Below the pieces are notes generated by a model that ran no database searches, was not told where the DNA came from, and saw only the letters and a list, made by a program, of their open reading frames with translations. Both the position numbers and the translations under genes were made by a program. This document shows positions 1 to 64,000 of a stretch of DNA of 64,000 nucleotides, piece by piece. This DNA comes from Clostridia bacterium (GTDB lineage Bacteria > Bacillota > Clostridia > Christensenellales > Aristaeellaceae): positions 14,795 to 78,794 of the forward strand of contig CAAGII010000016.1 of the NCBI GenBank assembly GCA_900769875.1. Reading direction: 5' to 3'. Position 1 is the stretch's first letter. Each line of letters begins with the position of its first letter.

Positions 1-844
1 TGTTGTCGTTCTTCATGAAGAAGTCGATGATGGTGTAGATGCAGTTGACCAGCAGCAGCGGGCTGACCATGGGGAAGGTGATCTTCCAGAAGGATTCCCA
101 CGCCGTGCAGCCTTCGACGTCCGCCGCCTCATAAAGGCTGCGGGGCACGGACTGGAGTCCGCCAAGGAATACGATGATCTGGATGCCGGACGCCATGACG
201 ATGTCGTAGATGGAGTCAATCAGCATAAAGAGGACGTCGAAGAAATCGTTCATCACGCCGGATACGCGCAGGAGGCTCTGCAGCGCCGCGGAGATGTTGA
301 CGCCGGAAGAGTTCGCAATATCCTCGGAGATGCCCTGCATCATGTTGTAGAACTCATTCTGCGACTCAATGCCCGGGAGCACGCCGCTGGACAGGATGAC
401 CGGCAGGAAGAAGATGGCGCGCGCAAGGGTGCGACCTTTGAACTCCTGATTGAGGATGACTGCCACCACAAAGCTGATGACCAGCGTTGCGAAGGTGTTG
501 AGAACCATTCGGGAGATCTCTTCCATCAGCCTCTGGTTGAAGTAGGGATCGACCTGCAGGGCGTAACGGTAGTTGTCAAACCCGATGAATTTCTTGTTGT
601 AGCCCGCGCCGGGAACCATCTCCACTTGGCACAGACTCATCACGAAGGATTCCATCAGCGGTCGGAGCATGAACACCAGAAAGCCGATGATGAAGGGCAG
701 AATGAACATGTAGCCTGTTCTTGCTCTGCGGGCAGGCATGGTGGCATAGTACTTGGTGCCCGGGATGAAGGTGGAGAACCCGTCCGCGATCTTCTGATAC
801 CATGGAGCCTTGGGCGGCTGCCAGGTTTGCTGCTTTTTGATCAT
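1..844 (-). CDS. carbohydrate ABC transporter permease (MalF/BPD_transp_1 type); 3' end runs off the window
   Basis: It is absent from the ORF track because no stop lies inside the window. My minus-strand translation from ATG 844 reads MIKKQQTWQPPKAPWYQKIAD...FILPFIIGFLVFMLRPL. In the same frame it continues to LYEAADVEGCTAWESFWKITFPMVSPLL, the EAA loop of sugar permeases. An ATGA start/stop overlap with the upstream gene lies at 841-844. Confidence 0.8.
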   Translation of the reverse strand, partial: MIKKQQTWQPPKAPWYQKIADGFSTFIPGTKYYATMPARRARTGYMFILPFIIGFLVFMLRPLMESFVMSLCQVEMVPGAGYNKKFIGFDNYRYALQVDPYFNQRLMEEISRMVLNTFATLVISFVVAVILNQEFKGRTLARAIFFLPVILSSGVLPGIESQNEFYNMMQGISEDIANSSGVNISAALQSLLRVSGVMNDFFDVLFMLIDSIYDIVMASGIQIIVFLGGLQSVPRSLYEAADVEGCTAWESFWKITFPMVSPLLLVNCIYTIIDFFMKNDN

Positions 845-3435
845 TCCGCCTTACCTCCTTTCACGAAATAGCTGCGGGGCTCAACCGTGAACCCATCGGC
901 CTCATAGGGCATGGATGTGTAGTTCACGTACACCTCGGCGCCGTTCTCATAGCGGGTCACGGTCACGCTGTCCTTAAGGTACGCGTGCCCCACGATGCGC
1001 TGGCTGTTCAGACCCGCCATATCCTGCTGGTAGCGCCTGTAGATTGCGGCAGCCTTGTCAGCCCAGTCGGCATAGCCTGCGCCGTAGAGGTAGGAATGCT
1101 CGCTGTCCTGCACCACCTTGCCGTCCTCCATCATGAAGGTGAAGGACAATCCCGCGCCATACTCGGCGCAGCGCAGCAGCTCGGTCTCGTAGTCGTTGGC
1201 AAGGTTGATGGGCATGGAGGTGTATTCCTTCATGCCGTGGATGGCAATCTGGTAGAAGGGCACGCTGCCGTCAAGCAGGGAGTACGGGAGACCCTTGAAG
1301 TCCATGTCCGTCACAAGATCCGCGTAGGGCATCGCGTATGCGTTGCCGCGCTTGATCTTCACCTTCAGTCCCGCTTCGGCGGCTTCCTGCATGGACTGCA
1401 CGTTCATCCGCAGCACTTCCTCGCGGGTCACGGTATCCTTCTGGTTGTAGTTGGCGCTGAGCAGATAGCCGATGTCGCGGAACGCCACGCCGCAGGCCTG
1501 CTTGTCCTTGAGCGCGCTGATGAGGTTATCGGTCATCCGCTGGGCATACTGCGGGCGCACCAGATAGTACGGATCGCGGAACTTCGCCTGACGGTAGGTG
1601 ATCTCATAGAAGGGATACAGCTTCACCTGCTCGCGGGTCGTCAGACGCGCCGCGTCACCAAAGCCGAAGAAGCCCTGCAGAATCCCGCTGTCGTACGCGA
1701 AGGTGGAGATACCGTCGAAGTACAGCGGTACGCCGCTCTTGTCCGCAGCGGCGATCAGCTTGTTCATGCCGCTGCTGCCGCCCAGCTGCCGCTGCGCCTT
1801 GACGCGCGTGAGCACCTTCTGGGTAATGCCGCCGTTGGCCCAGCCGCTCATGGTCACGCTCAGGTTTTTCGCCGCGTTCTTGCCGGTCAGATCGCCAAGA
1901 ATTGTCTGCGCCTCCTCGAAGGTCGTCACAGGCACGATCGATTCCAGCGGCAGACCCAGCTTCTCGACGATTTTGTCAATCGCGCCGACCAGCTCGACAT
2001 GCAGCGGCATATCGTCCGCCACGGTCGCCCCGCGCAATTCGGGATAGGTCGCGCACAGATAATCGCCATAGGCGGCCGCCATATCCACATAATTGGCGCT
2101 GTCAATGAAGCGGTAGCGCTGCGTAATCACAGCGTCGGGCACCTGCGCCTCATACATGTACACCAGCTGCGCCGTTTTGGCGGAGATGTTGTACTGGTCG
2201 CTGTGGATGATGGTGTGGCGGGAGCGTACGGTGTTGTAGCTGTTGTTGCGTCCGCTGATATCCGCCATCACGGACGCCCAGCTGCTCCCCTCCTCCAGAA
2301 TGCAGATGAAGGAAGCGTTCTGCTCCTCGCGCGTCATGCCGAATACCGGGAAGTCCGCGCGGGTCTCGGTAATGGCTTCCACACGGTCGGAGCCGTAGTC
2401 CCAGCCGTAGAGGTTGGCGTAGTAGGCATTCTGGGCAAGCTTGCCGTTGTTGTAGCGAATCAGCGAGCCGCCGCCCTCAGGCACGAGCATGCTGCCGGTG
2501 TCGCTTGTGCCCGCCGCGCCGAACATGGGCAGGATGGACAGATACTTGATGGGATAATCAGCATAGTAGCGGATGGAGGAGGTCGGCACCTCGACCACCA
2601 GGTCGCTGCCGTCCAGACGGTAAATCACGCTGACATTGTAGACGGCGGAGACCTTTGTCTTGCTGCCGGCTACCAGCTGCTGATCAATTTGGAAATCCTC
2701 CTGAGTGTAGCCGCCCTCCTTGACGAAGTAGTCCTGAAGCTTGGCCTTGTTGTTCTCGGAGGTATCGGCCTTGAGGATGTACAGCGCCTGATTCACCACC
2801 TCGGGATACATGGCGATGATTTCATCCTTGTTGGCCTTGGATTCAAGCTTAGCCGGCTCGTAGAGGGTGTAATTGCTCTTGACCTTCTTGGCGGTCTTGG
2901 AGCCCATCTTGTCCATGAAGGCGGTGAAGCGCTCCACCGTGATGGCTGTGGGGATGGTGTACACCTTTTCCACACGGCCGACCGTGTAATCCACGCGGAT
3001 GGAGCCGTCCTCCTGAGGCGCGACGTTGTACACGCCCTCCTCCACGGAATACTGCCAGTTGTTGAGGTCGACCGTGCCGCTGCTGGTCGCGTAGGTGACC
3101 GTCAGCGTGGATTCCAGCGCGCTCTTGTTGGAGGCAAGCGCAATGGGATCGCGAGATGCGTCCGCAGGGTTGGACAGCCATTGGTAGCCGGACTTCTTGT
3201 CCAGCACCGTGAAATGCGTGGTGGTGGGATCAAGCTCGAAACGGAGGCTGTCGTTCTCCATCACCATGGGCTTGGTGCTGCTCTCGAAGTAGGAGACCAC
3301 GGGCGGGTTGACATGCTCTTCCTCATCGCCTGACAGCAGCAGCTTGCCGCCAAAGTAGAAAACGGCAGCGAGCACACCCAGCACAACCACCCATCGGAGC
3401 AGCCGGACGACGAAGTTTTTGATCTTCTTGTTCAT
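841..3435 (-). CDS. 864-aa membrane-anchored extracytoplasmic protein of unknown function (possibly DUF5696-type, common next to Yip1 and sugar ABC genes)
   Basis: The ORF is intact, with AAGGAGA placed 7 nt upstream of ATG 3435. There is a single N-terminal hydrophobic helix (VVRLLRWVVVLGVLAAVFYFGG). I recognise no catalytic motif. The DUF5696 label is from memory of similar neighbourhoods and is not verified. Confidence 0.55.
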   Translation of the reverse strand: MNKKIKNFVVRLLRWVVVLGVLAAVFYFGGKLLLSGDEEEHVNPPVVSYFESSTKPMVMENDSLRFELDPTTTHFTVLDKKSGYQWLSNPADASRDPIALASNKSALESTLTVTYATSSGTVDLNNWQYSVEEGVYNVAPQEDGSIRVDYTVGRVEKVYTIPTAITVERFTAFMDKMGSKTAKKVKSNYTLYEPAKLESKANKDEIIAMYPEVVNQALYILKADTSENNKAKLQDYFVKEGGYTQEDFQIDQQLVAGSKTKVSAVYNVSVIYRLDGSDLVVEVPTSSIRYYADYPIKYLSILPMFGAAGTSDTGSMLVPEGGGSLIRYNNGKLAQNAYYANLYGWDYGSDRVEAITETRADFPVFGMTREEQNASFICILEEGSSWASVMADISGRNNSYNTVRSRHTIIHSDQYNISAKTAQLVYMYEAQVPDAVITQRYRFIDSANYVDMAAAYGDYLCATYPELRGATVADDMPLHVELVGAIDKIVEKLGLPLESIVPVTTFEEAQTILGDLTGKNAAKNLSVTMSGWANGGITQKVLTRVKAQRQLGGSSGMNKLIAAADKSGVPLYFDGISTFAYDSGILQGFFGFGDAARLTTREQVKLYPFYEITYRQAKFRDPYYLVRPQYAQRMTDNLISALKDKQACGVAFRDIGYLLSANYNQKDTVTREEVLRMNVQSMQEAAEAGLKVKIKRGNAYAMPYADLVTDMDFKGLPYSLLDGSVPFYQIAIHGMKEYTSMPINLANDYETELLRCAEYGAGLSFTFMMEDGKVVQDSEHSYLYGAGYADWADKAAAIYRRYQQDMAGLNSQRIVGHAYLKDSVTVTRYENGAEVYVNYTSMPYEADGFTVEPRSYFVKGGKAE

Positions 3436-3447
3436 CTCTATCTCTCC

Positions 3448-4134
3448 TTAGAACAGGCGGAACGCGATTTCTCGGTACAGGGATACAAAGAAGCCAATCG
3501 CGTCGCTGAGCAGGCTGAAGAACACCAGCAGCAGGAAGATAATCACTGCCGCACCGAAAATGGTCACAATCAGGAAGATGATGGTCTTGCCGGGGCCATA
3601 GTCATGCACCTGCATCAGGCCGATAAAGACCAGTCCCAGCGACCAGATGACCGACACGCTCATCAGCACCTCGTAGAAGGCCGCTTCGTCGTAGGCGATG
3701 ATGTTGCTGACCAGCACCAGCGGAAGCTGGATGATGACAAAGGGCATCAGCGCATAGCACATGGCCATGTAGATATCCTGAAAGCGTCCCTTACCGTCAA
3801 AGAGTGTGGTCATGCCCCAGTTGGCAATGCACAGAATCAGAAACGGCAGCAGCAGCGACGCGCACTGCTCAAACACATTGATGTACTGCAGCGGGGCGTT
3901 GATAAACTGGAAGTTGGTGAACATCAGCTTGACAACGCGCGTGAGCAGGAACAGAAAGAGGAAGGTATGCGCAGCCGGGAGCGAGCCGCGCTTCTCATGC
4001 ACCAGGTCCCAGAAGCCGTCAAAGGGATGGAAGATGACATAGAACACATAGCGCATCGTGTCCAGATAGCGCCGCCACCATGCCTTGCGTGCTTCTGCCT
4101 TAGTTGTCAAGCTTTTTGACGCGATTGCATTCAT
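3448..4134 (-). CDS. Yip1-domain polytopic membrane protein
   Basis: The N-terminal HPFDGFWDLVHEKRGS motif followed by 5 hydrophobic helices is typical of bacterial Yip1-family proteins. GGAGGTG lies 7 nt upstream of ATG 4134. The gene overlaps its upstream neighbour by 35 nt. Confidence 0.7.
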   Translation of the reverse strand: MNAIASKSLTTKAEARKAWWRRYLDTMRYVFYVIFHPFDGFWDLVHEKRGSLPAAHTFLFLFLLTRVVKLMFTNFQFINAPLQYINVFEQCASLLLPFLILCIANWGMTTLFDGKGRFQDIYMAMCYALMPFVIIQLPLVLVSNIIAYDEAAFYEVLMSVSVIWSLGLVFIGLMQVHDYGPGKTIIFLIVTIFGAAVIIFLLLVFFSLLSDAIGFFVSLYREIAFRLF

Positions 4135-5617
4135 GCATGTACACCTCCATCTTCATCTTTTTCCGCGCGGAGCGAACCACCAGCAGCACAATCACCGGGA
4201 TCAGCAGCAGCGCCCAGGGGAGATGCTCCTCCACCCACACCTTGCGGTAGAGGCGGTACGCCTTGCCGTAATCCTTGCGGTGGTGCGCCATCTTGAAGCA
4301 CTCCATCGCCTCCTCGAAGCGATCCTGACGCAGCAGCGTGCGTCCCACGCCCACGAAGGCAAGGTTGTAGTTGGCGTTGAGCTTGAGCACCTCGCTCCAC
4401 TTCTCGGAGGATCCGTCATAATCGCCGGCGACGTAGGCCTCGTAAGCCTCATAGATCGTCTGTCCGTAGAGGGTGGGCGTGAACACGGTCACGCTGCACT
4501 CATTGCGGTCAAGGCAGAGGAGATCATAGCCCATGTGCTCGATGGAGACCGCGCCCGTAAAGGAGCCGTCGAAGTTGCCCTTGTTGCCGAATGCCCAGAG
4601 CAGAGCGCCCTGATCGTCATAGCCGAAGATGCGGCCGCGGGTCTTGTCGAAGGCGACATAGATGCCGCCCTCAAGCACCGTGATATCCACCAGCTTGGAG
4701 GGGCCGTAATCGATGCTGCCCTCGTCCCAGTCGATATCGCCGATGGGCAGCCAGCGATCGTTCTTGATGAGGATATCGTTGCCGATGCCGTTGAGGCGAC
4801 GAATGGGCAGCGCCTTGTCGGACATCAGATCGTACTCGCTGAACACCGTGTTGGTCGCGTAGATGAAGCCCTCCTCGTCCATGTACAGGTTTTCGTACTC
4901 GGTGGGCACGAAGTTTTCCTGCTGGGCGCGCTGCTCCTTGGTGGAGAGGAAACGCTTCCAGAGGTAATCGTAGAAGGTGTAGGACACCTTGTTTGCGCCG
5001 ACAAAGCCGGTAAAGGTCGTATCCGCCTCAAACTTGATGATGCCCTTGTTCACATTGGTCGCAAGGCAGAATACGCGGCCGGAGACGTCCGTCACCAGCT
5101 TCTTGGGCAGGAACGCGAGGCTCTGGTCAAAGGTCGCGTCTCCCGGCTTGGTAAAGGACTTGATGTAGTTCAGATCCTTGTCCACCATGACGACGCGGTA
5201 GTTCTGCGTATCGGCAATGTAGAGATTGCCGTCCGCGTCCACGCTCAGGTCGCTGGGACTGTTGAGGGTCGCGGGCTCCACGCCCTTGAGCTCCCTGATT
5301 TCACGTACGAGGGTGAATACGCCCCCCTCGCGCGTCAGCTGAAGAATACGGTTGTTGCCCGTATCGCAGATGTACAGGTCATTCCCGCGCACAAACAGGC
5401 TTTCCGGCTTACGCATCGGCGTGGTCAGCCCCAGATTGGCGCTATCCAGCACACAGTCCACACGGTAAGCGTCCGGCGAATGACGGACGTCGCCCCAGTA
5501 GTCGTAATTGTATGTGGATGTTTGGGAAAAACCGTCCTCCACCGCGAACGCGCAGCCCGTGCTCATGATCGCCATGAGCAGCAGCAGCGCCACGATGGGC
5601 TTCAAAGCTCTCTTCAC
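4100..5617 (-). CDS. NHL-repeat beta-propeller lipoprotein with a C-terminal TM anchor
   Basis: There is a lipobox-like signal (LLLMAIMSTGC). NHL-like repeat strings recur (LYICDTGNNRILQL, LYIADTQNYRVVMV, IYVAFDKTRGRIFGY). A C-terminal helix is present (LPWALLLIPVIVLLVV). Confidence 0.65.
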   Translation of the reverse strand: MKRALKPIVALLLLMAIMSTGCAFAVEDGFSQTSTYNYDYWGDVRHSPDAYRVDCVLDSANLGLTTPMRKPESLFVRGNDLYICDTGNNRILQLTREGGVFTLVREIRELKGVEPATLNSPSDLSVDADGNLYIADTQNYRVVMVDKDLNYIKSFTKPGDATFDQSLAFLPKKLVTDVSGRVFCLATNVNKGIIKFEADTTFTGFVGANKVSYTFYDYLWKRFLSTKEQRAQQENFVPTEYENLYMDEEGFIYATNTVFSEYDLMSDKALPIRRLNGIGNDILIKNDRWLPIGDIDWDEGSIDYGPSKLVDITVLEGGIYVAFDKTRGRIFGYDDQGALLWAFGNKGNFDGSFTGAVSIEHMGYDLLCLDRNECSVTVFTPTLYGQTIYEAYEAYVAGDYDGSSEKWSEVLKLNANYNLAFVGVGRTLLRQDRFEEAMECFKMAHHRKDYGKAYRLYRKVWVEEHLPWALLLIPVIVLLVVRSARKKMKMEVYMHECNRVKKLDN

Positions 5618-5648
5618 GGTTCTTGTCCCTCCCTTTGTTCGTCGTTGC

Positions 5649-6596
5649 TTAGTCCTTCAGACCGGAGCTGGCCATGGTTTCGAGTATCTGGCTCTGGGAA
5701 GCGATGAAGATGATGATGGGTACCATGATCACAATCACGGTGACCGCCGCAGCCTGACCCGCGCGGGCAACGCCGCCGTTCTGAATCTGCTGCAGAGCGT
5801 ACACAAGCGTCTTTTTCGCTTCGGAGTACAGCACCGTCGAGGCCTTGGCGTTCCACAGGCTCTGCACAGAGAAGATGACCACCGTCAGCCATGCGGGCTT
5901 GACGTTGGGCATGACAATCTGCCAGAAGATGCGCATTTCGCCGGCGCCGTCGATCTTTGCCGCTTCAATCAGCGACAGGGGGATGCTTTCCATGAACTGC
6001 TTCATCAGGAACAGTCCGATGGGCGCCGCGAACGCGGGCAGAATCACAGCCCAGTGCGTATCCACGATGCCGATGCGGCTCATGATGATGTAGTTCGGGA
6101 TACCCGTTACATAGCCGTTGAACATCAGGGCGGTGACAACCACGCCAAAGAACAGCTTGCCGCCGGGGAAATCATACTTCGCCAGCACGAAGGCCGCCAT
6201 GGAGGCGATAATCACATGCCCGAGGGTGCCGACAAAGGTGATGATGATCGTATTGAAGAAGTAGCGGGAGAACGGCACCCAGCTCTGGCCCATGGTTACG
6301 AACAGGTCGGAGAAGTTGGACAGGGTGGGATGCTGCGGGAACACCGTGGGCGGGAAGCGGAACAGCTCGTCCAGCGGCTTGAGGGCGGAGGAGACGGAGA
6401 ACACCAGCGGGAACACCATCGCCACGGCGACGATGAGCAGCATGATGTAGATGCCGATGTCGCCCGCAATGGAGCGGTTGGGCTTGCGGCGGTGCGCGAT
6501 GCTGGTGGGCCGCTGCTGCCTTTCAAGGCGCCTTTGAGCCTTCAGCTCTGCCTTGTCCACCTTGGGGGCTTTGATATTGACAGTCATATTGCTCAT
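5649..6596 (-). CDS. carbohydrate ABC transporter permease (MalG type)
   Basis: It has six hydrophobic segments and the EAA loop LIEAAKIDGAGEMRIFWQIVMP. An ATGA overlap with the upstream permease lies at 6593-6596. Confidence 0.9.
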   Translation of the reverse strand: MSNMTVNIKAPKVDKAELKAQRRLERQQRPTSIAHRRKPNRSIAGDIGIYIMLLIVAVAMVFPLVFSVSSALKPLDELFRFPPTVFPQHPTLSNFSDLFVTMGQSWVPFSRYFFNTIIITFVGTLGHVIIASMAAFVLAKYDFPGGKLFFGVVVTALMFNGYVTGIPNYIIMSRIGIVDTHWAVILPAFAAPIGLFLMKQFMESIPLSLIEAAKIDGAGEMRIFWQIVMPNVKPAWLTVVIFSVQSLWNAKASTVLYSEAKKTLVYALQQIQNGGVARAGQAAAVTVIVIMVPIIIFIASQSQILETMASSGLKD

Positions 6597-7537
6597 GTGC
6601 CCACCTTCCTCAGCGCGGACTGAATCAGCTTATTGCACAGAATCATCACCAGGAACAGGAGCGTTGCAATAGCGGATGCGTAGCCCATTTCAAATCGGGA
6701 ATAACCATAGTCGAACAGGTGCGTCACCACGGTACGCGCGGCATAGTCGGTACTGGGGTAGCCTGCCAGCGCCATGGTCACATCGCACACGCCGAAGGAC
6801 TGGGTGATGGCCATCACGGCGCCGAACATCAGCATGGGCTTCATGCTGGGCAGCGTGATGAAGTACAGCTCCTGCCAGCGGTTGCGGATGCCGTCCACGT
6901 AGCCGGCCTCGTACATGGAGCGGTCAACGCCCTGCAGACCTGCGACGAAGGAGAGGAAGCCGGTGCCCATGCTCATCCACAGAATCACGAGGATACACAC
7001 GGGCAGGATGTAATCGGGGTTGGTCAGCCACAGGATGGGCGCGTCGATGAAGCCCCAGTTCAGCAGATTGGCGTTGAGGTAGCCGTAGGCGTCGCCGCGG
7101 AAGATGATGCCGAAGATATAGAAGGCGTTCGATGCGATGGACGGCGCGTAGAAGACCACCACTGCCAGCGTGCGCAGCCAGCGGGGCAACTCGTTGATGA
7201 ACCATGCGAAGATGAAGGAAAGCATGTAGCCGATCGGGCCCGTCACCACGGCGATGACGAAGGTGTTCTTCACGGCGGTCAGGAAGATTTCATCCTGCAG
7301 GATGAGGTTGATGTAGTTGGCGAAGCCCACATAGCGCGGAGGCTCCAGAATATTGTAGTAGGTAAAGCTGAAGAAGATGGAAGTGAACATCGGCAGGATG
7401 ACGAAGGTGAAGAACAGCAGCGCGTAGGGCGCAAGGAATGCGTAGCAGGTTTTCATCTTTCGGGCCTTCTGCCATGCATAGCGCGCCTGCTCGCGCTTAA
7501 TGCTTGAATACTCTTTGATCAGACTCATTCCGTTCAC
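6593..7537 (-). CDS. carbohydrate ABC transporter permease (MalF type)
   Basis: The N-terminus YAFLAPYALLFFTFVILPM is typical, and there is an EAA-like loop MYEAGYVDGIRNRWQELYFITLPSMKP. It starts 1 nt after the stop of the binding-protein gene. Confidence 0.9.
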   Translation of the reverse strand: MNGMSLIKEYSSIKREQARYAWQKARKMKTCYAFLAPYALLFFTFVILPMFTSIFFSFTYYNILEPPRYVGFANYINLILQDEIFLTAVKNTFVIAVVTGPIGYMLSFIFAWFINELPRWLRTLAVVVFYAPSIASNAFYIFGIIFRGDAYGYLNANLLNWGFIDAPILWLTNPDYILPVCILVILWMSMGTGFLSFVAGLQGVDRSMYEAGYVDGIRNRWQELYFITLPSMKPMLMFGAVMAITQSFGVCDVTMALAGYPSTDYAARTVVTHLFDYGYSRFEMGYASAIATLLFLVMILCNKLIQSALRKVGT

Positions 7538-7538
7538 C

Positions 7539-10457
7539 TCATTCCACTGCCAAACCGAATTCGGTTCTCTTCTTGGTTATCTCTTCGTTGATGGTGCGCG
7601 TGTAATCAAGCAGGTTCTCGCGCGGGTCCGTCTTTTCATTGATGACCTTGCGCACCGCGTTGATCATATGCCACTGGGTGTAGTAGCCGCCGGCGATCTC
7701 GCGGAAGCCAACCGTGTGCTTGCGCTGCTCGCTGAGCACGTCGATCTGCTCCGCGCTCCAGGCCAGCTGGGTGAAGGCATTGATGTTCGCGGTGGCGTAG
7801 CGTGCGGAGGCGCCCAGCACGCTTTCGATCTCACGGCCGAAGCGAACCTGCGATTCAGCGGATACCCACCACTTCATGAACTCCCAGCCGTTCTTCTTGA
7901 TCAGCTCGTTGTCGGTGGAGACCATCATGCAGGTCGCGCCCTGGCTGTGCACCGAGCGATCCACGATGGTGCTATCCTCGCCCTTGCGCACCGTGCCGGG
8001 CACAAGGGTGAAGTCCCACAATCCGCGGATTTCGGGCGCGGACACCATGAGGGTGTTGTAGGTGGAGTAATCCACGATGCCCAGCGGCATCTCGCCCGAA
8101 CGGAAGCGGCTGACAAAGTCGAACACCGTCGGCAGACCATAGTCATTGTAGAGCGCCGTGTAGAACTTGAACGCCGACACGCCGCTCTCGCTGTCAATCA
8201 CCGTGCGGGTCGCCCTGTCGTTGTAGATGGCGCCGCCGTTCTGGTAGATCAGCGTGTAGTAGATGCTCAGGTTCGGCATGGTGTAGTCGGGGTACGGAAT
8301 ACCCACGGACAGGTTATTGCCCTGAATGGTGGGCAGCGCCGCGATCAGATCGTCCCAGGTCTTGGGCACGGAAACGCCCAGCTCGTCAAGCACGTCCTTG
8401 CGGTAGAACAGCACGTTGAAGGTCTGCGTCTCGGGCAGCGCGTACAGCTCGTTCACGCCGTCCTCGTCCAGGTCGAGCGTCATGGCCGCGTAGGCGCTTG
8501 GCAGGAAGTCGCGAAGCACCTCCTCGCAGTCCTCAAACTGGCGAAGATCCTCCGCCGCGCCGCGCAGCGCGTAGTTGACGGGATTCCACGTGTCGGTCGA
8601 CACCACAAGGTCAGGGCCGTTGCCCGCGACCACCGCGCCCAGCAGGGCAGAGGGATCGACCAGCTTCACGTTGACCTTGATGCCGGTTTTGGGCGTAAAG
8701 GTATCGTCGATCATGGTCTTGAGGATGGTGCTCTGGTCGCGGCCGGTCATGATCCACACCTCGAGCACGTCATCCGTGCCGGCGTACACGTCACCCAGCA
8801 TGTCGTAATCCACAAAGAACGAGGCAATGCAGGATTTGAGCTCATGCAGCACGCCGTCCAGGAAGGTTTCGCGCTCGCCCTTGACAGTCGCGTTCTCGCC
8901 GGAGACCACAATGTAGTCGATATCCAGCTTGGTTTCGCTCAGGTTCTGCATGGCGGTACCGAGGGAGGTAATGTTGTCCTTGAAGTTGGTGAAGGAGCGG
9001 GTAATGCGGTCGTTGTTCTCGACAAACTGCTCCAGCTGCACCGCCAGCGTCTGTGCCACGGCGATGCGGTCGCCCTTCTGACCGGTGCATTCCACGGTGC
9101 GGTCAACCAGCTGATAGAGACGCTTGCTCTCCATGTCCATGGCCTCGATCACCTCGGGATACACGCCCGCGATGTTGTAGTCACGGAAGGCGTCGGGATT
9201 CACGCCGGTCAGGATCAGAATCCTGCGGTAAATCTGGTTGAGACGGTAGATGGAGTCCTGCATTTCCTCCAGAATACCGCCCATCTCGCCCAGCGTCGCC
9301 TCCAGGCGGACGGTGTGCTCGCCCCGGGTCAGGTAGAAGCGATAGGGCGTGCCCTTTTCGTCCGAAAGGGTCAGCATATTCCACGCGTTCCTGTAGAGGA
9401 AGGCGATGGACTGCATCTCGTCAAAGGGGATCTCGCCGTCGATGTACAATGTGCGGCAGGACAGACCGCCGCGCTGGTAATTCTGGCGCCCCTTGAGGGT
9501 GATGTTGTAGTAGCCGTCCTCCGGCACGGTGATTTTCCACTCGATCCACTGCCCGGGATTGTTCCACGCGGTGCCGCCAATGTAGTTGAGCAGCGTGCGG
9601 GTCACGTCGTTGGGCACGGTGGCGGCGGAGGAGCGGTCATACTTGGCGTAGAGCGACGGCGAGGAGCGCAGCATCGAATCCTCGCCCTGCACAGTCTGCA
9701 CATAGCTCTTCGCGCTTTCGCTCATGGTCGCCGCGGGCTGCGAGGCGCGATAGGTCTCGTAGCTGTCCAGGCGGCGCACCGGCTTGAGCGTCAGGCTGCC
9801 GATCTCCATGGGCTCGTTGATCGCCTGCAGGGCGATGGTGTTCTCGCCCGCTTCAAAATAGAAGCAGTACGGCTGCACGCTGTAGCCCATGGAGTCACGC
9901 AGGTACGCCGTCTGCCAGTCGAACACCTCCACCTGGGAGGGGCGGATCTGGTTGCCCTGGTTGTCCGTGCGCACCTCGCCGCCGTCCGTCCACAGACGCG
10001 AAAAAAGCAGCGTATCCGCACCTGAGAAGGGCAGCTCGCCGTTAATCAGGAACTTTCGCTCGATATCCACGCCGCGCGAAGCGACCGTGTAGTAGCTCAG
10101 CTCGATCTGATACAGACCGGACTGCGGGATTTGAACCGTCCATTCGGCGGTCGAATGGCTGTCCGTAAACAAAACAGACGTCCCGTCGTCAAGGCTTCGC
10201 ACCTCCACGCCGTCCGCCGTCCTGGCTGACAGTACGTCAACCGCTACGCTCTCCGTAGCCGAGAGCGCGTCCTGATGCGCGGCAAGATACTGGGTATAGG
10301 TGTTCTCACGCCCAAGGCCAGAGACCTCCCTGTCCAGATCGACGCCCGCATATTTGTCATGATAGTTGTCGCTGCCGCCGGAGAGCAGCAGCCACAGGCC
10401 GAATACCAGCACACAGCACACAAAGGTCAGCAGTGTGCGCACCCACCTCTTTTTCAT
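7539..10457 (-). CDS. giant (~970 aa) membrane-anchored extracellular solute-binding protein with two N-terminal CBM-like modules
   Basis: The C-terminal ~400 aa read like an SBP_bac_1/8 domain (LEVWIMTGRDQSTILKTMIDDTFTPKTGIKVNVKLVDPSALL...). The N-terminus has a TM helix and a tandem duplicated beta-sandwich-like module. I chose the start at MKKRWVRTLL (ATG 10457, GGAGG 13 nt upstream). The track ORF extends to 10517. Confidence 0.8.
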   Translation of the reverse strand: MKKRWVRTLLTFVCCVLVFGLWLLLSGGSDNYHDKYAGVDLDREVSGLGRENTYTQYLAAHQDALSATESVAVDVLSARTADGVEVRSLDDGTSVLFTDSHSTAEWTVQIPQSGLYQIELSYYTVASRGVDIERKFLINGELPFSGADTLLFSRLWTDGGEVRTDNQGNQIRPSQVEVFDWQTAYLRDSMGYSVQPYCFYFEAGENTIALQAINEPMEIGSLTLKPVRRLDSYETYRASQPAATMSESAKSYVQTVQGEDSMLRSSPSLYAKYDRSSAATVPNDVTRTLLNYIGGTAWNNPGQWIEWKITVPEDGYYNITLKGRQNYQRGGLSCRTLYIDGEIPFDEMQSIAFLYRNAWNMLTLSDEKGTPYRFYLTRGEHTVRLEATLGEMGGILEEMQDSIYRLNQIYRRILILTGVNPDAFRDYNIAGVYPEVIEAMDMESKRLYQLVDRTVECTGQKGDRIAVAQTLAVQLEQFVENNDRITRSFTNFKDNITSLGTAMQNLSETKLDIDYIVVSGENATVKGERETFLDGVLHELKSCIASFFVDYDMLGDVYAGTDDVLEVWIMTGRDQSTILKTMIDDTFTPKTGIKVNVKLVDPSALLGAVVAGNGPDLVVSTDTWNPVNYALRGAAEDLRQFEDCEEVLRDFLPSAYAAMTLDLDEDGVNELYALPETQTFNVLFYRKDVLDELGVSVPKTWDDLIAALPTIQGNNLSVGIPYPDYTMPNLSIYYTLIYQNGGAIYNDRATRTVIDSESGVSAFKFYTALYNDYGLPTVFDFVSRFRSGEMPLGIVDYSTYNTLMVSAPEIRGLWDFTLVPGTVRKGEDSTIVDRSVHSQGATCMMVSTDNELIKKNGWEFMKWWVSAESQVRFGREIESVLGASARYATANINAFTQLAWSAEQIDVLSEQRKHTVGFREIAGGYYTQWHMINAVRKVINEKTDPRENLLDYTRTINEEITKKRTEFGLAVE

Positions 10458-10646
10458 GTAAGCGGTCATACCTCCTTTGAATGTGGCTGTGAACTTCCCT
10501 GCCGGGCGACTGCCCACTCAAACGTTTTCGATCGAAAGCGCATTGAAAAGCCAGGACCAAGGCAGGCTGATCCATCGAAATGAACACCTTCATTTTGATG
10601 AAACGGAATGTACGCACGCTCATCGCGGACGTATCATCTGTCCATT

Positions 10647-10675
10647 AGTATACCATAGCGTCCATGCGCTGTCAA
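10647..10675 (-). promoter_or_regulatory. sigma-A type promoter for the ABC/glycan-uptake operon
   Basis: The minus strand reads TTGACA (10675-10670), a 17-nt spacer, then TATACT (10652-10647). This predicts a ~180-nt leader before ATG 10457. Confidence 0.6.
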
Positions 10676-10775
10676 TCAAACGAGCAGAATTTATCGTGCA
10701 TTTTATACAGAAAATATTGAGTCTGTCTGTACGAAACGTGACTTTCGTCCGAAATACGGCCGAAAAACGCGATAA

Positions 10776-10801
10776 GGCGGGAACATCCGCATGTTCCCGC
10801 C
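10776..10801 (-). terminator. probable intrinsic terminator after the GH42 gene
   Basis: The hairpin is GGCGGGAACAT-CCGC-ATGTTCCCGCC (11-bp stem). On the minus strand it is followed by TTATCGCGTTTTTCGG, so the U-tract is not immediately adjacent. Confidence 0.45.
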
Positions 10802-10820
10802 CGACAGGCGCACCGCTCCG

Positions 10821-12869
<2,049 letters not shown>

Positions 12870-12916
12870 ATGAACGTCTTCCCCCTGTGCGCGGGATACT
12901 CCGCGCGTTTGCTTCC

Positions 12917-12945
12917 ATTATATAACAGCCCGGGAACCCTGTCAA
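12917..12945 (-). promoter_or_regulatory. consensus sigma-A promoter of the GH42 gene
   Basis: The minus strand reads TTGACA (12945-12940), a 17-nt spacer, then TATAAT (12922-12917). Both hexamers are perfect. Confidence 0.65.
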
Positions 12946-12960
12946 GCGCGTTCCTTCCCC

Positions 12961-12989
12961 TTGTGCTGAGCGACAATCTATGATAGAAT
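12961..12989 (+). promoter_or_regulatory. candidate promoter of the diguanylate cyclase gene
   Basis: TTGTGC, 17 nt, then TAGAAT with a TGn extended -10. An overlapping alternative -10, TACAAT, lies at 12989-12994. Confidence 0.45.
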
Positions 12990-13041
12990 ACAATAAGTTG
13001 GTCACGCAATACATTGGTATATGGGAGGTGGCGGGCAGTTG

Positions 13042-14136
13042 ATGAAGTATCCTTCGACCGGGGCCACCCTGCGCGATACGATTCGTCAGGGCCTGGCGCT
13101 TTTCAAGCCCCGGCCGGAAACGCCGGAGACCATCAACGCAGATATCCAGCTGAAAGTCATCGTGTCGCTGCTGATGGGCGCGGTTTCCTTCATCCTGACG
13201 GTCATGAACATCGTGAGCCGCAACTGGATCATGTGCGCCTCCACCGCGATTCTGGCGCTCTGCTTTCTGTCAAGCGCGGTGCTTTCGGGGCTTTTGAAAA
13301 AGCGGCGCGCCTCAGCCGTCCTGATGGCGATTGCCGTGGGCGTTACCTTTACGCTGTATGCGCTCTCCGGGGAGAACGAGGGCTTCGCCATCCTGTGGAT
13401 CATCCTTGTGCCGCCCATCGCGCTCAACGCGCTGGGACTGCGCATCGGCACCCTCCTCAGTGCCTACTTTCAGGTGTTCCTGTCGCTGGTTTTCTATACG
13501 CCGCTCAGGAGTCATTTCATCGGCAGCTATACGGGAACGTTTCTGGTACGTTTCCCCGTGCTGTACCTCGCTGTGTTTATCGCCGCGCTGCTGCAAGCGC
13601 AGTGCATGGAGTTTTACTACCGCAAAACCCAGAGAATGGCCTACACCGATCTGATGACCGGGCTTGCCAACCGCAGCCAGTTCGTGATGTACTGCGAGGA
13701 GATCGCAGCCAAGCGGAAGATGGACGGACTGCAGGTCATCGCCATTGATATCAACGAGCTGAAGCAGGCAAACGATCATGTCGGGCACGACGCGGGCGAT
13801 GAGCTGATCATCGGCGCGGCGTCCTGCATACGGAGCGCGTTTCAGGGAGCCTACGGTATCTGCCGCACCGGCGGCGACGAATTCATCGTATTCACCTACC
13901 AGCCCTGCGAGCAGGTCAAGGCGCAGATCGCCGCCCTCCGCAAACTGGCCTACGAATGGAAGGGGCTGCGCATCAGTCAGCTGTCGCTTTCCATCGGGCA
14001 CGCAAACCATGAGGATCACCCGTGCCACAACGTGCTGGAGCTGCTGCGCGAGGCGGATCAGTGCATGTACAGGGACAAGGATGCATACTATGACCACTGC
14101 GGCAGGGATCATCACCGCAGATCGACCGATGCATGA
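13042..14136 (+). CDS. membrane-bound diguanylate cyclase (active GGDEF)
   Basis: About 6 N-terminal TM helices precede canonical GGDEF-domain strings: DLMTGLANRSQF, IAIDINELKQANDHVGHDAGDELI and RTGGDEFIV. No RxxD motif lies 5 aa upstream of GGDEF. The start is uncertain (ATG 13042, TTG 13039 or ATG 13021). Confidence 0.85.
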   Translation: MKYPSTGATLRDTIRQGLALFKPRPETPETINADIQLKVIVSLLMGAVSFILTVMNIVSRNWIMCASTAILALCFLSSAVLSGLLKKRRASAVLMAIAVGVTFTLYALSGENEGFAILWIILVPPIALNALGLRIGTLLSAYFQVFLSLVFYTPLRSHFIGSYTGTFLVRFPVLYLAVFIAALLQAQCMEFYYRKTQRMAYTDLMTGLANRSQFVMYCEEIAAKRKMDGLQVIAIDINELKQANDHVGHDAGDELIIGAASCIRSAFQGAYGICRTGGDEFIVFTYQPCEQVKAQIAALRKLAYEWKGLRISQLSLSIGHANHEDHPCHNVLELLREADQCMYRDKDAYYDHCGRDHHRRSTDA

Positions 14137-14142
14137 AAAGCG

Positions 14143-14176
14143 CCTCCGCCATCGTTGAATGGGTGGAGGCTTTCTA
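14143..14176 (+). terminator. possible intrinsic terminator after the cyclase gene
   Basis: GCCTCCGCC pairs with GGTGGAGGC (9 bp, one G-U pair) around an 11-nt loop. TTTCT follows the stem. Confidence 0.4.
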
Positions 14177-14200
14177 CCAAATCAAGGAGTGTGAGCATTG

Positions 14201-15127
14201 ATGAAACGAATGGTTTCCCTGATTCTCTGCGCGGCGCTGCTGCTCTGTGCCGCGCCCGTGCTCGCAACAGGCGCGGAGCCGATCAGCTTTGCCGACCTTG
14301 CGAACATCAGCTTCTTCTTTTCCAGCGGTGTCGGCGCGTGGTACACGGAGCTGCATGTGGATGAGCACGGCGCGTTCACCGGCGTACATCAGGACAGCGA
14401 CATGGGCGACACCGAGGGCGGCTATCCGCTGGGTACCCTGTACCGCTGCAGCTTCCACGGTCAGCTGGCGATCGACCGCGTGGTGGACGAATATACCGTC
14501 GCGCTCAGCCTCGTTTCGCTGGAGGCGGACGAGGACGTGATCGGTATCGAGCAGGAGGAGGGCGTGCGCTACGTTCCGTCCGAGCCGTATGGCCTGACCG
14601 ATACGCAGGAGCTGCTGCTCTACCTGCCGGGCACGCCGCTTGACCATCTGCCGCAGGGCTTCATGGATTGGATGCACAGCGCGCTGTACGGGTACGAGGG
14701 TACGACGCTCCCCTTCTTCGGGCTGTACAACCCGGGCGCGGAGACCGGCTTTGTCGGTGAAGAAATGCAGCAGCCCACGGACGCGGTGATCATCGGCGGT
14801 GCGGACGGGCCGACCTCGATTTTCCTCGCAGGCTCCATCTGGCAGACGGGCGGCGAATGGACGCTCCCTGAAAGCATGCTCATGGAGGGCGTGCCCGCCG
14901 AGGTGTTTGCCGCCGCCACCGCGCAGCTGACCGGGCTGACGCTCCATCCCGCCGCGCTGCTCGCCGTGCGCGACACGGGTGCCGTGGACTACTGCTATCT
15001 GTGCGAGAGGATTGATCCCGCGGCGGATACGCCCAAATCGCTATCGCTCGTCTACGTCCACCAGGCGCTGAACGGAGACACCGCCATCACCGCCATCATG
15101 GACTTTCCATCCGTCGATTTGCAATAA
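14201..15127 (+). CDS. secreted hypothetical protein
   Basis: AAGGAG lies 11 nt upstream of ATG 14201. There is a signal peptide (MKRMVSLILCAALLLCAAPVLA). I recognise no family motif. Confidence 0.6.
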   Translation: MKRMVSLILCAALLLCAAPVLATGAEPISFADLANISFFFSSGVGAWYTELHVDEHGAFTGVHQDSDMGDTEGGYPLGTLYRCSFHGQLAIDRVVDEYTVALSLVSLEADEDVIGIEQEEGVRYVPSEPYGLTDTQELLLYLPGTPLDHLPQGFMDWMHSALYGYEGTTLPFFGLYNPGAETGFVGEEMQQPTDAVIIGGADGPTSIFLAGSIWQTGGEWTLPESMLMEGVPAEVFAAATAQLTGLTLHPAALLAVRDTGAVDYCYLCERIDPAADTPKSLSLVYVHQALNGDTAITAIMDFPSVDLQ

Positions 15128-15148
15128 AAACCGGCGCTTGCACGCCGG
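15126..15148 (-). terminator. intrinsic terminator after the MATE gene (hairpin also abuts the stop of the plus-strand gene)
   Basis: The hairpin is CCGGCG-cttgca-CGCCGG. On the minus strand it is followed directly by TTTTTATT. Confidence 0.55.
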
Positions 15149-15191
15149 CTCCGCAGCCTGTCGCATACCGCGGCGGGCTGTTTTGATGCGC

Positions 15192-16610
15192 TTATTCCTG
15201 AGTGCCCCGAACCACCATGTTGTTGATCCACACGCCGCGCTTGACCAGTATGAAGCCAATCACGCACTTGATGAAATCCAGCGACTGTACGCACAGGTAC
15301 AGCAGCACCACATGCATGGAGGTATGGTTGGCAAGCAGCCATGCGGCAGGCACCGACACAGCCCATGTGAACACACTGTCAAACAGGAAGGTAATCATGG
15401 TCTTGCCGCCTGAGCGCAGGGTAAAGTAGCAGCAGTTGGCAAAGGAACTGAGCCACATCACACAGGCGTTGACCATCAGGAACTGTCCCGCCATGACGCG
15501 CACACTCTCCGCCGTGTTGTAAATATGCGGAATTACGCCCGAGAGGGATGCCAGCATCAGCCCCAGCACAACGCTCGAAAGCACGGATACCAGCATCAGC
15601 CGCCACGCCGTGCTGGTCGCCTCCTCCATCTTGCCCGCGCCGAGCCGCTGTCCCACCATGATGGCTGTCGCATTGCCCAGCGAGAGGAACACCGCGTTGA
15701 ACAGGTTGGCCACCGTGGCGCAGATGTTGAACGCCGCCACCACCTCAAGCCCACGCACGGAATAGCACTGCATCAGCACCGCCATGCCGGAGGACCAGAG
15801 GAACTCGTTGACCAAAAGCGGCATACCGCGCACGATGATATCGTGCAGCAGCTCCGTGGGAATGCGCAGCGAACGGTACGCACCGCGGATAAAGCGGAAG
15901 CGTTCGCTGTTTCTGTGCGTGTAGATGACGAGGATTGCCATTTCCACGCAGCGCGAGAGAACCGTCGCCACCGCAGCGCCGACAACGCCCATCCTCGGGA
16001 AACCGAGCATACCGAAGATCAACAGCCAGTTGAACAGCAGATTGACCGTAAACGCCGCGATGCCTGAAATCATCGGCACCCGCGTTTCGCCCAGCTCGCG
16101 CAACGTGCTGGCGTAAAGCTGCGAGACGGCGAAGGGGATCAGTCCGGGCAGCATCACGCGCAGATATGAGAGCGCGTAGTCCATGGTGACGGCGGCACTC
16201 TCGCCGCTCTGGTCGCCCGTCAGGTACAAATGGATGAGGGGCTTCGCCGCAAAGGTGAACACCGCGCCTGCACAGAGCAGCATCAGGATGCAGATGATGA
16301 TCTTCATTCGGAAGCAGCTGCGTACGCCTTCATCATCCTTCGCGCCGGCATACTGTGTGGCGAAGATGCCCGCACCTGCCAGGCCGCCGAACACGCACAG
16401 GTTGAACACAAACATCAGCTGGTTCACGATCGCAACGGCGGACATCGGCAGTGTGCCCACGCGCCCCACCATCACGTTGTCAAGCAGGCTCACCACATTG
16501 GATACCGTATTCTGAATAATGATCGGCAGCACGATGATCATCATCTGCCGGTAAAACGCCCGGTCGCCAATCACAAGCTGCCGAAGGGTCTTCTTTTGCT
16601 GCATTGCCAT
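15192..16610 (-). CDS. MATE family efflux transporter
   Basis: It has 12 hydrophobic segments and a typical MATE N-terminus (FYRQMMIIVLPIIIQNTVSNVVSLLDNVMVGRVG). I chose the start at MAMQQKK (ATG 16610). Confidence 0.88.
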   Translation of the reverse strand: MAMQQKKTLRQLVIGDRAFYRQMMIIVLPIIIQNTVSNVVSLLDNVMVGRVGTLPMSAVAIVNQLMFVFNLCVFGGLAGAGIFATQYAGAKDDEGVRSCFRMKIIICILMLLCAGAVFTFAAKPLIHLYLTGDQSGESAAVTMDYALSYLRVMLPGLIPFAVSQLYASTLRELGETRVPMISGIAAFTVNLLFNWLLIFGMLGFPRMGVVGAAVATVLSRCVEMAILVIYTHRNSERFRFIRGAYRSLRIPTELLHDIIVRGMPLLVNEFLWSSGMAVLMQCYSVRGLEVVAAFNICATVANLFNAVFLSLGNATAIMVGQRLGAGKMEEATSTAWRLMLVSVLSSVVLGLMLASLSGVIPHIYNTAESVRVMAGQFLMVNACVMWLSSFANCCYFTLRSGGKTMITFLFDSVFTWAVSVPAAWLLANHTSMHVVLLYLCVQSLDFIKCVIGFILVKRGVWINNMVVRGTQE

Positions 16611-16718
16611 ACGCCTTTCTGACCCGTCCGGAGTCAAGGTAGTCTATCTTGTAGTATACCATATCAGCACACGCTTGCATAGCACCCTGCAGATTTTTTC
16701 ATCAAACCATCCGCATGC

Positions 16719-17507
16719 TCAGGAGAGGCCGACGTCCAGCACCATCATCAGCGCAAAGCCGCACAGAAGCGCCAGCGTCATTCCCACGCGATGTCCCTCG
16801 CGCTGGCTTTCGGGAATCAGCTCCAGCACCACCACCAGCATCATCGCGCCTGCCGCGAAGGCGAGCATCACTGGCAGGCACTGCCTGGCAGCGGCTGCAA
16901 GCAGCGCACCCATCAGGCACGCGATCGGCTCCACAATGCCCGACAGCGCGCCGTACAGACACGCCTGAGCGCGCGGCATGCCGTCGCGGTGCAGCGGCAG
17001 GCTGATGGCCGCGCCCTCCGGCACATTCTGCAGACCGATACCCAGCGCGAGCATCCATGCGGCGCGATAGGCGCCCGTGCTGAGCGCTGCGCCAAACGCG
17101 ATGCCGATGACCAGCCCCTCCGGGATATTGTGCAGTGTGATGGAGCTCATCAAAAGCCGCCGTCTGCGCGCCGGGTCATCCCCCCGCATGCATCCCCGGC
17201 GAATCAGGCGCTCCACCGCCGCGTCGCCGCCAAGCAGCGCCAGCGCGCCGCCAAGGAATCCCGTCAGCACAACGAGCCACGGAATCTGTCCGATCATTTG
17301 CGCATAGGCAATGCTGGGCTCAAGCAGCGACCAGAAAGACGACGCCGTCATAATGCCCGCGCCGAGGGCGAGCATCCCGTTGAGCACCACGGGTCTGGGC
17401 TTGCGGAAGCAGAAAACAGCCAGCGCGCCCGCCGATGTGAGCAGCCATGTACACACGGATGCCAGCAGCGCCTGCACCGGCATGGAATATCTCAGAACCT
17501 CCTGCAT
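16719..17507 (-). CDS. ZIP family metal (zinc) transporter
   Basis: The ZIP signature helices LHNIPEGLVIGIAFG and GLQNVPEGAAISLPL are present. I chose ATG 17507, which has GAGGTG 7 nt upstream. The track ORF starts at TTG 17528. Confidence 0.85.
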   Translation of the reverse strand: MQEVLRYSMPVQALLASVCTWLLTSAGALAVFCFRKPRPVVLNGMLALGAGIMTASSFWSLLEPSIAYAQMIGQIPWLVVLTGFLGGALALLGGDAAVERLIRRGCMRGDDPARRRRLLMSSITLHNIPEGLVIGIAFGAALSTGAYRAAWMLALGIGLQNVPEGAAISLPLHRDGMPRAQACLYGALSGIVEPIACLMGALLAAAARQCLPVMLAFAAGAMMLVVVLELIPESQREGHRVGMTLALLCGFALMMVLDVGLS

Positions 17508-17600
17508 GAAGGAACACCTCGCTTTCAAGCGTCAATACAGCCTATGCGCCCAAAATATACCCGTGCAGACCCACACCGGGTCAAATGTGGAAGCAGGGGA

Positions 17601-17629
17601 TTGACAAATAGCTCGCACTGCGATATACT
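17601..17629 (+). promoter_or_regulatory. sigma-A promoter of the PadR/DUF2812 operon
   Basis: TTGACA (17601-17606), a 17-nt spacer, then TATACT (17624-17629). Confidence 0.6.
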
Positions 17630-17645
17630 ATACATCGCAGTGCGA
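17613..17645. promoter_or_regulatory. perfect 12-bp inverted repeat (candidate PadR operator) overlapping the -10 box and the transcription start
   Basis: TCGCACTGCGAT (17613-17624), a 9-nt spacer ATACTATAC, then ATCGCAGTGCGA (17634-17645). The two arms are exact reverse complements. Confidence 0.55.
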
Positions 17646-17670
17646 TATATCGTACTGCTTTGTACGGGAG

Positions 17671-17997
17671 GTGACGAACACGGACGCGCATATTCGCAAG
17701 GTCTATGTGCCCATGACGGAGACCGGCTTCTACATTCTGCTGTGCCTGCAAAAGCCGAACCACGGCTACGGCATCGTGCAAAAGGTCAGGCAGTTGACAG
17801 GCGGCGAAATCGTGCTTGCTCCGGGCACGATGTACGGCAGCCTGTCCAAGATGGAGAAGGACGGCCTGATCACGCTTGTGGCGGAACAGGACAAAAGGCG
17901 GATCTACCAGCTCACCGCGCTTGGCAGCGAGGTACTGCAGCTTGAGCTGAAGCGCGTGGAGCGCCTGTACCGCAACGCAAAGGAGATGGATTCATGA
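17671..17997 (+). CDS. PadR family transcriptional regulator
   Basis: The winged-helix strings GYGIVQKVRQLTGGEIVLAPGTMYGSLSKMEKDGLI are present. The start is uncertain. GTG 17671 overlaps the GGGAGG box, and ATG 17713 is an alternative. Confidence 0.85.
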   Translation: MTNTDAHIRKVYVPMTETGFYILLCLQKPNHGYGIVQKVRQLTGGEIVLAPGTMYGSLSKMEKDGLITLVAEQDKRRIYQLTALGSEVLQLELKRVERLYRNAKEMDS

Positions 17998-18524
17998 ATA
18001 CGATCACGGAATTTCACTGGTTTTTCATCACCGACTACGAGAAGGAAGCCGCCTACCTGAGCGATATGCACCGCAGGGGCTGGAAGCTTACGCGCATCGT
18101 CTTTCCCGGATTCTATCATTTTGAGCAGTGCCAGCCGGAAGCGGTGGTCTATCAGCTCGACTACAATCAGGAGGGTCTCCAGCACAAGGCGGAATACACG
18201 CAGATGTTCACGGACTGCGGCTGGGAGTACATGTTTGACTATGTGGGCTACAGCTATTTCCGCAAGCCCGAGAGCGAAATGCAGGGCGACGAGGAAATCT
18301 TCTGCGACGACGAATCGCGTCTGGCCATGCTGCAGCGCATCCTTGCCGGACGCATGCTGCCGCTGCTATGCATCTTTACGGGCATCATCATCCCCCAGCT
18401 GTTCATGCAGAGCAGCCACAGGGTGATGTTCGCGGTGTATGTCGTGCTTTTCATGCTGTACTGCGCGATATTCGCCTACTGTACCGTCGCGTATTTCCGG
18501 ATGCGAAACCGCATACGCAAATAA
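17994..18524 (+). CDS. DUF2812-like membrane protein (usual PadR partner)
   Basis: A 4-nt ATGA overlap links it to padR. It reads EKEAAYLSDMHRRGWKL and has two C-terminal TM helices. The family label is from memory. Confidence 0.65.
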   Translation: MNTITEFHWFFITDYEKEAAYLSDMHRRGWKLTRIVFPGFYHFEQCQPEAVVYQLDYNQEGLQHKAEYTQMFTDCGWEYMFDYVGYSYFRKPESEMQGDEEIFCDDESRLAMLQRILAGRMLPLLCIFTGIIIPQLFMQSSHRVMFAVYVVLFMLYCAIFAYCTVAYFRMRNRIRK

Positions 18525-18532
18525 CTGTCCAC

Positions 18533-18587
18533 AAAAAAGGCTGCCGGATGCTTGGACTGGGAACAGTCCAGCTTCCAGCAGTCTTTT
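18533..18587. terminator. bidirectional terminator between convergent genes
   Basis: The sequence is AAAAAA-GGCTGC...GCTTGGACTG-ggaa-CAGTCCAGC...GCAGTC-TTTT. It forms nested stems flanked by an A-tract and a T-tract. Confidence 0.5.
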
Positions 18588-18602
18588 GCGTATCACGCGT
18601 GG

Positions 18603-19805
18603 TTATGCCTTCCTGACAGCGGGCGCGCGCTTGGTCTCGGGTTTGATTTCGCCCGCGCGGGTCAGCGCGATCTTGGTAATCACGGGGCCGACCAGCTCAT
18701 AGATCAGCGTACCGCTGAGCACCACAGCGTTGATGATATCCGCATACTCGGGCAGGGTCGTCATGGACATGCGCGCCATACCGATCGCCACGCCGGCTTG
18801 GGGAATCAGCGTGAAACCCAGATACTTGATGATGTTCGGGTCGCATTTCTGCGTCACTGCGCCAAGCGTTGCGCCCACACACTTGCCCAGCGCGCGGCTG
18901 AGTACATACGCTACGCCCACCACCCCGACCGTCCTGAGCACGTCAAGGTTGAGGTTCGCGCCGCTGAGCACAAAGAACAGAAGGAACAGCGGCGGGGTAA
19001 AGCGGTCGACCTGCTCCAGCATGACGTCCGCCTTCGGGGTGAGGTTAATCATGGTCGCGCCCACCATCATGCAGACCAGCAGGCTGGAAAGATCAAACAC
19101 CTCGGAAAGACCGACCGCCGTGAACACCGCCAGAATGGACAGGCTCAGGCGCTTGCCGCGGCTGTGAAAGAACGGGATGATCAGCACCAGCACAATGCCG
19201 ATGACCACGCCCAGACCCAGCGAGCACACAATCTCCAGCAGCGGCTCCACCAGCAGCGTCATCACGCTCAGTGCGGAGCCGTCCACCAGTGTGCGCGCCA
19301 CCGCCATCAGGATGGCGTAGAGCATCAGGCCGAGCGCGTCGTCCATGGCGACCACGGGCAGCAGCATCTTGGATACGGGGCCGTTCGCCTTGTACTGGCG
19401 TACCACCATCAGCGTAGCGGCCGGCGCGGTCGCGGCGGCAATGGCGCCCAGCGCAAGGCACAGTGGCAGCGGCTGTCCGAAGGCGAGCAGCGTCAGGAAC
19501 ACAAGCAGCGACGCCGCGCAGCCCTCAAAGGCTGTGATGATGATGGGCTTGATGCCGATCTCCCGCAGATAGCTCAGCTTAAATTCCGAGCCGATGGAGT
19601 AGGCGATAAAACCAAGCGCCACATTGGAAAGAATGGTGAGCTGGCTGTTCATGGCCGGGGTCAGGGCGCCAAGCACATAGGGTCCCACCAGAAGGCCCGC
19701 GACAAGATAGCCCGTCACGTCCGGCAGATGAATCAGCTTCACCAGACGCGTGAGCAAAAGACCCATGGCGATCGCACAGGCAAGCGCAAGCAGCGTATTG
19801 TTCAT
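18603..19805 (-). CDS. cation:proton antiporter (Na+/H+ exchanger family)
   Basis: The N-terminus LPDVTGYLVAGLLVGPYVLG is typical of CPA-type exchangers. It has ~11-12 TM segments and no C-terminal RCK domain. Confidence 0.8.
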   Translation of the reverse strand: MNNTLLALACAIAMGLLLTRLVKLIHLPDVTGYLVAGLLVGPYVLGALTPAMNSQLTILSNVALGFIAYSIGSEFKLSYLREIGIKPIIITAFEGCAASLLVFLTLLAFGQPLPLCLALGAIAAATAPAATLMVVRQYKANGPVSKMLLPVVAMDDALGLMLYAILMAVARTLVDGSALSVMTLLVEPLLEIVCSLGLGVVIGIVLVLIIPFFHSRGKRLSLSILAVFTAVGLSEVFDLSSLLVCMMVGATMINLTPKADVMLEQVDRFTPPLFLLFFVLSGANLNLDVLRTVGVVGVAYVLSRALGKCVGATLGAVTQKCDPNIIKYLGFTLIPQAGVAIGMARMSMTTLPEYADIINAVVLSGTLIYELVGPVITKIALTRAGEIKPETKRAPAVRKA

Positions 19806-20149
19806 TTCTTCTTTTCCAGTCCTTCCACATAGGTCGTGGGGATGCAGAAGCAGATGCCGGTATCCGGCTGATCCAGACCGCCGGTCGCCTCATTGATGAT
19901 GTCCGTCAGCTGCTGACGCTGTTCATCGCGGATGATGGCGAACATGGTCTTGGAGCGCTTCCGCTCCGGGCTGTAGAAGTGGCGCAGAAGCCCCATCATG
20001 GGCAGATCGACGTTATCGTCGCCGTCCAGCACGCGCATCATGCCGGTCGAATCAAGCACAGTCGCGCCGCCGATGCCCTGTTCGAGCATCATCTCCAGAA
20101 TCCGCTCCAGGCGCTCCACCTTGTTGAGCACAAGCACAAACATCTGCAT
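19802..20149 (-). CDS. PII-like small regulatory protein
   Basis: The 116-aa sequence MQMFVLVLNKVERLERILEMMLEQGIGGATVLDSTGM...MFAIIRDEQRQQLTDIINEA shows a beta-alpha-beta x2 pattern like GlnB/PII. GGGAGG lies 8 nt upstream of ATG 20149. An ATGA overlap links it to the antiporter gene. Confidence 0.5.
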   Translation of the reverse strand: MQMFVLVLNKVERLERILEMMLEQGIGGATVLDSTGMMRVLDGDDNVDLPMMGLLRHFYSPERKRSKTMFAIIRDEQRQQLTDIINEATGGLDQPDTGICFCIPTTYVEGLEKKK

Positions 20150-20225
20150 AGGTTTGCCTCCCTCTGTACGGCGGCTGTGACGCAAGTGATACGCAGAGCC
20201 ATAGTCGCTCGTTTGTCCGGATGGT

Positions 20226-20253
20226 ATTGTAGCACTTTCGTGCGGATTGTCAA
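20226..20253 (-). promoter_or_regulatory. sigma-A promoter of the PII-like/antiporter operon
   Basis: The minus strand reads TTGACA (20253-20248), a 16-nt spacer, then TACAAT (20231-20226). Confidence 0.55.
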
Positions 20254-20427
20254 GGTTTGCGGCCCTTCTCCCCGGACGCGCAGCCCGGGAATTCTCATGA
20301 ATTTCTCATCAATTCCACTGCAATTTCACAAGCAAACAGCCGCATGTTGTGGTATGATGATGGTGTCGCAGGGGAAGCACAGCATCGCTCCCCTCGCCCG
20401 GTTCAATAACGAAAGGAGATTCCCGAT

Positions 20428-21153
20428 ATGGCAAGCTACACCATCGAAGACATTGAACTCATCCGCAAGAAGAGCGGGATCAGCTACCAGGAGGCTGTTG
20501 CCCTGCTGGACTATCATAACGGCAACGTGGCCCGCGCCCTGATTGATCTGGAGCGCAACGGACGCATCCAGAGCGACGAGCCCCAGCAGCGCCCCCAGCA
20601 GCAGTCCGACCCCCGCGCCGCAAGAAGGAGCGCAGTGGGCTTCCTGCAAAGGCTGTACCGCACCCGCGTCCATGTCGCGAAGGATCGCACACCGGTTGCC
20701 AATCTGAGCATCCTGTTTGTCGGCGCCTGCTTCCTTGTCTCGCCGTGGACGGTGATTGGCTCCGCCATCCTCTCCGCCGTGCTTGGCTACAAAATCTCCT
20801 ATGTGCGCGATGATCCCGACTTTGGCAACGAGAATCTGGAAAAGACCGTCCGCAGCGCATGCGATAACGCCAAAAGCACCGTGGATGACCTGATGGGCAC
20901 CATCAAGGACGCCGCCAGGGAAGTGGAAAAGAAGGCGCATGCCGCCACTGCCGAGCCCGGAAACGACGCTGCCCCTGCCGCCGACAGCCGCAGCTACTAC
21001 GGCGCCAATCCCGCAGCCACTACCTACCACAGCAGCTACACCGGCAACAGCGATATTCCCACCATTCAGGTGCCTGTGCAGGTGCAGAGCCAGGACGGCA
21101 ACGTCAGCGTGGAGGACGAGGGCGACGGACACAGCAGCGCCACCATCGGCTGA
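20428..21153 (+). CDS. UBA/TS-N-like N-terminal domain protein with a DUF4342-like hydrophobic core and a low-complexity tail
   Basis: GAAAGGAG precedes ATG 20428. It reads IEDIELIRKKSGISYQEAVALLDYHNGNVARALIDLE (an EF-Ts/UBA-like helix bundle) and then RVHVAKDRTPVANLSILFVGACFLVSPWTVIGSAIL. The family label is from memory. Confidence 0.5.
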   Translation: MASYTIEDIELIRKKSGISYQEAVALLDYHNGNVARALIDLERNGRIQSDEPQQRPQQQSDPRAARRSAVGFLQRLYRTRVHVAKDRTPVANLSILFVGACFLVSPWTVIGSAILSAVLGYKISYVRDDPDFGNENLEKTVRSACDNAKSTVDDLMGTIKDAAREVEKKAHAATAEPGNDAAPAADSRSYYGANPAATTYHSSYTGNSDIPTIQVPVQVQSQDGNVSVEDEGDGHSSATIG

Positions 21154-21236
21154 TCGTTTGAACCAGTTTCATGGGCAGCCCGGAGCATCCGGACTGCCTT
21201 GTGTGCGTATGATTGCCGATCACAGGAGTTGATAGC

Positions 21237-21923
21237 ATGCCCCGCATTCTGATTGTGGAGGACGAAAAGAAAATCGCGCGCTTCCTTGAGCTGGAGCTGC
21301 GCCACGAGGGCTACGAGGTGGATACCGCGGGCGATGGACGCACAGGGCTGGACAAGGCGCTGTCATGCAAGCCTGACCTGATAATCCTCGACCTGATGCT
21401 GCCCGAGCTGAGCGGGATCGAGGTATGCCGCCGCCTTCGTCACGAAAGCGATGTGCCCATCATCATGCTCACCGCCAAGGACGACGTCTCCGACAAGGTG
21501 ATGGGGCTGGATGTGGGCGCGGACGATTACATGACCAAGCCCTTCGCCATTGAGGAGCTGCTCGCGCGCATCCGTGTGGGGCTGAAAAAGCATCGGGCCA
21601 TGAACGCGGACGCGGCACAGGAGCATGTGCTGACGGCGGGTCAGCTGCGGCTTGATGCAGCCAGCTACACGGTCAGCTGGAAGGGCTCGCCCATCAGCCT
21701 GACCAAGAAGGAGTTCGACCTGCTGCACTACCTGATGGCGCACAAGGGGCAGGCCGTGACCCGCGACACGCTGCTCAGCGACGTGTGGGGCTACGACTAC
21801 GCAGGCGACACCAATGTGGTGGATGTGTACATCCGCTACCTGCGCCACAAGATTGACGAGCCGCTGGGCATCAAGACTCTCCACACCATTCGCGCTGTGG
21901 GCTATATGTTCCGCTATGAGTAA
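21237..21923 (+). CDS. OmpR-family response regulator
   Basis: It reads RILIVEDEKKIARFL...DLIILDLMLPELSG...IIMLTAKDD...GADDYMTKPF, followed by a winged-helix C-terminus. AGGAG lies 8 nt upstream of ATG 21237. Confidence 0.9.
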   Translation: MPRILIVEDEKKIARFLELELRHEGYEVDTAGDGRTGLDKALSCKPDLIILDLMLPELSGIEVCRRLRHESDVPIIMLTAKDDVSDKVMGLDVGADDYMTKPFAIEELLARIRVGLKKHRAMNADAAQEHVLTAGQLRLDAASYTVSWKGSPISLTKKEFDLLHYLMAHKGQAVTRDTLLSDVWGYDYAGDTNVVDVYIRYLRHKIDEPLGIKTLHTIRAVGYMFRYE

Positions 21924-23382
21924 GAAGCACAGAAAAAAGGCGGTTCCCGGGGAAAGGCAGCCGAATCTGTACAACCGCCTTGCGCACATCTCCAGCAGGC
22001 TGCGCTTTTCGCTGACCTTCCGTATCGCGCTGCATTACTGTAGCCAGTTGCTGCGGACGGTGTTTTCCCACGCGCTGATCGTCACGCTGAGTCTCCTGCT
22101 TGGCGTGTCGGCGCTTTTGTACAGCGATCTGGACTGCCTGCGCTCCGCTGTCTTGGCGGGCTCAGCGGACGCTCCCGCTTCTCTGTGGGAGGAAAGCTAC
22201 GCCGTGCAGCTCAGCCTGATGCCAGACGCCGACTGGTACGATACCGGCGAGCTGCTGCGCATGAATCTCAGCGCCAACGCCTCCTCGCTGCCCTACCGTC
22301 TCACGGTGCTGCTGCCCTCGCCCCGCGGCGGACTCATGAAGGCATGCTATCGGCTGTCTCCGCTCTATACGCTCTGGGCCGTGCTGATGGCCGGCGTGCT
22401 TTTGTCCGATCTTGTGCGGATGCTTTATCTTATGCGGCATCACCACCGGCTCGATGAGCGGGTGCTGTCGCCCATCCGCGATATGACCGAGCTTGCAGCG
22501 ACGCTGAGCGCCAACAACCTTTCCAACCGCATCAACGTCGCGGGCACCAAGGATGAGCTCAAGGATCTTGCGGTGGTCATCAACTCCATGCTTGATCGCA
22601 TTGAGCGCAGCTACAACAGCCAGAAGCAGTTTGTATCCGACGCCAGCCATGAGCTGCGCACACCGATTGCGGTGATTCAGGGCTACGTGAACATGCTCAA
22701 GCGCTGGGGTAAGGATGATCCCAACGTGCTGGACGAAGGCCTTGCCGCGATCTCGCAGGAAACCGCCAGCATGAAGGAACTGGTGGAGAACCTGCTCTTC
22801 CTTGCAAGGCACGACAAAAAAACGCTGATGCTGGAGATGGAGACCTTCGACCCCTGCGATATGGTGTCCGAGCTCTATCGCGAAGCGCAGATGGTCACGC
22901 CGGGCGACCGTTTCGAGCTGCTGTCCAGCGATCACTGCACCATCGAAGCCGACCGCGGCATGATCAAGCAGGTCATGCGCATCCTGCTGGACAACGCCGT
23001 GAAATACACACCGCCCGGTGGCACCATCGGCATGGGCGTATACGCCACCCCGAACGGCTGCTCGCTGGTGATGAAGGACAACGGCGCGGGCATTCCCGGC
23101 GACGAGCTTGCCAAGATTTTTGACCGCTTCTACCGCTCCGACAGCGCCCGTAAGGCAGAAAGCGGCGGTCACGGCCTGGGGCTGAGCATCGCGCGCATCA
23201 TTGTGGTAGCGCACGGCGGCAAAATACGCGTCCGAAGCAAGGTGGGCGAAGGCACCGTTTTCTCCGTGCTGCTCCCCGCGCATCAGACCATTGCCCCAGC
23301 CGCGGTAGAGCCTCCCGCCGCAGAGGAGCAGCCGCCGAAAAAGCTTCGCCGCAGACTGCGCAAAAAGGTCAACGCCGCATAA
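21916..23382 (+). CDS. sensor histidine kinase
   Basis: The H-box is SHELRTPIAVIQGY, the N-box is LLDNAVKYTPPGG and the G-box is GHGLGLSIARIIV. The start ATG 21916 overlaps the regulator's stop (ATGAGTAA). Confidence 0.9.
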   Translation: MSKKHRKKAVPGERQPNLYNRLAHISSRLRFSLTFRIALHYCSQLLRTVFSHALIVTLSLLLGVSALLYSDLDCLRSAVLAGSADAPASLWEESYAVQLSLMPDADWYDTGELLRMNLSANASSLPYRLTVLLPSPRGGLMKACYRLSPLYTLWAVLMAGVLLSDLVRMLYLMRHHHRLDERVLSPIRDMTELAATLSANNLSNRINVAGTKDELKDLAVVINSMLDRIERSYNSQKQFVSDASHELRTPIAVIQGYVNMLKRWGKDDPNVLDEGLAAISQETASMKELVENLLFLARHDKKTLMLEMETFDPCDMVSELYREAQMVTPGDRFELLSSDHCTIEADRGMIKQVMRILLDNAVKYTPPGGTIGMGVYATPNGCSLVMKDNGAGIPGDELAKIFDRFYRSDSARKAESGGHGLGLSIARIIVVAHGGKIRVRSKVGEGTVFSVLLPAHQTIAPAAVEPPAAEEQPPKKLRRRLRKKVNAA

Positions 23383-23421
23383 GAAAAGGTGCGGAGGACG
23401 AACCACACCGAGTATACAGGA

Positions 23422-23457
23422 AAAGGGCATGATCCTTTCATCGGGATCATGCCCTTT
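23422..23457. terminator. bidirectional intrinsic terminator between the kinase gene and the end of the EPS operon
   Basis: AAAGGGCATGATCC-tttcatcg-GGATCATGCCCTTT forms a perfect 14-bp stem. A/T runs flank both sides. Confidence 0.7.
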
Positions 23458-23505
23458 CCTGTGCCACGCAGCATAGCGGCATCGTATCTGCCATGCTGCC
23501 TGGGA

Positions 23506-25389
23506 TTATTCTTCCCCGGAGGCGGGGTTTTCCTCCATCTGTGCCGCTTCGGGGTGCTGCGCTTCTACGGATTGCTGCGCTTCCTCGGGCTGCTGCGCTT
23601 CTTCGGATTGCTGCGCTTCCTCGGATTGCTGCGCTTCCTCGGGCTGTAGCGCCTGCTCAGGCATGGCTGTGCGCAGCCTCTCCGCCTCCTGCGCCTCCTG
23701 CTGATAGGCTGCGCTGACGGTCATGCGCACATGCCCTTTGGCGAGCGCATCCGCCATGTCAAAATGCGTGTGATCCATGTGCTGCTGCTCTGCGCCCGCA
23801 GCGCTCTGGTAGACCAGCTTCACCGCAGGTTCCTCAGCCGCATGCTCACGCCACTCAAACACACAGATCACCGACAGAAGAATCAGAATCGGAATGATGC
23901 TGTAATGGTAGCGCACCTGCGTTTCCAGCAGCATAAAGCTCAGCGCTGAGGCAAGGAAGTACAGCATCGACAGCATCTGCAGCGGCATGGGCGCGCGCTG
24001 CCTGCGCCATGCCTCGATGGCGCCCAGCATCGAAAGCAGCAGGATCGCCATATACATCGGTCTTGTAAGCGTACGCACCTTTTCCAGCGACGCGCTCAGT
24101 TCCTCGGTCAGCGTCTGCTGCTGCCCCGCCCAGAGCAGATTCCAGTCGATGCCGAAATCATCCGTCTGCCAAAGATCGCGGAACTTGTAGACCATCAGAT
24201 TCAGCACGTTTTCGGGCTCTGCGGACATGCGGTCGATTGCGCGCTGCATGGCTGCGGCGTGCGCCTCGTTCGCTGAACCGGTCTGCTCGTAGGCGTCTGC
24301 GAAGAAATCCGCGTCCTCCTGATTCCAGATGCCCTTGTGCTCGGCATTCAATCCCACCATCATGTTGTAGCCGGAGGCGTTCAGTCCGGAAGCCGGCTGC
24401 TCCATGATGATGTCCTTGATGGCGCGCGTCATCACGTTTGCGCCGCCAAGGTAAAACATGACCGCCACCAGCACGCACAGCCAGCCCTTGGAGAGCATCA
24501 CACGCATGCCCTCGGTCTTGGCCTTGCCCGTCGGATCGCCGCCGGTCATCACCTGCACCACAGCCCACGCCGCCATCAGGAGCAGCGCCATGGGGCGGAT
24601 CGCGCCCGCAATCGCGGTCATGACGCCAATGAGCGGCAGCGTCAATACCGCGCGCAGCGGAGAGGCGACATACAGGCTGTTCGGGCCGCGGTCGATCTCG
24701 TATACCATCATGTCCAGCGCCAGCAGCGTCATCATGGTGTAGCTCGGCTCGGTCGCCACCATGGTGCCGTACAGGATGTGCGAGGGCCACAGGCTCATCA
24801 GCGCCATGCCTGCCACCGAGGCCGCCTTGCCCATGGTACGGTACGCGATGCGGCCTACCAGCACCACCGAAATCATGCTGCACACGAGGTTCGCATACAG
24901 CGCGTTCTGCACGCTTGCGCCAAAGACGCGGAACACGGGCAGCAGCACCAGCATTGGGTAGCCGATGGTGTGCGGATACTGCGCGATATAGCGGCGATCC
25001 ACCTCTGCCTCGGGCGATAGCATGGTGCCGCGGAGAAGATGATTGGCCATGCGGTAATACGTTTCAAAGTCGGACTCGGGCTCCAGTACAATCCCGTGAA
25101 TCGTGCGAAGGCGCAGATACAGTCCCAGTCCGATCACCAGCGCGGATGCGGACAGCCACAGCGTGTTGCGCAGCCATAGCGGCATCCGGGGCGCGGCGCG
25201 GTTCACCACACGCACGCCAAGGAAGCATGCCAGCATCATACCCGTCAGGGACAGAAGGTACGCGCCCTGCAGCAGATACTCGCGCTCGGTTGCCCGGGTG
25301 TTGTATTCCAGCGCCGCGCTCAGCGCAAGGCCCATGCACATGATGAACAAGCCCAGCATCACATATTCCAGCGCGTTTTTTTTGCGCAT
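23506..25389 (-). CDS. GT-C-type (PMT_2/ArnT-like, GT39/83-like) polytopic glycosyltransferase with an acidic repeat tail
   Basis: The first-loop string LEPESDFETYYRMANHLLRG is followed by YPHTIGYPMLVLLPVFRVFGAS...LVCSMISVVLVGRIAYR...LMSLWPSHILYGTMVATEP. This matches the layout of PMT_2-type GT-C enzymes. It has ~12 TM helices. The C-terminus is PEEAQQSEEAQQSEEAQQPEEAQQS. Confidence 0.65.
   Translation of the reverse strand: MRKKNALEYVMLGLFIMCMGLALSAALEYNTRATEREYLLQGAYLLSLTGMMLACFLGVRVVNRAAPRMPLWLRNTLWLSASALVIGLGLYLRLRTIHGIVLEPESDFETYYRMANHLLRGTMLSPEAEVDRRYIAQYPHTIGYPMLVLLPVFRVFGASVQNALYANLVCSMISVVLVGRIAYRTMGKAASVAGMALMSLWPSHILYGTMVATEPSYTMMTLLALDMMVYEIDRGPNSLYVASPLRAVLTLPLIGVMTAIAGAIRPMALLLMAAWAVVQVMTGGDPTGKAKTEGMRVMLSKGWLCVLVAVMFYLGGANVMTRAIKDIIMEQPASGLNASGYNMMVGLNAEHKGIWNQEDADFFADAYEQTGSANEAHAAAMQRAIDRMSAEPENVLNLMVYKFRDLWQTDDFGIDWNLLWAGQQQTLTEELSASLEKVRTLTRPMYMAILLLSMLGAIEAWRRQRAPMPLQMLSMLYFLASALSFMLLETQVRYHYSIIPILILLSVICVFEWREHAAEEPAVKLVYQSAAGAEQQHMDHTHFDMADALAKGHVRMTVSAAYQQEAQEAERLRTAMPEQALQPEEAQQSEEAQQSEEAQQPEEAQQSVEAQHPEAAQMEENPASGEE
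23538..23661 (-). repeat. in-frame 18-bp tandem repeat (about 4 near-perfect and 2-3 degenerate units) encoding (E-E-A-Q-Q-S/P)n
   Basis: Plus-strand units are ttgctgcgcttcctcggg (23572-23589), ctgctgcgcttcttcgga (23590-23607), ttgctgcgcttcctcgga (23608-23625) and ttgctgcgcttcctcggg (23626-23643). Degenerate copies lie on both sides. Confidence 0.9.
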
Positions 25390-28300
25390 CAGGCATTCCT
25401 CCCCTCGTTGGCTTTCAGATCGCGTCTGCCCATTGCCCTGCGAATCAGGGCGCGCAGCAGCACGGTGGCTGCTGTGATGACCATCAGGTCATGACAAAGC
25501 ATGAAGGTGAACAGCTGCTTGTTGTTGTCCGCAAAGCCGTTGCCGATCACCGTCAGCGGATACTGGAAGGCGCCTGTCAGCATCACGCACACAAACAGGA
25601 ACGCCAGCAGCCGCTGCTGCGCGCAGCGCCCGCGCGAGCACATGACGCGGATGCACACAATCAGCCCAGCGCCGTAAAGCAGCACATACTGCCAGAAGGC
25701 CTGACACGCAGTGTAGGGACGCACAGCCTGCCAAAGATTGAAGCGGTACATTCCCTCGTGCAGATCATAGCGCTCGTCCGTATACGCCATGAAATGACTG
25801 TGCAGGGTGCGGGACTCCTGCGCCGCGTGGTCAAGCATTTTCAGCAGATCGCCCGGATGGCGCAGATAGTAGCGCACCATGGTAAGCGCGTTGATTTTGC
25901 TGTAGATGGCTTCCTCCGCCTCGTCCGACAGCATGGGATACACATAATCCTCGTCCGCATGGTAGGCATGCTTGCCGATGTCCGCCTTGAGCACGGGATC
26001 AAGCCCCAGCTCCTCCATGGCGGCGTCCACATCGTCCGCAATCATCAGCGCGCCGTAGAACACGCTCTGCCAGACCGTCTGCTTGGAGGAAATCTCGTCG
26101 TTCTTGCGGTACACGCCCACGCTATCCCATGCCACATAACCGCACAAAAGCGTCATCACCAGCGCATAGCACACGCTGCGAGCCCACATGGGCAGACGCT
26201 GTACCATGGTCGAATGCTCCTTGCGCACAGGGCGATGGTAGACGCCCAGCACGATCATCAACGCAAGCCCTGATGGCATCGCCAGCAGCAGCTGCGCCTT
26301 GGAGCATGTCAGCATCCTGACGGAGACGGCAAGCAGCGCCAGCCAGAGCATGCGCCGCCTGCCTGCGCGCGGCATGACCATCAAATGCACCGCGCAGGCC
26401 AGCATCAGCATCAGCGAGGTGCAGATGGTGCTTTCGCCAAAGAGCGAATTGTACCATGCCACATAGTTTTCGCCAAAGAGCATCGCCACCAGCAGCACGC
26501 CCATGAAAAGCGTGCCGCGTCCAAGCAGCGGATAGAGATCGTGCAAAAGCAGAAGCACCGCCGCAAGGGTCAGCGCCAGCAGAATCCATGCCTGCACCAG
26601 CGTGGAGTACGGCGAGCCGGTTACAAGGCTCCACAATCGCACCAGCATCGACGGGAAAATGAGCGAATAGGTCGGGTCGGCGGAGGTCAGACGCTGCGGA
26701 TGGAACGGCTCGCGGTAATCGTATTCCTCAACCACGCGCGTGGCAAGCTGATCGCTGCTGTGATCCAGCAGCTCCCTTGTCCAGTACAGATCGATCTGCT
26801 CCATCATGCGGCCAAAGTCGCCGTTGTTCACACCGCCGATGTGCCGTGCAGGCAGCAGCAGACAGCAGCAGATCGTAAATGCCATGATCGCGCAGAGCCA
26901 CATGACCGCGCTGCGTCCCGGTCTCAATCTGTCAAGGCGGGCAAAAGGCGCGCGCACCTCCGCATGCTGCCACGGGAGCGACAGTGGCGCGTCATGCGAA
27001 GCAAGGAAGGCGAGCAGCCGCTGCGTGAACAGCGCAAGCGCCGCGATACCGCCCAGCAGACCAAGCCATCCCAGGAAAAAGAACATCACCTTTGTCATGG
27101 CTACGTCAAGTCCGCCTGTCAGGATCATGGAGACAGGCAGCATCAGCGCGCCGCACGCACAAAGCGAGGAAAGCGCAAGGCACAGCCTGCGCAGCCCCTG
27201 TCTGCACGCAATGGACAATCCAAGCAGAGCAAGCGCCGCGCCAATCATGCGCCAGGTGGTCGCCTCGAGGCCGCCCTCGCCAAACAGCAGGCGAAGCAGC
27301 ATCAGGGGCGAAGGGCGTTCAAAGCCGCGCTCCCAGCCTTCATACACCACGCGCCCGTTGATCGCGTCATAATAATGGTTCTTCTTGTCGCGCAGAAGCT
27401 GCGTCACAAGCTCCGGATGCTTCAGGCAGTAGGCCACGCGCTTTTCAAGGCTGATGGCCTCGCGCAGATGCTCGTCACCGCGCGGGTCATGCGCAAAGAG
27501 CGACGCATCGTCATAATAGGAGCGGCCGATGTCACGCTGATAATCCGCGTCCAGCCCGAAGCCCGCCAGCACGCGCTCAGGATCGTCCGTCACCTGAAGG
27601 TAGCCCTGAAACACCGCCAGATGATTGGCCGCGTCCGAGCGGATATCCGCCTGGGCTGCGACGCTCACCGCCACGCTTGTGCCGCCCGCGACGAGCGCGG
27701 CAGCCGTCAGCACGCAGTAGAACGGCCTCTCGCAGCGCTGTGGCAGCGCATGCCAGACCGTCATCAACACGCAGATAACCACAGCCGGCAGGAAGGCAAG
27801 CATCTGCGGCTGCGTCTGTAACAGCGCAACGCCCGGCACAAGCACCATCGCTACCCGCAGGAAGCCCGAGCCCCGGTCGCCGCACAGTGCGTTGACCGTG
27901 CAGCCGATCAGGAGCATCAGCCACGCCATGGCGGCGCCCATGGGATAAAGGCTGTTCAGATAGGCGGTGATATCGCTGTGCATCATCGCCAGCGTCATCA
28001 CCGCAGCGCTCGCGATGGCTGCCGTGCGGCTGCGCCGGTACAGCCCGCTCACCGCAAGGTAAACGCCCAGCGCGATCATCAGCGCGTAGGCGCAGGCAAG
28101 CAGCCTTGTGTCAAAGAGAAGGCCAAAGGGCTGCGTCACAAGGCGCACCAGCGCTGCCGGGTACAGCATGCCGGGCTGTCCGGGCTTCAAAAGCGACGCA
28201 TAGTCGAACCGCTGATAGGCGAACGCTTGCGCCACGTCGCCCGGCTGCACCTGCTCGTCCGCCCATGTGATGCGCAGCTGCTCCATCGCGCCGACATAGG

Positions 28301-28415
28301 AGGCGTCGGAGGTTACGCTGACCTGCGGCGCAGCAAAGAGCGTATACAGGATGGCGCAAAGCGCCAGCAGCGCGGCCACCGCGCCCACTTCCCTGCCCCT
28401 TCGCTGATCGGTCAT
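25389..28415 (-). CDS. 1008-aa polytopic membrane protein built from two copies of an unrecognised module
   Basis: GAGGTGG lies 4 nt upstream of ATG 28415. There are ~20 hydrophobic helices. Halves aa 1-495 and 500-1008 share ordered motifs (see findings). The stop overlaps the next start (TGATG at 25387-25391). Confidence 0.8.
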   Translation of the reverse strand: MTDQRRGREVGAVAALLALCAILYTLFAAPQVSVTSDASYVGAMEQLRITWADEQVQPGDVAQAFAYQRFDYASLLKPGQPGMLYPAALVRLVTQPFGLLFDTRLLACAYALMIALGVYLAVSGLYRRSRTAAIASAAVMTLAMMHSDITAYLNSLYPMGAAMAWLMLLIGCTVNALCGDRGSGFLRVAMVLVPGVALLQTQPQMLAFLPAVVICVLMTVWHALPQRCERPFYCVLTAAALVAGGTSVAVSVAAQADIRSDAANHLAVFQGYLQVTDDPERVLAGFGLDADYQRDIGRSYYDDASLFAHDPRGDEHLREAISLEKRVAYCLKHPELVTQLLRDKKNHYYDAINGRVVYEGWERGFERPSPLMLLRLLFGEGGLEATTWRMIGAALALLGLSIACRQGLRRLCLALSSLCACGALMLPVSMILTGGLDVAMTKVMFFFLGWLGLLGGIAALALFTQRLLAFLASHDAPLSLPWQHAEVRAPFARLDRLRPGRSAVMWLCAIMAFTICCCLLLPARHIGGVNNGDFGRMMEQIDLYWTRELLDHSSDQLATRVVEEYDYREPFHPQRLTSADPTYSLIFPSMLVRLWSLVTGSPYSTLVQAWILLALTLAAVLLLLHDLYPLLGRGTLFMGVLLVAMLFGENYVAWYNSLFGESTICTSLMLMLACAVHLMVMPRAGRRRMLWLALLAVSVRMLTCSKAQLLLAMPSGLALMIVLGVYHRPVRKEHSTMVQRLPMWARSVCYALVMTLLCGYVAWDSVGVYRKNDEISSKQTVWQSVFYGALMIADDVDAAMEELGLDPVLKADIGKHAYHADEDYVYPMLSDEAEEAIYSKINALTMVRYYLRHPGDLLKMLDHAAQESRTLHSHFMAYTDERYDLHEGMYRFNLWQAVRPYTACQAFWQYVLLYGAGLIVCIRVMCSRGRCAQQRLLAFLFVCVMLTGAFQYPLTVIGNGFADNNKQLFTFMLCHDLMVITAATVLLRALIRRAMGRRDLKANEGRNA

Positions 28416-28449
28416 GCTTCCACCTCATTTCCATAAGCGTATGCGCAAA

Positions 28450-31089
28450 TCAGAAACGGCTGTTCGTTTCCACAGCGCGTGAGCGCTCCGCCGCTTCCTC
28501 CGGCGTGATCGCGCCATCCTCCAGCGCGAGGCTGTCCACCATCGCAAGGCCGAAGCGGAACAGCCTGCCATCCGCGTCCTGCTGGCATCCGACCAGCAGC
28601 TGTCCGTCATAGGGGACGCACGGGCTGGTGAAGCTCGTCTGCACCGCGCCGTTCACGGCGACCGTGTAGTCGTCCCCGTGCTTTGCGATGACCAGGTGCA
28701 TGCTGCTGCGCCCGGAAGGCAGCTCATACCGCCACGTCTGCAGCCCGCCGAGATACAGCGTGACCGACTCCGTATCGTCCTGCCGCAGCATCAGTCCGCG
28801 ATAGCCAACATCCGGCTGCTCAGCAAAGCAGGACAGGTACACGCCCTTGTTGCTGCCGCGCTGGAGCACGACGGTGGTATCCAGCGTCCAGTCCTTATTG
28901 GCGTCAAAGAGCTGCACGCCGGTCTCCACACAGCGTTCCGCGCCATTGCCGAGGAAGGGGTGCGGCATGGTGTAGGCAACCGTTGAAACAACTGCCTCAT
29001 GCACCGTGGGAAGCGCGGCGGGCTCATACCGCCACGCAAGGATTTCCACCTCCGTCAGACACCCGGCCAGCACGGTCAGGCTGTTCACGCGGGTCTGGCT
29101 CTGGCGGAACACCTGTCCGCTCCCGTTCAGCTCAGCGCCCACCAGCAGCTGGCCTGCGTAGGCTTCCGCCGGAGATAGCACGCCGTCAAGCAGCTTCTCA
29201 CCGTTCAGATACACGGTGTAGGCATTCATGTTCTTCACCACGGCAAGGCGCGCTGGTTCATCGAGGACGACAGGCACGCTGATGCCCTGATTGTTGCCAA
29301 ACACGATATTGAGGCTTCCGTCCGAAAGCTGACGAACCAGCAGTCCGCGATAGTGATCGGTTTCCTCTGCAAAGTCGGCAAAATACACACCGTCGCCGCT
29401 ATTTTGCGCGGGCAACAGCTCGGACAGCAGGGTAAAGCACGAGCCCGCGTCCTCAAACAGGCGCAGTCCGGTATCCACATACGCGGGATACCCATCCGTG
29501 CCGCCCACAAACTGCTCCGGCAGTGTGTAGATGACCTCGGGCTTCTCCACGCCCTGCCCCAGCGGCAGCGGCATAGCAGGCAGCGTCGGGGGATTCCAGG
29601 CCTGCACCTGCGCGCTGGTCATCACGTGGTCATACACTTCCAGATTCAGCACATGCGTGCGGCTGAAACGGAATTTTTCACCGTTCGCGCTCAACTCCTG
29701 ACAGCCGACAAGCAGGTTGCCTGCGTAGGCGTTGCAGGGAAGCTGATAGCTGCTGAGCACTACGATACCGTTCCAGTAGACGGTGTAATGGTCAATATCC
29801 TTGACGATGGCGATGGTTGCGGTATCGCCCTGATACTCGGGCATCTGTATTTCATACTTTTCGCCCAGCAGCAGCGTCACCGTATGCTCCCTCGTCTTGC
29901 GCATCAGCAGGCCATAGTAGCCGTCCGCCACATTTTCGGAGAAGCAGGACATGTACACGCCGTCGTCTCCAACGGTTTTCATGTCGATACGGGTCAGCAG
30001 CGTCCACGATTGATAGCGATTGTCGTAGAGTTTGACGCCGGTGTCGATCATGCGGTTCACACCGTCGCCCGTGAACTGGGTTTCCATCGCGTAGGCGGCA
30101 TACTGGGCTGTGGCTGCGTTCTCTGTGCGGTTCCACAGATGTCCGTCGTCCCGCCTGCGGTCGGGCAACTGGAAGCGTTCGCTCAGATAGCGCCCAACGT
30201 CGGCGGTCAGCTTGGCGATGCCGCTGTATTGCAGATGACCGACATCATAAAAGTCGCTCGCGGGATCAATGCCGATCTCCTGCCAGTTTTTCAGATAATT
30301 CAGCGTCGGCACGCCGTATTCCTCGGCGATGGCAGTCAGGCGGTTGAGCTTCCTTGCTTCGCTCTCCGTCGCTTCATAGGGCGCAATCAGCAGCACCAGC
30401 TGCACGCCTTTGCTTTTACACAGGTCGATCATGCTGCGCAGATACTTTTCATTTTTATCCGAGAGCGGCTCCTGCCCGGTGATGGAGGCGTAATCCAGCA
30501 AATTGACATGCGCGATACGATCGGTCGGCAGCTGAATTCTGTTCACATCCAGCTCGCGGGTATAGTACCCGAAATCAAAATCGCTTGCTTCCAGCTCGCT
30601 GTAGCGGGTGTGGTAGTAGGGCATGCCCCACAGCGCTTCCACGGTCTTTTGCCATGTCGGAAAGGAAGCGAACGCGTTTGCGATCTTGTCAAGGCTCGGG
30701 CGAAGCGCAAGGGTGTTCTTAAGCGCGGCAGTTTCGGCGGAATAATCCACATCCGTGCCCGCCATGAACACCTCGACCACCGCAACCTGCGGCTTCTGGT
30801 ATTTCAGACCCTCCTTGAGGAAATAGTACGAGTTCCACAGCGGCTGCATGCCGCCCCACAGGCTGTAGCTTGCAATGCCGTAATCATCCCAGAGCATGCC
30901 GTTATCCACGTTCATGCCCACATGGGAGGAGCCGACCATCAGCACATCCACCGTGTCGGCAGGCAGGGCGTAGTATTTCTTCATGGGGGCGATCGCGTCG
31001 TCCGCCTTGGTGGACAGCACCTGATCCGTTACATAGTACGCTCCCAGCAGGAGCGTCAGAAACAGCACAACCGCAGCCAGCTTTTTCAT
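28450..31089 (-). CDS. membrane-anchored SGNH/DltD-like O-acyltransferase partner fused to three LamG/ConA-like domains
   Basis: I chose the start at MKKLAAVVLFLTLLLGAYYV (ATG 31089, GGAAAGGAG upstream). Block I-like LMVGSSHVG and block V-like FYDVGHLQYSG are present. Three ~170-aa repeats follow, each ending in YAGxLLVG(C/A)...G..FR. Confidence 0.7.
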   Translation of the reverse strand: MKKLAAVVLFLTLLLGAYYVTDQVLSTKADDAIAPMKKYYALPADTVDVLMVGSSHVGMNVDNGMLWDDYGIASYSLWGGMQPLWNSYYFLKEGLKYQKPQVAVVEVFMAGTDVDYSAETAALKNTLALRPSLDKIANAFASFPTWQKTVEALWGMPYYHTRYSELEASDFDFGYYTRELDVNRIQLPTDRIAHVNLLDYASITGQEPLSDKNEKYLRSMIDLCKSKGVQLVLLIAPYEATESEARKLNRLTAIAEEYGVPTLNYLKNWQEIGIDPASDFYDVGHLQYSGIAKLTADVGRYLSERFQLPDRRRDDGHLWNRTENAATAQYAAYAMETQFTGDGVNRMIDTGVKLYDNRYQSWTLLTRIDMKTVGDDGVYMSCFSENVADGYYGLLMRKTREHTVTLLLGEKYEIQMPEYQGDTATIAIVKDIDHYTVYWNGIVVLSSYQLPCNAYAGNLLVGCQELSANGEKFRFSRTHVLNLEVYDHVMTSAQVQAWNPPTLPAMPLPLGQGVEKPEVIYTLPEQFVGGTDGYPAYVDTGLRLFEDAGSCFTLLSELLPAQNSGDGVYFADFAEETDHYRGLLVRQLSDGSLNIVFGNNQGISVPVVLDEPARLAVVKNMNAYTVYLNGEKLLDGVLSPAEAYAGQLLVGAELNGSGQVFRQSQTRVNSLTVLAGCLTEVEILAWRYEPAALPTVHEAVVSTVAYTMPHPFLGNGAERCVETGVQLFDANKDWTLDTTVVLQRGSNKGVYLSCFAEQPDVGYRGLMLRQDDTESVTLYLGGLQTWRYELPSGRSSMHLVIAKHGDDYTVAVNGAVQTSFTSPCVPYDGQLLVGCQQDADGRLFRFGLAMVDSLALEDGAITPEEAAERSRAVETNSRF
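28483..30102 (-). repeat. three tandem ~170-aa domain repeats at protein level (LamG-like), approx 29590-30102, 29023-29535 and 28483-28983
   Basis: Columns align across the three copies. Examples are DTGVKLYDN/DTGLRLFED/ETGVQLFDA, GVYMSCFSE/GVYFADFAE/GVYLSCFAE, YYGLLMRK/YRGLLVRQ/YRGLMLRQ, HYTVYWNG/AYTVYLNG/DYTVAVNG and YAGNLLVGCQ/YAGQLLVGAE/YDGQLLVGCQ. Confidence 0.85.
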
Positions 31090-31105
31090 GGGAAGCTCCT
31101 TTCCG

Positions 31106-32599
31106 TCAGAACTGGAAGTAGATAAACGCCGCCGCGTCAAAGCCCGGGCCGTAGATGCCCAGTACCAGGACCGAAAGCACGCCGGCGATCACAACCGTCC
31201 AGCGAAGCCAGGCTTCCTGTCTGCCAAGCGTTTCGCGCAAGCGTATGCCGCGCTCCTGCATCACGCTGACTGCGAGCATCACCGCAAGGCTTACGCCCAG
31301 CGTCACCCACTGCGCCGTGTCAAAGCCCAGCTGCAGGAGGCTGCCATTGAGCAGTACCTCGGGGTTCCACACAAACAGGCGGCGCAGGATGCCAAACGCA
31401 TCGCTCACCGTGTTGGCGCGGAAAAAGACCCACGCAATGTCAATCAGCACAAAGGTCGTCAGCATCTGCAGCAGCCGGTGGCTGAACGTATCGGTGCGCA
31501 TGCCGCACCGGCGCATCAGCTTCTGGCGCAAGGGCTTGAGGAGACTGCCAATCACCTGATAGAGGCCGTTGAGCGCGCCCCAGATGACATAGTTCCATGC
31601 CGCGCCGTGCCACAGACCCGAGCACAGGAACACAATCATGATATTGAGATAACGGCGCACCTTTCCCTTGCGGTTGCCGCCCAGAGGAATGTACAGATAA
31701 TCGCGGAACCATGTGGAAAGCGAAATGTGCCATCTGCGCCAAAAGTCCGCCACAGAGGTAGCGAAGTAGGGACGGCGGAAGTTTTCCATCAGGTCAAAGC
31801 CCATCACCTGCGCCGCGCCGATGGCGATGCAGGAGTAGCCCGCAAAGTCGCCGTACACCTGCACTGCGAAGAGCAGCATCGCGACGAGCAGCTCCAGGCC
31901 GCTGTAGTAGGAGGAATAGTTGAACACCTGATTGACCACGATCGCAGCGCGGTCGGCAATCACGATCTTCTGGAAAAAGCCCCACACCATCATCAGCAGA
32001 CCATCGCGCACCGCGGAAAAGGAGAAGCGGTGCGGCTCGTCAAACTGGGTCAGCAGATGGGAGGAGCGCTCAATCGGGCCTGCGACCAGCTGCGGGAAGA
32101 AGCTGACAAAGGTCGCGTACCTGAAGAAGTTCTTCTCCACGCGCACCTGACGGCGGTACACGTCCATGGTATAGGAAAGCGCCTGAAAAATGTAGAACGA
32201 GATACCGACGGGCAACAGCACATCAAACCCGGGCTTGACCGCCGCAAGACCCATAGAGGCGCGCACCGTGTTGATGTTGTCCACCACAAAGCCGAAATAC
32301 TTGAAGAAGAACAGGATACCCAGATTGATGGCAAAGGAGAGCGCAATCCACGCCTTTTCATGGACAAGCACGCGCTTGCCCGCCTCCCTTCGCTGCATGG
32401 CGCGCCCGATGAGCAGACCCGAGCCGAAGGTGACCAGCGTGGACAGGAGCAAAAGCAAGGCGTAGGTCGGATTCCAGCACATGTAAAAGGCATAGGAGGT
32501 CACCAGCAGCCAGTACATGCGCAGCCTGCCCGGAATGGCATAGTACAAAAGCACCACCGCCGGGAAGAAGAGCAGGAATTCAATGGAGTTAAACAGCAT
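31106..32599 (-). CDS. MBOAT family O-acyltransferase (AlgI/DltB/WssH-like)
   Basis: It reads MLFNSIEFLLFFPAVVLLYY and carries the conserved histidine region FWRRWHISLSTWFRDYLYIPLGGNRKG. Both are hallmark strings of AlgI-type MBOATs. Confidence 0.9.
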   Translation of the reverse strand: MLFNSIEFLLFFPAVVLLYYAIPGRLRMYWLLVTSYAFYMCWNPTYALLLLLSTLVTFGSGLLIGRAMQRREAGKRVLVHEKAWIALSFAINLGILFFFKYFGFVVDNINTVRASMGLAAVKPGFDVLLPVGISFYIFQALSYTMDVYRRQVRVEKNFFRYATFVSFFPQLVAGPIERSSHLLTQFDEPHRFSFSAVRDGLLMMVWGFFQKIVIADRAAIVVNQVFNYSSYYSGLELLVAMLLFAVQVYGDFAGYSCIAIGAAQVMGFDLMENFRRPYFATSVADFWRRWHISLSTWFRDYLYIPLGGNRKGKVRRYLNIMIVFLCSGLWHGAAWNYVIWGALNGLYQVIGSLLKPLRQKLMRRCGMRTDTFSHRLLQMLTTFVLIDIAWVFFRANTVSDAFGILRRLFVWNPEVLLNGSLLQLGFDTAQWVTLGVSLAVMLAVSVMQERGIRLRETLGRQEAWLRWTVVIAGVLSVLVLGIYGPGFDAAAFIYFQF

Positions 32600-32687
32600 G
32601 GCAATTCTCCGTTCCGTCGATCGTCTTGTGATGCTCAGGCAGGTTCACGTCTTGCTTGCGCCCGTTTGTCGTCAATGTGCCGCCGAC

Positions 32688-34988
32688 TCACTCCTGCTTG
32701 CCCTTGTTGCGCCGATGCGCGCGCAGCGTGAGAATCAGGATGCCGATGAACACCACCAGCATGCTGCCAAGACCCGTCAGAAGAAGGATGATCGGCTCGC
32801 GGTTTTCCATGATGACGCGCTTGAAGCTCGGCGCTTCCTCGCCGTTCTCCACCGCGGCGGCGGTCGTGAACTGATAGCTGTTCGCCTGACCGTGCGTATC
32901 CACCAGCACGGCTTCCCTGTTCAGCGCCCAGCGGAGCTTTTCGCTGGATAGGCGCTCGGTCAGCGCCCGGATACCCTCCGACGCTGGCGCGGAAATCACC
33001 AGCATGGCGCGGTTGACCGAATAGGGCGAGACCAGCAGCTGGATCACGCCCACCTCGGCGGCATATTGCTGGTTGAGGATCAGCTTGTCGTTGGACTCAA
33101 AGCGGGTCAGATCATCGGTATAGCGGAAGTGGAGGCTGCCGTTCAGGCTGGCGATCATGCGGTTGGTCGATGCCTTGCCCACCAGCACAAGATTCCGGTC
33201 GGCATGGCTGACCTCGGTAAACTCATGGTCGCAGATCACGCTCAGGCTGCCGTAGGGATCGCTGCCCGCGCCAAGCATGGCCACCGCGCGGCCGCACAGG
33301 TTCAGCTCCTCAGCGTCCGGGAGCGCCGGCAGCACCACAAGCACATCATTCATGCGGCTGTTGCGCTGGAAGGGCGCGGGACGGTTGCCAAGGCTCAGGC
33401 TGACCTTTTCGCCCTGAGGCAGATAGAGCACGGAATTCTCGGCAATGTACGCCCACGGCATGTTTAGCTGACGGGGCGTGCAGTCCAGATCCTTGACCTC
33501 AAGGTCGAAGGTGATGGTCAGATAGGTGCCTGCCACGCCCACAGCGTCCGCGGGCACGGAGAACGCCACAGTCTCACCGTCCGCGCCATCGCGGGTCAGC
33601 TTGCGTGAGTACATGGGCAGGCTGTTGCCCCAGTAAACCGTCATCAGGCTGCGATCCCAGTCCAGATTCTCCGAATAACGGATGTGGAAGGTGAACTTGC
33701 CCTCGCTGGAAAGCACATAGTCCTCCGGCACAGGCAGGTAGAGGGTCGCCGTCTGGTGGAACGGGCCGACAAAGCTTGCGCCGTGTCCCAGGATATCCTT
33801 GAAGGTGTACTGTCCCTCCACAGCCAGCGCGGAAAGCTTGCCGGCCTCGATGTAGGCTCTTGCTTCGCCCACACTCACATGCGCGGTGCGATCGTGCAGC
33901 TGCGATATGCGGCTCTCGTCATTGAGCAGGCGGGCGGCCTCCAGCAGCGCGGCGCGCTCGCTTGCAATCACAAGCAGGTACTCGCGCTCTCCGTCCGTCA
34001 CGCGCTGAATGAGCGCTCCGGTCGGCGGCACCTCCTGATTGAGCAGCGCAAGCAGGCGGGCGGGTGTGTTGTCCTTCAATCCAAAGTAGATCACATGCTT
34101 GCGCGAGGTATCAGAAATTCTCGCGACCTCCACATCGTTCTGCGCGGAAAGCGCCGTGCCAAGGCCTGCCATCAGATTCATGGCGGCGGTCAGCTCGTCG
34201 TTGTCCATCACATCGGACACCGTGATGGCGCATTCGGCGCCCGTCTGATCCATCATCGACAGGAAGGGATAGGGGAACACGCTCAGCTCCTCCGCCTTCT
34301 CGGACAGCTCGTAGGCGATGCGCAGACAGGTGGATTCGTCAAACTTGATCCAGTTGGCGCCGTTGTAGTCGTCCGTACAGCCCTCGTTGTCGGTCAGGCG
34401 TACGTAGGCGCCGATTTCCAGCAGGTTGTAGCCGGGGACAAGCAGCTCAACCGGCACGGCGATATACAGCACGGTGCGGGCACGCTCCACACCCACCCGC
34501 ACATAGGTGGAGTAGAAAGGCGTACCGTTCATGTAGAACGTCATCGACGATAGGTCGGACAGAATCAGGTCGGAGGCGGTATAGCACACCCGCATCAGCG
34601 CCATGGTCGGCGTGACATACTCCGGCACCTCCACATACAGGCTCAGCACCGAATAGATGCCGCGGATATACTGCACCGAGCCGAAGCCGTAGTCGGCAAA
34701 ATAGGCGCCGTCCAGCCGCGCGTTCTGGAACGCCTGCTCCAGCTCGCTCTGCCGCTCCAGCTCCTGCTGAACGATGAGGTCGTTCACGCCCAGCGGCATC
34801 CGCTCCTCCGTCTCCGGCGGGAGAGGGGTCGGGGTCGCCGTCAGGTCGGACACGGGCGTGAGAACCGCTTCGGGCGCGGCAAGATCCGTCGCGTCGTTTT
34901 CAGCCAGTCCTGCTGCCGGGGCGAAGGCGCACAAAAGCGCAAGCATCCATGCAGCGATACGCAGAAAAGCTCGATTTTGACCCTTCAT
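32688..34988 (-). CDS. BcsB-like (YdaN-like) extracytoplasmic polysaccharide-synthase subunit with a C-terminal TM anchor
   Basis: I chose the start at MKGQNRAFLRIAAWMLALLCAFAPAAGLA (ATG 34988, GGAGGG 9 nt upstream). Two BcsB-like segments are present (SSMTFYMNGTPFYS...GYNLLEIGA and RSLMTVYWGNSLPMYS...). The C-terminal helix is PIILLLTGLGSMLVVFIGILILTL. Confidence 0.65.
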   Translation of the reverse strand: MKGQNRAFLRIAAWMLALLCAFAPAAGLAENDATDLAAPEAVLTPVSDLTATPTPLPPETEERMPLGVNDLIVQQELERQSELEQAFQNARLDGAYFADYGFGSVQYIRGIYSVLSLYVEVPEYVTPTMALMRVCYTASDLILSDLSSMTFYMNGTPFYSTYVRVGVERARTVLYIAVPVELLVPGYNLLEIGAYVRLTDNEGCTDDYNGANWIKFDESTCLRIAYELSEKAEELSVFPYPFLSMMDQTGAECAITVSDVMDNDELTAAMNLMAGLGTALSAQNDVEVARISDTSRKHVIYFGLKDNTPARLLALLNQEVPPTGALIQRVTDGEREYLLVIASERAALLEAARLLNDESRISQLHDRTAHVSVGEARAYIEAGKLSALAVEGQYTFKDILGHGASFVGPFHQTATLYLPVPEDYVLSSEGKFTFHIRYSENLDWDRSLMTVYWGNSLPMYSRKLTRDGADGETVAFSVPADAVGVAGTYLTITFDLEVKDLDCTPRQLNMPWAYIAENSVLYLPQGEKVSLSLGNRPAPFQRNSRMNDVLVVLPALPDAEELNLCGRAVAMLGAGSDPYGSLSVICDHEFTEVSHADRNLVLVGKASTNRMIASLNGSLHFRYTDDLTRFESNDKLILNQQYAAEVGVIQLLVSPYSVNRAMLVISAPASEGIRALTERLSSEKLRWALNREAVLVDTHGQANSYQFTTAAAVENGEEAPSFKRVIMENREPIILLLTGLGSMLVVFIGILILTLRAHRRNKGKQE

Positions 34989-35005
34989 GTGCATCATACC
35001 CTCCA

Positions 35006-36262
35006 TCAATCAGCCGATCTTTCCGTTTTATACCAGGTAACTTCCGTATTGGTGATGATGCGCTTCACCGTCATGTACAGCGCGCGCAGGACGACAACCA
35101 CCCACAGCTTGCAGTAGGAGAACAGCATCAGCATGACGATGAGCGCCGATTCCAGGTTGAACTCGTTCTTTTCAAGGCTCAGCGTCAGCATCACGTTGAA
35201 TTCAAACAGGATGCAGGCCATGACCCACACCAATGTGGACAGCCCTCCGAGGGTCACGTGCGCGTAGCCCAGGATGCCCAGCACAAAGATGGTGTCGGAG
35301 CATACCAGCGCCGTGGCCATCAGCAGGTAAACCAGCGAGTAATACAGTACGTCCAGGCGCATCCTGCCGCCCCGGGGATCGAAGATGTACTTGAAGTTGT
35401 TGGCCAGCACGTACAGATTGCCCATGGCCCAGCGGGTGCGCTGCTTGAACCAGATGTCCAGCCGGAACGGCTCCTGCTCCCATGTGACGGCAGCGGGGAT
35501 CTGCCGGATTTTGTAGCCCATGCGGTAAATGCGGAAGCTGATTTCCGTATCCTCGGAAAGCGCCTTCGGGTCCCATCCGCCGATCTTCTCAATGATGTGG
35601 CGGTGGATCACGAAATTCGTACCGGGAATGGTGCACAGTCCGAAGAAGAACCACCGACCCGCCTGATTCATGCACTGGTGCGCGAGGGTCTCGATGTTGA
35701 CAAAGCGGGTCAGCAGCGAGGCGTTGCGGTTGCGGGTGCGGAACTTGCCGATTACCGCGCCCAGCGAATCATCCGCCATCAGGTGCTCCACCAGAATGCG
35801 AAGCGCCTGCGGCTCCGGCGTGTTGTCCGCGTCATAGATGGCGAACACCGAGCCGCGCGCCACCGAGTAGCCGATATTCAGCGCGTTTGACTTGCCCGTG
35901 CCGCCCACCACATTGTCGGTGCTGACCACCATCAGCATGCGATCCGGATTCTCCGCCTGAATGGCGGCGAGCGCCTCCGCCGTGTTGTCGGACGAGTTGT
36001 CGTTGATGACGATGATCTCATAGCGATCCTTCGGATAGTCGAAGCGGAGCAGCGCCTGCACCGTGCGGCGGATGACGGCGCTCTCGTTATGCGCGGGCAC
36101 CATCACCGATACGAAGGGGTACTCCTCCAGCGGTATGTGAGGGTCCTCCTTGCCCATGCGGTAGTAATAGATGAAGCCGCCCACCGACAGCAGCACATTG
36201 ATGCCCATCAGCGTCCAGATGGCGATCATGGAAAAAAGGGTCAGGTAATCAATCAGACTCAT
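35006..36262 (-). CDS. processive family-2 glycosyltransferase (YdaM/BcsA-core-like synthase, no PilZ domain)
   Basis: It reads VSVMVPAHNES, AIYDADN (the DxD motif), LSEDTEISFR (TED-like) and KQRTRWAMGN (QxxRW). TM helices lie at both ends. It is 418 aa with no C-terminal extension. Confidence 0.88.
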   Translation of the reverse strand: MSLIDYLTLFSMIAIWTLMGINVLLSVGGFIYYYRMGKEDPHIPLEEYPFVSVMVPAHNESAVIRRTVQALLRFDYPKDRYEIIVINDNSSDNTAEALAAIQAENPDRMLMVVSTDNVVGGTGKSNALNIGYSVARGSVFAIYDADNTPEPQALRILVEHLMADDSLGAVIGKFRTRNRNASLLTRFVNIETLAHQCMNQAGRWFFFGLCTIPGTNFVIHRHIIEKIGGWDPKALSEDTEISFRIYRMGYKIRQIPAAVTWEQEPFRLDIWFKQRTRWAMGNLYVLANNFKYIFDPRGGRMRLDVLYYSLVYLLMATALVCSDTIFVLGILGYAHVTLGGLSTLVWVMACILFEFNVMLTLSLEKNEFNLESALIVMLMLFSYCKLWVVVVLRALYMTVKRIITNTEVTWYKTERSAD

Positions 36263-37827
36263 TTTTCCACGCTCCTTTTGTCCGTACGCTGTTTCGCGTC
36301 CCTGAGCTTTCTGTATCGCGTCGGATGAAGCATGCTGCTGCGCATTGCCCGGCGCGCGAGGAAGATGGCGATGGCGAAGAAGGTGCTTGCGACGATCACG
36401 AACAACATAATCAGCTTGTTGCTGGTCTGAATCTGCTGCGTCATGTACTGCTCAAAGCCGCGCTCGAACCGGTACTCCTCGTACTCAAAGGGCTCGTAGG
36501 CAAGGCTGACCTGCGTTCCGTTGACCTCCACCACGCCCAGGGCGCTGCGATACACATAGTCGCTGCCGATGTAGACCGAGTGATCCATGTCCGTCAGGCT
36601 CTTCAGGGCGCGGCGGCTGCGCTTGAGCGTCTGCACAAAGCGGCGCAGGGTCTCCAGATCGTCGTTCACGTTCAGGTAAATCGCCTGCGCGTAGGCCGTG
36701 GTGAACGCGCCCTCATCCTGCGAGTAGGGCGCAAGCAGCTGATGACCGTCATACCATGCGAGGTTTTCGCCGTCCGCGCGATCGAGGAGCTGATCGTCGC
36801 TGTCAAAGAGCAGCACCGTCCTGAAGCCCTGAATGGCCTCCAGCCCGCGCTTGCTGAACAGGTAGGCCTCGGGTGCCTCCAGCGCCACAGGGTACACGCC
36901 GTAGCGCGTGTAGGCGCTGTAGGCGGTCGACAGCTGACTTTTGTAGGTTTCCATATCCACGCGCGAGAGCGATACCAGCGGCGCATGCAGCACAATGCCC
37001 GCGCCGGTGGACTGAATGTAGCGCAGCCATTCACAGAAGCGCTTCATGGACGGATAGTCCGCGTTCTCATACACGGGCATCACGCACACCGCGTAGGGCA
37101 CGCCCTCCTCCCTGAGCATATCCGTCACGCGCGAGAGATCCTCCGGCTCATAGAAGGGATAGATATTGTCCAGCACCAGATACTGGCCATAGGCGACGGG
37201 GTCGTTCTTGTACGGCCACATCCACGCCTGCAGGCAGGTAGCCAGCTCCGCTGCCAGCAGCGGCTCGTTCGCGTCGCAATACGCCATGTGGGTGATGCTG
37301 CCCAGCGTTTTGCACAGCGGATAGGATTGGCTGTCCACAAACAGCGATCCGCCAATGACGGCGGATTCGCCGTCCAGCAGCGCGATGCCGGAGCGCGACA
37401 GCAGCATGTCGCTCGTGCTGCCCGATTCCGTTTCGCAGCGCACCACCACAGACCCTGTCAGCATCACGGTTCTCGCCAGCTGCTCCAGCGCGCCGCCGCC
37501 CACCACGAACACAGGCCTTGTGCCCGTGCGCAGCTCATGAGCGGTCTGCTCATTCAGGATGCGGTTTTCGGCAAGCAGCACAATCACCGCATCATACCCG
37601 TCGAGCGATTGGGCGGTCCAGGCGTCTGCATAGTCGCAGCGAAGCGACGAGTAGGTCATGATTCTTTGCAGCTCCCGCAAATTGGCGGACGCCACGCTGT
37701 CATTCTCCGCGTCGTGCAGCACCAGCAATCGCAGCACCTCCGCCCGTGCTGCCTGCGGCGGAGGGCAGCATGTTAGAAGCAGCGTAATCGCGAGCAGCCA
37801 CGCTGTCCATCGCAATTTACACATCAT
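36259..37827 (-). CDS. YdaL-like extracytoplasmic protein, possibly DUF2334/polysaccharide-deacetylase-like fold, with a C-terminal TM anchor
   Basis: It has a signal peptide (WTAWLLAITLLLTCC). It reads YLVLDNIYPFYEPEDLSRVTDMLREEGVPYAVCVMPVYEN...GIVLHAP. The C-terminal helix is LIMLFVIVASTFFAIAIFL. The family label is from memory and position in the operon. Confidence 0.55.
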   Translation of the reverse strand: MMCKLRWTAWLLAITLLLTCCPPPQAARAEVLRLLVLHDAENDSVASANLRELQRIMTYSSLRCDYADAWTAQSLDGYDAVIVLLAENRILNEQTAHELRTGTRPVFVVGGGALEQLARTVMLTGSVVVRCETESGSTSDMLLSRSGIALLDGESAVIGGSLFVDSQSYPLCKTLGSITHMAYCDANEPLLAAELATCLQAWMWPYKNDPVAYGQYLVLDNIYPFYEPEDLSRVTDMLREEGVPYAVCVMPVYENADYPSMKRFCEWLRYIQSTGAGIVLHAPLVSLSRVDMETYKSQLSTAYSAYTRYGVYPVALEAPEAYLFSKRGLEAIQGFRTVLLFDSDDQLLDRADGENLAWYDGHQLLAPYSQDEGAFTTAYAQAIYLNVNDDLETLRRFVQTLKRSRRALKSLTDMDHSVYIGSDYVYRSALGVVEVNGTQVSLAYEPFEYEEYRFERGFEQYMTQQIQTSNKLIMLFVIVASTFFAIAIFLARRAMRSSMLHPTRYRKLRDAKQRTDKRSVEK

Positions 37828-38689
37828 ACACCAGCTCTGCTTCCACGGCCTTGCGGAAACGGATCATATCGTTGCCGTAGATTTCCTTGTTGTACTGCTT
37901 GCAGGCTACGCGGACATCCACCTTGGTGCCTGCCTCCAGAATATGGTCGAAGCGATTGGTGGTCGCAAGCGCGTTGAGCAGTCTGCCGCGCACGATGCTG
38001 CTGTCGCGCTCGTTGGTGGTCAGAAGAATGACCAGCGAGCCCTTGTCATCCACCGTATACACACGGTCCTCCACACGGACGCTGTCCCTGATGACCTCGC
38101 TGATGCACTTGCGCAGGTCAAGGAAGCTGTTGGCAGGCAGCATGCCGCGCAGCTCCGACTCATAGCGCAGCTGCACCTCCATCAGCGACACAGGCAGGTT
38201 GTTGCGTTCGCAGTAGTGCACCATGATCTGCAGATCGCGATAGAGCGCGCGCAGGTTGTACATGCCGGTGACATTGTCCACCAGCACCAGCTCCTCCACC
38301 TGCTGGCGCAGCATCTCATTCTCGCTGAACAGACCCTGAATGCCGGCGCAGTACATCTGCGCGCCCACAGCGCCAAGCATGGGCAGCGGCGCAAGCGCAT
38401 AGTCCAGCAGATACAGCACATGTCCGCGGATGTACACGCCATAGAGCTTGTAGGTGATCCACACGCAGGTAATGGTGCCGCACAGCGCAAGGCAGGCCGA
38501 GGGTCGCCCGAAATAGCCGACAAGCACCGCGACGTCCATGGCAAAGAGCACCACCAGGTAGGTCACCCGCATCTCCTCAGACGCAAAGGTCATGATCAGC
38601 GCCTGTGCCATTGCCCAGAGGATCAGTAGCAGCATCGCTACGTCACGCAGAAGCTGGGCCTGTTGTTCCGTTCTTCTCACGGCACTCAC
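37817..38689 (-). CDS. membrane protein with a degenerate GGDEF domain retaining the RxxD I-site (YdaK/PelD-like candidate c-di-GMP receptor)
   Basis: Four N-terminal TM helices precede DNVTGMYNLRALY (compare DxLTGLxNRR). The I-site RVED (aa 205-208) lies exactly 5 residues before DDKGS, which occupies the GG(D/E)EF position (38036-38077). The GTG start overlaps the upstream stop (GTGA). Confidence 0.75.
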   Translation of the reverse strand: MSAVRRTEQQAQLLRDVAMLLLILWAMAQALIMTFASEEMRVTYLVVLFAMDVAVLVGYFGRPSACLALCGTITCVWITYKLYGVYIRGHVLYLLDYALAPLPMLGAVGAQMYCAGIQGLFSENEMLRQQVEELVLVDNVTGMYNLRALYRDLQIMVHYCERNNLPVSLMEVQLRYESELRGMLPANSFLDLRKCISEVIRDSVRVEDRVYTVDDKGSLVILLTTNERDSSIVRGRLLNALATTNRFDHILEAGTKVDVRVACKQYNKEIYGNDMIRFRKAVEAELVYDV

Positions 38690-40203
38690 TCCTCGTCAAG
38701 CTCGATATTCTTGGTGCGGTTGAGCATCTCGGTGATAAAGAGCACCACCAGCACGTCAATGGTCATCCCCATCAGGAAGCTTTCGCGCAGCAGCTCGCTG
38801 TCGCCCGACATCACCAGCACCGTCAGGATTTCCAGCACAGCCATCACAATGAGCAGGCCGATCAGCTCCTTGTAGCGGGCCTCCCAGCGCTCATCCTCCC
38901 GGGTCATCTGCTTCTTGCGCATCAGCAGCACCACGCCCAGCAGCAGCACCATACCGGCTGTTTTCGGGGCGCTCTGCGCCTTGAAGGTGGACCATACGCT
39001 CATGAACGGCGTTTTGGCCATCGGTGGCAGACCGACGCTCTGCTCGTAGTTGCCGCTGTAGTCCGACCTTGTGATAAACGCCTGATACACGCCGCGGTCA
39101 AACATGCCCAGCAGCGACACGGGATGGCTCAGGTAATAGCGCAGCACATCCACCGTGCTGTAGCGGTCAAAGAAGCCCTCGTCCAGCACGCCGTCCTCCG
39201 GCAGCACCACGGGATACTCCTGATCGCCATAGGTGTCCGTAAGCACGGAATAGCGCGGCTCAATTCCGAAGTATTCCAGCGCCCGGGTCGGGTCATCAGC
39301 CTGAAAGAGCACGCCGCGCGTCATCTGATTGTACTTGGCTGTGCGCGTCTGCCGATCCAGCATCACGCCCGTGTACATCACGCTGCAAACGATGAGCAGG
39401 AGCGCTGTCACAAAGCTCAGCATGCGCAGCGGCAGATCCTTCCTTTCGGTAAACACGCGCCAGCAGATCACGGCTGCGACGATTCCCAGCAGCGCGCAGT
39501 ACCTGTTGACATTGGTCAGCGCCAGCACGCCGGCTGCCAGCATCACAAGCGAAAGTCCCGTCTGTTTGCCGCCGGGCAGGAGAAACAGCACGTCGGCAAC
39601 GCACAGCAGCGCAAGCGCCTCCAGGGGCGATGTGTAGAGCGACGCGAAACGCACCACCAGCGTGGAATCGGCAAACACCAGCACGCTCGCCGCCGCAAGC
39701 AGCAGCCCCTCGGAATACCTCGGCACGCGCCTGAGCATATTGTACAAAAGCGGGTAGAGCAGCGCAAGGTAGATCGCCATGTACAGCCCCGCAAGGAAGC
39801 GCATATCAAACAGCGTATCTCTCGTGAGCAGCGTATCCAGGCCGATCGCAAGGCGCGCCATGACCTTCAGCAGCATCGGCGTGACGCCCGGCGGCATCGC
39901 GTTGTCCTCAATATAATAGGTACGTTCGTAATAGCTGAAGTACGCTTCCGTGCTTTCCGGGTTGATACGCGACAGCCCCACATCCGCGAGCACCGTATCC
40001 AGACTGCCGTCGTTGGACAGGCCGAGATACGGCGGCAGAAGCAGCATATAGGTCATCAGCGCCGCGATGATCAGCAGCGCGACCAGCGCCAGATGTGCCG
40101 GACGGTACTGATTGCGCATCGACCGGTCGAACCGGCGGATCGCTTCCAGCAGGTGGAAATAGCATCTCGCGATCCATTTGAACGCGAGCACAATCCATTT
40201 CAT
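38686..40203 (-). CDS. 505-aa polytopic membrane protein, third copy of the unrecognised module seen in 25389-28415
   Basis: I chose the start at MKWIVLAFKW (ATG 40203, GGAGGAG upstream). It carries motifs LSNDGSLDTVL, VLFQADDPTRALEYFGIEPRY and VLRYYLSHPVSLLGMFD. Their order and spacing match both halves of the 1008-aa protein. Confidence 0.75.
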   Translation of the reverse strand: MKWIVLAFKWIARCYFHLLEAIRRFDRSMRNQYRPAHLALVALLIIAALMTYMLLLPPYLGLSNDGSLDTVLADVGLSRINPESTEAYFSYYERTYYIEDNAMPPGVTPMLLKVMARLAIGLDTLLTRDTLFDMRFLAGLYMAIYLALLYPLLYNMLRRVPRYSEGLLLAAASVLVFADSTLVVRFASLYTSPLEALALLCVADVLFLLPGGKQTGLSLVMLAAGVLALTNVNRYCALLGIVAAVICWRVFTERKDLPLRMLSFVTALLLIVCSVMYTGVMLDRQTRTAKYNQMTRGVLFQADDPTRALEYFGIEPRYSVLTDTYGDQEYPVVLPEDGVLDEGFFDRYSTVDVLRYYLSHPVSLLGMFDRGVYQAFITRSDYSGNYEQSVGLPPMAKTPFMSVWSTFKAQSAPKTAGMVLLLGVVLLMRKKQMTREDERWEARYKELIGLLIVMAVLEILTVLVMSGDSELLRESFLMGMTIDVLVVLFITEMLNRTKNIELDEE

Positions 40204-40247
40204 GCCGCTCCTCCTTTCCTGATGAAGATGGGCTGGCCGGGCGCGTG

Positions 40248-41858
40248 TCAGCCTCCTGAGGGCTGATGTGCGGCTGCGCCCTGCCACGCGAGCAGCGCCT
40301 GCAGCACATCATATGCGTAAAGCGAGCGATCTGTCGCCCGGCCATAGCCGCCCGCGAGCGGCCCAGTGAAGCAGCGAAGCCGCTCCATGCGCGCAAGGGC
40401 AAGCCGCTGCAGCTCTTCCCTGCCGCAGATCTGCCCGATCTGCGCCGCAAGGGCATAGATCGCGGTGGATTCATACGCATAGCCCGGCACGACACGCCCC
40501 TGCGTATCGTAGCTGGCGTAGAGCGGGCCCTGCCGGAGCATAGCTTCCAGCCATTGCAGGGTACGCTCCTGAACAATTCCCGCCTCTGCGGCGCGGAGCA
40601 CGGTCACCATCGCCTCGGTCATGTGCAGCGTATCGCCCGTATAGGTATCCGTCGCGGAATCGTAGCGCGGATAGTAGAGCGGAAACGCGTCGCTGATGAG
40701 GCCGCCTGTCAGGATTGCCTCCGCGCGGTCCGCCGCGCCATTCCAGCGAACGTCCAGCGGGGCAATGCGGCGCATGGCCGCAGGATGCTGATAGCACAGC
40801 GTGACCTGCAGCGTGGTCTGTCCGTCCGCATACTGGGAGAAATCGCGCATGAGCTGCTGCTGCACGCACGCGTTGTAGAGCGCGTGCGCCATCTGCGACG
40901 CGTCCGCGCGGTAGCCTCCCCACGCGCTTTCGGCGCTATAGAGCGCGTCGATCACGCGCAGATCATCCAACGACGCGTTGACAGCGCCCTTTTCGCCATC
41001 CACCGTCTGCCATGCAAGCAGTCCGTTCTCAAGCAGCGTATCCCGGGCGGCGTGCCACACAAGATCAAACAGCGCCTGATCGCCCGACTCCAGCGCATAG
41101 CGCATCAGCAGTCCCTGCGTTTCCGAGAGCACGACGCGCCCCGGCGTGATCCCGTCCTCCGAGACTACGGCGGAGGACGGCATGGTGCCGTCCTGCCGGA
41201 TCAGCGTCCGCGCAAAGGCGTCCAGCTGCTTAAGCTGCCCGCCGCGCGCGTAGTCCAGGATGCGCGCGATCCCATCGCTATCGGGCATCGCCGTGGTACT
41301 CAGCACCAGCCGCCCCTGCGCGTCCAGCACTGCAAGACTCGGCACACTGTGCAGCCCAAGCGACGCAAAGAGCGACGCCTGCGGATCCATCAGTGTATCA
41401 CGCGAAATTCCAAGGGCGCGCAGCTGCTCGCTCGCCTGCGCGTAATCATCGCCGCGCACGCCCTCGCGGCAGACCAGTAGAAGAGGGCTGCCCGCAGCCT
41501 CCGCAGCGGCGGCGGCTTCCTCAAAGCCGCTTTCCAGATAGCGCTTGCAGTCTCCGCACCAGCTCGACCAGAAGAGCAGCAGCGCCGGCTTGCCGCGCAT
41601 ATCGCGCAGCTCCTGCGTCTTTCCCGCGCCGTCCGCAAGCGGCAGATCGAAGGTCAGATAAAGGCGCGTCGGATCAGGCTCCAGATCCGCGGCCTGCAAC
41701 AGACCGCCGGACGTGGGCGTAGGCGTCTGCGCCGCGCCAGGCTGCGCCTCCTCGCCTCCCATCAGAAGCAGCGCGGCCAGCGCAAGCATCACAAGCGCGG
41801 CCAGCACGCAAAGGACGATCAGCACACAAATGCTTCCTGTAAGCCTTTTGTCCTTCAT
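40248..41858 (-). CDS. membrane-anchored fusion of a TlpA/ResA-like thioredoxin domain and a GH8-like (YdaJ/BcsZ-like) glycoside hydrolase domain
   Basis: I chose the start at MKDKRLTGSICVLIVL (ATG 41858, GAGGTGA 7 nt upstream). The string LLLFWSSWCGDCKRYL places WCGDC at 41547-41561. Later SETQGLLMRYAL and NASLDDLRVIDALYSA resemble the GH8 SEGQ(G/A)YGM and (S/T)DGDLxIAxAL regions. Confidence 0.6.
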   Translation of the reverse strand: MKDKRLTGSICVLIVLCVLAALVMLALAALLLMGGEEAQPGAAQTPTPTSGGLLQAADLEPDPTRLYLTFDLPLADGAGKTQELRDMRGKPALLLFWSSWCGDCKRYLESGFEEAAAAAEAAGSPLLLVCREGVRGDDYAQASEQLRALGISRDTLMDPQASLFASLGLHSVPSLAVLDAQGRLVLSTTAMPDSDGIARILDYARGGQLKQLDAFARTLIRQDGTMPSSAVVSEDGITPGRVVLSETQGLLMRYALESGDQALFDLVWHAARDTLLENGLLAWQTVDGEKGAVNASLDDLRVIDALYSAESAWGGYRADASQMAHALYNACVQQQLMRDFSQYADGQTTLQVTLCYQHPAAMRRIAPLDVRWNGAADRAEAILTGGLISDAFPLYYPRYDSATDTYTGDTLHMTEAMVTVLRAAEAGIVQERTLQWLEAMLRQGPLYASYDTQGRVVPGYAYESTAIYALAAQIGQICGREELQRLALARMERLRCFTGPLAGGYGRATDRSLYAYDVLQALLAWQGAAAHQPSGG

Positions 41859-41894
41859 ATGCGCATCACCTCTGACATGCATTTGCCCCGCTTC

Positions 41895-41922
41895 ATTGTA
41901 CAGCTTCATGACGGTTTGTCAA
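41895..41922 (-). promoter_or_regulatory. sigma-A promoter of the EPS operon
   Basis: The minus strand reads TTGACA (41922-41917), a 16-nt spacer, then TACAAT (41900-41895). It lies ~35 nt upstream of ATG 41858. Confidence 0.6.
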
Positions 41923-41950
41923 TAGGAAGCGGCTGGAAAAAGGCCGCTCA

Positions 41951-43087
41951 TCAGGGGCGTTCTGCAAGACGCCTTCCGAATTCCTGCAAAATTGCCACAA
42001 TCCGCGCGGAGGTCTGCCCATCGCCGTAGGGATTGATCGCGTGGCTCATGCGGTGGTACAGCGCCTCGTCGCCAAGCAGGCTGCATCCCGCCCTGTATAC
42101 GCTCTCCTCCTCCACACCGGCAAGAATGGCCATGCCGCTGTCCACCACCTCGGGACGCTCGGTCTCCGTGCGCAGCACCACCACGGGCTTGCCCAGCGCG
42201 GGCGCCTCCTCCTGCAGGCCGCCGGAATCGGTCATCACCAGATAGCAGCGGCGGATGAGGTTGTGCATATCCTCCACGTCCACCGGCTCCATGAGATGGA
42301 TACGAGCAGCACCGCCCAGCTCCTGCTTCACCACCTCGCGAACCGCGGGATTGGGATGCATGGGGTACACCACCTGCACATCGGCAAAGGCTTCCGTCAT
42401 CCGGCGCACGCCCCGGCAGATTGCATGCAGCGGCTGACCGAGGTTCTCGCGGCGATGCGCCGTCATCAGCACCCAGCGCCCCTCGTTCAGCGGGAGCTCG
42501 CGCAACGCGGGAGAGGCAAACGTGTAGTCGTCCCGCACCATTTGACGCAGCGCGTCAATCACCGTGTTGCCCACCACATGCACGCCCTCGGTCACGCCCT
42601 CGCGCTCAAGGTTGATGCGGCTGTGCTCCGTGGGCGCGAAGTGGAGCGTGGCCAGTCTGCCGGTCAGCGTGCGGTTCATCTCCTCCGGGAAGGGCGAGTA
42701 CCTGTCAAAGGAGCGCAGCCCCGCCTCCACATGCCCCACCGCCACCTGCTGATAGAAGGCCGCCAGCGCCGCAGCAAAGGAGGTGGTGGTGTCGCCATGC
42801 ACCAGCACGATGTCCGGCCTGAGCTGACGGAGCACCTGCTCCATGCCCTCCAGCACGCCCGTGGTGATGGAGGTCAGCGTCTGCCCGGCCTTCATCAGGT
42901 TGAGATCAAAATCAGGCGTGATGTCAAACTGACGCAGCACGCTATCCAGCATCTGCCGGTGCTGCGCCGTCACGCATACCACGCTGCGGATACCGTCCGC
43001 AGCCTCCAGCGCCTTGACAAGCGGCGCCATTTTAATGGCTTCCGGTCTTGTTCCGAACACGCTGAGTACCACAAGCTCCCGTCCCAT
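41951..43087 (-). CDS. wecB: UDP-N-acetylglucosamine 2-epimerase (non-hydrolysing)
   Basis: It reads LSVFGTRPEAIKMAPLVKAL...VCVTAQHRQMLD...VLVHGDTTTSFAAALAAFY...GHVEAGLRS...MTDSGGLQEEAP, the canonical WecB/MnaA strings. I chose the start at MGRELVV (ATG 43087). Confidence 0.92.
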   Translation of the reverse strand: MGRELVVLSVFGTRPEAIKMAPLVKALEAADGIRSVVCVTAQHRQMLDSVLRQFDITPDFDLNLMKAGQTLTSITTGVLEGMEQVLRQLRPDIVLVHGDTTTSFAAALAAFYQQVAVGHVEAGLRSFDRYSPFPEEMNRTLTGRLATLHFAPTEHSRINLEREGVTEGVHVVGNTVIDALRQMVRDDYTFASPALRELPLNEGRWVLMTAHRRENLGQPLHAICRGVRRMTEAFADVQVVYPMHPNPAVREVVKQELGGAARIHLMEPVDVEDMHNLIRRCYLVMTDSGGLQEEAPALGKPVVVLRTETERPEVVDSGMAILAGVEEESVYRAGCSLLGDEALYHRMSHAINPYGDGQTSARIVAILQEFGRRLAERP

Positions 43088-43122
43088 TCGTATACGCCGC
43101 CTTTCAATTGTATACCACTGTA

Positions 43123-43151
43123 ATTTTACCACCCGCAAAAATGGCTGTCAA
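43123..43151 (-). promoter_or_regulatory. sigma-A promoter of wecB
   Basis: The minus strand reads TTGACA (43151-43146), a 17-nt spacer, then TAAAAT (43128-43123). Confidence 0.6.
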
Positions 43152-43235
43152 TGTTGATTTACCCTAATTACGGGGCGTTTTGTTCCCATTTGCAGGCCTT
43201 TGGGAGCATGGGAGCGGGCACCTCCCGCCCGCCCC

Positions 43236-43264
43236 TTGACACCGGCAGGTGTCGCTGGTATGAT
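43236..43264 (+). promoter_or_regulatory. sigma-A promoter (extended -10) of the PNPOx-like gene
   Basis: TTGACA (43236-43241), a 17-nt spacer ending in TGG, then TATGAT (43259-43264). Confidence 0.6.
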
Positions 43265-43317
43265 GGTTGCGGTCCATATTCCAAAGCAAGCGCGGACACG
43301 CGCAGACAGGAGATTCC

Positions 43318-43743
43318 ATGAGCGAGCATGCATCCGAAGCAGAGCGCCTTCTTCTTGAGCGCTTTGGCCATGATTCGTTGATTTCCCTTGCCACCGCTGA
43401 GGGGCAGACGCCCCATGTGCGCCACGTTAACGCCTACTGGGACAGCGGCGCGTTCTATGTGCTGACCCACGCGCTCTCCGGCAAGATGCGGCAGATTGCG
43501 CGCAATCCGCAGGTGGCGCTGGCAGGCGAATGGTTCACCGGGCACGGACGCGCAGTGAACCTCGGCGCCTTCCTCCGCGAGGAGAACCGCGCGATCGCGG
43601 ACCGCATGCGCCTTGAATTCGCCGCGTGGCTTGACAACGGGCATGTGAACCTTGAGGACGAGCACACCGTCATTCTCAAAATCGAGCTGACCGACGGCGT
43701 GCTGTTCTCGCACGGCATGCGGTACGATATCCGTCCTGATTGA
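43318..43743 (+). CDS. pyridoxamine 5'-phosphate oxidase-like (split-barrel flavin-binding) family protein
   Basis: AGGAG lies 5 nt upstream of ATG 43318. At 141 aa it reads SLISLATAEGQTPHVRHVNAYWDSGAFYVLTHALSGKMRQIARNPQVALAG. This is typical of general-stress-protein-26/PNPOx-like proteins. Confidence 0.65.
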   Translation: MSEHASEAERLLLERFGHDSLISLATAEGQTPHVRHVNAYWDSGAFYVLTHALSGKMRQIARNPQVALAGEWFTGHGRAVNLGAFLREENRAIADRMRLEFAAWLDNGHVNLEDEHTVILKIELTDGVLFSHGMRYDIRPD

Positions 43744-43770
43744 TCGGGCGCAGCTTGTTACAATTGCTCG

Positions 43771-43800
43771 TTGGACAAAGCGGTTCAGATATGATACAAT
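43771..43800 (+). promoter_or_regulatory. candidate promoter of the secreted-protein gene
   Basis: TTGGAC (43771-43776), an 18-nt spacer ending in TGA, then TACAAT (43795-43800). Confidence 0.45.
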
Positions 43801-43855
43801 CATGATGCAGCCCCCTCGATTGATGAAGCGCGGCAGGCTGCACGAGGAGGTTCCC

Positions 43856-44671
43856 ATGCGCAGAAAGATCCAGCGGATTCTGTCCGTGCTGCTGATTGCA
43901 GCACTCGCCGTCGCCGTCCTGCCCGCCAGGGCGCAGGCTTATACAAAGGCGACGGATCGCGTGACGGTGTACAGCCAGCACGCGTCGAAGTTCCGCGACA
44001 GCGGCAAGTGGGGTGTGTACGATCATCACAGCACGCTCTACAAGGCGGGCTGCCGCCTGTTTGCCTATGCCCATGCCATTGAGTGGCTCACAGGCGAAAA
44101 GCTGGGCGATACGCTGCTCAAGCAGCTGCTCAACGCTTGCTGCTCCCCCTCCAACAACCACGGTCACGACTACGACGGCTGCAAGAACAGCCCCTACCGG
44201 CACGACAACAGCAAGGACGCCTACAACGCGCTTGCCAAAAAGGTGTACGGGCTAACCGCAAAGAGCCAGAAAATCACCATCAGCACCTCCTCGCTGCGCA
44301 GCTTTTTCAACGCCGGAAAGGTCGCCATCGGGAGCGTGGGCGATCACATCGTGCTGGCTGTGGATTTTGTCATCTGTGACAAGGATCTGAACGTGGTGAA
44401 AATCAGCAAAAGCCGGAGCATCCCCTCCGGCTGCAAGATGTATGTGCAGATCATTGATTCCAGCGCGGACACCTCCACCGCCAAGGACGCAGCCTTCTAC
44501 CAGAACTACTACACCATGAAGGACAACCGGCTCATTCGCGGCGAGACGCCGCTGCGCGGCGGCTCTTCCTCCGGCCGTGAGTACTGGGTGGAGGTGTCTG
44601 TGCTGAAAAAGAGCTTTACCTCCTCCACCGTGATGTACGGCGGCGCATGGAAGGGGCACGACTACAACTGA
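43856..44671 (+). CDS. secreted hypothetical protein, possible papain-like Cys/His fold
   Basis: GAGGAGG lies 6 nt upstream of ATG 43856. The signal peptide is MRRKIQRILSVLLIAALAVAVLPARAQA. The strings YKAGCRLFAYAHAIEW and SVGDHIVLAVDF are arranged like a Cys-nucleophile helix and a His strand. The fold idea is a weak inference. Confidence 0.5.
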   Translation: MRRKIQRILSVLLIAALAVAVLPARAQAYTKATDRVTVYSQHASKFRDSGKWGVYDHHSTLYKAGCRLFAYAHAIEWLTGEKLGDTLLKQLLNACCSPSNNHGHDYDGCKNSPYRHDNSKDAYNALAKKVYGLTAKSQKITISTSSLRSFFNAGKVAIGSVGDHIVLAVDFVICDKDLNVVKISKSRSIPSGCKMYVQIIDSSADTSTAKDAAFYQNYYTMKDNRLIRGETPLRGGSSSGREYWVEVSVLKKSFTSSTVMYGGAWKGHDYN

Positions 44672-44681
44672 GAAACGCGCA

Positions 44682-44717
44682 AAACCGGCGGATGCATGTG
44701 TCCGCCGGCTTTTTTCG
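44682..44717. terminator. bidirectional intrinsic terminator
   Basis: The sequence is AAAA-CCGGCGGA-tgcatgtg-TCCGCCGG-CTTTTTTC. It sits between two convergent stops. Confidence 0.8.
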
Positions 44718-44723
44718 TGTGCG

Positions 44724-45722
44724 TCAGATGCTGCCGTCCATCCGCTGCGACATGATGTACGCGCGCTTGAGCATGAGGAAGTCCTCCATGCGCGTCAGCA
44801 CCTGATAGAGCATGGCGCGGCTCTCAAACTCCTCGCGGGTCGCGGGCAGCGCGCAGGACTTCATATGCTCAAGCAGCTGCGCCCGCCGCCTGAGGAGCGT
44901 GGACACGTCGTTGAGACGGTGATACTCGTCCGCCACCTGATTCATGAAGGCGCATACCTCCGTGTACTGCGGGGTGTAGGTGGTCACATCCCGCATCGCG
45001 TCGCGGATCTGCATCAGCACGCGGCACTGCGATTTGCGCAGCTGCACATAGGACGCATCGTCCGTATCAGTCGGCGTAAGGGTGTTTTCACGGTTGCGGA
45101 TTGCCAGTGCGTGCGCCTTCTCCAGCGTTTCAAGCAGGCGCGTGAAGCATGTCTCCTGCGCCGCGACGTCCTGATTCACGGGATCGCCTGAAGCGGCAAG
45201 GGCGCGGAGCGCCGCCACCATCTGCCCGTCCATTTCATCCGCCAGACGCCGCATCGCCAACGGATCGGGGCGCAGGTGCAGATTCACCAGCATGCCGCAG
45301 CCCGCGCCGATCACCAACAGCAGCGCCTCGTTCAGAAGCAGCGGCGCGTCCATGCGGCCGGCCGCCACGAAATGCGTAATCAGCACCGAAATCATCGCCA
45401 GCGCGTGCATCCACCGCATGCAGACGCACAGCGCCGCAAACACAAGCAGATACGCAACAAACCCGGGCAGCGTGTAGCCCATCAGCGCAAAGCACACAGC
45501 CGCAATGGCGACCGCGCACACAAACGCCAGCAGTCGCTCGGCGGCAAAGCGCCACGTATCGCGCTTGGTGCCCTGAATGCTGAGGATGGCGATGATTCCC
45601 GCCGTCATGCCGCTCTCAAGGCCAAGCATCGCCGATGCAAGAATGGATACCGCAGCACCAAGCGCCACTTTGCATGCCTGCCACAACGTGACGCGCCACG
45701 ACGTCATCGAAAGCCTGTTCAT
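44724..45722 (-). CDS. aromatic acid exporter (ArAE/FUSC-like) family membrane protein
   Basis: GGGGAGG lies 6 nt upstream of ATG 45722. The N-terminus WRVTLWQACKVALGAAVSILASAMLGL is followed by 5-6 TM helices and a ~170-aa helical cytoplasmic tail, the usual layout of this family. The label is from memory. Confidence 0.65.
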   Translation of the reverse strand: MNRLSMTSWRVTLWQACKVALGAAVSILASAMLGLESGMTAGIIAILSIQGTKRDTWRFAAERLLAFVCAVAIAAVCFALMGYTLPGFVAYLLVFAALCVCMRWMHALAMISVLITHFVAAGRMDAPLLLNEALLLVIGAGCGMLVNLHLRPDPLAMRRLADEMDGQMVAALRALAASGDPVNQDVAAQETCFTRLLETLEKAHALAIRNRENTLTPTDTDDASYVQLRKSQCRVLMQIRDAMRDVTTYTPQYTEVCAFMNQVADEYHRLNDVSTLLRRRAQLLEHMKSCALPATREEFESRAMLYQVLTRMEDFLMLKRAYIMSQRMDGSI

Positions 45723-45935
45723 GGTTGCCTCCCCTGCCGGTACCACGCGCACCGGCGCATTTCATTGTAGCGGCAGCCCGCCCGCTTGTCAACCCTGCCT
45801 TGTTTGGACAGAAGCGCTCCGTCAGGGACAAATCTTGCTCCATCAGCAGGGATTGGCAGGTTTTTGTCGAATATCAGCATCAGACGATGGCTTCTGCCAT
45901 CTGAAAATGAACCGACAAACAGGAGGGTGTTTCCC

Positions 45936-47084
45936 ATGGCGAATCGTATCGTGCTCAACCCCATTTCCTATCATGGTCGCGGCGCTATCGAATCCATTGT
46001 GAGCGAGGTCGAGGCTCGTGGCTGCAAGAAGGCTTTCGTTTGCTCCGACCCTGATCTGGTCAAGTTCGGGGTAACCAAGAAGGTCACCGACGTGCTGGAC
46101 AAGGCCGGTCTGGCTTATGAAATCTACTCCGAGATCAAGCCCAATCCCACCATTGAGAACGTGCAGACCGGCGTCGCCGCCTATAAGGCCTCCGGCGCGG
46201 ATTACATCATCGCCATCGGCGGCGGCTCCTCCATGGACACCGCCAAGGCTGTGGGCATCATCATCAACAACCCCGAGTTTGCCGATGTGCGTTCGCTCGA
46301 AGGCGTTGCCCCGACCAAGAACAAGACCGTGTTCACCATCGCCGTGCCCACCACCGCCGGTACCGCTGCCGAGGTGACCATCAACTACGTCATCACCGAC
46401 GTGGAAAAGAAGCGCAAGTTCGTCTGCGTGGACGTGCATGACATCCCCGAGGTCGCCATCGTCGATCCCGACATGATGTCCACCATGCCCAAAGGCCTGA
46501 CCGCCGCCACCGGTATGGACGCGCTGACCCATGCCATCGAGGGCTTCATCACCAAGGCAGCATGGGATATCCCGGACATGTTCCACCTCAAGGCCATCGA
46601 GATCATCGCAAAGAGCCTGCGCGCGGCCGTAAACCGCGAAGCCGAGGGCTTTGACGGCATGGCGCTGGGCCAGTACATTGCGGGCATGGGCTTCTCCAAC
46701 GTGGGTCTTGGCATCGTGCATTCCATGGCGCACTGCCTTGGCGCGGTGTATGACACGCCCCACGGCGTGGCCAACGCCATTCTGCTGCCCACCGTGATGG
46801 AGTACAACGCTCCCGTCACCGGCGACAAGTACAAGTATATCGCCGCCGCCATGGGCGTGGAGGGCGTGGAAGGCATGACGCAGGACGAATACCGCAAGGC
46901 CGCCTGCGACGCCGTGAAGCAGCTGAGCAAGGACGTGGGCATCCCCGCCGACCTCAAGGAGATCGTCAATCCCGCCGATCTGGACTTCCTGGCTGAGAGC
47001 GCTTATGCCGACGCCTGCCGTCCCGGCAATCCCCGCGACACCTCCGTGGAGGAAATCAAGGAGCTGTACAAGAAGCTGCTCTGA
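45936..47084 (+). CDS. fucO: iron-containing alcohol dehydrogenase, lactaldehyde reductase-like
   Basis: AGGAGG lies 9 nt upstream of ATG 45936. Long stretches match E. coli FucO as I recall it: GADYIIAIGGGSSMDTAKA, NNPEFADVRSLEG, PTTAGTAAEVTINYVITD..KRKFVCVD.HDIP and GFSNVGLGIVHSMAH.LGAVYDTPHGVANAILLP. Confidence 0.85.
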   Translation: MANRIVLNPISYHGRGAIESIVSEVEARGCKKAFVCSDPDLVKFGVTKKVTDVLDKAGLAYEIYSEIKPNPTIENVQTGVAAYKASGADYIIAIGGGSSMDTAKAVGIIINNPEFADVRSLEGVAPTKNKTVFTIAVPTTAGTAAEVTINYVITDVEKKRKFVCVDVHDIPEVAIVDPDMMSTMPKGLTAATGMDALTHAIEGFITKAAWDIPDMFHLKAIEIIAKSLRAAVNREAEGFDGMALGQYIAGMGFSNVGLGIVHSMAHCLGAVYDTPHGVANAILLPTVMEYNAPVTGDKYKYIAAAMGVEGVEGMTQDEYRKAACDAVKQLSKDVGIPADLKEIVNPADLDFLAESAYADACRPGNPRDTSVEEIKELYKKLL

Positions 47085-47117
47085 TCCCCTGTGGACTGAA
47101 CCTGTGGATCGAATCCC

Positions 47118-47148
47118 GCCGCCGCGTCCTCGCACGCGGCGGCTTTTT
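47118..47148 (+). terminator. intrinsic terminator after fucO
   Basis: GCCGCCGCG-tcctcgca-CGCGGCGGC followed by TTTTT. Confidence 0.85.
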
Positions 47149-47227
47149 CCGTGCTCCTCTTTTTTCTCCCGCGCAAATGTGGTATACTGCCTGTATCCTG
47201 AAAGATCAAACTGCCGGAGGCTTCGAT

Positions 47228-49795
47228 ATGAGTGATGTATTTCTGATCGTCGATGGCAACTCGCTGATGCACCGCGCGTTCCACGCCCTGCCCCTGATGG
47301 ACGCAGGCGGCGTGTATACCAACGCCATCCACGGGTTTCTGGGCATGCTGCTCAGGGTCGTCCGGGAGGAGGACGTTCGCTATCTCGCCGTATGCTTTGA
47401 CGAGCATGGCCCGACCTTCCGGCACACCGCCTACGCGGATTACAAGGCGGGCAGAGCGCCCACCCCGCCGGAGCTGAAGCAGCAGCTTGCCACCATCCGC
47501 ACGCTGCTGGACGAGATGCACATCCGCCGCTACGGTCTGCAGGGCTGGGAGGCGGACGATCTGCTGGGCACGCTGTCCCGTCTGGGCATGGAGGCGGGCG
47601 CATCGCCGCTGCTGCTCACGGGCGACCGCGACGCGCTGCAGCTTGTAGACGGCGTGACGCAGCTGATGTTCACACGCAAGGGCATTTCGGAGACCGTGCG
47701 CTTCACGCCCGAGACGGTGCTGGAGCAGTACGGCTTTACCCCCGCACAGGTGACAGACTGGAAGGGGCTTGCGGGCGACAGCAGCGATCACATTCCCGGC
47801 ATCGCGGGCATTGGCGACAAGACCGCCGTGAAGCTGCTGCAAAAGTATACAACGCTTGAAAACGTGCTGGCCAACGCGGCAAACGAGAAGGGCAAGCTGG
47901 GCGAAAGGCTTGCCGCCGGGGCGGACATGGCGCGCATGTGCAAGCAGCTCGCCACCATCCGCCGCGACGCGCCGGTCAACTTCTCTCTGGCGGAGTGCGC
48001 AGTGCCCGATTTCCGCGCCGCCATACCCGCGCTGGAGAAGCTCCGCCTGAACCAGCTTGTCCGCCGCATTGGCGACGCTCCGGCGCCGGAAACGCCCGCG
48101 GCGCCGGACACGCCGGAGGTCATCGCGATGCAGGAAGAAGTCTGTGCGAAAACGACCGGCGATATAAGCGCGTGGCTTGACGGCATCTCGGATCGCGCCC
48201 GTCCCATCGCGCTGCACTTCACCGACACCGGTCTGAGCGTCTGCGACGGCGACGGACGGCTTTTGCGCATTTCGCTCGGCGGCGATCTGCTCACGCCCGG
48301 GCTGCTTCCGCAGGAGGCGCTGTCCGCCATTGCGCCGGAGCTGCGCGCTCATCCCGCGGTGGCGCATAACGTAAAGCGCCTCATGCACCTGCTTCGCCGC
48401 CACGATCTGCCGCTGCCCGACAGCTTCGCGTGGGATACGATGCTGGGCGCGTACCTTCTGCATTCGCAGGAAAAGAGCTATGACTTCGCCGCGCTTCGGG
48501 GCGATCTGCCCGATGACGCGCTGGGCGTGATGTCGCTCTGCCGCTGGCAGAAGCAGCGCGTGGCATCTGACGGCATGCTTGAGCTGATGCTACAGGTCGA
48601 GCTGCCGCTGGCCATGGTGCTGTGGCGGATGGAGGACGTGGGCTTTCGTGTGGACGTGCCCTTTCTGCGCCGTCTGGGCACGGAGTACGAGGCGGAGATC
48701 GAAGCGCTCAGGCAGCAGGTATGGCATGCATGCGGCAGGGAATTTAACCTCAACAGCACACAGCAGCTGGGCGAGGTACTATTTGAGCATCTGCAGCTGC
48801 CGCACGGCAAAAAGACCTCGCGCGGCTATTCCACCTCTGCCGAGGTGCTGGAGGGACTGCGCGATATCGCGCCCGAGGTCATCGAGCCGCTGCTGCGCTA
48901 TCGCCAGCTGACCAAGCTGCAGGGCACCTACATCGATGGGCTGCAGCGGCTGACGGAGCCCGGTGGGCGCGTCCATTCGCATTTTGACCAGACGGCGACC
49001 GCCACAGGCCGCATCTCCTCCTCCGAGCCGAATCTGCAGAATATACCCGTGCGCACGGAGGAGGGGCGCGAGATCCGTCAGGCGTTCCTGCCCCGCGAGG
49101 GCTGGGTGCTGCTGGACGCCGACTACAGCCAGATCGAGCTGCGCCTGATGGCGCATTTCTCCGGCGACAGCGCCCTGCTGGAGGCCTTCCGGACAGGACA
49201 GGACGTGCATGCCCGCACCGCCAGCGAAATCTTCGAGGTGCCGCTTGGCGAGGTGACCCCCACGCTCCGTTCTCGCGCCAAGGCGGTCAATTTCGGGCTG
49301 ATCTACGGCATCAGCGGCTTCGGGCTCGCCCGCAATACAGGCGTGACGCAAAGCGAGGCGCGTACCTTCATCGACCGGTACTTCGCCAAATACCCCGGCG
49401 TGAAGCGCTACATGGACGAGGCTACCGCGCAGGGACAGCAGCTTGGCTACGCCGTGACGCTGATGGGCCGCCGCCGCTACCTGCCGGAGCTGAGCAGCCC
49501 CAACCGGAACATCAGGGAGTTCGGTAAGCGCGCCGCCATGAACACGCCCGTGCAGGGCACGGCTGCGGATATCATCAAGCTGGCGATGGTGCGCGTGGAC
49601 GAGGCGCTGCGCCGCGAGGGGCTGCGAAGCCGCCTCATTCTGCAGGTGCACGACGAGCTGCTGCTGGAATGCCCGCCCGAGGAATGCGAGCGCGCGGCCA
49701 AGCTGCTGCAGGAATGCATGGAGGGCGTGATTTCCCTCGACGTGCCGCTGCTGGCGGAGGTACACAGGGGGCAAAACTGGGCGGAAGCCAAATAA
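47228..49795 (+). CDS. polA: DNA polymerase I
   Basis: The 5'-nuclease N-terminus is FLIVDGNSLMHRAFHAL. The pol motifs are DADYSQIELRLMAH (A), RSRAKAVNFGLIYGIS (B) and LQVHDELLLE (C). I chose the start at MSDVFLIV (ATG 47228). An extended -10, TGGTATACT, lies at 47180-47188. Confidence 0.95.
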   Translation: MSDVFLIVDGNSLMHRAFHALPLMDAGGVYTNAIHGFLGMLLRVVREEDVRYLAVCFDEHGPTFRHTAYADYKAGRAPTPPELKQQLATIRTLLDEMHIRRYGLQGWEADDLLGTLSRLGMEAGASPLLLTGDRDALQLVDGVTQLMFTRKGISETVRFTPETVLEQYGFTPAQVTDWKGLAGDSSDHIPGIAGIGDKTAVKLLQKYTTLENVLANAANEKGKLGERLAAGADMARMCKQLATIRRDAPVNFSLAECAVPDFRAAIPALEKLRLNQLVRRIGDAPAPETPAAPDTPEVIAMQEEVCAKTTGDISAWLDGISDRARPIALHFTDTGLSVCDGDGRLLRISLGGDLLTPGLLPQEALSAIAPELRAHPAVAHNVKRLMHLLRRHDLPLPDSFAWDTMLGAYLLHSQEKSYDFAALRGDLPDDALGVMSLCRWQKQRVASDGMLELMLQVELPLAMVLWRMEDVGFRVDVPFLRRLGTEYEAEIEALRQQVWHACGREFNLNSTQQLGEVLFEHLQLPHGKKTSRGYSTSAEVLEGLRDIAPEVIEPLLRYRQLTKLQGTYIDGLQRLTEPGGRVHSHFDQTATATGRISSSEPNLQNIPVRTEEGREIRQAFLPREGWVLLDADYSQIELRLMAHFSGDSALLEAFRTGQDVHARTASEIFEVPLGEVTPTLRSRAKAVNFGLIYGISGFGLARNTGVTQSEARTFIDRYFAKYPGVKRYMDEATAQGQQLGYAVTLMGRRRYLPELSSPNRNIREFGKRAAMNTPVQGTAADIIKLAMVRVDEALRREGLRSRLILQVHDELLLECPPEECERAAKLLQECMEGVISLDVPLLAEVHRGQNWAEAK

Positions 49796-49818
49796 TGCGT
49801 CCGCCGCCCGACTTCAGG

Positions 49819-49852
49819 CTGCCTGAGCAGGATGGACTCAGGCAGTTTTTTT
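49819..49852 (+). terminator. intrinsic terminator after polA
   Basis: CTGCCTGAG-caggatgga-CTCAGGCAG followed by TTTTTTT. Confidence 0.9.
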
Positions 49853-49911
49853 GCCGCACCATGCAGGAATTTGCCCGCCTTGATCGTCTGATAGATGAAA
49901 GAGGTGATACC

Positions 49912-50556
49912 ATGGCAGAATTACTGATTATTGAACCCGACGCGCAGCAGAGCCAGCTCATGTCCTATGCGCTTGAAAGAGCAGGCCATCGCTGCACCGT
50001 ATGCAACGCCATCCCGGAGGCAAGCCGCGTGCTGCAGGGCGTCCGCCGCACGATGACCCTGCTCAACGCTCAACTGCCATGGTCGGAAAGCGGCACCTTT
50101 CTTCACGCGCTGGAAAGGCGCGGTCTGCCCGTGCTGTTCATCACGCCGGACGCCGGGAATATCGGGCATCTCAAGGCCATGTACCAGTCGCGCTGCGATG
50201 TGCTGCTTGCCCCCTACAGCGCCGCCACGCTCACAAGAGCCGTGTCGCAGCTGCTTGATCCCACCCGCCAGACGCTTGAAATCGGCGGATTGTGCCTGAA
50301 TTTGGACGACCGCACCGTCACGCAGGACGGGCGCAACCTCAGCTTGACGGCGCAGGAGTTTGCCCTCCTTCACGCGCTGATGGCAAGCCGCGGCGCGGCT
50401 GTCACCCGCGAGGAGCTGCTGCGCACCGCGTGGGGCTATCAGGGCATGGGCATGACCCGCACTGTCGATGTGCATGTGCAGCGCCTGCGCCGCAAGCTTG
50501 GCTCGGGCTGCATCGAAACAATCTACAAAACAGGCTACCGGCTGCGCATGGCGTAA
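49912..50556 (+). CDS. OmpR-type winged-helix regulator with a degenerate (non-phosphorylatable) receiver domain
   Basis: GAGGTGA lies 4 nt upstream of ATG 49912. The C-terminus is LSLTAQEFALLHALMASRGAAVTREELL...VDVHVQRLRRKL...YKTGYRL. In the receiver, Asn (AAC 50065-50067, LLNAQLPW) sits where the phospho-Asp belongs, and Ala (LLAPY) sits where the conserved Lys belongs. Confidence 0.8.
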   Translation: MAELLIIEPDAQQSQLMSYALERAGHRCTVCNAIPEASRVLQGVRRTMTLLNAQLPWSESGTFLHALERRGLPVLFITPDAGNIGHLKAMYQSRCDVLLAPYSAATLTRAVSQLLDPTRQTLEIGGLCLNLDDRTVTQDGRNLSLTAQEFALLHALMASRGAAVTREELLRTAWGYQGMGMTRTVDVHVQRLRRKLGSGCIETIYKTGYRLRMA

Positions 50557-50670
50557 CGCGCGCAGAAGCCGCAGCCTGACCGGCATGCTTTGCGATCCCG
50601 CAGGGCAGGCCGTTTTTTATGAGTAAATGGCCCGCCGTGCCATCATCCTTATGAACAAACAACAATCCTG

Positions 50671-50699
50671 TTGACGCGGACAGCCCGGTGGGCTATAAT
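50671..50699 (+). promoter_or_regulatory. sigma-A promoter of the dehydratase/aldolase operon
   Basis: TTGACG (50671-50676), a 17-nt spacer, then TATAAT (50694-50699). It predicts a ~94-nt leader to ATG 50800. Confidence 0.6.
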
Positions 50700-50799
50700 G
50701 GAGCACAGGAAAACCTACCGTATGGCACAAACCGGGAGCTTTGAGAACTGCCGCAACGCCATCCGTACAGACGAAAACCCGCCTTCAGGAGGAATACGC

Positions 50800-52524
50800 A
50801 TGAACATCAGAAGCCGCGCCGAGCGTGAGCTGTGGCCGCAGCTGGACGCGCTGCAGCTTGGTTCCGGCTGGGACGAAAGCGACATTGAGAAAAAACAGAT
50901 CCTTGTCGAGGACGTATATGGCGACAGCCATCCGGGAAGCGTGCATCTTGCCCAGCTTTCCGAGCATGTCTGCCGCGGCGTGTATGAGCAGGGCGGCGCG
51001 CCCGGGCGTTTCCACGCCACCGACCTGTGCGACGGCTGCGCGCAGGGTCACAACGGCATGAACATGATCCTCGCCTCCCGAGAAACGCTGGCCGATATGG
51101 TGGAGCTGCATGGCAGCTTTGTGTCGTGGGACGGCATGGTGCTGTCCTCCTCGTGCGACAAGTCCATTCCCGCGCATCTCAAGGCTATCGCGCGACTCAA
51201 CATTCCCGCCATCTTCGTGCCGGGCGGAAGCATGCGGCCGGGGCCTGATCAGACCACGTCCCTTGTCGCGGGCGATCTGTCGCTGCGTGAAAAGCAGCCG
51301 GACGGCGGTGTGACGCCGCAGGAGCTGCGGGATTTCAAGCTGACCGGCTGCCCGTCCGCGGGCGCGTGCACCTTCCTTGGCACAGCCTCCACCATGCAGT
51401 GCATGGCCGAAGCGCTCGGACTTGCGCTTCCCGGCAGCGCCCTTGTGCCCGCCACCATGAATACCCTGCTCTTCTACGCGCGCTACGCGGGACGCGCCAT
51501 CATGAAGCTGGTGAAGGAAAACATCCGGCCGTCCGATATTCTCACGCCTGCCGCGTTCCGCAACGCGGTGATCATCCACAGCGCCATCGGCGGCTCCACC
51601 AACGCCACGCTGCATCTTCCCTCCATCGCGCGGGAGCTGGGCATCGAGCTTCACCCGGAGCTGTTTGACCGGATGAGCGCCATCACCCCGCATATCGGCA
51701 ATATCTTCCCCAGCGGCCGTCACCTGACGGAATCGTTCTGGTTCGCAGGAGGCATCCCCGCCGTACAGAGGGCGCTTCGCGATCTGCTGGATCTTGATGT
51801 GATGACCGTCACCGGGCATACGCTGGGCGAAAACCTCGACCTCCTTGAGCGCGACGGCTTCTTTGAGCGCTACACAGGCTTCCTGCACAATTACGGACTG
51901 AAGCAGGAGGACGTGATTCTCCCTGCCGGCAGGGCGCCGGAAACCGGCTCAATCGCCATCCTTCGCGGCAACCTGGCGCCGGAGGGTTCGGTCATCAAGT
52001 ACAGTGCGTGCCGCGCGTCCATGCGCCACATGAAGGGTCCTGCGCGGGTGTACGACTCGGAGGAGGACGCCTATCAGGCCGTGGTGCAGGGCGATATCGA
52101 ACCCGGCGATATCATCATCATCCGCTACGAGGGTCCGCGCGGCAGCGGCATGCCCGAAATGCTGATGACCACCGAGGCCATTGTCTGTGACCGCAGGCTC
52201 AATGGCGAGGTTTCGCTCGTGACCGACGGGCGCTTCTCAGGCGCGACGCGCGGCGCGGCCATCGGCCACGTTTCGCCGGAGGCAGCCGTCGGCGGCCCGC
52301 TGGCGTATGTCATGACGGGCGATATCATCGAATACGACATTGCAGCCCGCTCGCTGAACGTCGTGGGCATTCAGGGCAGGGAGCTGGGCGCGGAGGCCTG
52401 CACAGAGGTGCTCAGGCAGCGCGCGGCCACCATGCCCCTCAAGCCCCAGCCCGCGAGGCGGGGCGTACTGAAGCGTTACACAAGCCAGGCGCTCTCCGCC
52501 ATGGAAGGCGCTGGGCTGGACTGA
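50800..52524 (+). CDS. IlvD/Edd family dehydratase (sugar-acid dehydratase-like)
   Basis: AGGAGG lies 8 nt upstream of ATG 50800. It reads [36 protein letters not shown] and [23 protein letters not shown]. These are the family's cluster-ligand and C-terminal signature regions. Confidence 0.85.
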
Positions 52525-52556
52525 TCGCACCGCAGCGCATGGAAAGGATGAACACC

Positions 52557-53468
52557 ATGGTCAAATACATCACGCCCGCCGTAACTCCGCTGACCGGCGA
52601 CGGTCAGCTTGACACGGACGCGCTGGAAGCACTGTACGAGCATCTGATCAGGGGGCGCGTCAGCGGCATCCTGATTCTTGGCAGCATCGGCGAGTTCTTC
52701 GCGCTGCAGCTTGAGACAAAGCAGCAGCTTATCCGCGAGGCCGCCCGCATCATCCGCCATCGCGTGCCGCTGATGGTGGGCATTTCCGGCATGAATCTGC
52801 CGGAAATCCTCGCGCTATCAGACGCCGCTGCGGAAGCGGGCGCGGACGCGGTCATCTCCGTACCGCCCTACTATTTCCATCTGCAGCAGCAGGAGATCGA
52901 GGCCTTCTACAGCTCCTTGGCGGAGCATGTCTCTCTGCCGCTGTACCTGTACAATTTCCCCGACCGCACAGGCTACAGCATTGCGCCCGAAACCGTGCTG
53001 CGCCTTGCGCGCAGATACCCGAACATCGTCGGCATCAAGGATACGATTGCCGGCATGGATCACACGCGCGAAATCATCAAGCTGCTCAAGCCGGAATTCC
53101 CGCATTTCGAGGTGTTTTCCGGCTTTGACGACAACTTCGCGCACAACGCCCTCTGCGGCGGCGACGGATGCATCGCGGGGCTTTCCAACCTCGCGCCGGA
53201 GCTTTGCAGCGCATGGCGCGACGCGGTCAATCGCGCATGTTGGTCGGAAAGCGCAGCCTGTCAGCAGAGGATCGACCACTTGATGGATATCTATGCCGTG
53301 GGAAGCCCGTTCGTACCCTTCATCAAGGAGGCCATGGCGCTGTGCGGCCTGCCCATGCGCGCACGGGCGACCTTCCCGCTGCCCTCGCCCTCCGCGGAGC
53401 AGACAGCGCGACTTCGCGCCATTCTTGCGCGGGAAGGGTTGATCGCGCCAAACGGCGCGGACGCGTGA
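52557..53468 (+). CDS. DapA/dihydrodipicolinate-synthase-family aldolase (2-keto-3-deoxy-sugar-acid aldolase-like)
   Basis: It reads ITPAVTPLTGDGQLD...GILILGSIGEFFAL and NIVGIKDT (Schiff-base Lys context). I chose the start at MVKYITP (ATG 52557, AAGGA ~9 nt upstream). Confidence 0.82.
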   Translation: MVKYITPAVTPLTGDGQLDTDALEALYEHLIRGRVSGILILGSIGEFFALQLETKQQLIREAARIIRHRVPLMVGISGMNLPEILALSDAAAEAGADAVISVPPYYFHLQQQEIEAFYSSLAEHVSLPLYLYNFPDRTGYSIAPETVLRLARRYPNIVGIKDTIAGMDHTREIIKLLKPEFPHFEVFSGFDDNFAHNALCGGDGCIAGLSNLAPELCSAWRDAVNRACWSESAACQQRIDHLMDIYAVGSPFVPFIKEAMALCGLPMRARATFPLPSPSAEQTARLRAILAREGLIAPNGADA

Positions 53469-53523
53469 GCGCAAAGCCGCTCCGCCGCTGATTGCCATGA
53501 TGCTGCGAATCCCCTCGCGCTTC

Positions 53524-53551
53524 CGCTCCTTTCCGGGGCGGGAGCGTTTTT
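53524..53551 (+). terminator. probable intrinsic terminator after the aldolase gene
   Basis: CGCTCC...GGAGCG (6-bp stem, 11-nt loop, with an alternative GCTCC/GGGGC pairing) followed by TTTTT. Confidence 0.45.
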
Positions 53552-53671
53552 GTGATGCCGTTTCAGGTTTTCACGGAAAGAAACGGAACGAGGCCACATC
53601 CGGGAAGAATCAAAGAGACTGCCGCAGATGCGAAATTCTGCCGCAGTCCCTCTTTGTATGGATTTTTCCGA

Positions 53672-55108
53672 TCAGCCGTTGGCGCGCGCAAGGGTGAATA
53701 CAAACGAGGCTCCCTCGCCCGGCGGGGTATCCTCCAGGACAATGCTCTGCCCGTGCATCTCCATGATGCGCTGACAGATGCTCAGCCCAAGGCCGGTTCC
53801 CTTGCCAGAGGTGTGGGCGCGATCCACCGTAAAGAAACGCTCGAACACACGCGGTCTGTCCTCGGGCAGAATACCGATGCCGGTATCCTTCACGCGCACA
53901 AAGCACCTATCGCCCTCGCGCCATGTCCGCAGGGTAATGGTGCCCCCCTCGGGCGTGAATTTAATCGCGTTGTCCACAAGATTGATGACCACCTGCTCGA
54001 TGCGGTCGCTGTCAGCGCTGACCATGCAGGGCTCAATCACAAAGTCGCACTCGATTTCCAGCTTCTTGCTCTCCAGCTCCGGCACCCGGCGGATGATCGC
54101 GCGGCGCAGCATCTCGCAGATATCAAAATTGTGGTACTCCAGCGCCGCGTCGTCGCGCTCCAGGCGCGACAGCACCAGCAGCGAGGTGATGAGCTTGTTG
54201 AGGCGGCGCGTTTCGTCGCCCACGATCGCAAGATAGTGCGCGTGCTCCTCCGGCGGGATGGTGCCGTCCTCCATGCCCTGCACGAAGCCGGCGATGGATG
54301 TGATGGGGCTGCGCAGCTCATGGCTGACGTTGGCCACAAACTCGCGGCGGCTCAGCTCCGTGATTTTCAGCTTGGCCGCCATGGTGTTGAAGGCGCGGGT
54401 CAGCTCCCGGATCTCGGGCGGCGCGTTGGGTGTTTTGGGAACCTCCACGTTGAAGTTGCCGTCCGCCATGTCCGCGCTCGCCTTGGTCAGCACGCGCAGC
54501 GGACGGATCGCCGAATCAATCAGCAGCGATATCACGGCGACCGCAAGCAGCATCACCAGCACGGCGAGCACGGCAATGGGCATCACCATATCGCCGATGC
54601 CCGACTCGATATGCTGCACGCGCGTCACGATCATCACGCCGATGTTCGTCTGCTGCATATGGTAAGGGATCGCGACCATGAACACGGGCAGGTCGCCGAT
54701 CCTCATGCGCTCCACAACCTCGCGTCCCTCATAGACCGCCATCTGCTTGTGCGCCACCAGATTGCTGTGCTTCGTCAGCGCTTCGGCCAGTTCAGGGTCG
54801 GAGGTGCTGAACACGGAATAGTTGGTCAGCGTGTTGTCGCCAAAATCGCTGATGACAAGGTAGGCGTTGTGCTCCTCATAGATCGTGGCCGCCTTCGCGT
54901 ACATCTGCTGCAGCGCCACGGCGTCCACACCTTCTGTGGCGGCGCAGCTCTTTTCAAAGAGCGTCGCAAGCTCCCGCGCGTCCTCCTTCAGCGCGTTCAG
55001 ACGGCTGTCGCGCTCGCGGTTGAACATGCTCGTCATATACACGACGGTCAAGCCGACGGTCAGAAGCAGGATCACCGCAACCACCACTGCAATGATTCGT
55101 TTGTACAA
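53672..55108 (-). CDS. sensor histidine kinase (TM-HAMP-HisKA-HATPase)
   Basis: The H-box is SHELRSPITSIAGF, the N-box is NLVDNAIKFTPEGG and the G-box is GTGLGLSICQRIM. The start is TTG at 55108. Confidence 0.88.
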   Translation of the reverse strand: MYKRIIAVVVAVILLLTVGLTVVYMTSMFNRERDSRLNALKEDARELATLFEKSCAATEGVDAVALQQMYAKAATIYEEHNAYLVISDFGDNTLTNYSVFSTSDPELAEALTKHSNLVAHKQMAVYEGREVVERMRIGDLPVFMVAIPYHMQQTNIGVMIVTRVQHIESGIGDMVMPIAVLAVLVMLLAVAVISLLIDSAIRPLRVLTKASADMADGNFNVEVPKTPNAPPEIRELTRAFNTMAAKLKITELSRREFVANVSHELRSPITSIAGFVQGMEDGTIPPEEHAHYLAIVGDETRRLNKLITSLLVLSRLERDDAALEYHNFDICEMLRRAIIRRVPELESKKLEIECDFVIEPCMVSADSDRIEQVVINLVDNAIKFTPEGGTITLRTWREGDRCFVRVKDTGIGILPEDRPRVFERFFTVDRAHTSGKGTGLGLSICQRIMEMHGQSIVLEDTPPGEGASFVFTLARANG

Positions 55109-55122
55109 GCTTCCATCCCCCG

Positions 55123-55827
55123 TTACTTCTGCTCGAATTTATAGCCAACGCTCCAAATCGTGCGGATGCACCAGCCATACCTTTCGCTTTCGGGCAGCTT
55201 TTCACGCAGGCGCTTGATGTGAACATCCACCGTCCGACTGCTCTCGCCCACAAAGTTGTAGCCCCACACCTGCTCCAGCAGCTGCTCGCGGCTGAACACC
55301 TCGTTAGGATGGCTTGCCAGGAAGTACAGTACCTCCAGCTCCTTGGGGGGCATGTCCAGCGTTTTGCCCTCGTACTGCACCTCGTACCTCGCAAGGCTAA
55401 TGGACAGCCCGGCATAGGTCAGCGTGTCGCCGGCGGGCTTCGCGGGCTCCTCCGGGGTCTGCGCGCGGCGAAGCACTGCCTTCACGCGCGCGATCAGCTC
55501 CTTGGTGTCAAAGGGCTTGGTGATGTAATCGTCCGCGCCCAGCTCCAGCCCCAGCACCTTGTCGAAGGTATCCTCCTTGGCGGTCAGCATGATGATGGGC
55601 ATCGCGCTCGTGCGCCGTACCTCCTTGAGCACCTGCCAGCCGTCCATGCCGGGCAGCATCACATCCAGCAGCATCAGATCGGGCCTGTCATGCGTGAATG
55701 CCGCTACGGCGTCGTCACCGCGCTGCGCGGTTTCCACCTCGTAGCCCTCCTTCTCAAGGTAAAGCTGTACCAGACGGGCAATGTTCACATCGTCGTCCAC
55801 CAGCAGAATCCGTGTTTTGTCCTTCAT
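55123..55827 (-). CDS. OmpR-family response regulator (canonical receiver)
   Basis: It reads RILLVDDDVNIARL...DLMLLDVMLPGMDG...IIMLTAKED...GADDYITKPF, followed by a winged-helix C-terminus. Confidence 0.9.
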   Translation of the reverse strand: MKDKTRILLVDDDVNIARLVQLYLEKEGYEVETAQRGDDAVAAFTHDRPDLMLLDVMLPGMDGWQVLKEVRRTSAMPIIMLTAKEDTFDKVLGLELGADDYITKPFDTKELIARVKAVLRRAQTPEEPAKPAGDTLTYAGLSISLARYEVQYEGKTLDMPPKELEVLYFLASHPNEVFSREQLLEQVWGYNFVGESSRTVDVHIKRLREKLPESERYGWCIRTIWSVGYKFEQK

Positions 55828-55854
55828 GGCGCTCCCTCGCTTTCTGTCGCCGCA

Positions 55855-58224
55855 TTACTTGAGCGTGACAATGGTCACGCCGCTTTCACCCTCGCCGTAC
55901 ACGCCAAGGCGGTAGCTTTTCACATGCGGATGCCGCCGCAGATCCTGCTGGATACCGCTGCGCAGCACGCCCGTGCCCTTGCCGTGGATGATGGACACCT
56001 CGCCCAGACCCTGCAGCACCGCCATATCCAGATACTGGCTCACCGCCATCAGCGCCTCGTCCAGCGCCATGCCACGCACGTCGCACTCCATGCCCACGCT
56101 GCGCTCCATCGCGCCGGTGCGCGCGGTCACGCTCGTCTGCTTCGCGCTTGCGGCGGGCTGCTTGAGCAGCCGCAGCTGGCTGATGTGCGCCTTGAATTTC
56201 ATGATACCGGCCTGCAGCTGAACCTCACCGCGCGCATCGGGCGCGGAAAGCACCGTACCCTGACTGCCGATGGTCAGGATCTCCACCTGATCGCCGGGCT
56301 TCACCGTTTTGGGCGCGACGCCGGTATCCACCTTCTGCCTGAGACCCTCGGACAGGCTGTCGACGCTCTCGTCCATGCGCTTGCGCAGCGCGTTGATCTC
56401 CGCGTCCGGCGCGGCGGCGCTCTTCTTCAGCCGCTTCAGATCGCTGATGATGCTGTCCGCCTCGCGCCTCGCCTGCTCCATCACGCGCTTTGCGTCCTCG
56501 CGCGCCTTGCGCATGCTGTTCTCGCGTTTTTCCTCCATCTCGCGGCGCAGCCTTTCAGCCTCATCGCGAAGGCGCACCGTCTCCTTGCTCGCCTCCTCTG
56601 CCAGCTGGCGCTCGCGCTCCGCAACCTGACGATGATACTCGGCGTTGGCGATCACATCCTCAAAGCGTACCGATTCGGTACTGAGCAGCTTTTTCGCCGC
56701 GTCGATCAAATTCTCCGGCAATCCCAGCTTGCGGCTGATTTCAAAGGCGTTGCTCTTGCCGGGTACGCCGATGGACAGGCGGTAGGTGGGGCGCAGCGTC
56801 TCCACATCGAACTCCACCGAGGCGTTCTCCACCCCGGGGGTGGACAGCGCGAAGGCCTTCAGCTCGCTGTAGTGCGTGGTGGCCAGCGTGCGGACATGAA
56901 TGTGCAGAAGCCTTGTCAGTATGCTCTGCGCCAGCGCCGCGCCCTCGGTGGGATCGGTGCCCGCGCCCAGCTCGTCAAAGAGTACCAGATCGCGCGGCGT
57001 GACCTCGTGCATGATGGTGACAATGTTGGTCATGTGCCCGGAGAAGGTGGACAGGCTCTGCTCGATGGACTGCTCGTCGCCGATATCGGCAAACACCTGC
57101 TCGAACACCGCAAGCTCCGTGCCCAGATCCGCCGGAACCTGCAAACCTGCCTGCGCCATCAGCGTGAAGAGCCCCACCGTTTTCAGCGTCACCGTTTTGC
57201 CGCCGGTATTGGGGCCGGTCACGATGAGCGTGGAGAACTCCCTGCCCATCCACAGATTGGAGGGCACGACCTTTTCAGGGTCAATCAGCGGATGTCTGCC
57301 GCGGATGATATTGATGAAACCCTGCTCGTTGAGCCGGGGCGTCACGCCGCGCATCTCGCGGCTGAGCAGACCCTTGGCAAAGATAAAGTCCAGCTCCGCC
57401 AGGCGCTTGACGTCCTCGCGCAGCTGCTCCGCGCAGGGGGCGACCGAGGCGCTCAGCGCGGCAAGGATGCGCTCAATTTCCTGCTTTTCCTTGATTTCCC
57501 ACTGCTTGAGCTCATTGCCCATCTCGACCGCCGCCATCGGCTCGATGAACAGCGTCGCGCCGGAGGTGGACTGGTCATGCACAAGACCCGGCACAGAGCC
57601 GCGGCATTCCGCCTTGACGGGCAGCACATAGCGGTTGTTGCGCATGGTGATGATGGGATCCATCAGGTATTTGCTGATGGTCGCGCTGTGCAGCATCTGG
57701 TTCAGCTTCTCCTTGATGCGCTCCGTCGCGCCGCGCAGGTGACGGCGGATGTTCATCAGCTCGCCGGACGCGCGGTCGGCGATTTCATCCTCGGAGATGA
57801 TCGCGTCGGTGATGTCCGTTTCCAGATGGCGCATGCTGCTGAGCATCGAGGCCATCGCGCTCAGGCGCGGCGTATTGTCGCGCCCCGTCACCAGCGCGTC
57901 GCGCGCGGCGCGAGATGCGCGGAGCATCTCCGCAATCTGCAGCAGCGCGCGCGGACTGAGCGTCGCGCCCTTCTCCGCCAGCGTCAGGGATGCGCTCACA
58001 TCCTCAAACCGCACCAGCGGATGCCCGCCGATATACTGCAGCACCACGGTGGCCTCCTCGGTCTCCTGCTGCCACGCAAGCACCTCGGGCAGATTGCAGC
58101 TTGGCTCCAGCTCCATGCAGCGGGCGGCGCCCATATCGGTCAGCGCCTTTGCCGCCAGCATTTCGCGTATTTTGGTAAACTCCAGCACGCGCAGGGTGCG
58201 CTGCTGCATGGGGGTCTGTATCAT
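55855..58224 (-). CDS. mutS2: endonuclease MutS2 (MutS-family ATPase with a C-terminal Smr domain)
   Basis: The Walker A motif is GPNTGGKTVTLKTVGL, and FDELGAGTDP is present. The C-terminal Smr domain reads DVRGMALDEALMAVSQYLD...IIHGKGTGVLR. Confidence 0.95.
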   Translation of the reverse strand: MIQTPMQQRTLRVLEFTKIREMLAAKALTDMGAARCMELEPSCNLPEVLAWQQETEEATVVLQYIGGHPLVRFEDVSASLTLAEKGATLSPRALLQIAEMLRASRAARDALVTGRDNTPRLSAMASMLSSMRHLETDITDAIISEDEIADRASGELMNIRRHLRGATERIKEKLNQMLHSATISKYLMDPIITMRNNRYVLPVKAECRGSVPGLVHDQSTSGATLFIEPMAAVEMGNELKQWEIKEKQEIERILAALSASVAPCAEQLREDVKRLAELDFIFAKGLLSREMRGVTPRLNEQGFINIIRGRHPLIDPEKVVPSNLWMGREFSTLIVTGPNTGGKTVTLKTVGLFTLMAQAGLQVPADLGTELAVFEQVFADIGDEQSIEQSLSTFSGHMTNIVTIMHEVTPRDLVLFDELGAGTDPTEGAALAQSILTRLLHIHVRTLATTHYSELKAFALSTPGVENASVEFDVETLRPTYRLSIGVPGKSNAFEISRKLGLPENLIDAAKKLLSTESVRFEDVIANAEYHRQVAERERQLAEEASKETVRLRDEAERLRREMEEKRENSMRKAREDAKRVMEQARREADSIISDLKRLKKSAAAPDAEINALRKRMDESVDSLSEGLRQKVDTGVAPKTVKPGDQVEILTIGSQGTVLSAPDARGEVQLQAGIMKFKAHISQLRLLKQPAASAKQTSVTARTGAMERSVGMECDVRGMALDEALMAVSQYLDMAVLQGLGEVSIIHGKGTGVLRSGIQQDLRRHPHVKSYRLGVYGEGESGVTIVTLK

Positions 58225-58248
58225 GGTGTTCTCCTTATCGGCAGAGGC

Positions 58249-60534
58249 TCAATCCACCGCGCGGTTCCAGTGCCCCTGCGTGGTTCTGTCGGGAAGATCA
58301 TCAAGCGTCATTTCATCGGTCAGCTCAAGGAAGGGCGTGTAGCCCTGCGCGCTCACCTGCGCGCGCACGTCGGTCGGCAGCGCGTTCATCAGCCGCACAA
58401 GGCAGCCCTCCGGCAGCCGCTGGCGCAGCAGCGGATAGGCGTAGCCGCGCCTGTCCTCAAGGGTGGTACCGCGCAATGCGTCCGGCGCGTTCTGATCGCA
58501 CATCCGGCAGGCGGCATGCCCGGTTTCAAGCCCCAGCAGCGTCCGCGCGGGGCAGTGGTGCAGAAGCATCAGCTGGGTGCGCCCATAGGCCTGCACCAGG
58601 ATGGGCGGACGGCCGTCAAGCAGCGTTTTCAGCTCCTGCGCGGTCAGCTCGCAGCTGGCCGTCACAAACGCGCAGCCCGCGTCCAGCAGCAGCGCGGCTG
58701 CCCTGCGGTTCATAACCGGAATACCCATGCCCGCGCCAAAGGGCACGGGCCAGGAGGCGCCAAGCTGCCCTACGCTGCCAAGAACCACGCCGCCAAGCCT
58801 TCCCTTCCACCGCTCTGTCAGGCGCACAAGCATGCGGATGGTTGCTTCCTCGCAGGTGACGGGCAGGTGCAGCCACATGCCCTGCGGCATGGCCCGCAGC
58901 CCATCCGCGAGCGCTTCCTCGCGCCAGTCCTCGGGATACCACGCGATGCGCGCCCCTTCACCGGCAAGCTGCCTCGCAAGCGGCAACTGCGCCATCGTGC
59001 GCACCACGACAAGCGGCGGCACGTCGCGCGCCGGAAGGCTGCAGGGAGGCGCAGGCGTTTCCTCGCTCCGAGGATGCGCAAAGCGCTCCGCGCGCTTCTG
59101 CGCAAGCTGCGAAAGCGCCGTGCGGCGCACAGCGTTCAGCACGGAGACCGGTACGAAGGCGCGCTCCGTCTGCACCTCAAGGCGCCGCAGCGCAAAGGGC
59201 GTATCGCCTGTTTTCTCCATGCAGCGCCGCGCGTCCTCGAGCGTCATGGCGCGGCTTTTCGCCTCCTCGACCCGGTCGCCCTCAAAGGTCGCGAAGCTTT
59301 CACCGTCGCTGACGGTCAGGCGCAGCGCCTCGCCCGGAAGCGCCGACAGCCAGGCGTCCACCGGAATGGGCGGGATTGTCATCGCCCGCGCGCGGCTGAG
59401 CTGATCGCTGTCCGTCAGGCGGTATACCTGATCGCCGCTGCGCAGGCGCATATCGCCGCGGATGCGCAGCGTGGCGATGCCTCCCTGCGGCGTGTCCCTG
59501 CCCGCATAGATCATTTCCGCGTCGCCCGCGGCGGTGCGCAGCTGCAGTCCGTCGCCGTCGTGCAAATCAAGCGCAAGCCGAACCTTTGCCAGCTCTCCGC
59601 GCACCGACACCACATCGCCAAGGTACAGCCCGCTGTGGTTGACGCGGTCTTCGCAGATCACACCCGCGTCCTCCGTGCCCATGGCATAGCCGCGCATGAA
59701 GCCGCCGCGCTGGAAGATCTGCATGAGGTCCTGCATTTCCGCGCCGTCCGCCTTCTGAAAACAGCCGTTCACCACGCTGTCGATCGCCCGGCGGTAGCTG
59801 GAGGCGACCGCCGCCACATACTCGGGGCGCTTGAGGCGGCCTTCCAGCTTCAATGACGCCACGCCAGCCTTGGCAAGCCTGTCCACATCATTGCGCATGC
59901 ACACGTCGCGGGGCGACAGCCATGCGCCGCGCTTTCCGCGATAGGTATACTGAAGCCTGCACGGCTGCGCGCAGCGTCCGCGATTGCCGCTGCGCTCGCC
60001 CACCATGGACGAAAACAGGCATTCGCCGCTGACCGCCACGCATTGCGCGCCGTGTCCGAACACCTCGATTTCCAGCCCCTCAGATGCGCACAGCGCAATC
60101 TCGCTCAGGCTGCATTCCCTCGCCAGCACCACGCGCGTCATGCCCATGCGTTTTGCAAAACGCACGCCCGTCGCGTTGTGCAGCGCCATCTGCGTGGAGG
60201 CATGAATTGCAAGCGACGGGAAGCACGCCCTGCATAGGGCAAGCACGCCCAGATCCTGCACCAGCACCGCGTCCACGCGCGCGTCATTCAGGATGCGCAG
60301 CACGCGCAGAAGCTCGGGAAGCTCGCTGTCCTTCACGAGGGTGTTGACGGTCGCATGCACGCGCACATGATGGAGATGCGCGAAATGAACCGCCTCGCGC
60401 AGCTGCTCCTCGTCAAAATTGCCCGCGCCGGCTCGGGCGCTGAAGGCGGCGTAGCCCAAATAGACCGCGTCGGCGCCGGCGGCGACCGCCCGGTCAAGTG
60501 CCTCTCTGTTTCCGGCGGGGGCAAGGTTTTCCAT
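58249..60534 (-). CDS. U32 family peptidase-like protein (long form with C-terminal extension)
   Basis: The N-terminus ENLAPAGNREALDRAVAAGADAVYLG...VHATVNTL is typical of U32/PrtC-like proteins. A Cys-rich central region is present (GNRGRCAQPCR). Confidence 0.82.
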   Translation of the reverse strand: MENLAPAGNREALDRAVAAGADAVYLGYAAFSARAGAGNFDEEQLREAVHFAHLHHVRVHATVNTLVKDSELPELLRVLRILNDARVDAVLVQDLGVLALCRACFPSLAIHASTQMALHNATGVRFAKRMGMTRVVLARECSLSEIALCASEGLEIEVFGHGAQCVAVSGECLFSSMVGERSGNRGRCAQPCRLQYTYRGKRGAWLSPRDVCMRNDVDRLAKAGVASLKLEGRLKRPEYVAAVASSYRRAIDSVVNGCFQKADGAEMQDLMQIFQRGGFMRGYAMGTEDAGVICEDRVNHSGLYLGDVVSVRGELAKVRLALDLHDGDGLQLRTAAGDAEMIYAGRDTPQGGIATLRIRGDMRLRSGDQVYRLTDSDQLSRARAMTIPPIPVDAWLSALPGEALRLTVSDGESFATFEGDRVEEAKSRAMTLEDARRCMEKTGDTPFALRRLEVQTERAFVPVSVLNAVRRTALSQLAQKRAERFAHPRSEETPAPPCSLPARDVPPLVVVRTMAQLPLARQLAGEGARIAWYPEDWREEALADGLRAMPQGMWLHLPVTCEEATIRMLVRLTERWKGRLGGVVLGSVGQLGASWPVPFGAGMGIPVMNRRAAALLLDAGCAFVTASCELTAQELKTLLDGRPPILVQAYGRTQLMLLHHCPARTLLGLETGHAACRMCDQNAPDALRGTTLEDRRGYAYPLLRQRLPEGCLVRLMNALPTDVRAQVSAQGYTPFLELTDEMTLDDLPDRTTQGHWNRAVD

Positions 60535-60537
60535 GGA

Positions 60538-60807
60538 TCAGGGCTCCTTCTTCTGTGCCGCCTGCTCCCGCAGAGCAAGCAGCTCCCGGCGCAGACGCTG
60601 GTTTTCGTCCTGCGCGCGCATCAGCTCATCGCCCAGCGCAATGGCTGTCAGCACTGTGGCGGAGGGCACGGACATGCGCATCGCCGCCGCGGTTTCGTTC
60701 AGCTTGCGATCCACATACGCCGCGACACGGCGCAGATACGCCGGATCGTCCTCTGAAATCAGCGCAACCTCTTTCCCGGCTACGCGAACATAGGTTTTCT
60801 GCTTCAT
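60538..60807 (-). CDS. zapA: cell division protein ZapA
   Basis: The 89-aa sequence VRVAGKEVALISEDDPAYLRRVAAYVDRKLNE...TAIALGDELMRAQDENQRLRREL has the ZapA layout. It sits 3 nt upstream of the U32 gene, as in many Firmicutes. Confidence 0.75.
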   Translation of the reverse strand: MKQKTYVRVAGKEVALISEDDPAYLRRVAAYVDRKLNETAAAMRMSVPSATVLTAIALGDELMRAQDENQRLRRELLALREQAAQKKEP

Positions 60808-60822
60808 GGCTGCTCCTTCGGG

Positions 60823-60853
60823 AAAAAAGCGCAGGCGGCGTCATCCGCCATGC
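60823..60853 (-). terminator. intrinsic terminator after the cyclophilin gene
   Basis: The minus strand reads GCATGGCGG-atgacg-CCGCCTGC (one bulge) followed by GCTTTTTT. Confidence 0.55.
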
Positions 60854-60886
60854 CCGCGCCGTGTGTGTTTCGCAGCGTGCCGCGCG

Positions 60887-61405
60887 TCACAGCTGCTCAA
60901 AGGGATAGACCTCGCCATAGGTCTCCACGCGGATGGACTTCATCACCTGAGGCTCCAGCGGCTTGTCGCGGAAATCGCGGCGAACCTTCACGATCTGCAT
61001 TGCCACATCCAGACCTTCAGTCACCTTGCCGAAGGCGGCATACTGGCCGTCCAAATGCGGGCTGGTGCTGGTCATGATGAAGAACTGGCTGCCAGCCGAA
61101 TCGGGCATCATGCTGCGCGCCATGCTCAGCACGCCCTCGGTATGCTTGAGGGGATTGGGCACGCCGTTGATGGCAAACTCGCCCTTGATGTGGTAGCCCG
61201 GGCCGCCGGTACCCACGCCGTTGGGGTCGCCGCCCTGAATCATGAAGCCGGGAATCACACGGTGAAAGGTCAGTCCGTCATAGAAGCCGCTGTTTGCCAG
61301 CGCGATAAAATTGCCCACGGACTGGGGCGCGATTTCGGGGTACAGCTCGCCCTTCATCTCGCGGCCGTCCATCATGGTAATCACAAACTCAGGCTGCTTC
61401 GCCAT
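60887..61405 (-). CDS. ppiB: cyclophilin-type peptidyl-prolyl cis-trans isomerase
   Basis: It carries [15 protein letters not shown] and SMARS...DSAGSQFFI, both cyclophilin signatures. Confidence 0.9.
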
Positions 61406-61462
61406 ATCAGCAATCTCCTTTCAAAGCGCGCCGCCATCCGGCAGCGCATGCACCTGTTTCTT

Positions 61463-61491
61463 ATTGTACCAGCAATGCGCGAGGTTTGCAA
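61463..61491 (-). promoter_or_regulatory. sigma-A promoter (extended -10) of the cyclophilin gene
   Basis: The minus strand reads TTGCAA (61491-61486), a 17-nt spacer ending in TGG, then TACAAT (61468-61463). Confidence 0.55.
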
Positions 61492-61522
61492 GCGTTCAGG
61501 CATAATTCCGTCTCTGTCCGCG

Positions 61523-62956
61523 TCAATCCTGCAGGAACAGGTCGCGCTTTCGCTGCGTCATTTCATCCACGCGCGCGATGTACTGCTCAATGTTGGCCAC
61601 ATTGGGCGCGCGTCCGATGCGTCCCTCCTCGGGATAAACGCGCTTGCTGATTCCGCCCGCACCCAGCGCAAGGATGTGCGTGGTTTCCTCCATGATATCC
61701 ACATTGTACTGGCAGGCATGCCCGGGCAGCGCATAGCCCACGTTCTCCTGATTACCGGCCATGTATTTCTGCCGGTAGAGATAATACGCACGCATGCCAA
61801 GGCGCGCGGCGGTCTCCTGACCCATGCGCACCATCGCCGCGGCGGTTTCGCCATCCGGCAGAGGCGCGTTCTCCAGATGCATCCTGCTGGAACGCTTGAT
61901 GGCCAGCGTATGCACGGTCAGGCTCTCAGGACGGAGCTGCAGCGCGCCCTCCATGGTACGGGCGAAGTCCTCCAGTCCCTCGCCCGGAAGCCCCGCGATG
62001 ACGTCCATATTGATGTGCCCCATACCCACCTCACGCGCGAGCGCATAGGCATCCAGCACCTGCTGCGCGGTGTGCGCGCGCCCGATCACACGCAGCGTGC
62101 GGTCGTTCATGGTCTGGGGATTGATGGAGATGCGCGTCACGCCGCTCGCCCTGATGGCCTCCAGCTTGCCGCGCGTGATCGTATCAGGCCGGCCTGCCTC
62201 CACCGTATATTCGCAGGCTCCGGGAAAGAGCCGCGTCATATGCGCAAGCAGGCGCGCAAGCTGATCCTCACTCAGCGAGGTCGGCGTACCGCCGCCCATG
62301 TACACCGCCCGGAGCGTACGCCCTGTGGCGGCAAGGATGTCCCTCGCCTGCTCCATTTCGCGCATCAGAGCCGCAAGATAAGGCTCCACAAGCCTCCCGT
62401 TGCCCAGTTCACCCGATGAAAACGAGCAGTAGGCGCACCGCGTGGTGCAAAAGGGAATGCCGATGTACACATCCATCCACCCATCGGACGGCAGTGGAAG
62501 CTGGCGCTGCGTTTCCACAATTTCCCTGAGCAGCCTCGCCTTTTCCTCCGTCACATCAAACGCCCGCTGCACCTGCTCTGTCGCCTGCGCCATATCCAGC
62601 CCGGATTCCAGCGCCTCGTAGAACAGGCGTGTCGGGCGGATGCCCGTCAGGCTGCCCCATGGGGGATGCATGCCGGTCAGGCGGCGGCAGAGGCGGTACA
62701 GCGTCTGCCGCAGAAGGCGGCGCACGGCGCGCTTGCGGTGCAGCTCGCGCAGCCGCGCGTCATCGTCCTGCGGGATCGGAGCCGCCGCTTCCTCGCGCAG
62801 CCCGTCCGCCTCGACGGCGCAGCGGAATTCCTGCGCTTCCTCCAGCACCTGCCAGCGGTAGCGGGGCTGCTCCCAGTCGCTGTCGGGCAGGGAGAACAAT
62901 CGCGTGACGTTGGTCAGATCCGGCTGGATATCCGTCAGGTATGCATCCACGCTCAT
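61523..62956 (-). CDS. hemZ: radical SAM coproporphyrinogen-dehydrogenase-like protein (HemZ/HemN family)
   Basis: The radical-SAM motif GIPFCTTRCAYCSF is present, along with GGGTPTSL and a HemN-like C-terminus. At 477 aa with the N-terminal extension, it is typical of HemZ. Confidence 0.75.
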   Translation of the reverse strand: MSVDAYLTDIQPDLTNVTRLFSLPDSDWEQPRYRWQVLEEAQEFRCAVEADGLREEAAAPIPQDDDARLRELHRKRAVRRLLRQTLYRLCRRLTGMHPPWGSLTGIRPTRLFYEALESGLDMAQATEQVQRAFDVTEEKARLLREIVETQRQLPLPSDGWMDVYIGIPFCTTRCAYCSFSSGELGNGRLVEPYLAALMREMEQARDILAATGRTLRAVYMGGGTPTSLSEDQLARLLAHMTRLFPGACEYTVEAGRPDTITRGKLEAIRASGVTRISINPQTMNDRTLRVIGRAHTAQQVLDAYALAREVGMGHINMDVIAGLPGEGLEDFARTMEGALQLRPESLTVHTLAIKRSSRMHLENAPLPDGETAAAMVRMGQETAARLGMRAYYLYRQKYMAGNQENVGYALPGHACQYNVDIMEETTHILALGAGGISKRVYPEEGRIGRAPNVANIEQYIARVDEMTQRKRDLFLQD

Positions 62957-63528
62957 CCGCCGTGACCTCCGTACAGGGTGTGATCGCGCAGCAGCGGAGC
63001 AAGCCGCCGCAGAGACGCCTCCATCTCCTCATCGCTGCCGCCGGGAAGGTCGGTGCGTCCATACCCCATGGCAAAGACCGTGTCGCCGGAAAAGAGACAG
63101 CCATCGGCTTCATAGCACACGCTGCCGGGCGTATGTCCCGGTGTGTGCAGCACGCGCAGCGTCACACCGGCATAGGTCAGCAGCTCGCCCTCGCCCGCAA
63201 GGCGGGTGGCGCGCGCGCAGGTGACCGTATCGTTCACCATCCATGAGGCGTTCAGCGCAGGATCACGCAGCATGTCCGCGTCCAACGGATGCACCACAAG
63301 CTCGCAGCCGTCCCCAAGCAGTGCGTCCACCGCGCCGATGTGGTCGAAGTGTCCGTGTGTCAGCAGGATCGCCGCGATTCGCCTCTCCCCGGCCGCCGCA
63401 CGGATGCGCCCGGGATCCGCGCCGGGATCAATCACAATGCAGTCGTCCCGCCCCTGCCGGTACAGCAGGTAGCAGTTGGTGCCAAGCAGGCCCACGCTCA
63501 CGCGGTGGATGCGCAAATCATTGTCCAT
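62953..63528 (-). CDS. MBL-fold metallo-hydrolase
   Basis: It carries LLTHGHFDHIGAV (the HxHxDH motif), HTPGHTPGS and a C-terminal GDTVF. An ATGA overlap links it to hemZ. Confidence 0.85.
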   Translation of the reverse strand: MDNDLRIHRVSVGLLGTNCYLLYRQGRDDCIVIDPGADPGRIRAAAGERRIAAILLTHGHFDHIGAVDALLGDGCELVVHPLDADMLRDPALNASWMVNDTVTCARATRLAGEGELLTYAGVTLRVLHTPGHTPGSVCYEADGCLFSGDTVFAMGYGRTDLPGGSDEEMEASLRRLAPLLRDHTLYGGHGG

Positions 63529-63543
63529 CTGTGCAGCTCCTTG

Positions 63544-63999
63544 TCAAAACGCTTTGGAGGAATCCATCAGGATGGTCACGGGGCCGTCGTTGACCAGCGA
63601 CACCTTCATATCCGCGCCAAAGCGTCCGGTTTCCACATGAATGCCCTGCGCGCGCCACGCCTCTACCAGCTGCTCATACATGGGGTTCGCCTTTTCGGGC
63701 CGCGCCGCCGTGATGAAGGACGGCCGGTTTCCGCCGCGCGCGTCGCCATAGAGCGTGAACTGACTGATCGCAAGCATCTCGCCGCCCACATCCTTCAGGC
63801 TCAGGTTCATTTTGCCCGCATCGTCCTCAAACACGCGGAGCTTGGGCACCTTCTCCGCCATGTACCTCAAATCGCGCTCCGTATCGTCCGCATGCACGCC
63901 GATGAGCACCATGAAGCCCCTTGCGCAGCGGCCGATGACCTCGCCGTCCACCGCGACGGAGGCTTCGGTCACGCGCTGTACCACACAACGCACTGTCAA
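63544..63999 (-). CDS. dtd: D-aminoacyl-tRNA deacylase
   Basis: It reads [38 protein letters not shown] and a VNDGPVT end, all classic Dtd strings. The start may be TTG 63999 or GTG 63993, right at the window edge. Confidence 0.9.
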
Positions 64000-64000
64000 T

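Follow-up and report, generated by a model that had tools for sequence, protein, structure and literature searches.

Among the characterised polysaccharide systems, the closest one to the locus described here is encoded by pssA-E and pssZ of Listeria, with the I-site receptor PssE as its gate; Yda of Bacillus subtilis is not the closest. The Listeria Pss polymer is chemically defined, consisting of β-1,4-ManNAc with α-1,6-Gal (PMC13492145), and the polymer of B. subtilis Yda is still chemically undefined (PMC5422440, PMC13274460). PssE carries the degenerate motif DKDDA and binds c-di-GMP with a Kd of 0.79 µM (PMC4125290), and for YdaK, which has the motif SDERI, EPS is abolished by the exchanges R202A and D205A (PMC5422440). 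In a Clostridium, a ManNAc-rich EPS was predicted in 2020, in a passing bioinformatic remark, for the BcsA/B-WecB-hydrolase-deacetylase locus of C. difficile 630 (PMC7710045).

The Clostridial locus shares with Listeria Pss (PMC4125290, PMC13492145; PssA-E matched by description) a PilZ-free GT2 synthase together with a BcsB-like protein, a membrane-anchored degenerate GGDEF receptor, a PssB-type protein and a GH126 hydrolase, PssZ being a direct PDB match of P1 (Table 1). The ManNAc backbone of the Listeria polymer fits the in-cluster wecB, and its α-1,6-hexose on ManNAc fits the WsfD-like genes. In contrast, the Listeria hydrolase is encoded apart from pssA-E and lacks a thioredoxin domain, whereas it is linked and fused here, the receptor is last in the Listeria gene order but second or third here, and the MBOAT pair, the double WsfD gene and the PMT_2-like gene present here are not reported for pss.

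The ydaJKLMN-like order of the core, which the original prediction had recognised, corresponds to that of the Yda locus of B. subtilis and exactly to that of Lysinibacillus (L084), i.e., hydrolase, 4TM degenerate GGDEF protein with I-site, DUF2334 protein, GT2, and BcsB-like protein (PMC5422440, PMC13274460). Clostridial family profiles recognise the Lysinibacillus receptor over its full length (E = 1.5e-11) and the hydrolase (E = 7e-49), and the two GT2 proteins are 43% identical. However, the P4 profile matches its Lysinibacillus counterpart weakly and the P6 profile finds no match in the Lysinibacillus locus, so that the equivalence of these two proteins rests on Pfam families and gene order. 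The Bacillales form of Lysinibacillus is a bare five-gene operon, in contrast to the eleven genes here, and within 10 kb on either side of it there is no WsfD-like gene, second GT-C gene, thioredoxin fusion, wecB, or MBOAT pair. The C. difficile 630 locus, compared by description only, resembles the present one in its BcsA/B-like pair, WecB, glycoside hydrolase and deacetylase-like protein, but its hydrolase was modelled as GH113, and GT-C genes, a receptor, a thioredoxin and an O-acylation pair are undescribed for it (PMC7710045).

Gene Organization and Operon Boundaries

The window, i.e., the whole stretch of DNA analysed, comprises 64,000 nt, and all positions are window coordinates; the block from wecB to P10 occupies 23506-43087. 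Counts of loci refer to 50 fully sampled Clostridia species loci.

Table 1. Predicted genes and regulatory sites of the locus, in order of transcription
Feature	Positions	Strand	Assignment	Evidence
Promoter-like site ahead of wecB	43123..43151	-	TTGACA-17-TAAAAT, extended-10 TG	11/12 matches
wecB	41951..43087	-	UDP-GlcNAc 2-epimerase, supplies UDP-ManNAc; first operon gene	Pfam Epimerase_2 E = 1e-117
Internal promoter-like site	41895..41922	-	TTGACA-16-TACAAT in the 92-nt wecB-P1 spacer	11/12 matches
P1	40248..41858	-	N-terminal membrane anchor, extracytoplasmic TlpA/ResA-like thioredoxin (WSSWCGDC) and GH126 hydrolase (PssZ/YdaJ/CPF_2247 family)	Pfam AhpC-TSA 5.7e-9, Redoxin 5.9e-8
P2	38686..40203	-	WsfD/YfdI_N-family polytopic membrane protein, GT-C-like	NF051875 8.3e-90, 302 bits (cut-off 80); PF27133
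P3	37817..38689	-	Membrane-anchored (4TM) degenerate GGDEF (DDKGS), I-site RVED five residues upstream	GGDEF weak with single sequence, clear with family profile
P4	36259..37827	-	Secreted, C-terminally anchored DUF2334 protein (PssB/YdaL type)	Pfam DUF2334 1.7e-11; TM 472-490; 50/50 loci
P5	35006..36262	-	Processive family-2 glycosyltransferase (synthase), 418 aa, 1+3 TM, without PilZ	Glyco_tranf_2_3 4.9e-33
P6	32688..34994	-	BcsB-like co-polymerase, N- and C-terminal membrane segments	Pfam BcsB 6.1e-45; TM segments
P7	31106..32599	-	MBOAT O-acyltransferase (AlgI/PatA/DltB-like)	Pfam MBOAT 1.1e-33
P8	28450..31089	-	Membrane-anchored extracytoplasmic protein, N-terminal domain with GSSH ... 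DxGH (SGNH-like triad order) and three LamG/concanavalin-like repeats	Laminin_G_3 in three stretches
P9	25389..28415	-	Tandem fusion of two WsfD/YfdI_N modules (residues ~1-500, 501-1008)	NF051875 5.6e-110 in two stretches
P10	23506..25389	-	GT-C-fold membrane protein (PMT_2/GT39-like), repetitive acidic (EEAQQS)n tail	AF2 and Foldseek
Hairpin terminator	23422..23457	.	14-bp stem, common to convergent two-component-system genes	-45.6 kcal/mol, z = -7.0

As had been claimed, ten tightly packed ORFs run in the same direction on the minus strand from 41858 down to 23506, and all ten display a coding pattern (GC1 about 0.6, GC2 about 0.4, GC3 about 0.8) that is absent from antisense ORFs. With the starts of the gene caller, spacings range from -11 to +88 nt, in agreement with the overlaps or gaps of at most about 90 nt noted earlier, and a GGAGG-type ribosome-binding site is found at most genes. 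The predicted junction letters GTGA (38686-38689), ATGA (36259-36262) and TGATG (25387-25391) were read again, but 35006-35009 is TTGA and not ATGA.

Scanning for promoters yielded 12 promoter-like sites, compared to 6.1 ± 2.1 in shuffles, and only two of them reach a score of 11/12. One, between wecB and P1, is the near-consensus promoter of the original prediction; such a site is missing from the shorter wecB-P1 spacers of close relatives. The other, ahead of wecB, is likely the main promoter of the operon. wecB, which had been placed directly upstream under its own promoter, belongs to the cluster: many genomes have it among the cluster genes, and in close relatives it directly precedes P1 with no promoter in between. 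It occurs within 10 kb on either side in 32/50 related loci, often inside the cluster; in the relatives L004-L006 it is separated from P1 by 20-45 promoter-free nucleotides, and in L087 it again adjoins a GT2 gene, whose product is 39% identical. At the other end, the claimed terminator is present, with AAAGGGCATGATCC/GGATCATGCCCTTT as stem, the folding energy in Table 1 being that of the surrounding fold, and no terminator-like site occurs in any intergenic gap of the wecB-P10 block. As judged from sequence, wecB and the ten genes form one eleven-gene operon, and the Clostridia bacterium that carries it is from gut or rumen.

Synthase, c-di-GMP Receptor, and Hydrolase

The QxxRW GT2, BcsB-like and DUF2334-like proteins that had been proposed as core are all recovered by profile searches. 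In P5, D144xD146, E237-D238 and Q274RTRW278 are kept in at least 95% of 81 sequences and are invariant in a 12-sequence alignment (A1). C211 and C510 of P6 are invariant in 76/76 sequences; the ORF of P6 can be extended to a TTG at 35009. From these families and catalytic motifs, and from the chemistry of Listeria Pss, P5 and P6 would polymerise a hexosamine chain, most likely of β-linked ManNAc, and pass it across the membrane. WecB would provide UDP-ManNAc as the polymer precursor, a role suggested by its conserved place in the cluster. The DUF2334 protein P4 may act outside the membrane on the emerging chain, and its Listeria counterpart is reportedly needed for cell-associated polymer. No Asp or His is kept at 95% or more in the DUF2334 family of P4, and deacetylase chemistry is therefore not evident.

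The degenerate-GGDEF membrane protein had been correctly recognised. The family profile of P3 matches the GGDEF domain of DosC (4ZVE, 3e-9) with the RxxD and GGDEF positions in register (RSSD...GGDEF of DosC), R205 and D208 are invariant in a 31-sequence alignment (A4), and in a set of 73 P3 sequences RxxD is retained in every listed variant while the GGDEF site is degenerate. As in PssE and YdaK, RxxD is placed exactly five residues before the degenerate motif. P3 is thus predicted to be a c-di-GMP receptor of the PssE/YdaK type that, by analogy to these two proteins, would bind c-di-GMP at the RxxD I-site and turn the synthase on. A cyclase with an intact GGDEF motif is encoded 10 kb away from the locus.

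For P1, the thioredoxin domain fused to a hydrolase stands as proposed, but the hydrolase had been taken for GH8-like and is GH126, as matches to 3REN (1.3e-37) and to PssZ (6R2M, 6.5e-9; PMC7479077) indicate; a Pfam GH8 match remained under the cut-off. The thioredoxin part matches Etrx (2YP6, 1.2e-12), its CxxC is retained in 63/64 homologues, and E246, D298 and R301 are conserved. With a single TM segment at 10-28, the anchored GH126 domain may trim or release polymer, and the CxxC thioredoxin may maintain one particular redox state of a partner cysteine pair.

GT-C-Type Modules

The triple polytopic module had been described as unrecognised. Three homologous modules indeed exist, the N and C modules of P9 matching each other with an hhalign probability of 100 and each matching P2 with 99.9, but they belong to a recognised family, namely WsfD (NF051875; 302 and 368 bits on window proteins versus a cut-off of 80) or YfdI_N (PF27133, assigned from precomputed matches). 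P2, whose ORF can be extended to a GTG at 40287, gives an AF2 model with pLDDT 83. Every one of the best PDB fold matches to this model is a GT-C enzyme, but the matches are weak (best E = 0.018, TM 0.3-0.4). Conservation of the SNDGS motif of P2, which lies in the first outside loop, exceeds 90%. Among 22 sequences, nearly all retain NNGD[FY]GRM in the C module of P9, whereas the N-module motif is variable; such a double WsfD gene is present in 17/50 loci. The PMT_2-type GT-C assignment of P10 is borne out by its model (pLDDT 88, pTM 0.88), which Foldseek matches to STT3, AglB, ArnT, Pmt4 and ALG3 with probability 1.0. P10 itself has no Pfam match, and some homologues carry PF13231 or PF02366 and bear the name GT39. 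The first outside loop of P10 contains D107, a residue with a conservation of at least 90%. An 18-nt tandem repeat lies in the P10 gene at 23555-23642.

WsfD of Paenibacillus alvei, acting with WsfH on the S-layer glycan, has been proposed to add α-1,6-Glc to ManNAc (PMC2943079). Like the Gtr systems of phages and E. coli (GtrA/B/S, YfdGHI), it is predicted to take one hexose residue from a lipid carrier and attach it, outside the membrane, to a finished glycan, with O-6 of ManNAc as target in P. alvei. On this model, the four GT-C-type modules (P2, both halves of P9, and P10) would add side-chain sugars on the outer face, using polyprenyl-phosphate-sugars made elsewhere in the genome. Those systems, however, modify glycans made by Wzx/Wzy or ABC transporters, in contrast to a synthase-made EPS, and have their donor synthase GtrB or WsfH next door. 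Here, neither the window nor any related cluster encodes a polyprenyl-phosphate-hexose synthase (GtrB/WsfH/CsbB type) or a flippase, and the GT-C donor is therefore unaccounted for locally.

This missing donor synthase would also fit the view that P2, P9 and P10 do not attach side-chain sugars to the EPS but serve another acceptor (teichoic acid, S-layer, other proteins) or contribute to the structure, export or anchoring of the synthase product. Proteins are the acceptors of PMT_2/GT39 relatives, the loop-1 motif of the P9 N module is poorly conserved, and a distant YfdI_N protein adjoins a PMT_2-like protein on a contig without synthase genes, so such a pair can work independently. Listeria Pss is bound to the cell surface and reportedly requires all pssA-E genes, which would fit an essential, non-decorative role of the GT-C proteins. 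We nevertheless consider this view unlikely: the P2-type and P10-type genes accompany the synthase in 50/50 and 48/50 very divergent Clostridia loci, contiguous and co-directional, the conserved loop-1 Asp motifs suggest catalysis, and the one studied WsfD was assigned to glucosylation of ManNAc, the backbone sugar predicted here (PMC2943079).

O-Acylation Pair

Of the MBOAT plus SGNH/3xLamG pair that had been postulated, MBOAT and Laminin_G_3 are recovered; the SGNH fold is not, as the N-terminal domain of P8 has no match in HMM or PDB searches, and the conserved GSSH ... DxGH motif pair is its sole support. P7 keeps WRRWH291 and WH331GA and scores 150 bits against the DltB model, under the cut-off of 375. 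Laminin_G_3 is detected in 8/9 P8 homologues (best E = 6e-14), and S55, H56, D282 and H285 are invariant. MBOAT genes occur in 13/50 loci and P8 in 12/50, an MBOAT gene adjoining every time. AlgI/AlgJ/AlgX, WssH/WssI, PatA/PatB and CcsH/CcsI (PMC7710045, PMC10302187) likewise combine an MBOAT with a membrane-anchored extracytoplasmic partner with Ser/His/Asp motifs, in an EPS synthase operon. Unlike the known O-acetylation partners, P8 is not of the DHHW or AlgX type by HMM, bears three LamG repeats, and has an N-terminal domain matching no described family. The MBOAT would pass acyl groups, probably acetyl, across the membrane, and P8 might grip the glycan via its lectin repeats and transfer them.

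Distribution Among Clostridia

WsfD-like, degenerate GGDEF, DUF2334, GT2 and BcsB genes are present in all 50 loci, and the second GT-C gene together with the Trx-GH126 fusion in 48. Three of the four extras by which the core was thought to be expanded (WsfD-like gene, PMT_2-like GT-C, Trx fusion) are therefore the norm of the class and not an expansion of this locus. An earlier prediction of such a ManNAc-EPS locus in Clostridia exists for C. difficile (PMC7710045), and the fusion of Trx to GH126 had been noted before as well (PMC7479077). Only a handful of loci possess all eleven genes.

It is improbable that the 19.6 kb stretch is no single functional unit but a core synthase operon beside independent, separately regulated envelope genes (MBOAT pair, double WsfD, P10). 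Weak internal promoter-like matches (9/12), the 88-nt gap ahead of the MBOAT gene, and the shuffling of blocks across genomes as modules (WsfD-like to BcsB core; second GT-C with GH; MBOAT with SGNH-like; double WsfD; wecB) would agree with it. However, gaps without terminator-like sites, the close spacing and the ribosome-binding sites speak for one unit. Moreover, a module that is present is without exception contiguous with the synthase and transcribed in the same direction, and an unassigned ORF between cluster genes occurs only in L050. The eleven-gene order is identical in L004-L006, down to 51% identity (P1) and 56% (P8), and is the same in L007, L008 and L011, where wecB lies beyond the fetched flank, with identity down to about 43%.

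Proposed Function

A cellulose or PNAG synthase operon, making glucan or β-1,6-GlcNAc to which the MBOAT pair adds acetyl groups, on the pattern of Wss/Ccs acetyl-cellulose, is very improbable: the BcsB match of P6, PgaC_IcaA and then CelA as best NCBIfam matches of P5, and the MBOAT-partner pairs accompanying cellulose synthases in Pseudomonas and Clostridia (PMC7710045) point that way, but the PilZ-free GT2 stays below the cut-offs for PgaC/IcaA (171 versus 422 bits) and CelA (62 versus 699 bits), PgaD/IcaD, CE4 PgaB/IcaB and the Ccs components (PilZ-CcsA, GH5, DHHW) are absent, the hydrolase is neither GH8 nor GH5, wecB is conserved in the cluster, and ManNAc-Gal, instead of cellulose, is the product of the characterised relative that has BcsB and an I-site receptor (PMC13492145).

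The claim that a c-di-GMP-linked synthase locus shares one apparent operon with O-acylation, GT-C-like and thioredoxin modules survives the profile tests, GT2, BcsB and GGDEF being recovered. We estimate a probability of about 70% that the locus is a Clostridial synthase-dependent EPS system of the Pss/Yda class, gated post-translationally by c-di-GMP and equipped with the full set of optional tailoring modules. By gene content, it is the most heavily decorated form of a type of cluster found widely in Clostridia, with Listeria Pss and Bacillus Yda as relatives. Most likely, the operon serves to synthesise, decorate and trim a polysaccharide of the cell surface, with c-di-GMP as the controlling signal.

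Anatomy of the Operon

Eleven genes, wecB followed by those for proteins P1 to P10, occupy 23506-43087 of the minus strand and all run in one direction (see table). Each of them shows a coding signature, with a GC3 of about 0.8 in a genome of 60% G+C, and the long antisense ORFs are devoid of it. With the starts of the gene caller, the spacings from wecB to P10 are +92, +44, -4, -11, -4, +11, +88, +16, +34, and -1 nt, and a GGAGG-type ribosome-binding site precedes most genes of the operon. The original prediction, which had described a ydaJKLMN-like operon from the sequence, was accurate overall in its annotation; its junction motifs were found again with one exception, i.e., 35006-35009 reads TTGA and not ATGA.

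Features of the exopolysaccharide locus and of its surroundings in the window
Feature	Position	Strand	Evidence or content
Sugar-utilisation cluster	841-12869	-	DUF5696 protein (864 aa), Yip1-domain protein, NHL-repeat protein, two ABC permeases, 992-aa solute-binding protein, GH42 beta-galactosidase
MASE6-GGDEF diguanylate cyclase	13021-14136	+	intact GGDEF, without RxxD I-site
OmpR-type response regulator and HAMP histidine kinase	21213-23382	+	
P10, GT-C-fold membrane protein	23506-25389	-	AF2 model and Foldseek
P9, two WsfD/YfdI_N modules	25389-28415	-	NF051875, two stretches
P8, anchored LamG protein	28450-31089	-	three LamG-type repeats, N-terminal anchor
P7, MBOAT	31106-32599	-	Pfam MBOAT 1.1e-33
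P6, BcsB-like	32688-34994	-	Pfam BcsB 6.1e-45
P5, GT2, 418 aa	35006-36262	-	DxD, TED, QRTRW motifs
P4, DUF2334, C-terminal anchor	36259-37827	-	Pfam DUF2334 1.7e-11
P3, membrane-anchored degenerate GGDEF	37817-38689	-	family profile against GGDEF structures
P2, WsfD/YfdI_N module	38686-40203	-	NF051875, PF27133
P1, anchored thioredoxin and GH126	40248-41858	-	PDB matches 3REN, 6R2M
Promoter-like site TTGACA-16-TACAAT	41922-41895	-	11/12 match; wecB-P1 spacer
wecB, UDP-GlcNAc 2-epimerase	41951-43087	-	Pfam E = 1e-117
Promoter-like site TTGACA-17-TAAAAT, extended-10 TG	43151-43123	-	11/12 match; upstream of wecB
Second response regulator/kinase pair	53672-55827		

When 11 of 12 positions of the sigma-70 consensus are taken as the criterion, just two promoter-like sites are present in 20 kb, one upstream of wecB and one in the wecB-P1 spacer. 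The latter spacer (41859-41950) comprises 92 nt in the window and carries TTGACA-16-TACAAT; in the close relatives L004-L006 (around 4360-4440) it is 20-45 nt long, and this promoter was not found there. The internal wecB-P1 promoter seems to have been gained in the lineage of the window. None of the intergenic gaps of the operon contains a terminator-like site. The operon ends in a hairpin with a 14-bp stem inside a fold of -45.6 kcal/mol (z = -7.0), which it shares with the convergent genes of a two-component system, an OmpR-type response regulator and a HAMP histidine kinase. A second such regulator/kinase pair and a separate sugar-utilisation cluster are encoded elsewhere in the window. 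Rfam scans revealed neither a c-di-GMP riboswitch nor any other RNA element in the whole window at the gathering threshold, nor any RNA element in 41700-43900 at E <= 1. It is P3 by itself that carries the presumed link to c-di-GMP.

Conservation of the Cluster Among Clostridia

The GT2 is highly conserved, and at least 567 related loci were detected when one genome of each species was scanned with a degenerate GT2 pattern. The eleven window proteins were mapped onto the best 80 of these (GT2 identity 66-92%), which include loci from Ruminiclostridium, Lachnospiraceae, and Clostridium neonatale, and 50 of the 80 have full 10-kb flanks. All 50 encode a WsfD-like protein, a degenerate GGDEF protein, a DUF2334 protein, the GT2, and a BcsB-like protein in that order, the BcsB-like gene directly following the GT2 gene. 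The thioredoxin-GH126 fusion is present in 49, a P10-type GT-C protein in 48, and wecB in 32 of these loci; a double WsfD gene like that for P9 occurs in 17, an MBOAT gene in 13, a P8-type partner in 12, and all eleven families are found together in 6. The original prediction had regarded the MBOAT pair, the polytopic modules, the P10-type protein, and the thioredoxin fusion as four extras that expand a known core. Given these counts, three of the four are the norm for Clostridia (48-50 of 50 loci), and the modules that are optional are the double WsfD gene and the MBOAT/LamG pair.

In the mapped loci the cluster genes are contiguous and co-directional, the sole unassigned ORF between them being located in L050. 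Among the six loci with all eleven families, five keep the order of the window, as do three further relatives whose wecB lies beyond the fetched flank. The fully decorated relatives belong to Aristaeellaceae and to “Faecalibacterium sp. CAG:74” types, and MAGs of Aristaeellaceae (class Clostridia) are the nearest named relatives among the matches listed. The 11-gene order of the window is also found on metagenome contig ENA ERZ27229727, with an identical GT2 gene. L050 encodes all eleven families in a different order on a contig labelled Bacteroidaceae bacterium; this contig was probably misbinned or mislabelled, and a transfer beyond Bacillota is less likely. GT2 relatives at a greater distance (39-44% identity) reside in mosaic loci, i.e., GT2, BcsB, a 383-aa unknown, and GGDEF in L086 (9001-14421), and wecB, three unknowns, GT2, and a 623-aa unknown in L087 (1591-8822). 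To judge from the sequences, the link to wecB is older than the Clostridial form.

A Probable Synthase Core of the Pss/Yda Class

The GT2 protein P5 possesses the motifs D144/D146, E237-D238, and Q274RTRW278, has no PilZ match, and scores far under the PgaC/IcaA and CelA equivalog cut-offs. P3 consists of N-terminal membrane helices and a GGDEF-like domain for which single-sequence scores are weak; a profile of 31 homologues matches GGDEF structures, the best being DosC (4ZVE, E = 3e-9), and in the alignment with DosC, RVED falls on the I-site RSSD and DDKGS on GGDEF. P3 reads RVED-RVYTV-DDKGS, i.e., an RxxD is placed five residues upstream of a dead active-site motif. None of the 31 aligned sequences deviates at R205 or D208, and in a set of 73 sequences every listed variant has RxxD, the active-site motif being always degenerate. 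In Listeria PssE, RxxD likewise precedes a dead GGDEF motif (DKDDA) by five residues, and the protein binds c-di-GMP (Kd 0.79 uM; PMC4125290); exopolysaccharide production in Bacillus subtilis depends on the RxxD motif of YdaK (PMC5422440). We infer that P3 is a c-di-GMP receptor as well. The c-di-GMP signal might be supplied by a diguanylate cyclase with a MASE6 domain, whose gene is 10 kb away.

Comparison of P4 with PDB sequences gave no usable match. Among 76 homologues of this DUF2334 protein, no Asp or His is conserved to at least 95%, the best being H362 (67/76), and residue conservation does not support an active CE4-like deacetylase. For the “deacetylase” label that reviews attach to PssB, an obvious metal-binding triad is lacking here.

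The window proteins, known here from their sequences, share the features noted for characterised members of the Pss/Yda class, namely a PilZ-less GT2 with an adjacent BcsB, a dead GGDEF with an I-site, a DUF2334 protein, and a GH126 hydrolase. This class of exopolysaccharide systems is already known, and the locus is not a new kind of system. In Listeria, pssA-E and pssZ are responsible for a cell-bound polymer of beta-1,4-ManNAc bearing alpha-1,6-Gal (PMC13492145), PssZ being the GH126 hydrolase (PMC7479077). For a C. difficile locus with BcsA/B, WecB, a hydrolase, and a deacetylase, a ManNAc-rich exopolysaccharide was put forward as the product in 2020 (PMC7710045).

The thirty named clusters of GT2 representatives at 50% identity include Lysinibacillus, Culicoidibacter, Streptococcus parasanguinis, Caloramator, and several non-Bacillota MAGs, and neither Listeria nor B. 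subtilis is among them. The comparison with Bacillales was made with a Yda-type operon of Lysinibacillus, reached via a GT2 representative of 43% identity, as a proxy for Listeria PssA-E and B. subtilis YdaK-N. This bare operon, located on the chromosome, encodes a glycoside hydrolase (352 aa), a GGDEF protein (285), a DUF2334 protein (482) of the same family as P4, a GT2 (423), and a BcsB (680), a layout which is that described for ydaJKLMN of B. subtilis (PMC5422440, PMC13274460). The corresponding stretch of its receptor is RQTD-KKFRF-REDHI. Profiles of the Clostridial receptor and hydrolase match the Lysinibacillus proteins, the hydrolase in its GH part alone, and within 10 kb of the locus neither a WsfD-like nor a P10-like gene was found.

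Other synthase systems fit less well. A PNAG synthase (Pga/Ica) is unlikely on a TIGR03937 score of 171 bits versus a cut-off of 422 and on the lack of PgaD/IcaD or CE4 in the locus. Bacterial cellulose synthase (Bcs) is unlikely as well, as no PilZ was matched, the CelA model gives 62 bits versus a cut-off of 699, and the hydrolase belongs to GH126 and not to GH8. The Clostridial Ccs acetyl-cellulose system is rejected as the family, since its PilZ-CcsA, GH5 (CcsZ), and DHHW are absent at the locus. The gts operon of L. acidophilus was likewise rejected as a relative; its receptor is of the EAL type, and it lacks BcsB and DUF2334.

A Hydrolase Fused to Thioredoxin

P1 starts with a single N-terminal membrane anchor, followed by a TlpA/ResA/Etrx-like thioredoxin domain with the sequence WSSWCGDC. 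The hydrolase domain had been called GH8-like, but the Pfam GH8 match reaches only 19.1 bits, under the cut-off of 24, whereas the C-terminal domain matches CPF_2247 (PDB 3REN, E = 1.3e-37) and Listeria PssZ (PDB 6R2M, E = 6.5e-9), which are the two members of CAZy family GH126 with a solved structure (PMC7479077). E246, D298, and R301, kept among P1 homologues, are the counterparts of Glu84, Asp136, and Arg139, the catalytic residues described for GH126 (PMC7479077). The thioredoxin-GH126 fusion was pointed out from sequence in 2020 (PMC7479077). Its CxxC is present in 63 of 64 homologues, with the pattern WxSWCxxC. Cysteines are also conserved in two other proteins of the locus: C211 and C510 of P6 (32688-35009) are invariant in 76 of 76 homologues, and C265 of P4 is found in 75 of 76. 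The thioredoxin of P1 and the cysteines of P6 and P4 may constitute an extracytoplasmic redox enzyme/client pair in strict anaerobes.

GT-C-Like Modules of Two Types

Three copies of what had been taken for an unrecognised polytopic module, one in P2 and two in P9, are homologous indeed (probability 99.9-100 in profile-profile comparison) and belong to a recognised family. NCBIfam NF051875 (“glycan biosynthesis hexose transferase WsfD”; cut-off 80) matches P2 with 302 bits and P9 with 368 bits in two stretches, and precomputed Pfam annotation assigns PF27133 (YfdI_N) to the modules of both proteins; permissive Pfam scans of P2 and of the halves of P9 gave noise alone. When the AlphaFold (AF2) model of P2 (pLDDT 83) was compared with the PDB, the top matches were nearly all GT-C proteins (Emb, STT3, DPY19, PglB, and Pmt), although they were weak (E >= 0.018, TM 0.3-0.4). 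In the first extracytoplasmic loop, P2 has an Asp motif, SNDGS, whose D65 (505-aa numbering) is more than 90% conserved; the corresponding NNGD[FY]GRM is conserved in the C module of P9 and variable in its N module.

P10 is unrelated in sequence to the WsfD modules by profile-profile comparison. Pfam, including PMT_2 and PMT, gave no match to P10 itself even at E <= 10, and its profile found no usable match among PDB sequences. Precomputed annotation assigns PF13231 or PF02366 to about one fifth of the homologues listed, and three homologues are named GT39. The AF2 model (pLDDT 88, pTM 0.88) matches STT3, AglB, ArnT, Pmt4, ALG3/9, and PglB in Foldseek at probability 1.0 (best E = 1.7e-4), and D107 in the first outside loop is conserved to at least 90%. 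By its model, P10 is a GT-C-fold protein. An 18-nt tandem repeat at 23555-23642 (4.9 copies, 88% matches) encodes its (EEAQQS)n tail. As homologues range from about 520 to 950 aa, the C-terminal tail seems to be variable in length.

For the one WsfD that has been studied, that of Paenibacillus alvei, the assigned role is the transfer of glucose from a lipid-linked donor to ManNAc in alpha-1,6 linkage (PMC2943079), and the glucosylated position of ManNAc is that which bears galactose in the Listeria Pss polymer. Listeria PssA is predicted to be WsfD-like. However, Gtr-type systems have an adjacent donor synthase of the GtrB/WsfH type, and Pfam searches of all flanking genes in the 64-kb window detected neither such a polyprenyl-phosphate-hexose synthase nor a GtrA flippase; no such synthase is encoded inside the related clusters either. 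Given this absence, the GT-C proteins might act on another acceptor or in a non-decorative role, and a distant gene pair that occurs without a synthase points in the same direction. On a 7.6-kb contig of JGI sample 3300047160, the gene for a YfdI_N/WsfD-like protein (P0286, 821-2245) is directly upstream of that for a 601-aa PMT_2-like protein (2265-4070), with no synthase genes nearby. WsfD-like and PMT_2-like GT-C types may represent a functional pair of their own.

A Putative O-Acylation Pair

Both hallmark histidines of the MBOAT protein P7 are conserved in 18 homologues (W290-H291 and W330-H331). P8 contains, between its anchor and the LamG repeats, a domain of about 320 aa with invariant GSSH and DxGH, in which S55, D282, and H285 follow the classical SGNH order. 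This domain has no match in Pfam (permissive scan included), NCBIfam, or the PDB (single sequence and profile), and a single P8 homologue matches DUF1574 weakly (0.0054). Its assignment as SGNH is tentative.

Proposed Function and Significance

The locus most likely encodes a synthase system of the ManNAc type, with side-chain transfer as the favoured role of the GT-C modules. UDP-ManNAc is the presumed substrate, since wecB is conserved in the cluster. In the proposed scheme, c-di-GMP would switch on the synthase via P3, up to four GT-C modules would branch the product outside the membrane, with linkages and donors predicted from their relatives, P7 and P8 would O-acylate it with a putative acyl group, and the anchored GH126 would trim it. 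Of this scheme, the protein families, their motifs with the conservation of these, and the linkage of the genes in genomes are observations; the sugar, its linkages, the donors, the binding of c-di-GMP, and the acyl group are inferred. In the literature searched, no description was found of the obligatory GT-C gene pair of the Clostridial form, of the near-invariant CxxC of the thioredoxin-GH126 fusion, or of the fully decorated 11-gene variant.

More tentatively, at a probability of roughly 0.3, Clostridia might possess a distinct subclass of exopolysaccharide synthases with a Pss-type ManNAc backbone, an obligatory GT-C pair, and a thioredoxin hydrolase for redox coupling. The pair at the outer face may consist of one WsfD-like and one PMT_2-like GT-C protein, which the lineage of the window may have expanded to four modules, adding the MBOAT/LamG O-acylation pair. 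The predicted competent CxxC thioredoxin of the hydrolase may tie polymer production to the extracytoplasmic redox state via the cysteine pair that is invariant in the BcsB-like subunit. If such a subclass exists, no earlier synthase-type exopolysaccharide pathway would have had GT-C side-chain glycosylation and redox control built in, and Listeria PssA would be predicted to be the missing alpha-1,6-galactosyltransferase.

In Listeria, Pss-type polymers cause aggregation and give protection from desiccation and from disinfectants. At least several hundred species of Clostridia encode a richer version of the Pss machinery, among them the gut and rumen lineages Aristaeellaceae, CAG-74 relatives, Lachnospiraceae, and Ruminiclostridium; to our knowledge, c-di-GMP-controlled matrix polymers are almost unstudied in such lineages. 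The locus brings the conserved thioredoxin-hydrolase fusion to attention and makes the WsfD-like family the candidate enzyme class for branching ManNAc polymers, with Listeria PssA as a test case. It provides a parts list for diversifying one synthase backbone with side-chain sugars and acyl groups.

Follow-up and report, generated by a model that had tools for sequence, protein, structure and literature searches.

A tandem fusion of two WsfD/YfdI-family membrane modules with unequal polar signatures in a putative clostridial exopolysaccharide operon

The window, which is the whole 64-kb stretch of DNA that was analysed, contains an operon of co-directional genes on the reverse strand. One of these genes encodes a membrane protein of 1008 aa, which a first-pass annotation had presented as an internal tandem duplication of an unrecognised polytopic module. 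The ORF is present as described there. The genes discussed below are the following:

25389..28415 (-): double-module gene, a complete ORF of 1008 aa plus stop with about 20 TM helices, a tandem of the WsfD/YfdI_N family (from the ORF list, the NF051875 profile and an AF2 model)
23506..25389 (-): downstream partner, 627 aa, polytopic, of the PMT_2/PMT type of GT-C, with a tandem C-terminal EEAQQS repeat tail
38686..40287 (-): third WsfD-family module, a single-module paralog whose true start is probably M29 at 40203, giving 505 aa
28450..43138 (-): rest of the operon, co-directional, annotated by Pfam and NCBIfam scans and conserved in relatives

The genes at 28450..43138 encode an 896-aa LamG-containing protein, an MBOAT, a BcsB-like protein, a PgaC-like GT2 synthase, a DUF2334 protein, a 290-aa protein, the single WsfD module, a fusion of a redoxin with a GH8-like domain, and a UDP-GlcNAc 2-epimerase. 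The operon is conserved across 60 related loci. A self-BLAST of the LamG-containing neighbour detected no internal repeats at E<=1e-3. The start codon of the 627-aa partner and the stop codon of the double-module gene overlap (TGATG), and orthologs of this partner are present in 53 of the 60 loci. An HMM search rejected the possibility that it is another WsfD module; its orthologs are PMT_2-type GT-C proteins, with seven of ten matching PMT_2/PMT, three of them above threshold. A sequence-profile search of the PDB with the partner returned no relatives. The downstream ORFs of 422, 208 and 268 aa were rejected as parts of the system, being absent from all 60 related loci.

The duplication had been proposed on the basis of three ordered motifs (A, B and C) shared by the two halves. 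All six quoted motifs are found and are spaced as was claimed: in the N- and C-half, respectively, motif A is located at aa 34-51 and 529-545, motif B at aa 268-301 and 785-818, and motif C at aa 327-343 and 846-862. When aa 1-495 were compared with aa 500-1008 by BLASTP, a single colinear alignment of 488 columns was obtained (22% identity, E=2e-12), in which each motif is paired with its counterpart. The Smith-Waterman score of the N-half against the C-half was 193, as compared with 41.7±5.9 for shuffled C-halves (z=25.7) and 47.5±8.6 (z=16.9) when shuffling was confined to blocks of 25 residues, which preserves the TM/loop pattern. Profile-profile comparison of the halves with hhalign, using N-half and C-half alignments from 32 homologs, gave a probability of 100% (E=1.4e-42, 476 columns). 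Moreover, both halves fall on one NCBIfam model of 452 positions, NF051875 (“glycan biosynthesis hexose transferase WsfD”, cutoff 80): the N-half matches positions 2-439 with 133.9 bits, the C-half matches positions 2-451 with 245.7 bits, and the whole protein reaches 368 bits in two stretches. Therefore, the similarity between the halves far exceeds chance or TM composition bias, and the proposed duplication is borne out: the 1008-aa protein consists of two copies of one 10-helix module, arranged head to tail.

The module is not unrecognised, however, because it is covered by the curated model NF051875 and by the recent Pfam family PF27133 (YfdI_N), which is present in the precomputed annotation of a 98%-identical homolog and of all other homologs. 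On these profile matches, both halves are members of the WsfD/YfdI_N family. An older Pfam-A release detected nothing in the whole protein or in either half because PF27133 is newer than that release, and a sequence-profile search of the PDB with the protein returned no relatives. E. coli YfdI matched the module profile with 82.5 bits (E=1e-27), and the aligned region comprises the first seven and the last two to three TM helices of the module. WsfD is a polytopic protein for which transfer of a branching glucose to a ManNAc-containing glycan has been proposed, the donor being a lipid carrier that WsfH (GT2) charges, and WsfD and WsfH are described as working together via lipid-linked Glc (PMC2943079). 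YfdI is described as a type-specific periplasmic glucosyltransferase for the O16 antigen (PMC10578602). Both are described as lipid-P-glucose-dependent side-chain glucosyltransferases, and both functional assignments are genetic (PMC2943079, PMC10578602). The usual architecture of the family is a single WsfD-type module of about 450-520 aa, from which the 1008-aa protein departs by having two complete modules.

Within the double-module protein we distinguish the following features, where the signature consists of ten polar positions of the module:

27000..28415 (-): N-terminal module, aa 1-472, 10 TM helices, degenerate signature DSGNMQQDMW, probably non-catalytic; high pLDDT
28263..28316 (-): motif A of the N-module, aa 34-51, VTSDASYVGAMEQLRITW; S39/G42 in place of Asp/Arg, and an Asp (D37) two residues upstream
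27387..27614 (-): motifs B and C of the N-module, aa 268-343, holding half of the N-module's invariant residues
26916..26999 (-): inter-module linker, aa 473-500, Arg-rich (K+R-rich) and cytoplasmic, pLDDT <50 at aa 475-491
25392..26915 (-): C-terminal module, aa 501-1008, 10 TM helices, complete signature NDRNEKQDKD, putatively catalytic; GT-C matches in Foldseek
26781..26831 (-): motif A of the C-module, aa 529-545, VNNGDFGRMMEQIDLYW, in the first outer loop; N531, D533 (candidate catalytic Asp) and R536 are invariant in a 32-sequence alignment
26433..26474 (-): GENYVAWYNSLFGE of the C-module, aa 648-661, at the outer end of TM3, with signature residues N656 and E661; YfdI counterpart FASFYQEQ
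26292..26300 (-): K706-A-Q708 of the C-module, signature residues in the short TM5-TM6 outer loop; YfdI counterpart AKNQ
25830..26063 (-): motifs B and C of the C-module, aa 785-862, in an acidic extracytoplasmic TM7-TM8 loop domain of about 130 aa
25488..25544 (-): GNGFADNNKQ...HD of the C-module, aa 958-976, TM9-TM10 outer loop and start of TM10, with D963, K966 and D976; YfdI counterpart GEGYRDLSKH...FD

The AF2 models show 10 TM helices per module and place its two ends inside, and inside loops contain 18-22% K+R versus 0-5% for the short outside loops. Because each module has 10 helices and both ends are cytoplasmic, the modules lie parallel in the membrane and the conserved polar residues are on the outer face, as the models and the positive-inside rule agree. 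Motif A is thereby placed outside, where the first-pass annotation had expected it.

That annotation had also likened the layout to GT-C glycosyltransferases, with lipid-linked sugar donors acting outside. Membership of WsfD/YfdI_N, the cited namesakes and the structural matches speak for this, although the fold match itself is weak. The full-length AF2 model (pLDDT 81.6) improved when the C-module was modelled alone (pLDDT 86.9), with pTM rising from 0.67 to 0.89 and cleaner Foldseek matches. Against the PDB, the top 22 matches of the single-module model are all GT-C-fold, with probabilities up to 1.00, a best E-value of 8e-3 and TM 0.25-0.42; superposition on Pmt4 covered about 293 core columns at an rmsd of 7.9 Å. 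Scores of the full-length model were diluted, and its high-probability matches were again all GT-C; neither model had a match at E<=1e-3. The best structural matches, and the only ones of high probability, are to STT3/AglB/PglB-type oligosaccharyltransferases, Pmt1-Pmt2/Pmt4, ArnT and the arabinosyltransferases AftB/EmbA-EmbB. With these enzymes the module shares its polytopic nature, an acidic residue in the first extracytoplasmic loop (D533 in the C-module, absent at the canonical position in the N-module) and a predicted outer-face active site; it differs from them in lacking sequence similarity (the structural similarity, TM 0.25-0.42 and E>=8e-3, being weak) and, as compared with structurally characterised members, in that each module has 10 TM helices and lacks a large soluble domain at the C-terminus. 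The matches of the single-module model include PIGU, a GT-C-fold subunit of the GPI transamidase complex that is not known to be catalytic. A Foldseek search of the viral BFVD library yielded only low-probability matches; most were to tape-measure or tail proteins, and a phage GtrC was not among them. The weak GT-C matches would fit a distant branch of the GT-C fold, to which we provisionally assign the module.

The two halves had been treated as equivalent, which they are not: only the C-half has kept the polar signature of the family, to which the motif A residues Asp and Arg belong. NDRNEKQDKD was found in 33 of 33 C-halves and in 31 of 66 single-module proteins. Across singles and C-halves, both the Asp and the Arg of motif A are conserved at 94-100%; D533, 13 residues past TM1, is invariant in C-halves and conserved at 94-95% in singles. 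YfdI, which has SDFGR at the motif A position, shares eight of the ten signature residues with the C-module, including all the charged ones (D/R, E, K/Q and D/K/D). Singles located in canonical glycan clusters carry the C-half signature, and one of them adjoins a WsfH/GtrB-like gene. In the loop domain, G788, L790, G804, Y850, H853 and P854 are common to all four module groups.

The N-module scores 3/10 for this signature, and none of the eight most frequent N-half patterns was seen more than once. Its identity to homologs is 42.9%, versus 59.5% for the C-module, and it is the less conserved of the two in all 31 homologs; in some lineages the N-module is retained only in truncated form. At the same time, the N-module is under purifying selection, has high pLDDT and contains many invariant residues. 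In this clade, D37 is an Asp two residues from the canonical position, and the same D-G-S arrangement is present at 100% in the third paralog. This paralog, whose homologs are 505-512 aa, has a different yet conserved signature (DSTASNYERD) and is the top NF051875 scorer of the three modules (301.7 bits).

The explanation that we consider the most probable, with moderate confidence, is that the protein is a fused WsfD/YfdI pair, with a catalytic C-module and a non-catalytic N-module, which decorates an exopolysaccharide. It builds on computed elements: the duplication, the family, the signature asymmetry, the topology (positive-inside rule) and the conservation of the operon. As part of it, the N-module would be an ancient paralog that lost the polar constellation and kept the fold and the outer loop domain of about 130 aa, and it is for this reason that we regard it as most likely a non-catalytic partner, serving as a scaffold, a dimer interface, or in acceptor or lipid binding. 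The protein would thus form a built-in covalent pseudo-heterodimer. For the steps that we infer, namely catalysis by the C-module only and the identities of donor and acceptor, we propose the following. The outward-facing polar residues N531/D533/R536, N656/E661, K706/Q708 and D963/K966/D976 would make the C-module catalytic. By analogy with the namesakes, a GtrB/WsfH-type synthase would supply a polyprenyl-phosphate-sugar, whose hexose would be transferred onto a glycan acceptor outside the membrane. Judging from the gene neighbourhood, the likely acceptor is the O-acylated exopolysaccharide of the PgaC-like GT2 synthase and BcsB-like pair. The double module may act alongside the translationally coupled PMT_2-type GT-C protein and the third, divergent WsfD paralog.

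Alternatively, both modules might be active with different specificities, the N-module using the Asp shifted by two residues (D-G/A-S versus N-G-D), so that two sugars or linkages are added in succession. We regard this as unlikely. More than 50 species have kept the N-module at full length, its model confidence is high and many of its residues are invariant, yet no residue is conserved at its signature columns across the double-module clade, and it is truncated in some lineages. D37 aligns with D93 of the third paralog group, which is 100% conserved; that group has a conserved alternative signature of its own and scores highest on the WsfD NCBIfam model. However, only a minority of N-halves have the Asp at the shifted position, and the equivalents of R536, E661 and K706, kept even in the distant E. 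coli YfdI, are all lost in the N-module.

The donor pathway bears on a second, still less probable alternative, in which the protein is not a sugar transferase but a polytopic scaffold, a translocase or a polymerase/ligase-type part of exopolysaccharide secretion, and the family names reflect genetic association only. Pfam and NCBIfam scans of ORFs and tblastn did not detect a GtrB-type synthase gene in the 64-kb window, nor was a GtrA-like or a WsfH-like gene found there. Elsewhere, however, single-module members directly adjoin GtrB-type synthases, and 15 of the 60 related double-module clusters contain such a gene (PgfS/ArnC-like, 41% identical to YfdH); in the source genome, it may be encoded outside the window. 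For GtrA, tblastn gave no match in the 60 related loci with E. coli YfdG, a query too distant to be sensitive. Although the GT-C fold match is weak and includes PIGU, which is not known to be catalytic, high-probability structural matches are exclusively GT-C-fold. The assignments of WsfD and YfdI are genetic (PMC2943079, PMC10578602), but the outward-facing Asp of the first outer loop, which is invariant, and the accompanying Arg, Lys and Glu would fit a lipid-phosphate-sugar transferase.

Among the closest known systems is WsfD of Paenibacillus alvei CCM 2051T. Both halves fit the WsfD model nearly end to end, and the UDP-GlcNAc 2-epimerase gene in the operon of the window parallels the ManNAc-containing glycan of P. 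alvei (PMC2943079). WsfD-type proteins of S-layer and ABC-transporter glycan clusters, however, are single and about 500 aa, whereas here two are fused, the N-terminal one without signature, in the context of a synthase-dependent (GT2 and BcsB-like) exopolysaccharide operon. E. coli K-12 YfdI (PF27133) resembles the C-module in its alignment to the module profile and its charged signature, but it is a single module of 443 aa whose central loop does not align with motifs B and C, and its gene lies in prophage CPS-53, in a three-gene gtr cassette with YfdG (GtrA) and YfdH (GtrB) homologs that the window lacks. The operon also resembles the clostridial ccsZABHI locus for O-acetylated cellulose in its GT2 synthase, BcsB-type partner, glycoside hydrolase, and MBOAT with partner acyltransferase (PMC7710045). 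The ccs locus has neither WsfD/YfdI nor PMT_2-type GT-C genes, its synthase contains PilZ and its hydrolase is GH5 (PMC7710045), whereas in the window the PgaC-like synthase is without PilZ, the GH8-like domain forms a fusion with a redoxin, and there are four additional GT-C-type modules.

The WsfD/YfdI family is known from genetics, and a natural fusion of one signature-complete and one signature-lost copy amounts to a built-in mutagenesis experiment, pointing to D533, R536, E661, K706, D963 and K966 as candidate key residues. Several GT-C enzymes are homo- or heterodimers (Pmt1-Pmt2, EmbA-EmbB), and to our knowledge the partner is a separate polypeptide in all of them; here the partner is fused and degenerate, and the fusion would mimic the dimer. 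This suggests that WsfD/YfdI enzymes work as dimers. The conservation of the operon likewise points to an exopolysaccharide, assembled by a synthase-dependent route in numerous gut and rumen Clostridia, that would receive both O-acyl groups and, outside the cell, sugars; such a combination does not feature in the description of the clostridial ccs cellulose locus. In the gut, surface glycans of this sort matter when bacteria form biofilms, resist phages and interact with their host. We found no description of a fused WsfD/YfdI or tandem GT-C protein in the literature. More tentatively, this may be the first recognised covalently fused GT-C pseudo-heterodimer, with one catalytic and one inactive module, at the core of an undescribed Gram-positive pathway in which an exopolysaccharide made by the synthase (GT2 and BcsB-like) receives side-chain sugars after export. 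Up to four GT-C-type modules, namely the double WsfD, the divergent WsfD and the PMT_2-type enzyme, would add them from Und-P-linked donors, and the recurrent epimerase-GtrB gene pair makes Und-P-ManNAc a possible donor. Such a pathway, if real, would join synthase-dependent secretion to Gtr-type extracytoplasmic glycosylation in one hybrid system and would be widely distributed among gut Clostridia.

Of the 184 family proteins retrieved, 54 have the double architecture of about 1000 aa, which recurs in more than 50 genome assemblies of independent origin and down to about 25% identity; it accounts for about 30 of the best 150 representatives of 50%-identity clusters. Separate paralogous WsfD genes do occur within one operon, but this distribution, together with the exclusion of chance by BLASTP, hhalign and shuffle statistics and the grouping of N-halves and C-halves in separate clades, makes an assembly or frameshift fusion of adjacent paralogs, or a chance hydrophobic similarity, a negligible prospect. 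The fusion has a single origin and is present in more than 50 species of gut Clostridia, with Murimonas intestini DSM 26524 and Konateibacter massiliensis as cultured carriers. The gut and rumen carriers of the conserved operon include cultured Murimonas and Konateibacter strains.

The 1008-aa membrane protein, here called the double module, consists of an N-module (aa 1-472), an Arg-rich linker (aa 473-500) and a C-module (aa 501-1008):

25389..28415, minus strand: double-module gene, uninterrupted, 1008 aa

A tandem duplication had been proposed for this protein in the first-pass annotation, because three ordered motifs recur in both halves. The six motif strings were all found (A at aa 34-51 and 529-545, B at aa 268-301 and 785-818, C at aa 327-343 and 846-862), with the spacing claimed. 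BLASTP aligned aa 1-495 colinearly with aa 500-1008 in a single stretch of 488 columns (22% identity, E=2e-12), with each motif opposite its counterpart. The Smith-Waterman score of one half against the other was 193, versus 41.7±5.9 for shuffled sequences (z=25.7) and 47.5±8.6 (z=16.9) when shuffling was confined to 25-residue blocks, which preserves the pattern of transmembrane segments and loops. Profile-profile comparison of the N-half and C-half alignments (hhalign, 32 homologs) gave a probability of 100% and E=1.4e-42 over 476 columns. The internal duplication is therefore real.

The same annotation regarded the module as unrecognised, which did not hold. Both halves match, nearly end to end, an NCBIfam model of 452 positions (NF051875, “glycan biosynthesis hexose transferase WsfD”; cutoff 80 bits): the N-half with 133.9 bits (model positions 2-439) and the C-half with 245.7 bits (positions 2-451). 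An older local copy of Pfam gave zero matches for the double module, but the newer family PF27133 (YfdI_N) is present on all its database homologs. Judged by these profiles, the module belongs to the recognised WsfD/YfdI_N family. WsfD of Paenibacillus alvei is described as a transferase that puts a branching glucose on the S-layer glycan, the source being a lipid carrier that the GT2 enzyme WsfH loads (PMC2943079), and E. coli YfdI is described as a glucosyltransferase that acts in the periplasm and modifies the O16 antigen (PMC10578602). The yfdI gene adjoins those of the GtrA/GtrB homologs YfdG/YfdH. YfdI scores 82.5 bits (E=1e-27) against the module profile; the alignment covers the first seven helices and those at the C-terminus, whereas the central loop with motifs B and C is not matched. 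We found no solved structure for a WsfD/YfdI_N-family module, and no in vitro biochemistry of the family in the literature.

The full-length AlphaFold2 model of the double module has a mean pLDDT of 81.6 and a pTM of 0.67; a separate model of the C-module, built on a more diverse alignment, reached 86.9 and 0.89. Foldseek searches of the PDB returned nothing at E≤1e-3. With the single-module model, the top 22 matches were GT-C-fold proteins throughout (probability up to 1.00, TM-scores 0.25-0.42), among them AglB (E=8e-3), STT3A/B, AftB, Pmt4, Pmt1/Pmt2, ArnT, PIGU, DPY19 and AftA. Below these came four more GT-C-type entries, all other matches having a probability of about 0.1 or less, and the full-length model gave the same pattern. 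The earlier intuition of a GT-C likeness with lipid-linked donors is supported by the family assignment and, weakly (E≥8e-3), by these matches: the module is consistent with a distant GT-C relative, the match not being stringent. Ten transmembrane helices per module are predicted in the models, and Lys+Arg make up 18-22% of the predicted cytoplasmic loops versus 0-5% of the short outer loops. Together with hydropathy analysis, these values place both ends of each module inside (N-in/C-in) and the two modules parallel. On the predicted outer face lie motif A, as had been supposed, the GENY...E stretch, the KAQ loop, the GNGFADNNKQ loop and an acidic loop domain of about 130 aa containing motifs B and C.

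We aligned 66 single-module members, 33 diverse N-halves, 33 C-halves and 22 orthologs of a third WsfD-family gene of the same operon (the third paralog). Ten polar columns form a signature: N531, D533, R536, N656, E661, K706, Q708, D963, K966 and D976.

Signature residues in the module groups
C-halves (33): NDRNEKQDKD in 33 of 33
Single modules (66): NDRNEKQDKD in 31, most of the remainder one position off
N-halves (33): eight most frequent patterns each occur no more than once
E. coli YfdI: TDRAEKQDKD
Nine further homologs, four of these on long contigs (three in glycan clusters): NDRNEKQDKD
N-half of the window protein: DSGNMQQDMW, three of ten signature residues

One of the four long-contig singles, located in a P. 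alvei slg-like cluster, has as its immediate neighbour a GtrB-like GT2 sharing 41% identity with E. coli YfdH. In the N-module, the structural Gly, Pro and His-Pro positions are preserved, as are the outer-loop motifs, and half of its 28 invariant residues fall within aa 267-334. The mean identity of this module to close homologs is 42.9%, versus 59.5% for the C-module, and it was the lower of the two in 31 of 31 comparisons. By these alignments, the two halves are not equivalent.

The family is small, with 518 clusters (50% identity level, E≤1e-3) in a set of 1.84 billion representatives. Of the best 150 representatives, about 30 are double modules of 990-1070 aa; among 184 retrieved proteins, 54 contain two full modules. 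Neighbour-joining places the N-halves, the C-halves and the third-paralog group in clades of their own, and the mean within-group distance is 2.17 for N-halves versus 1.34 for C-halves. This indicates that the duplication or fusion happened once, long ago, and that the N-module then diverged faster. Scanning GTDB species genomes yielded 60 loci, nearly all from gut or rumen Clostridia (Oscillospiraceae, Christensenellaceae, Lachnospiraceae), with Murimonas intestini DSM 26524 and Konateibacter massiliensis as cultured carriers. At a few loci only the C-module is matched, the N-part being truncated.

The double module is the tenth gene of an operon that reads, in order of transcription: UDP-GlcNAc 2-epimerase, redoxin/GH8-like fusion, third paralog, 290-aa protein, DUF2334 protein, PgaC-like GT2 synthase, BcsB-like protein, MBOAT, 896-aa LamG-containing protein, double module and 627-aa polytopic protein.

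23506..43138, minus strand: co-directional 11-gene operon, genes overlapping or closely spaced
40248..41909, minus strand: 553-aa fusion of an AhpC/TSA-redoxin domain and a weak GH8-like region, unusual
38686..40287, minus strand: third WsfD-family gene (NF051875, 301.7 bits)
37817..38689, minus strand: 290-aa protein, very weak GGDEF-like match only (E about 1e-3)
35006..36262, minus strand: PgaC/IcaA-like GT2 synthase, 418 aa (171 bits, below the equivalog cutoff)
32688..35009, minus strand: BcsB-like protein, 773 aa, 4-nt overlap with the GT2 synthase gene
28450..31140, minus strand: 896-aa protein, downstream of the MBOAT gene; sole detected domain LamG_3 (aa 738-883)
23506..25389, minus strand: 627-aa polytopic protein, start codon overlapping the double-module stop (TGATG), translationally coupled

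The operon is conserved. Within ±10 kb of the double module, the 60 related loci contain the 627-aa partner (53), the BcsB-like protein (50), the LamG protein (45), the MBOAT (44), the GT2 synthase (38) and the epimerase (34). The redoxin/GH8-like fusion is present in 32 of the 60 clusters, and the 290-aa protein is kept in 30, upstream of the DUF2334 gene. The clostridial ccsZABHI locus for O-acetylated cellulose follows the same operon-core logic, but GT-C-type genes, present here, are absent from that locus as described (PMC7710045). Pfam PMT_2/PMT matches in seven of ten orthologs of the 627-aa partner, three above threshold, identify it as a canonical GT-C; it ends in an acidic repeat tail (EEAQQS/PEEAQQ), for which the gene has 4.9 copies of an 18-bp tandem repeat at 23555..23642. 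It is atypical for a BcsB-like protein to accompany a PNAG-synthase-like enzyme. A PilZ domain is absent from the synthase, for which the 290-aa protein might serve as a degenerate GGDEF-type c-di-GMP receptor. The N-terminal part of the 896-aa protein may be an SGNH/DHHW-type acyltransferase partner of the MBOAT; three similar segments of about 180 aa are seen by eye, and self-BLAST detected no repeat at E≤1e-3.

A GtrB-type synthase (PgfS/ArnC-like) is found in 15 of the 60 loci, usually directly after the epimerase; none was found in the 64-kb window, nor was a GtrA-like gene. The epimerase-GtrB order recurs in a quarter of the related clusters (L005:13134-15240 and L022-L047; 15 loci), and the L005 enzyme is 80% identical to the GT2 adjoining a single WsfD-like gene in a P. 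alvei slg-like cluster (L070:7001-9521). Such repeated association of the two genes hints at Und-P-ManNAc, instead of Und-P-Glc, as a possible lipid-linked donor.

We consider it rather likely that the double module is a covalent pseudo-heterodimer. The C-module would be a Gtr/WsfD-type transferase using polyprenyl-phosphate hexose, with a putative active site outside the membrane made up of E661, K706, D963 and K966 in addition to D533 and R536 of the first outer loop. The N-module would be a degenerate paralog retained as a non-catalytic partner, and the acceptor would probably be the O-acylated polymer of the adjoining GT2/BcsB-like synthase. Such an arrangement recalls the separate-chain pairs Pmt1-Pmt2 and EmbA-EmbB, and also PIGU, a non-catalytic subunit with a GT-C fold. 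Of this picture, the analysis establishes the duplication, the family membership, the unequal signature, the topology and the conservation of the operon; that only one module is catalytic, and what the donor and acceptor are, is inferred.

Alternatively, both modules could be active, with catalysis in the N-module and in the third paralog relying on an Asp at a shifted position (D37/D93, in a “D-G-S” arrangement). The third-paralog signature, DSTASNYERD, differs from the canonical one yet is conserved, and the group has its own conserved residues (D93, S95, N261, Y263, R501 and D511), so that it could represent either a different active site or a second paralog without catalytic function; the N-halves have no recurring pattern, and we regard activity of both modules as unlikely. 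A role as a non-enzymatic scaffold or other component of the machinery is more doubtful still, set beside a signature invariant in the C-halves. An artefactual fusion has a negligible chance, being refuted by the conservation of the fused architecture across species.

The value of the double module lies chiefly in what nature reveals through it about the active-site residues and the oligomeric logic of an enzyme family that is unstudied; it also points to a decorated exopolysaccharide in gut Clostridia. The conserved fusion of one canonical and one degenerate module appears to be new, as does its setting in a synthase-type exopolysaccharide operon carrying four GT-C-type modules; we found neither described in the literature.

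Orthologs of the third paralog are 505-512 aa long, so its translation probably begins at M29 (40203); with this start the gene no longer overlaps the one upstream. The region upstream of the operon, at 841..12869, is devoted to carbohydrate utilisation and unrelated to the double module; it encodes DUF5696, Yip1-domain and NHL-repeat proteins, two ABC permeases, a 992-aa solute-binding protein and a GH42 beta-galactosidase.
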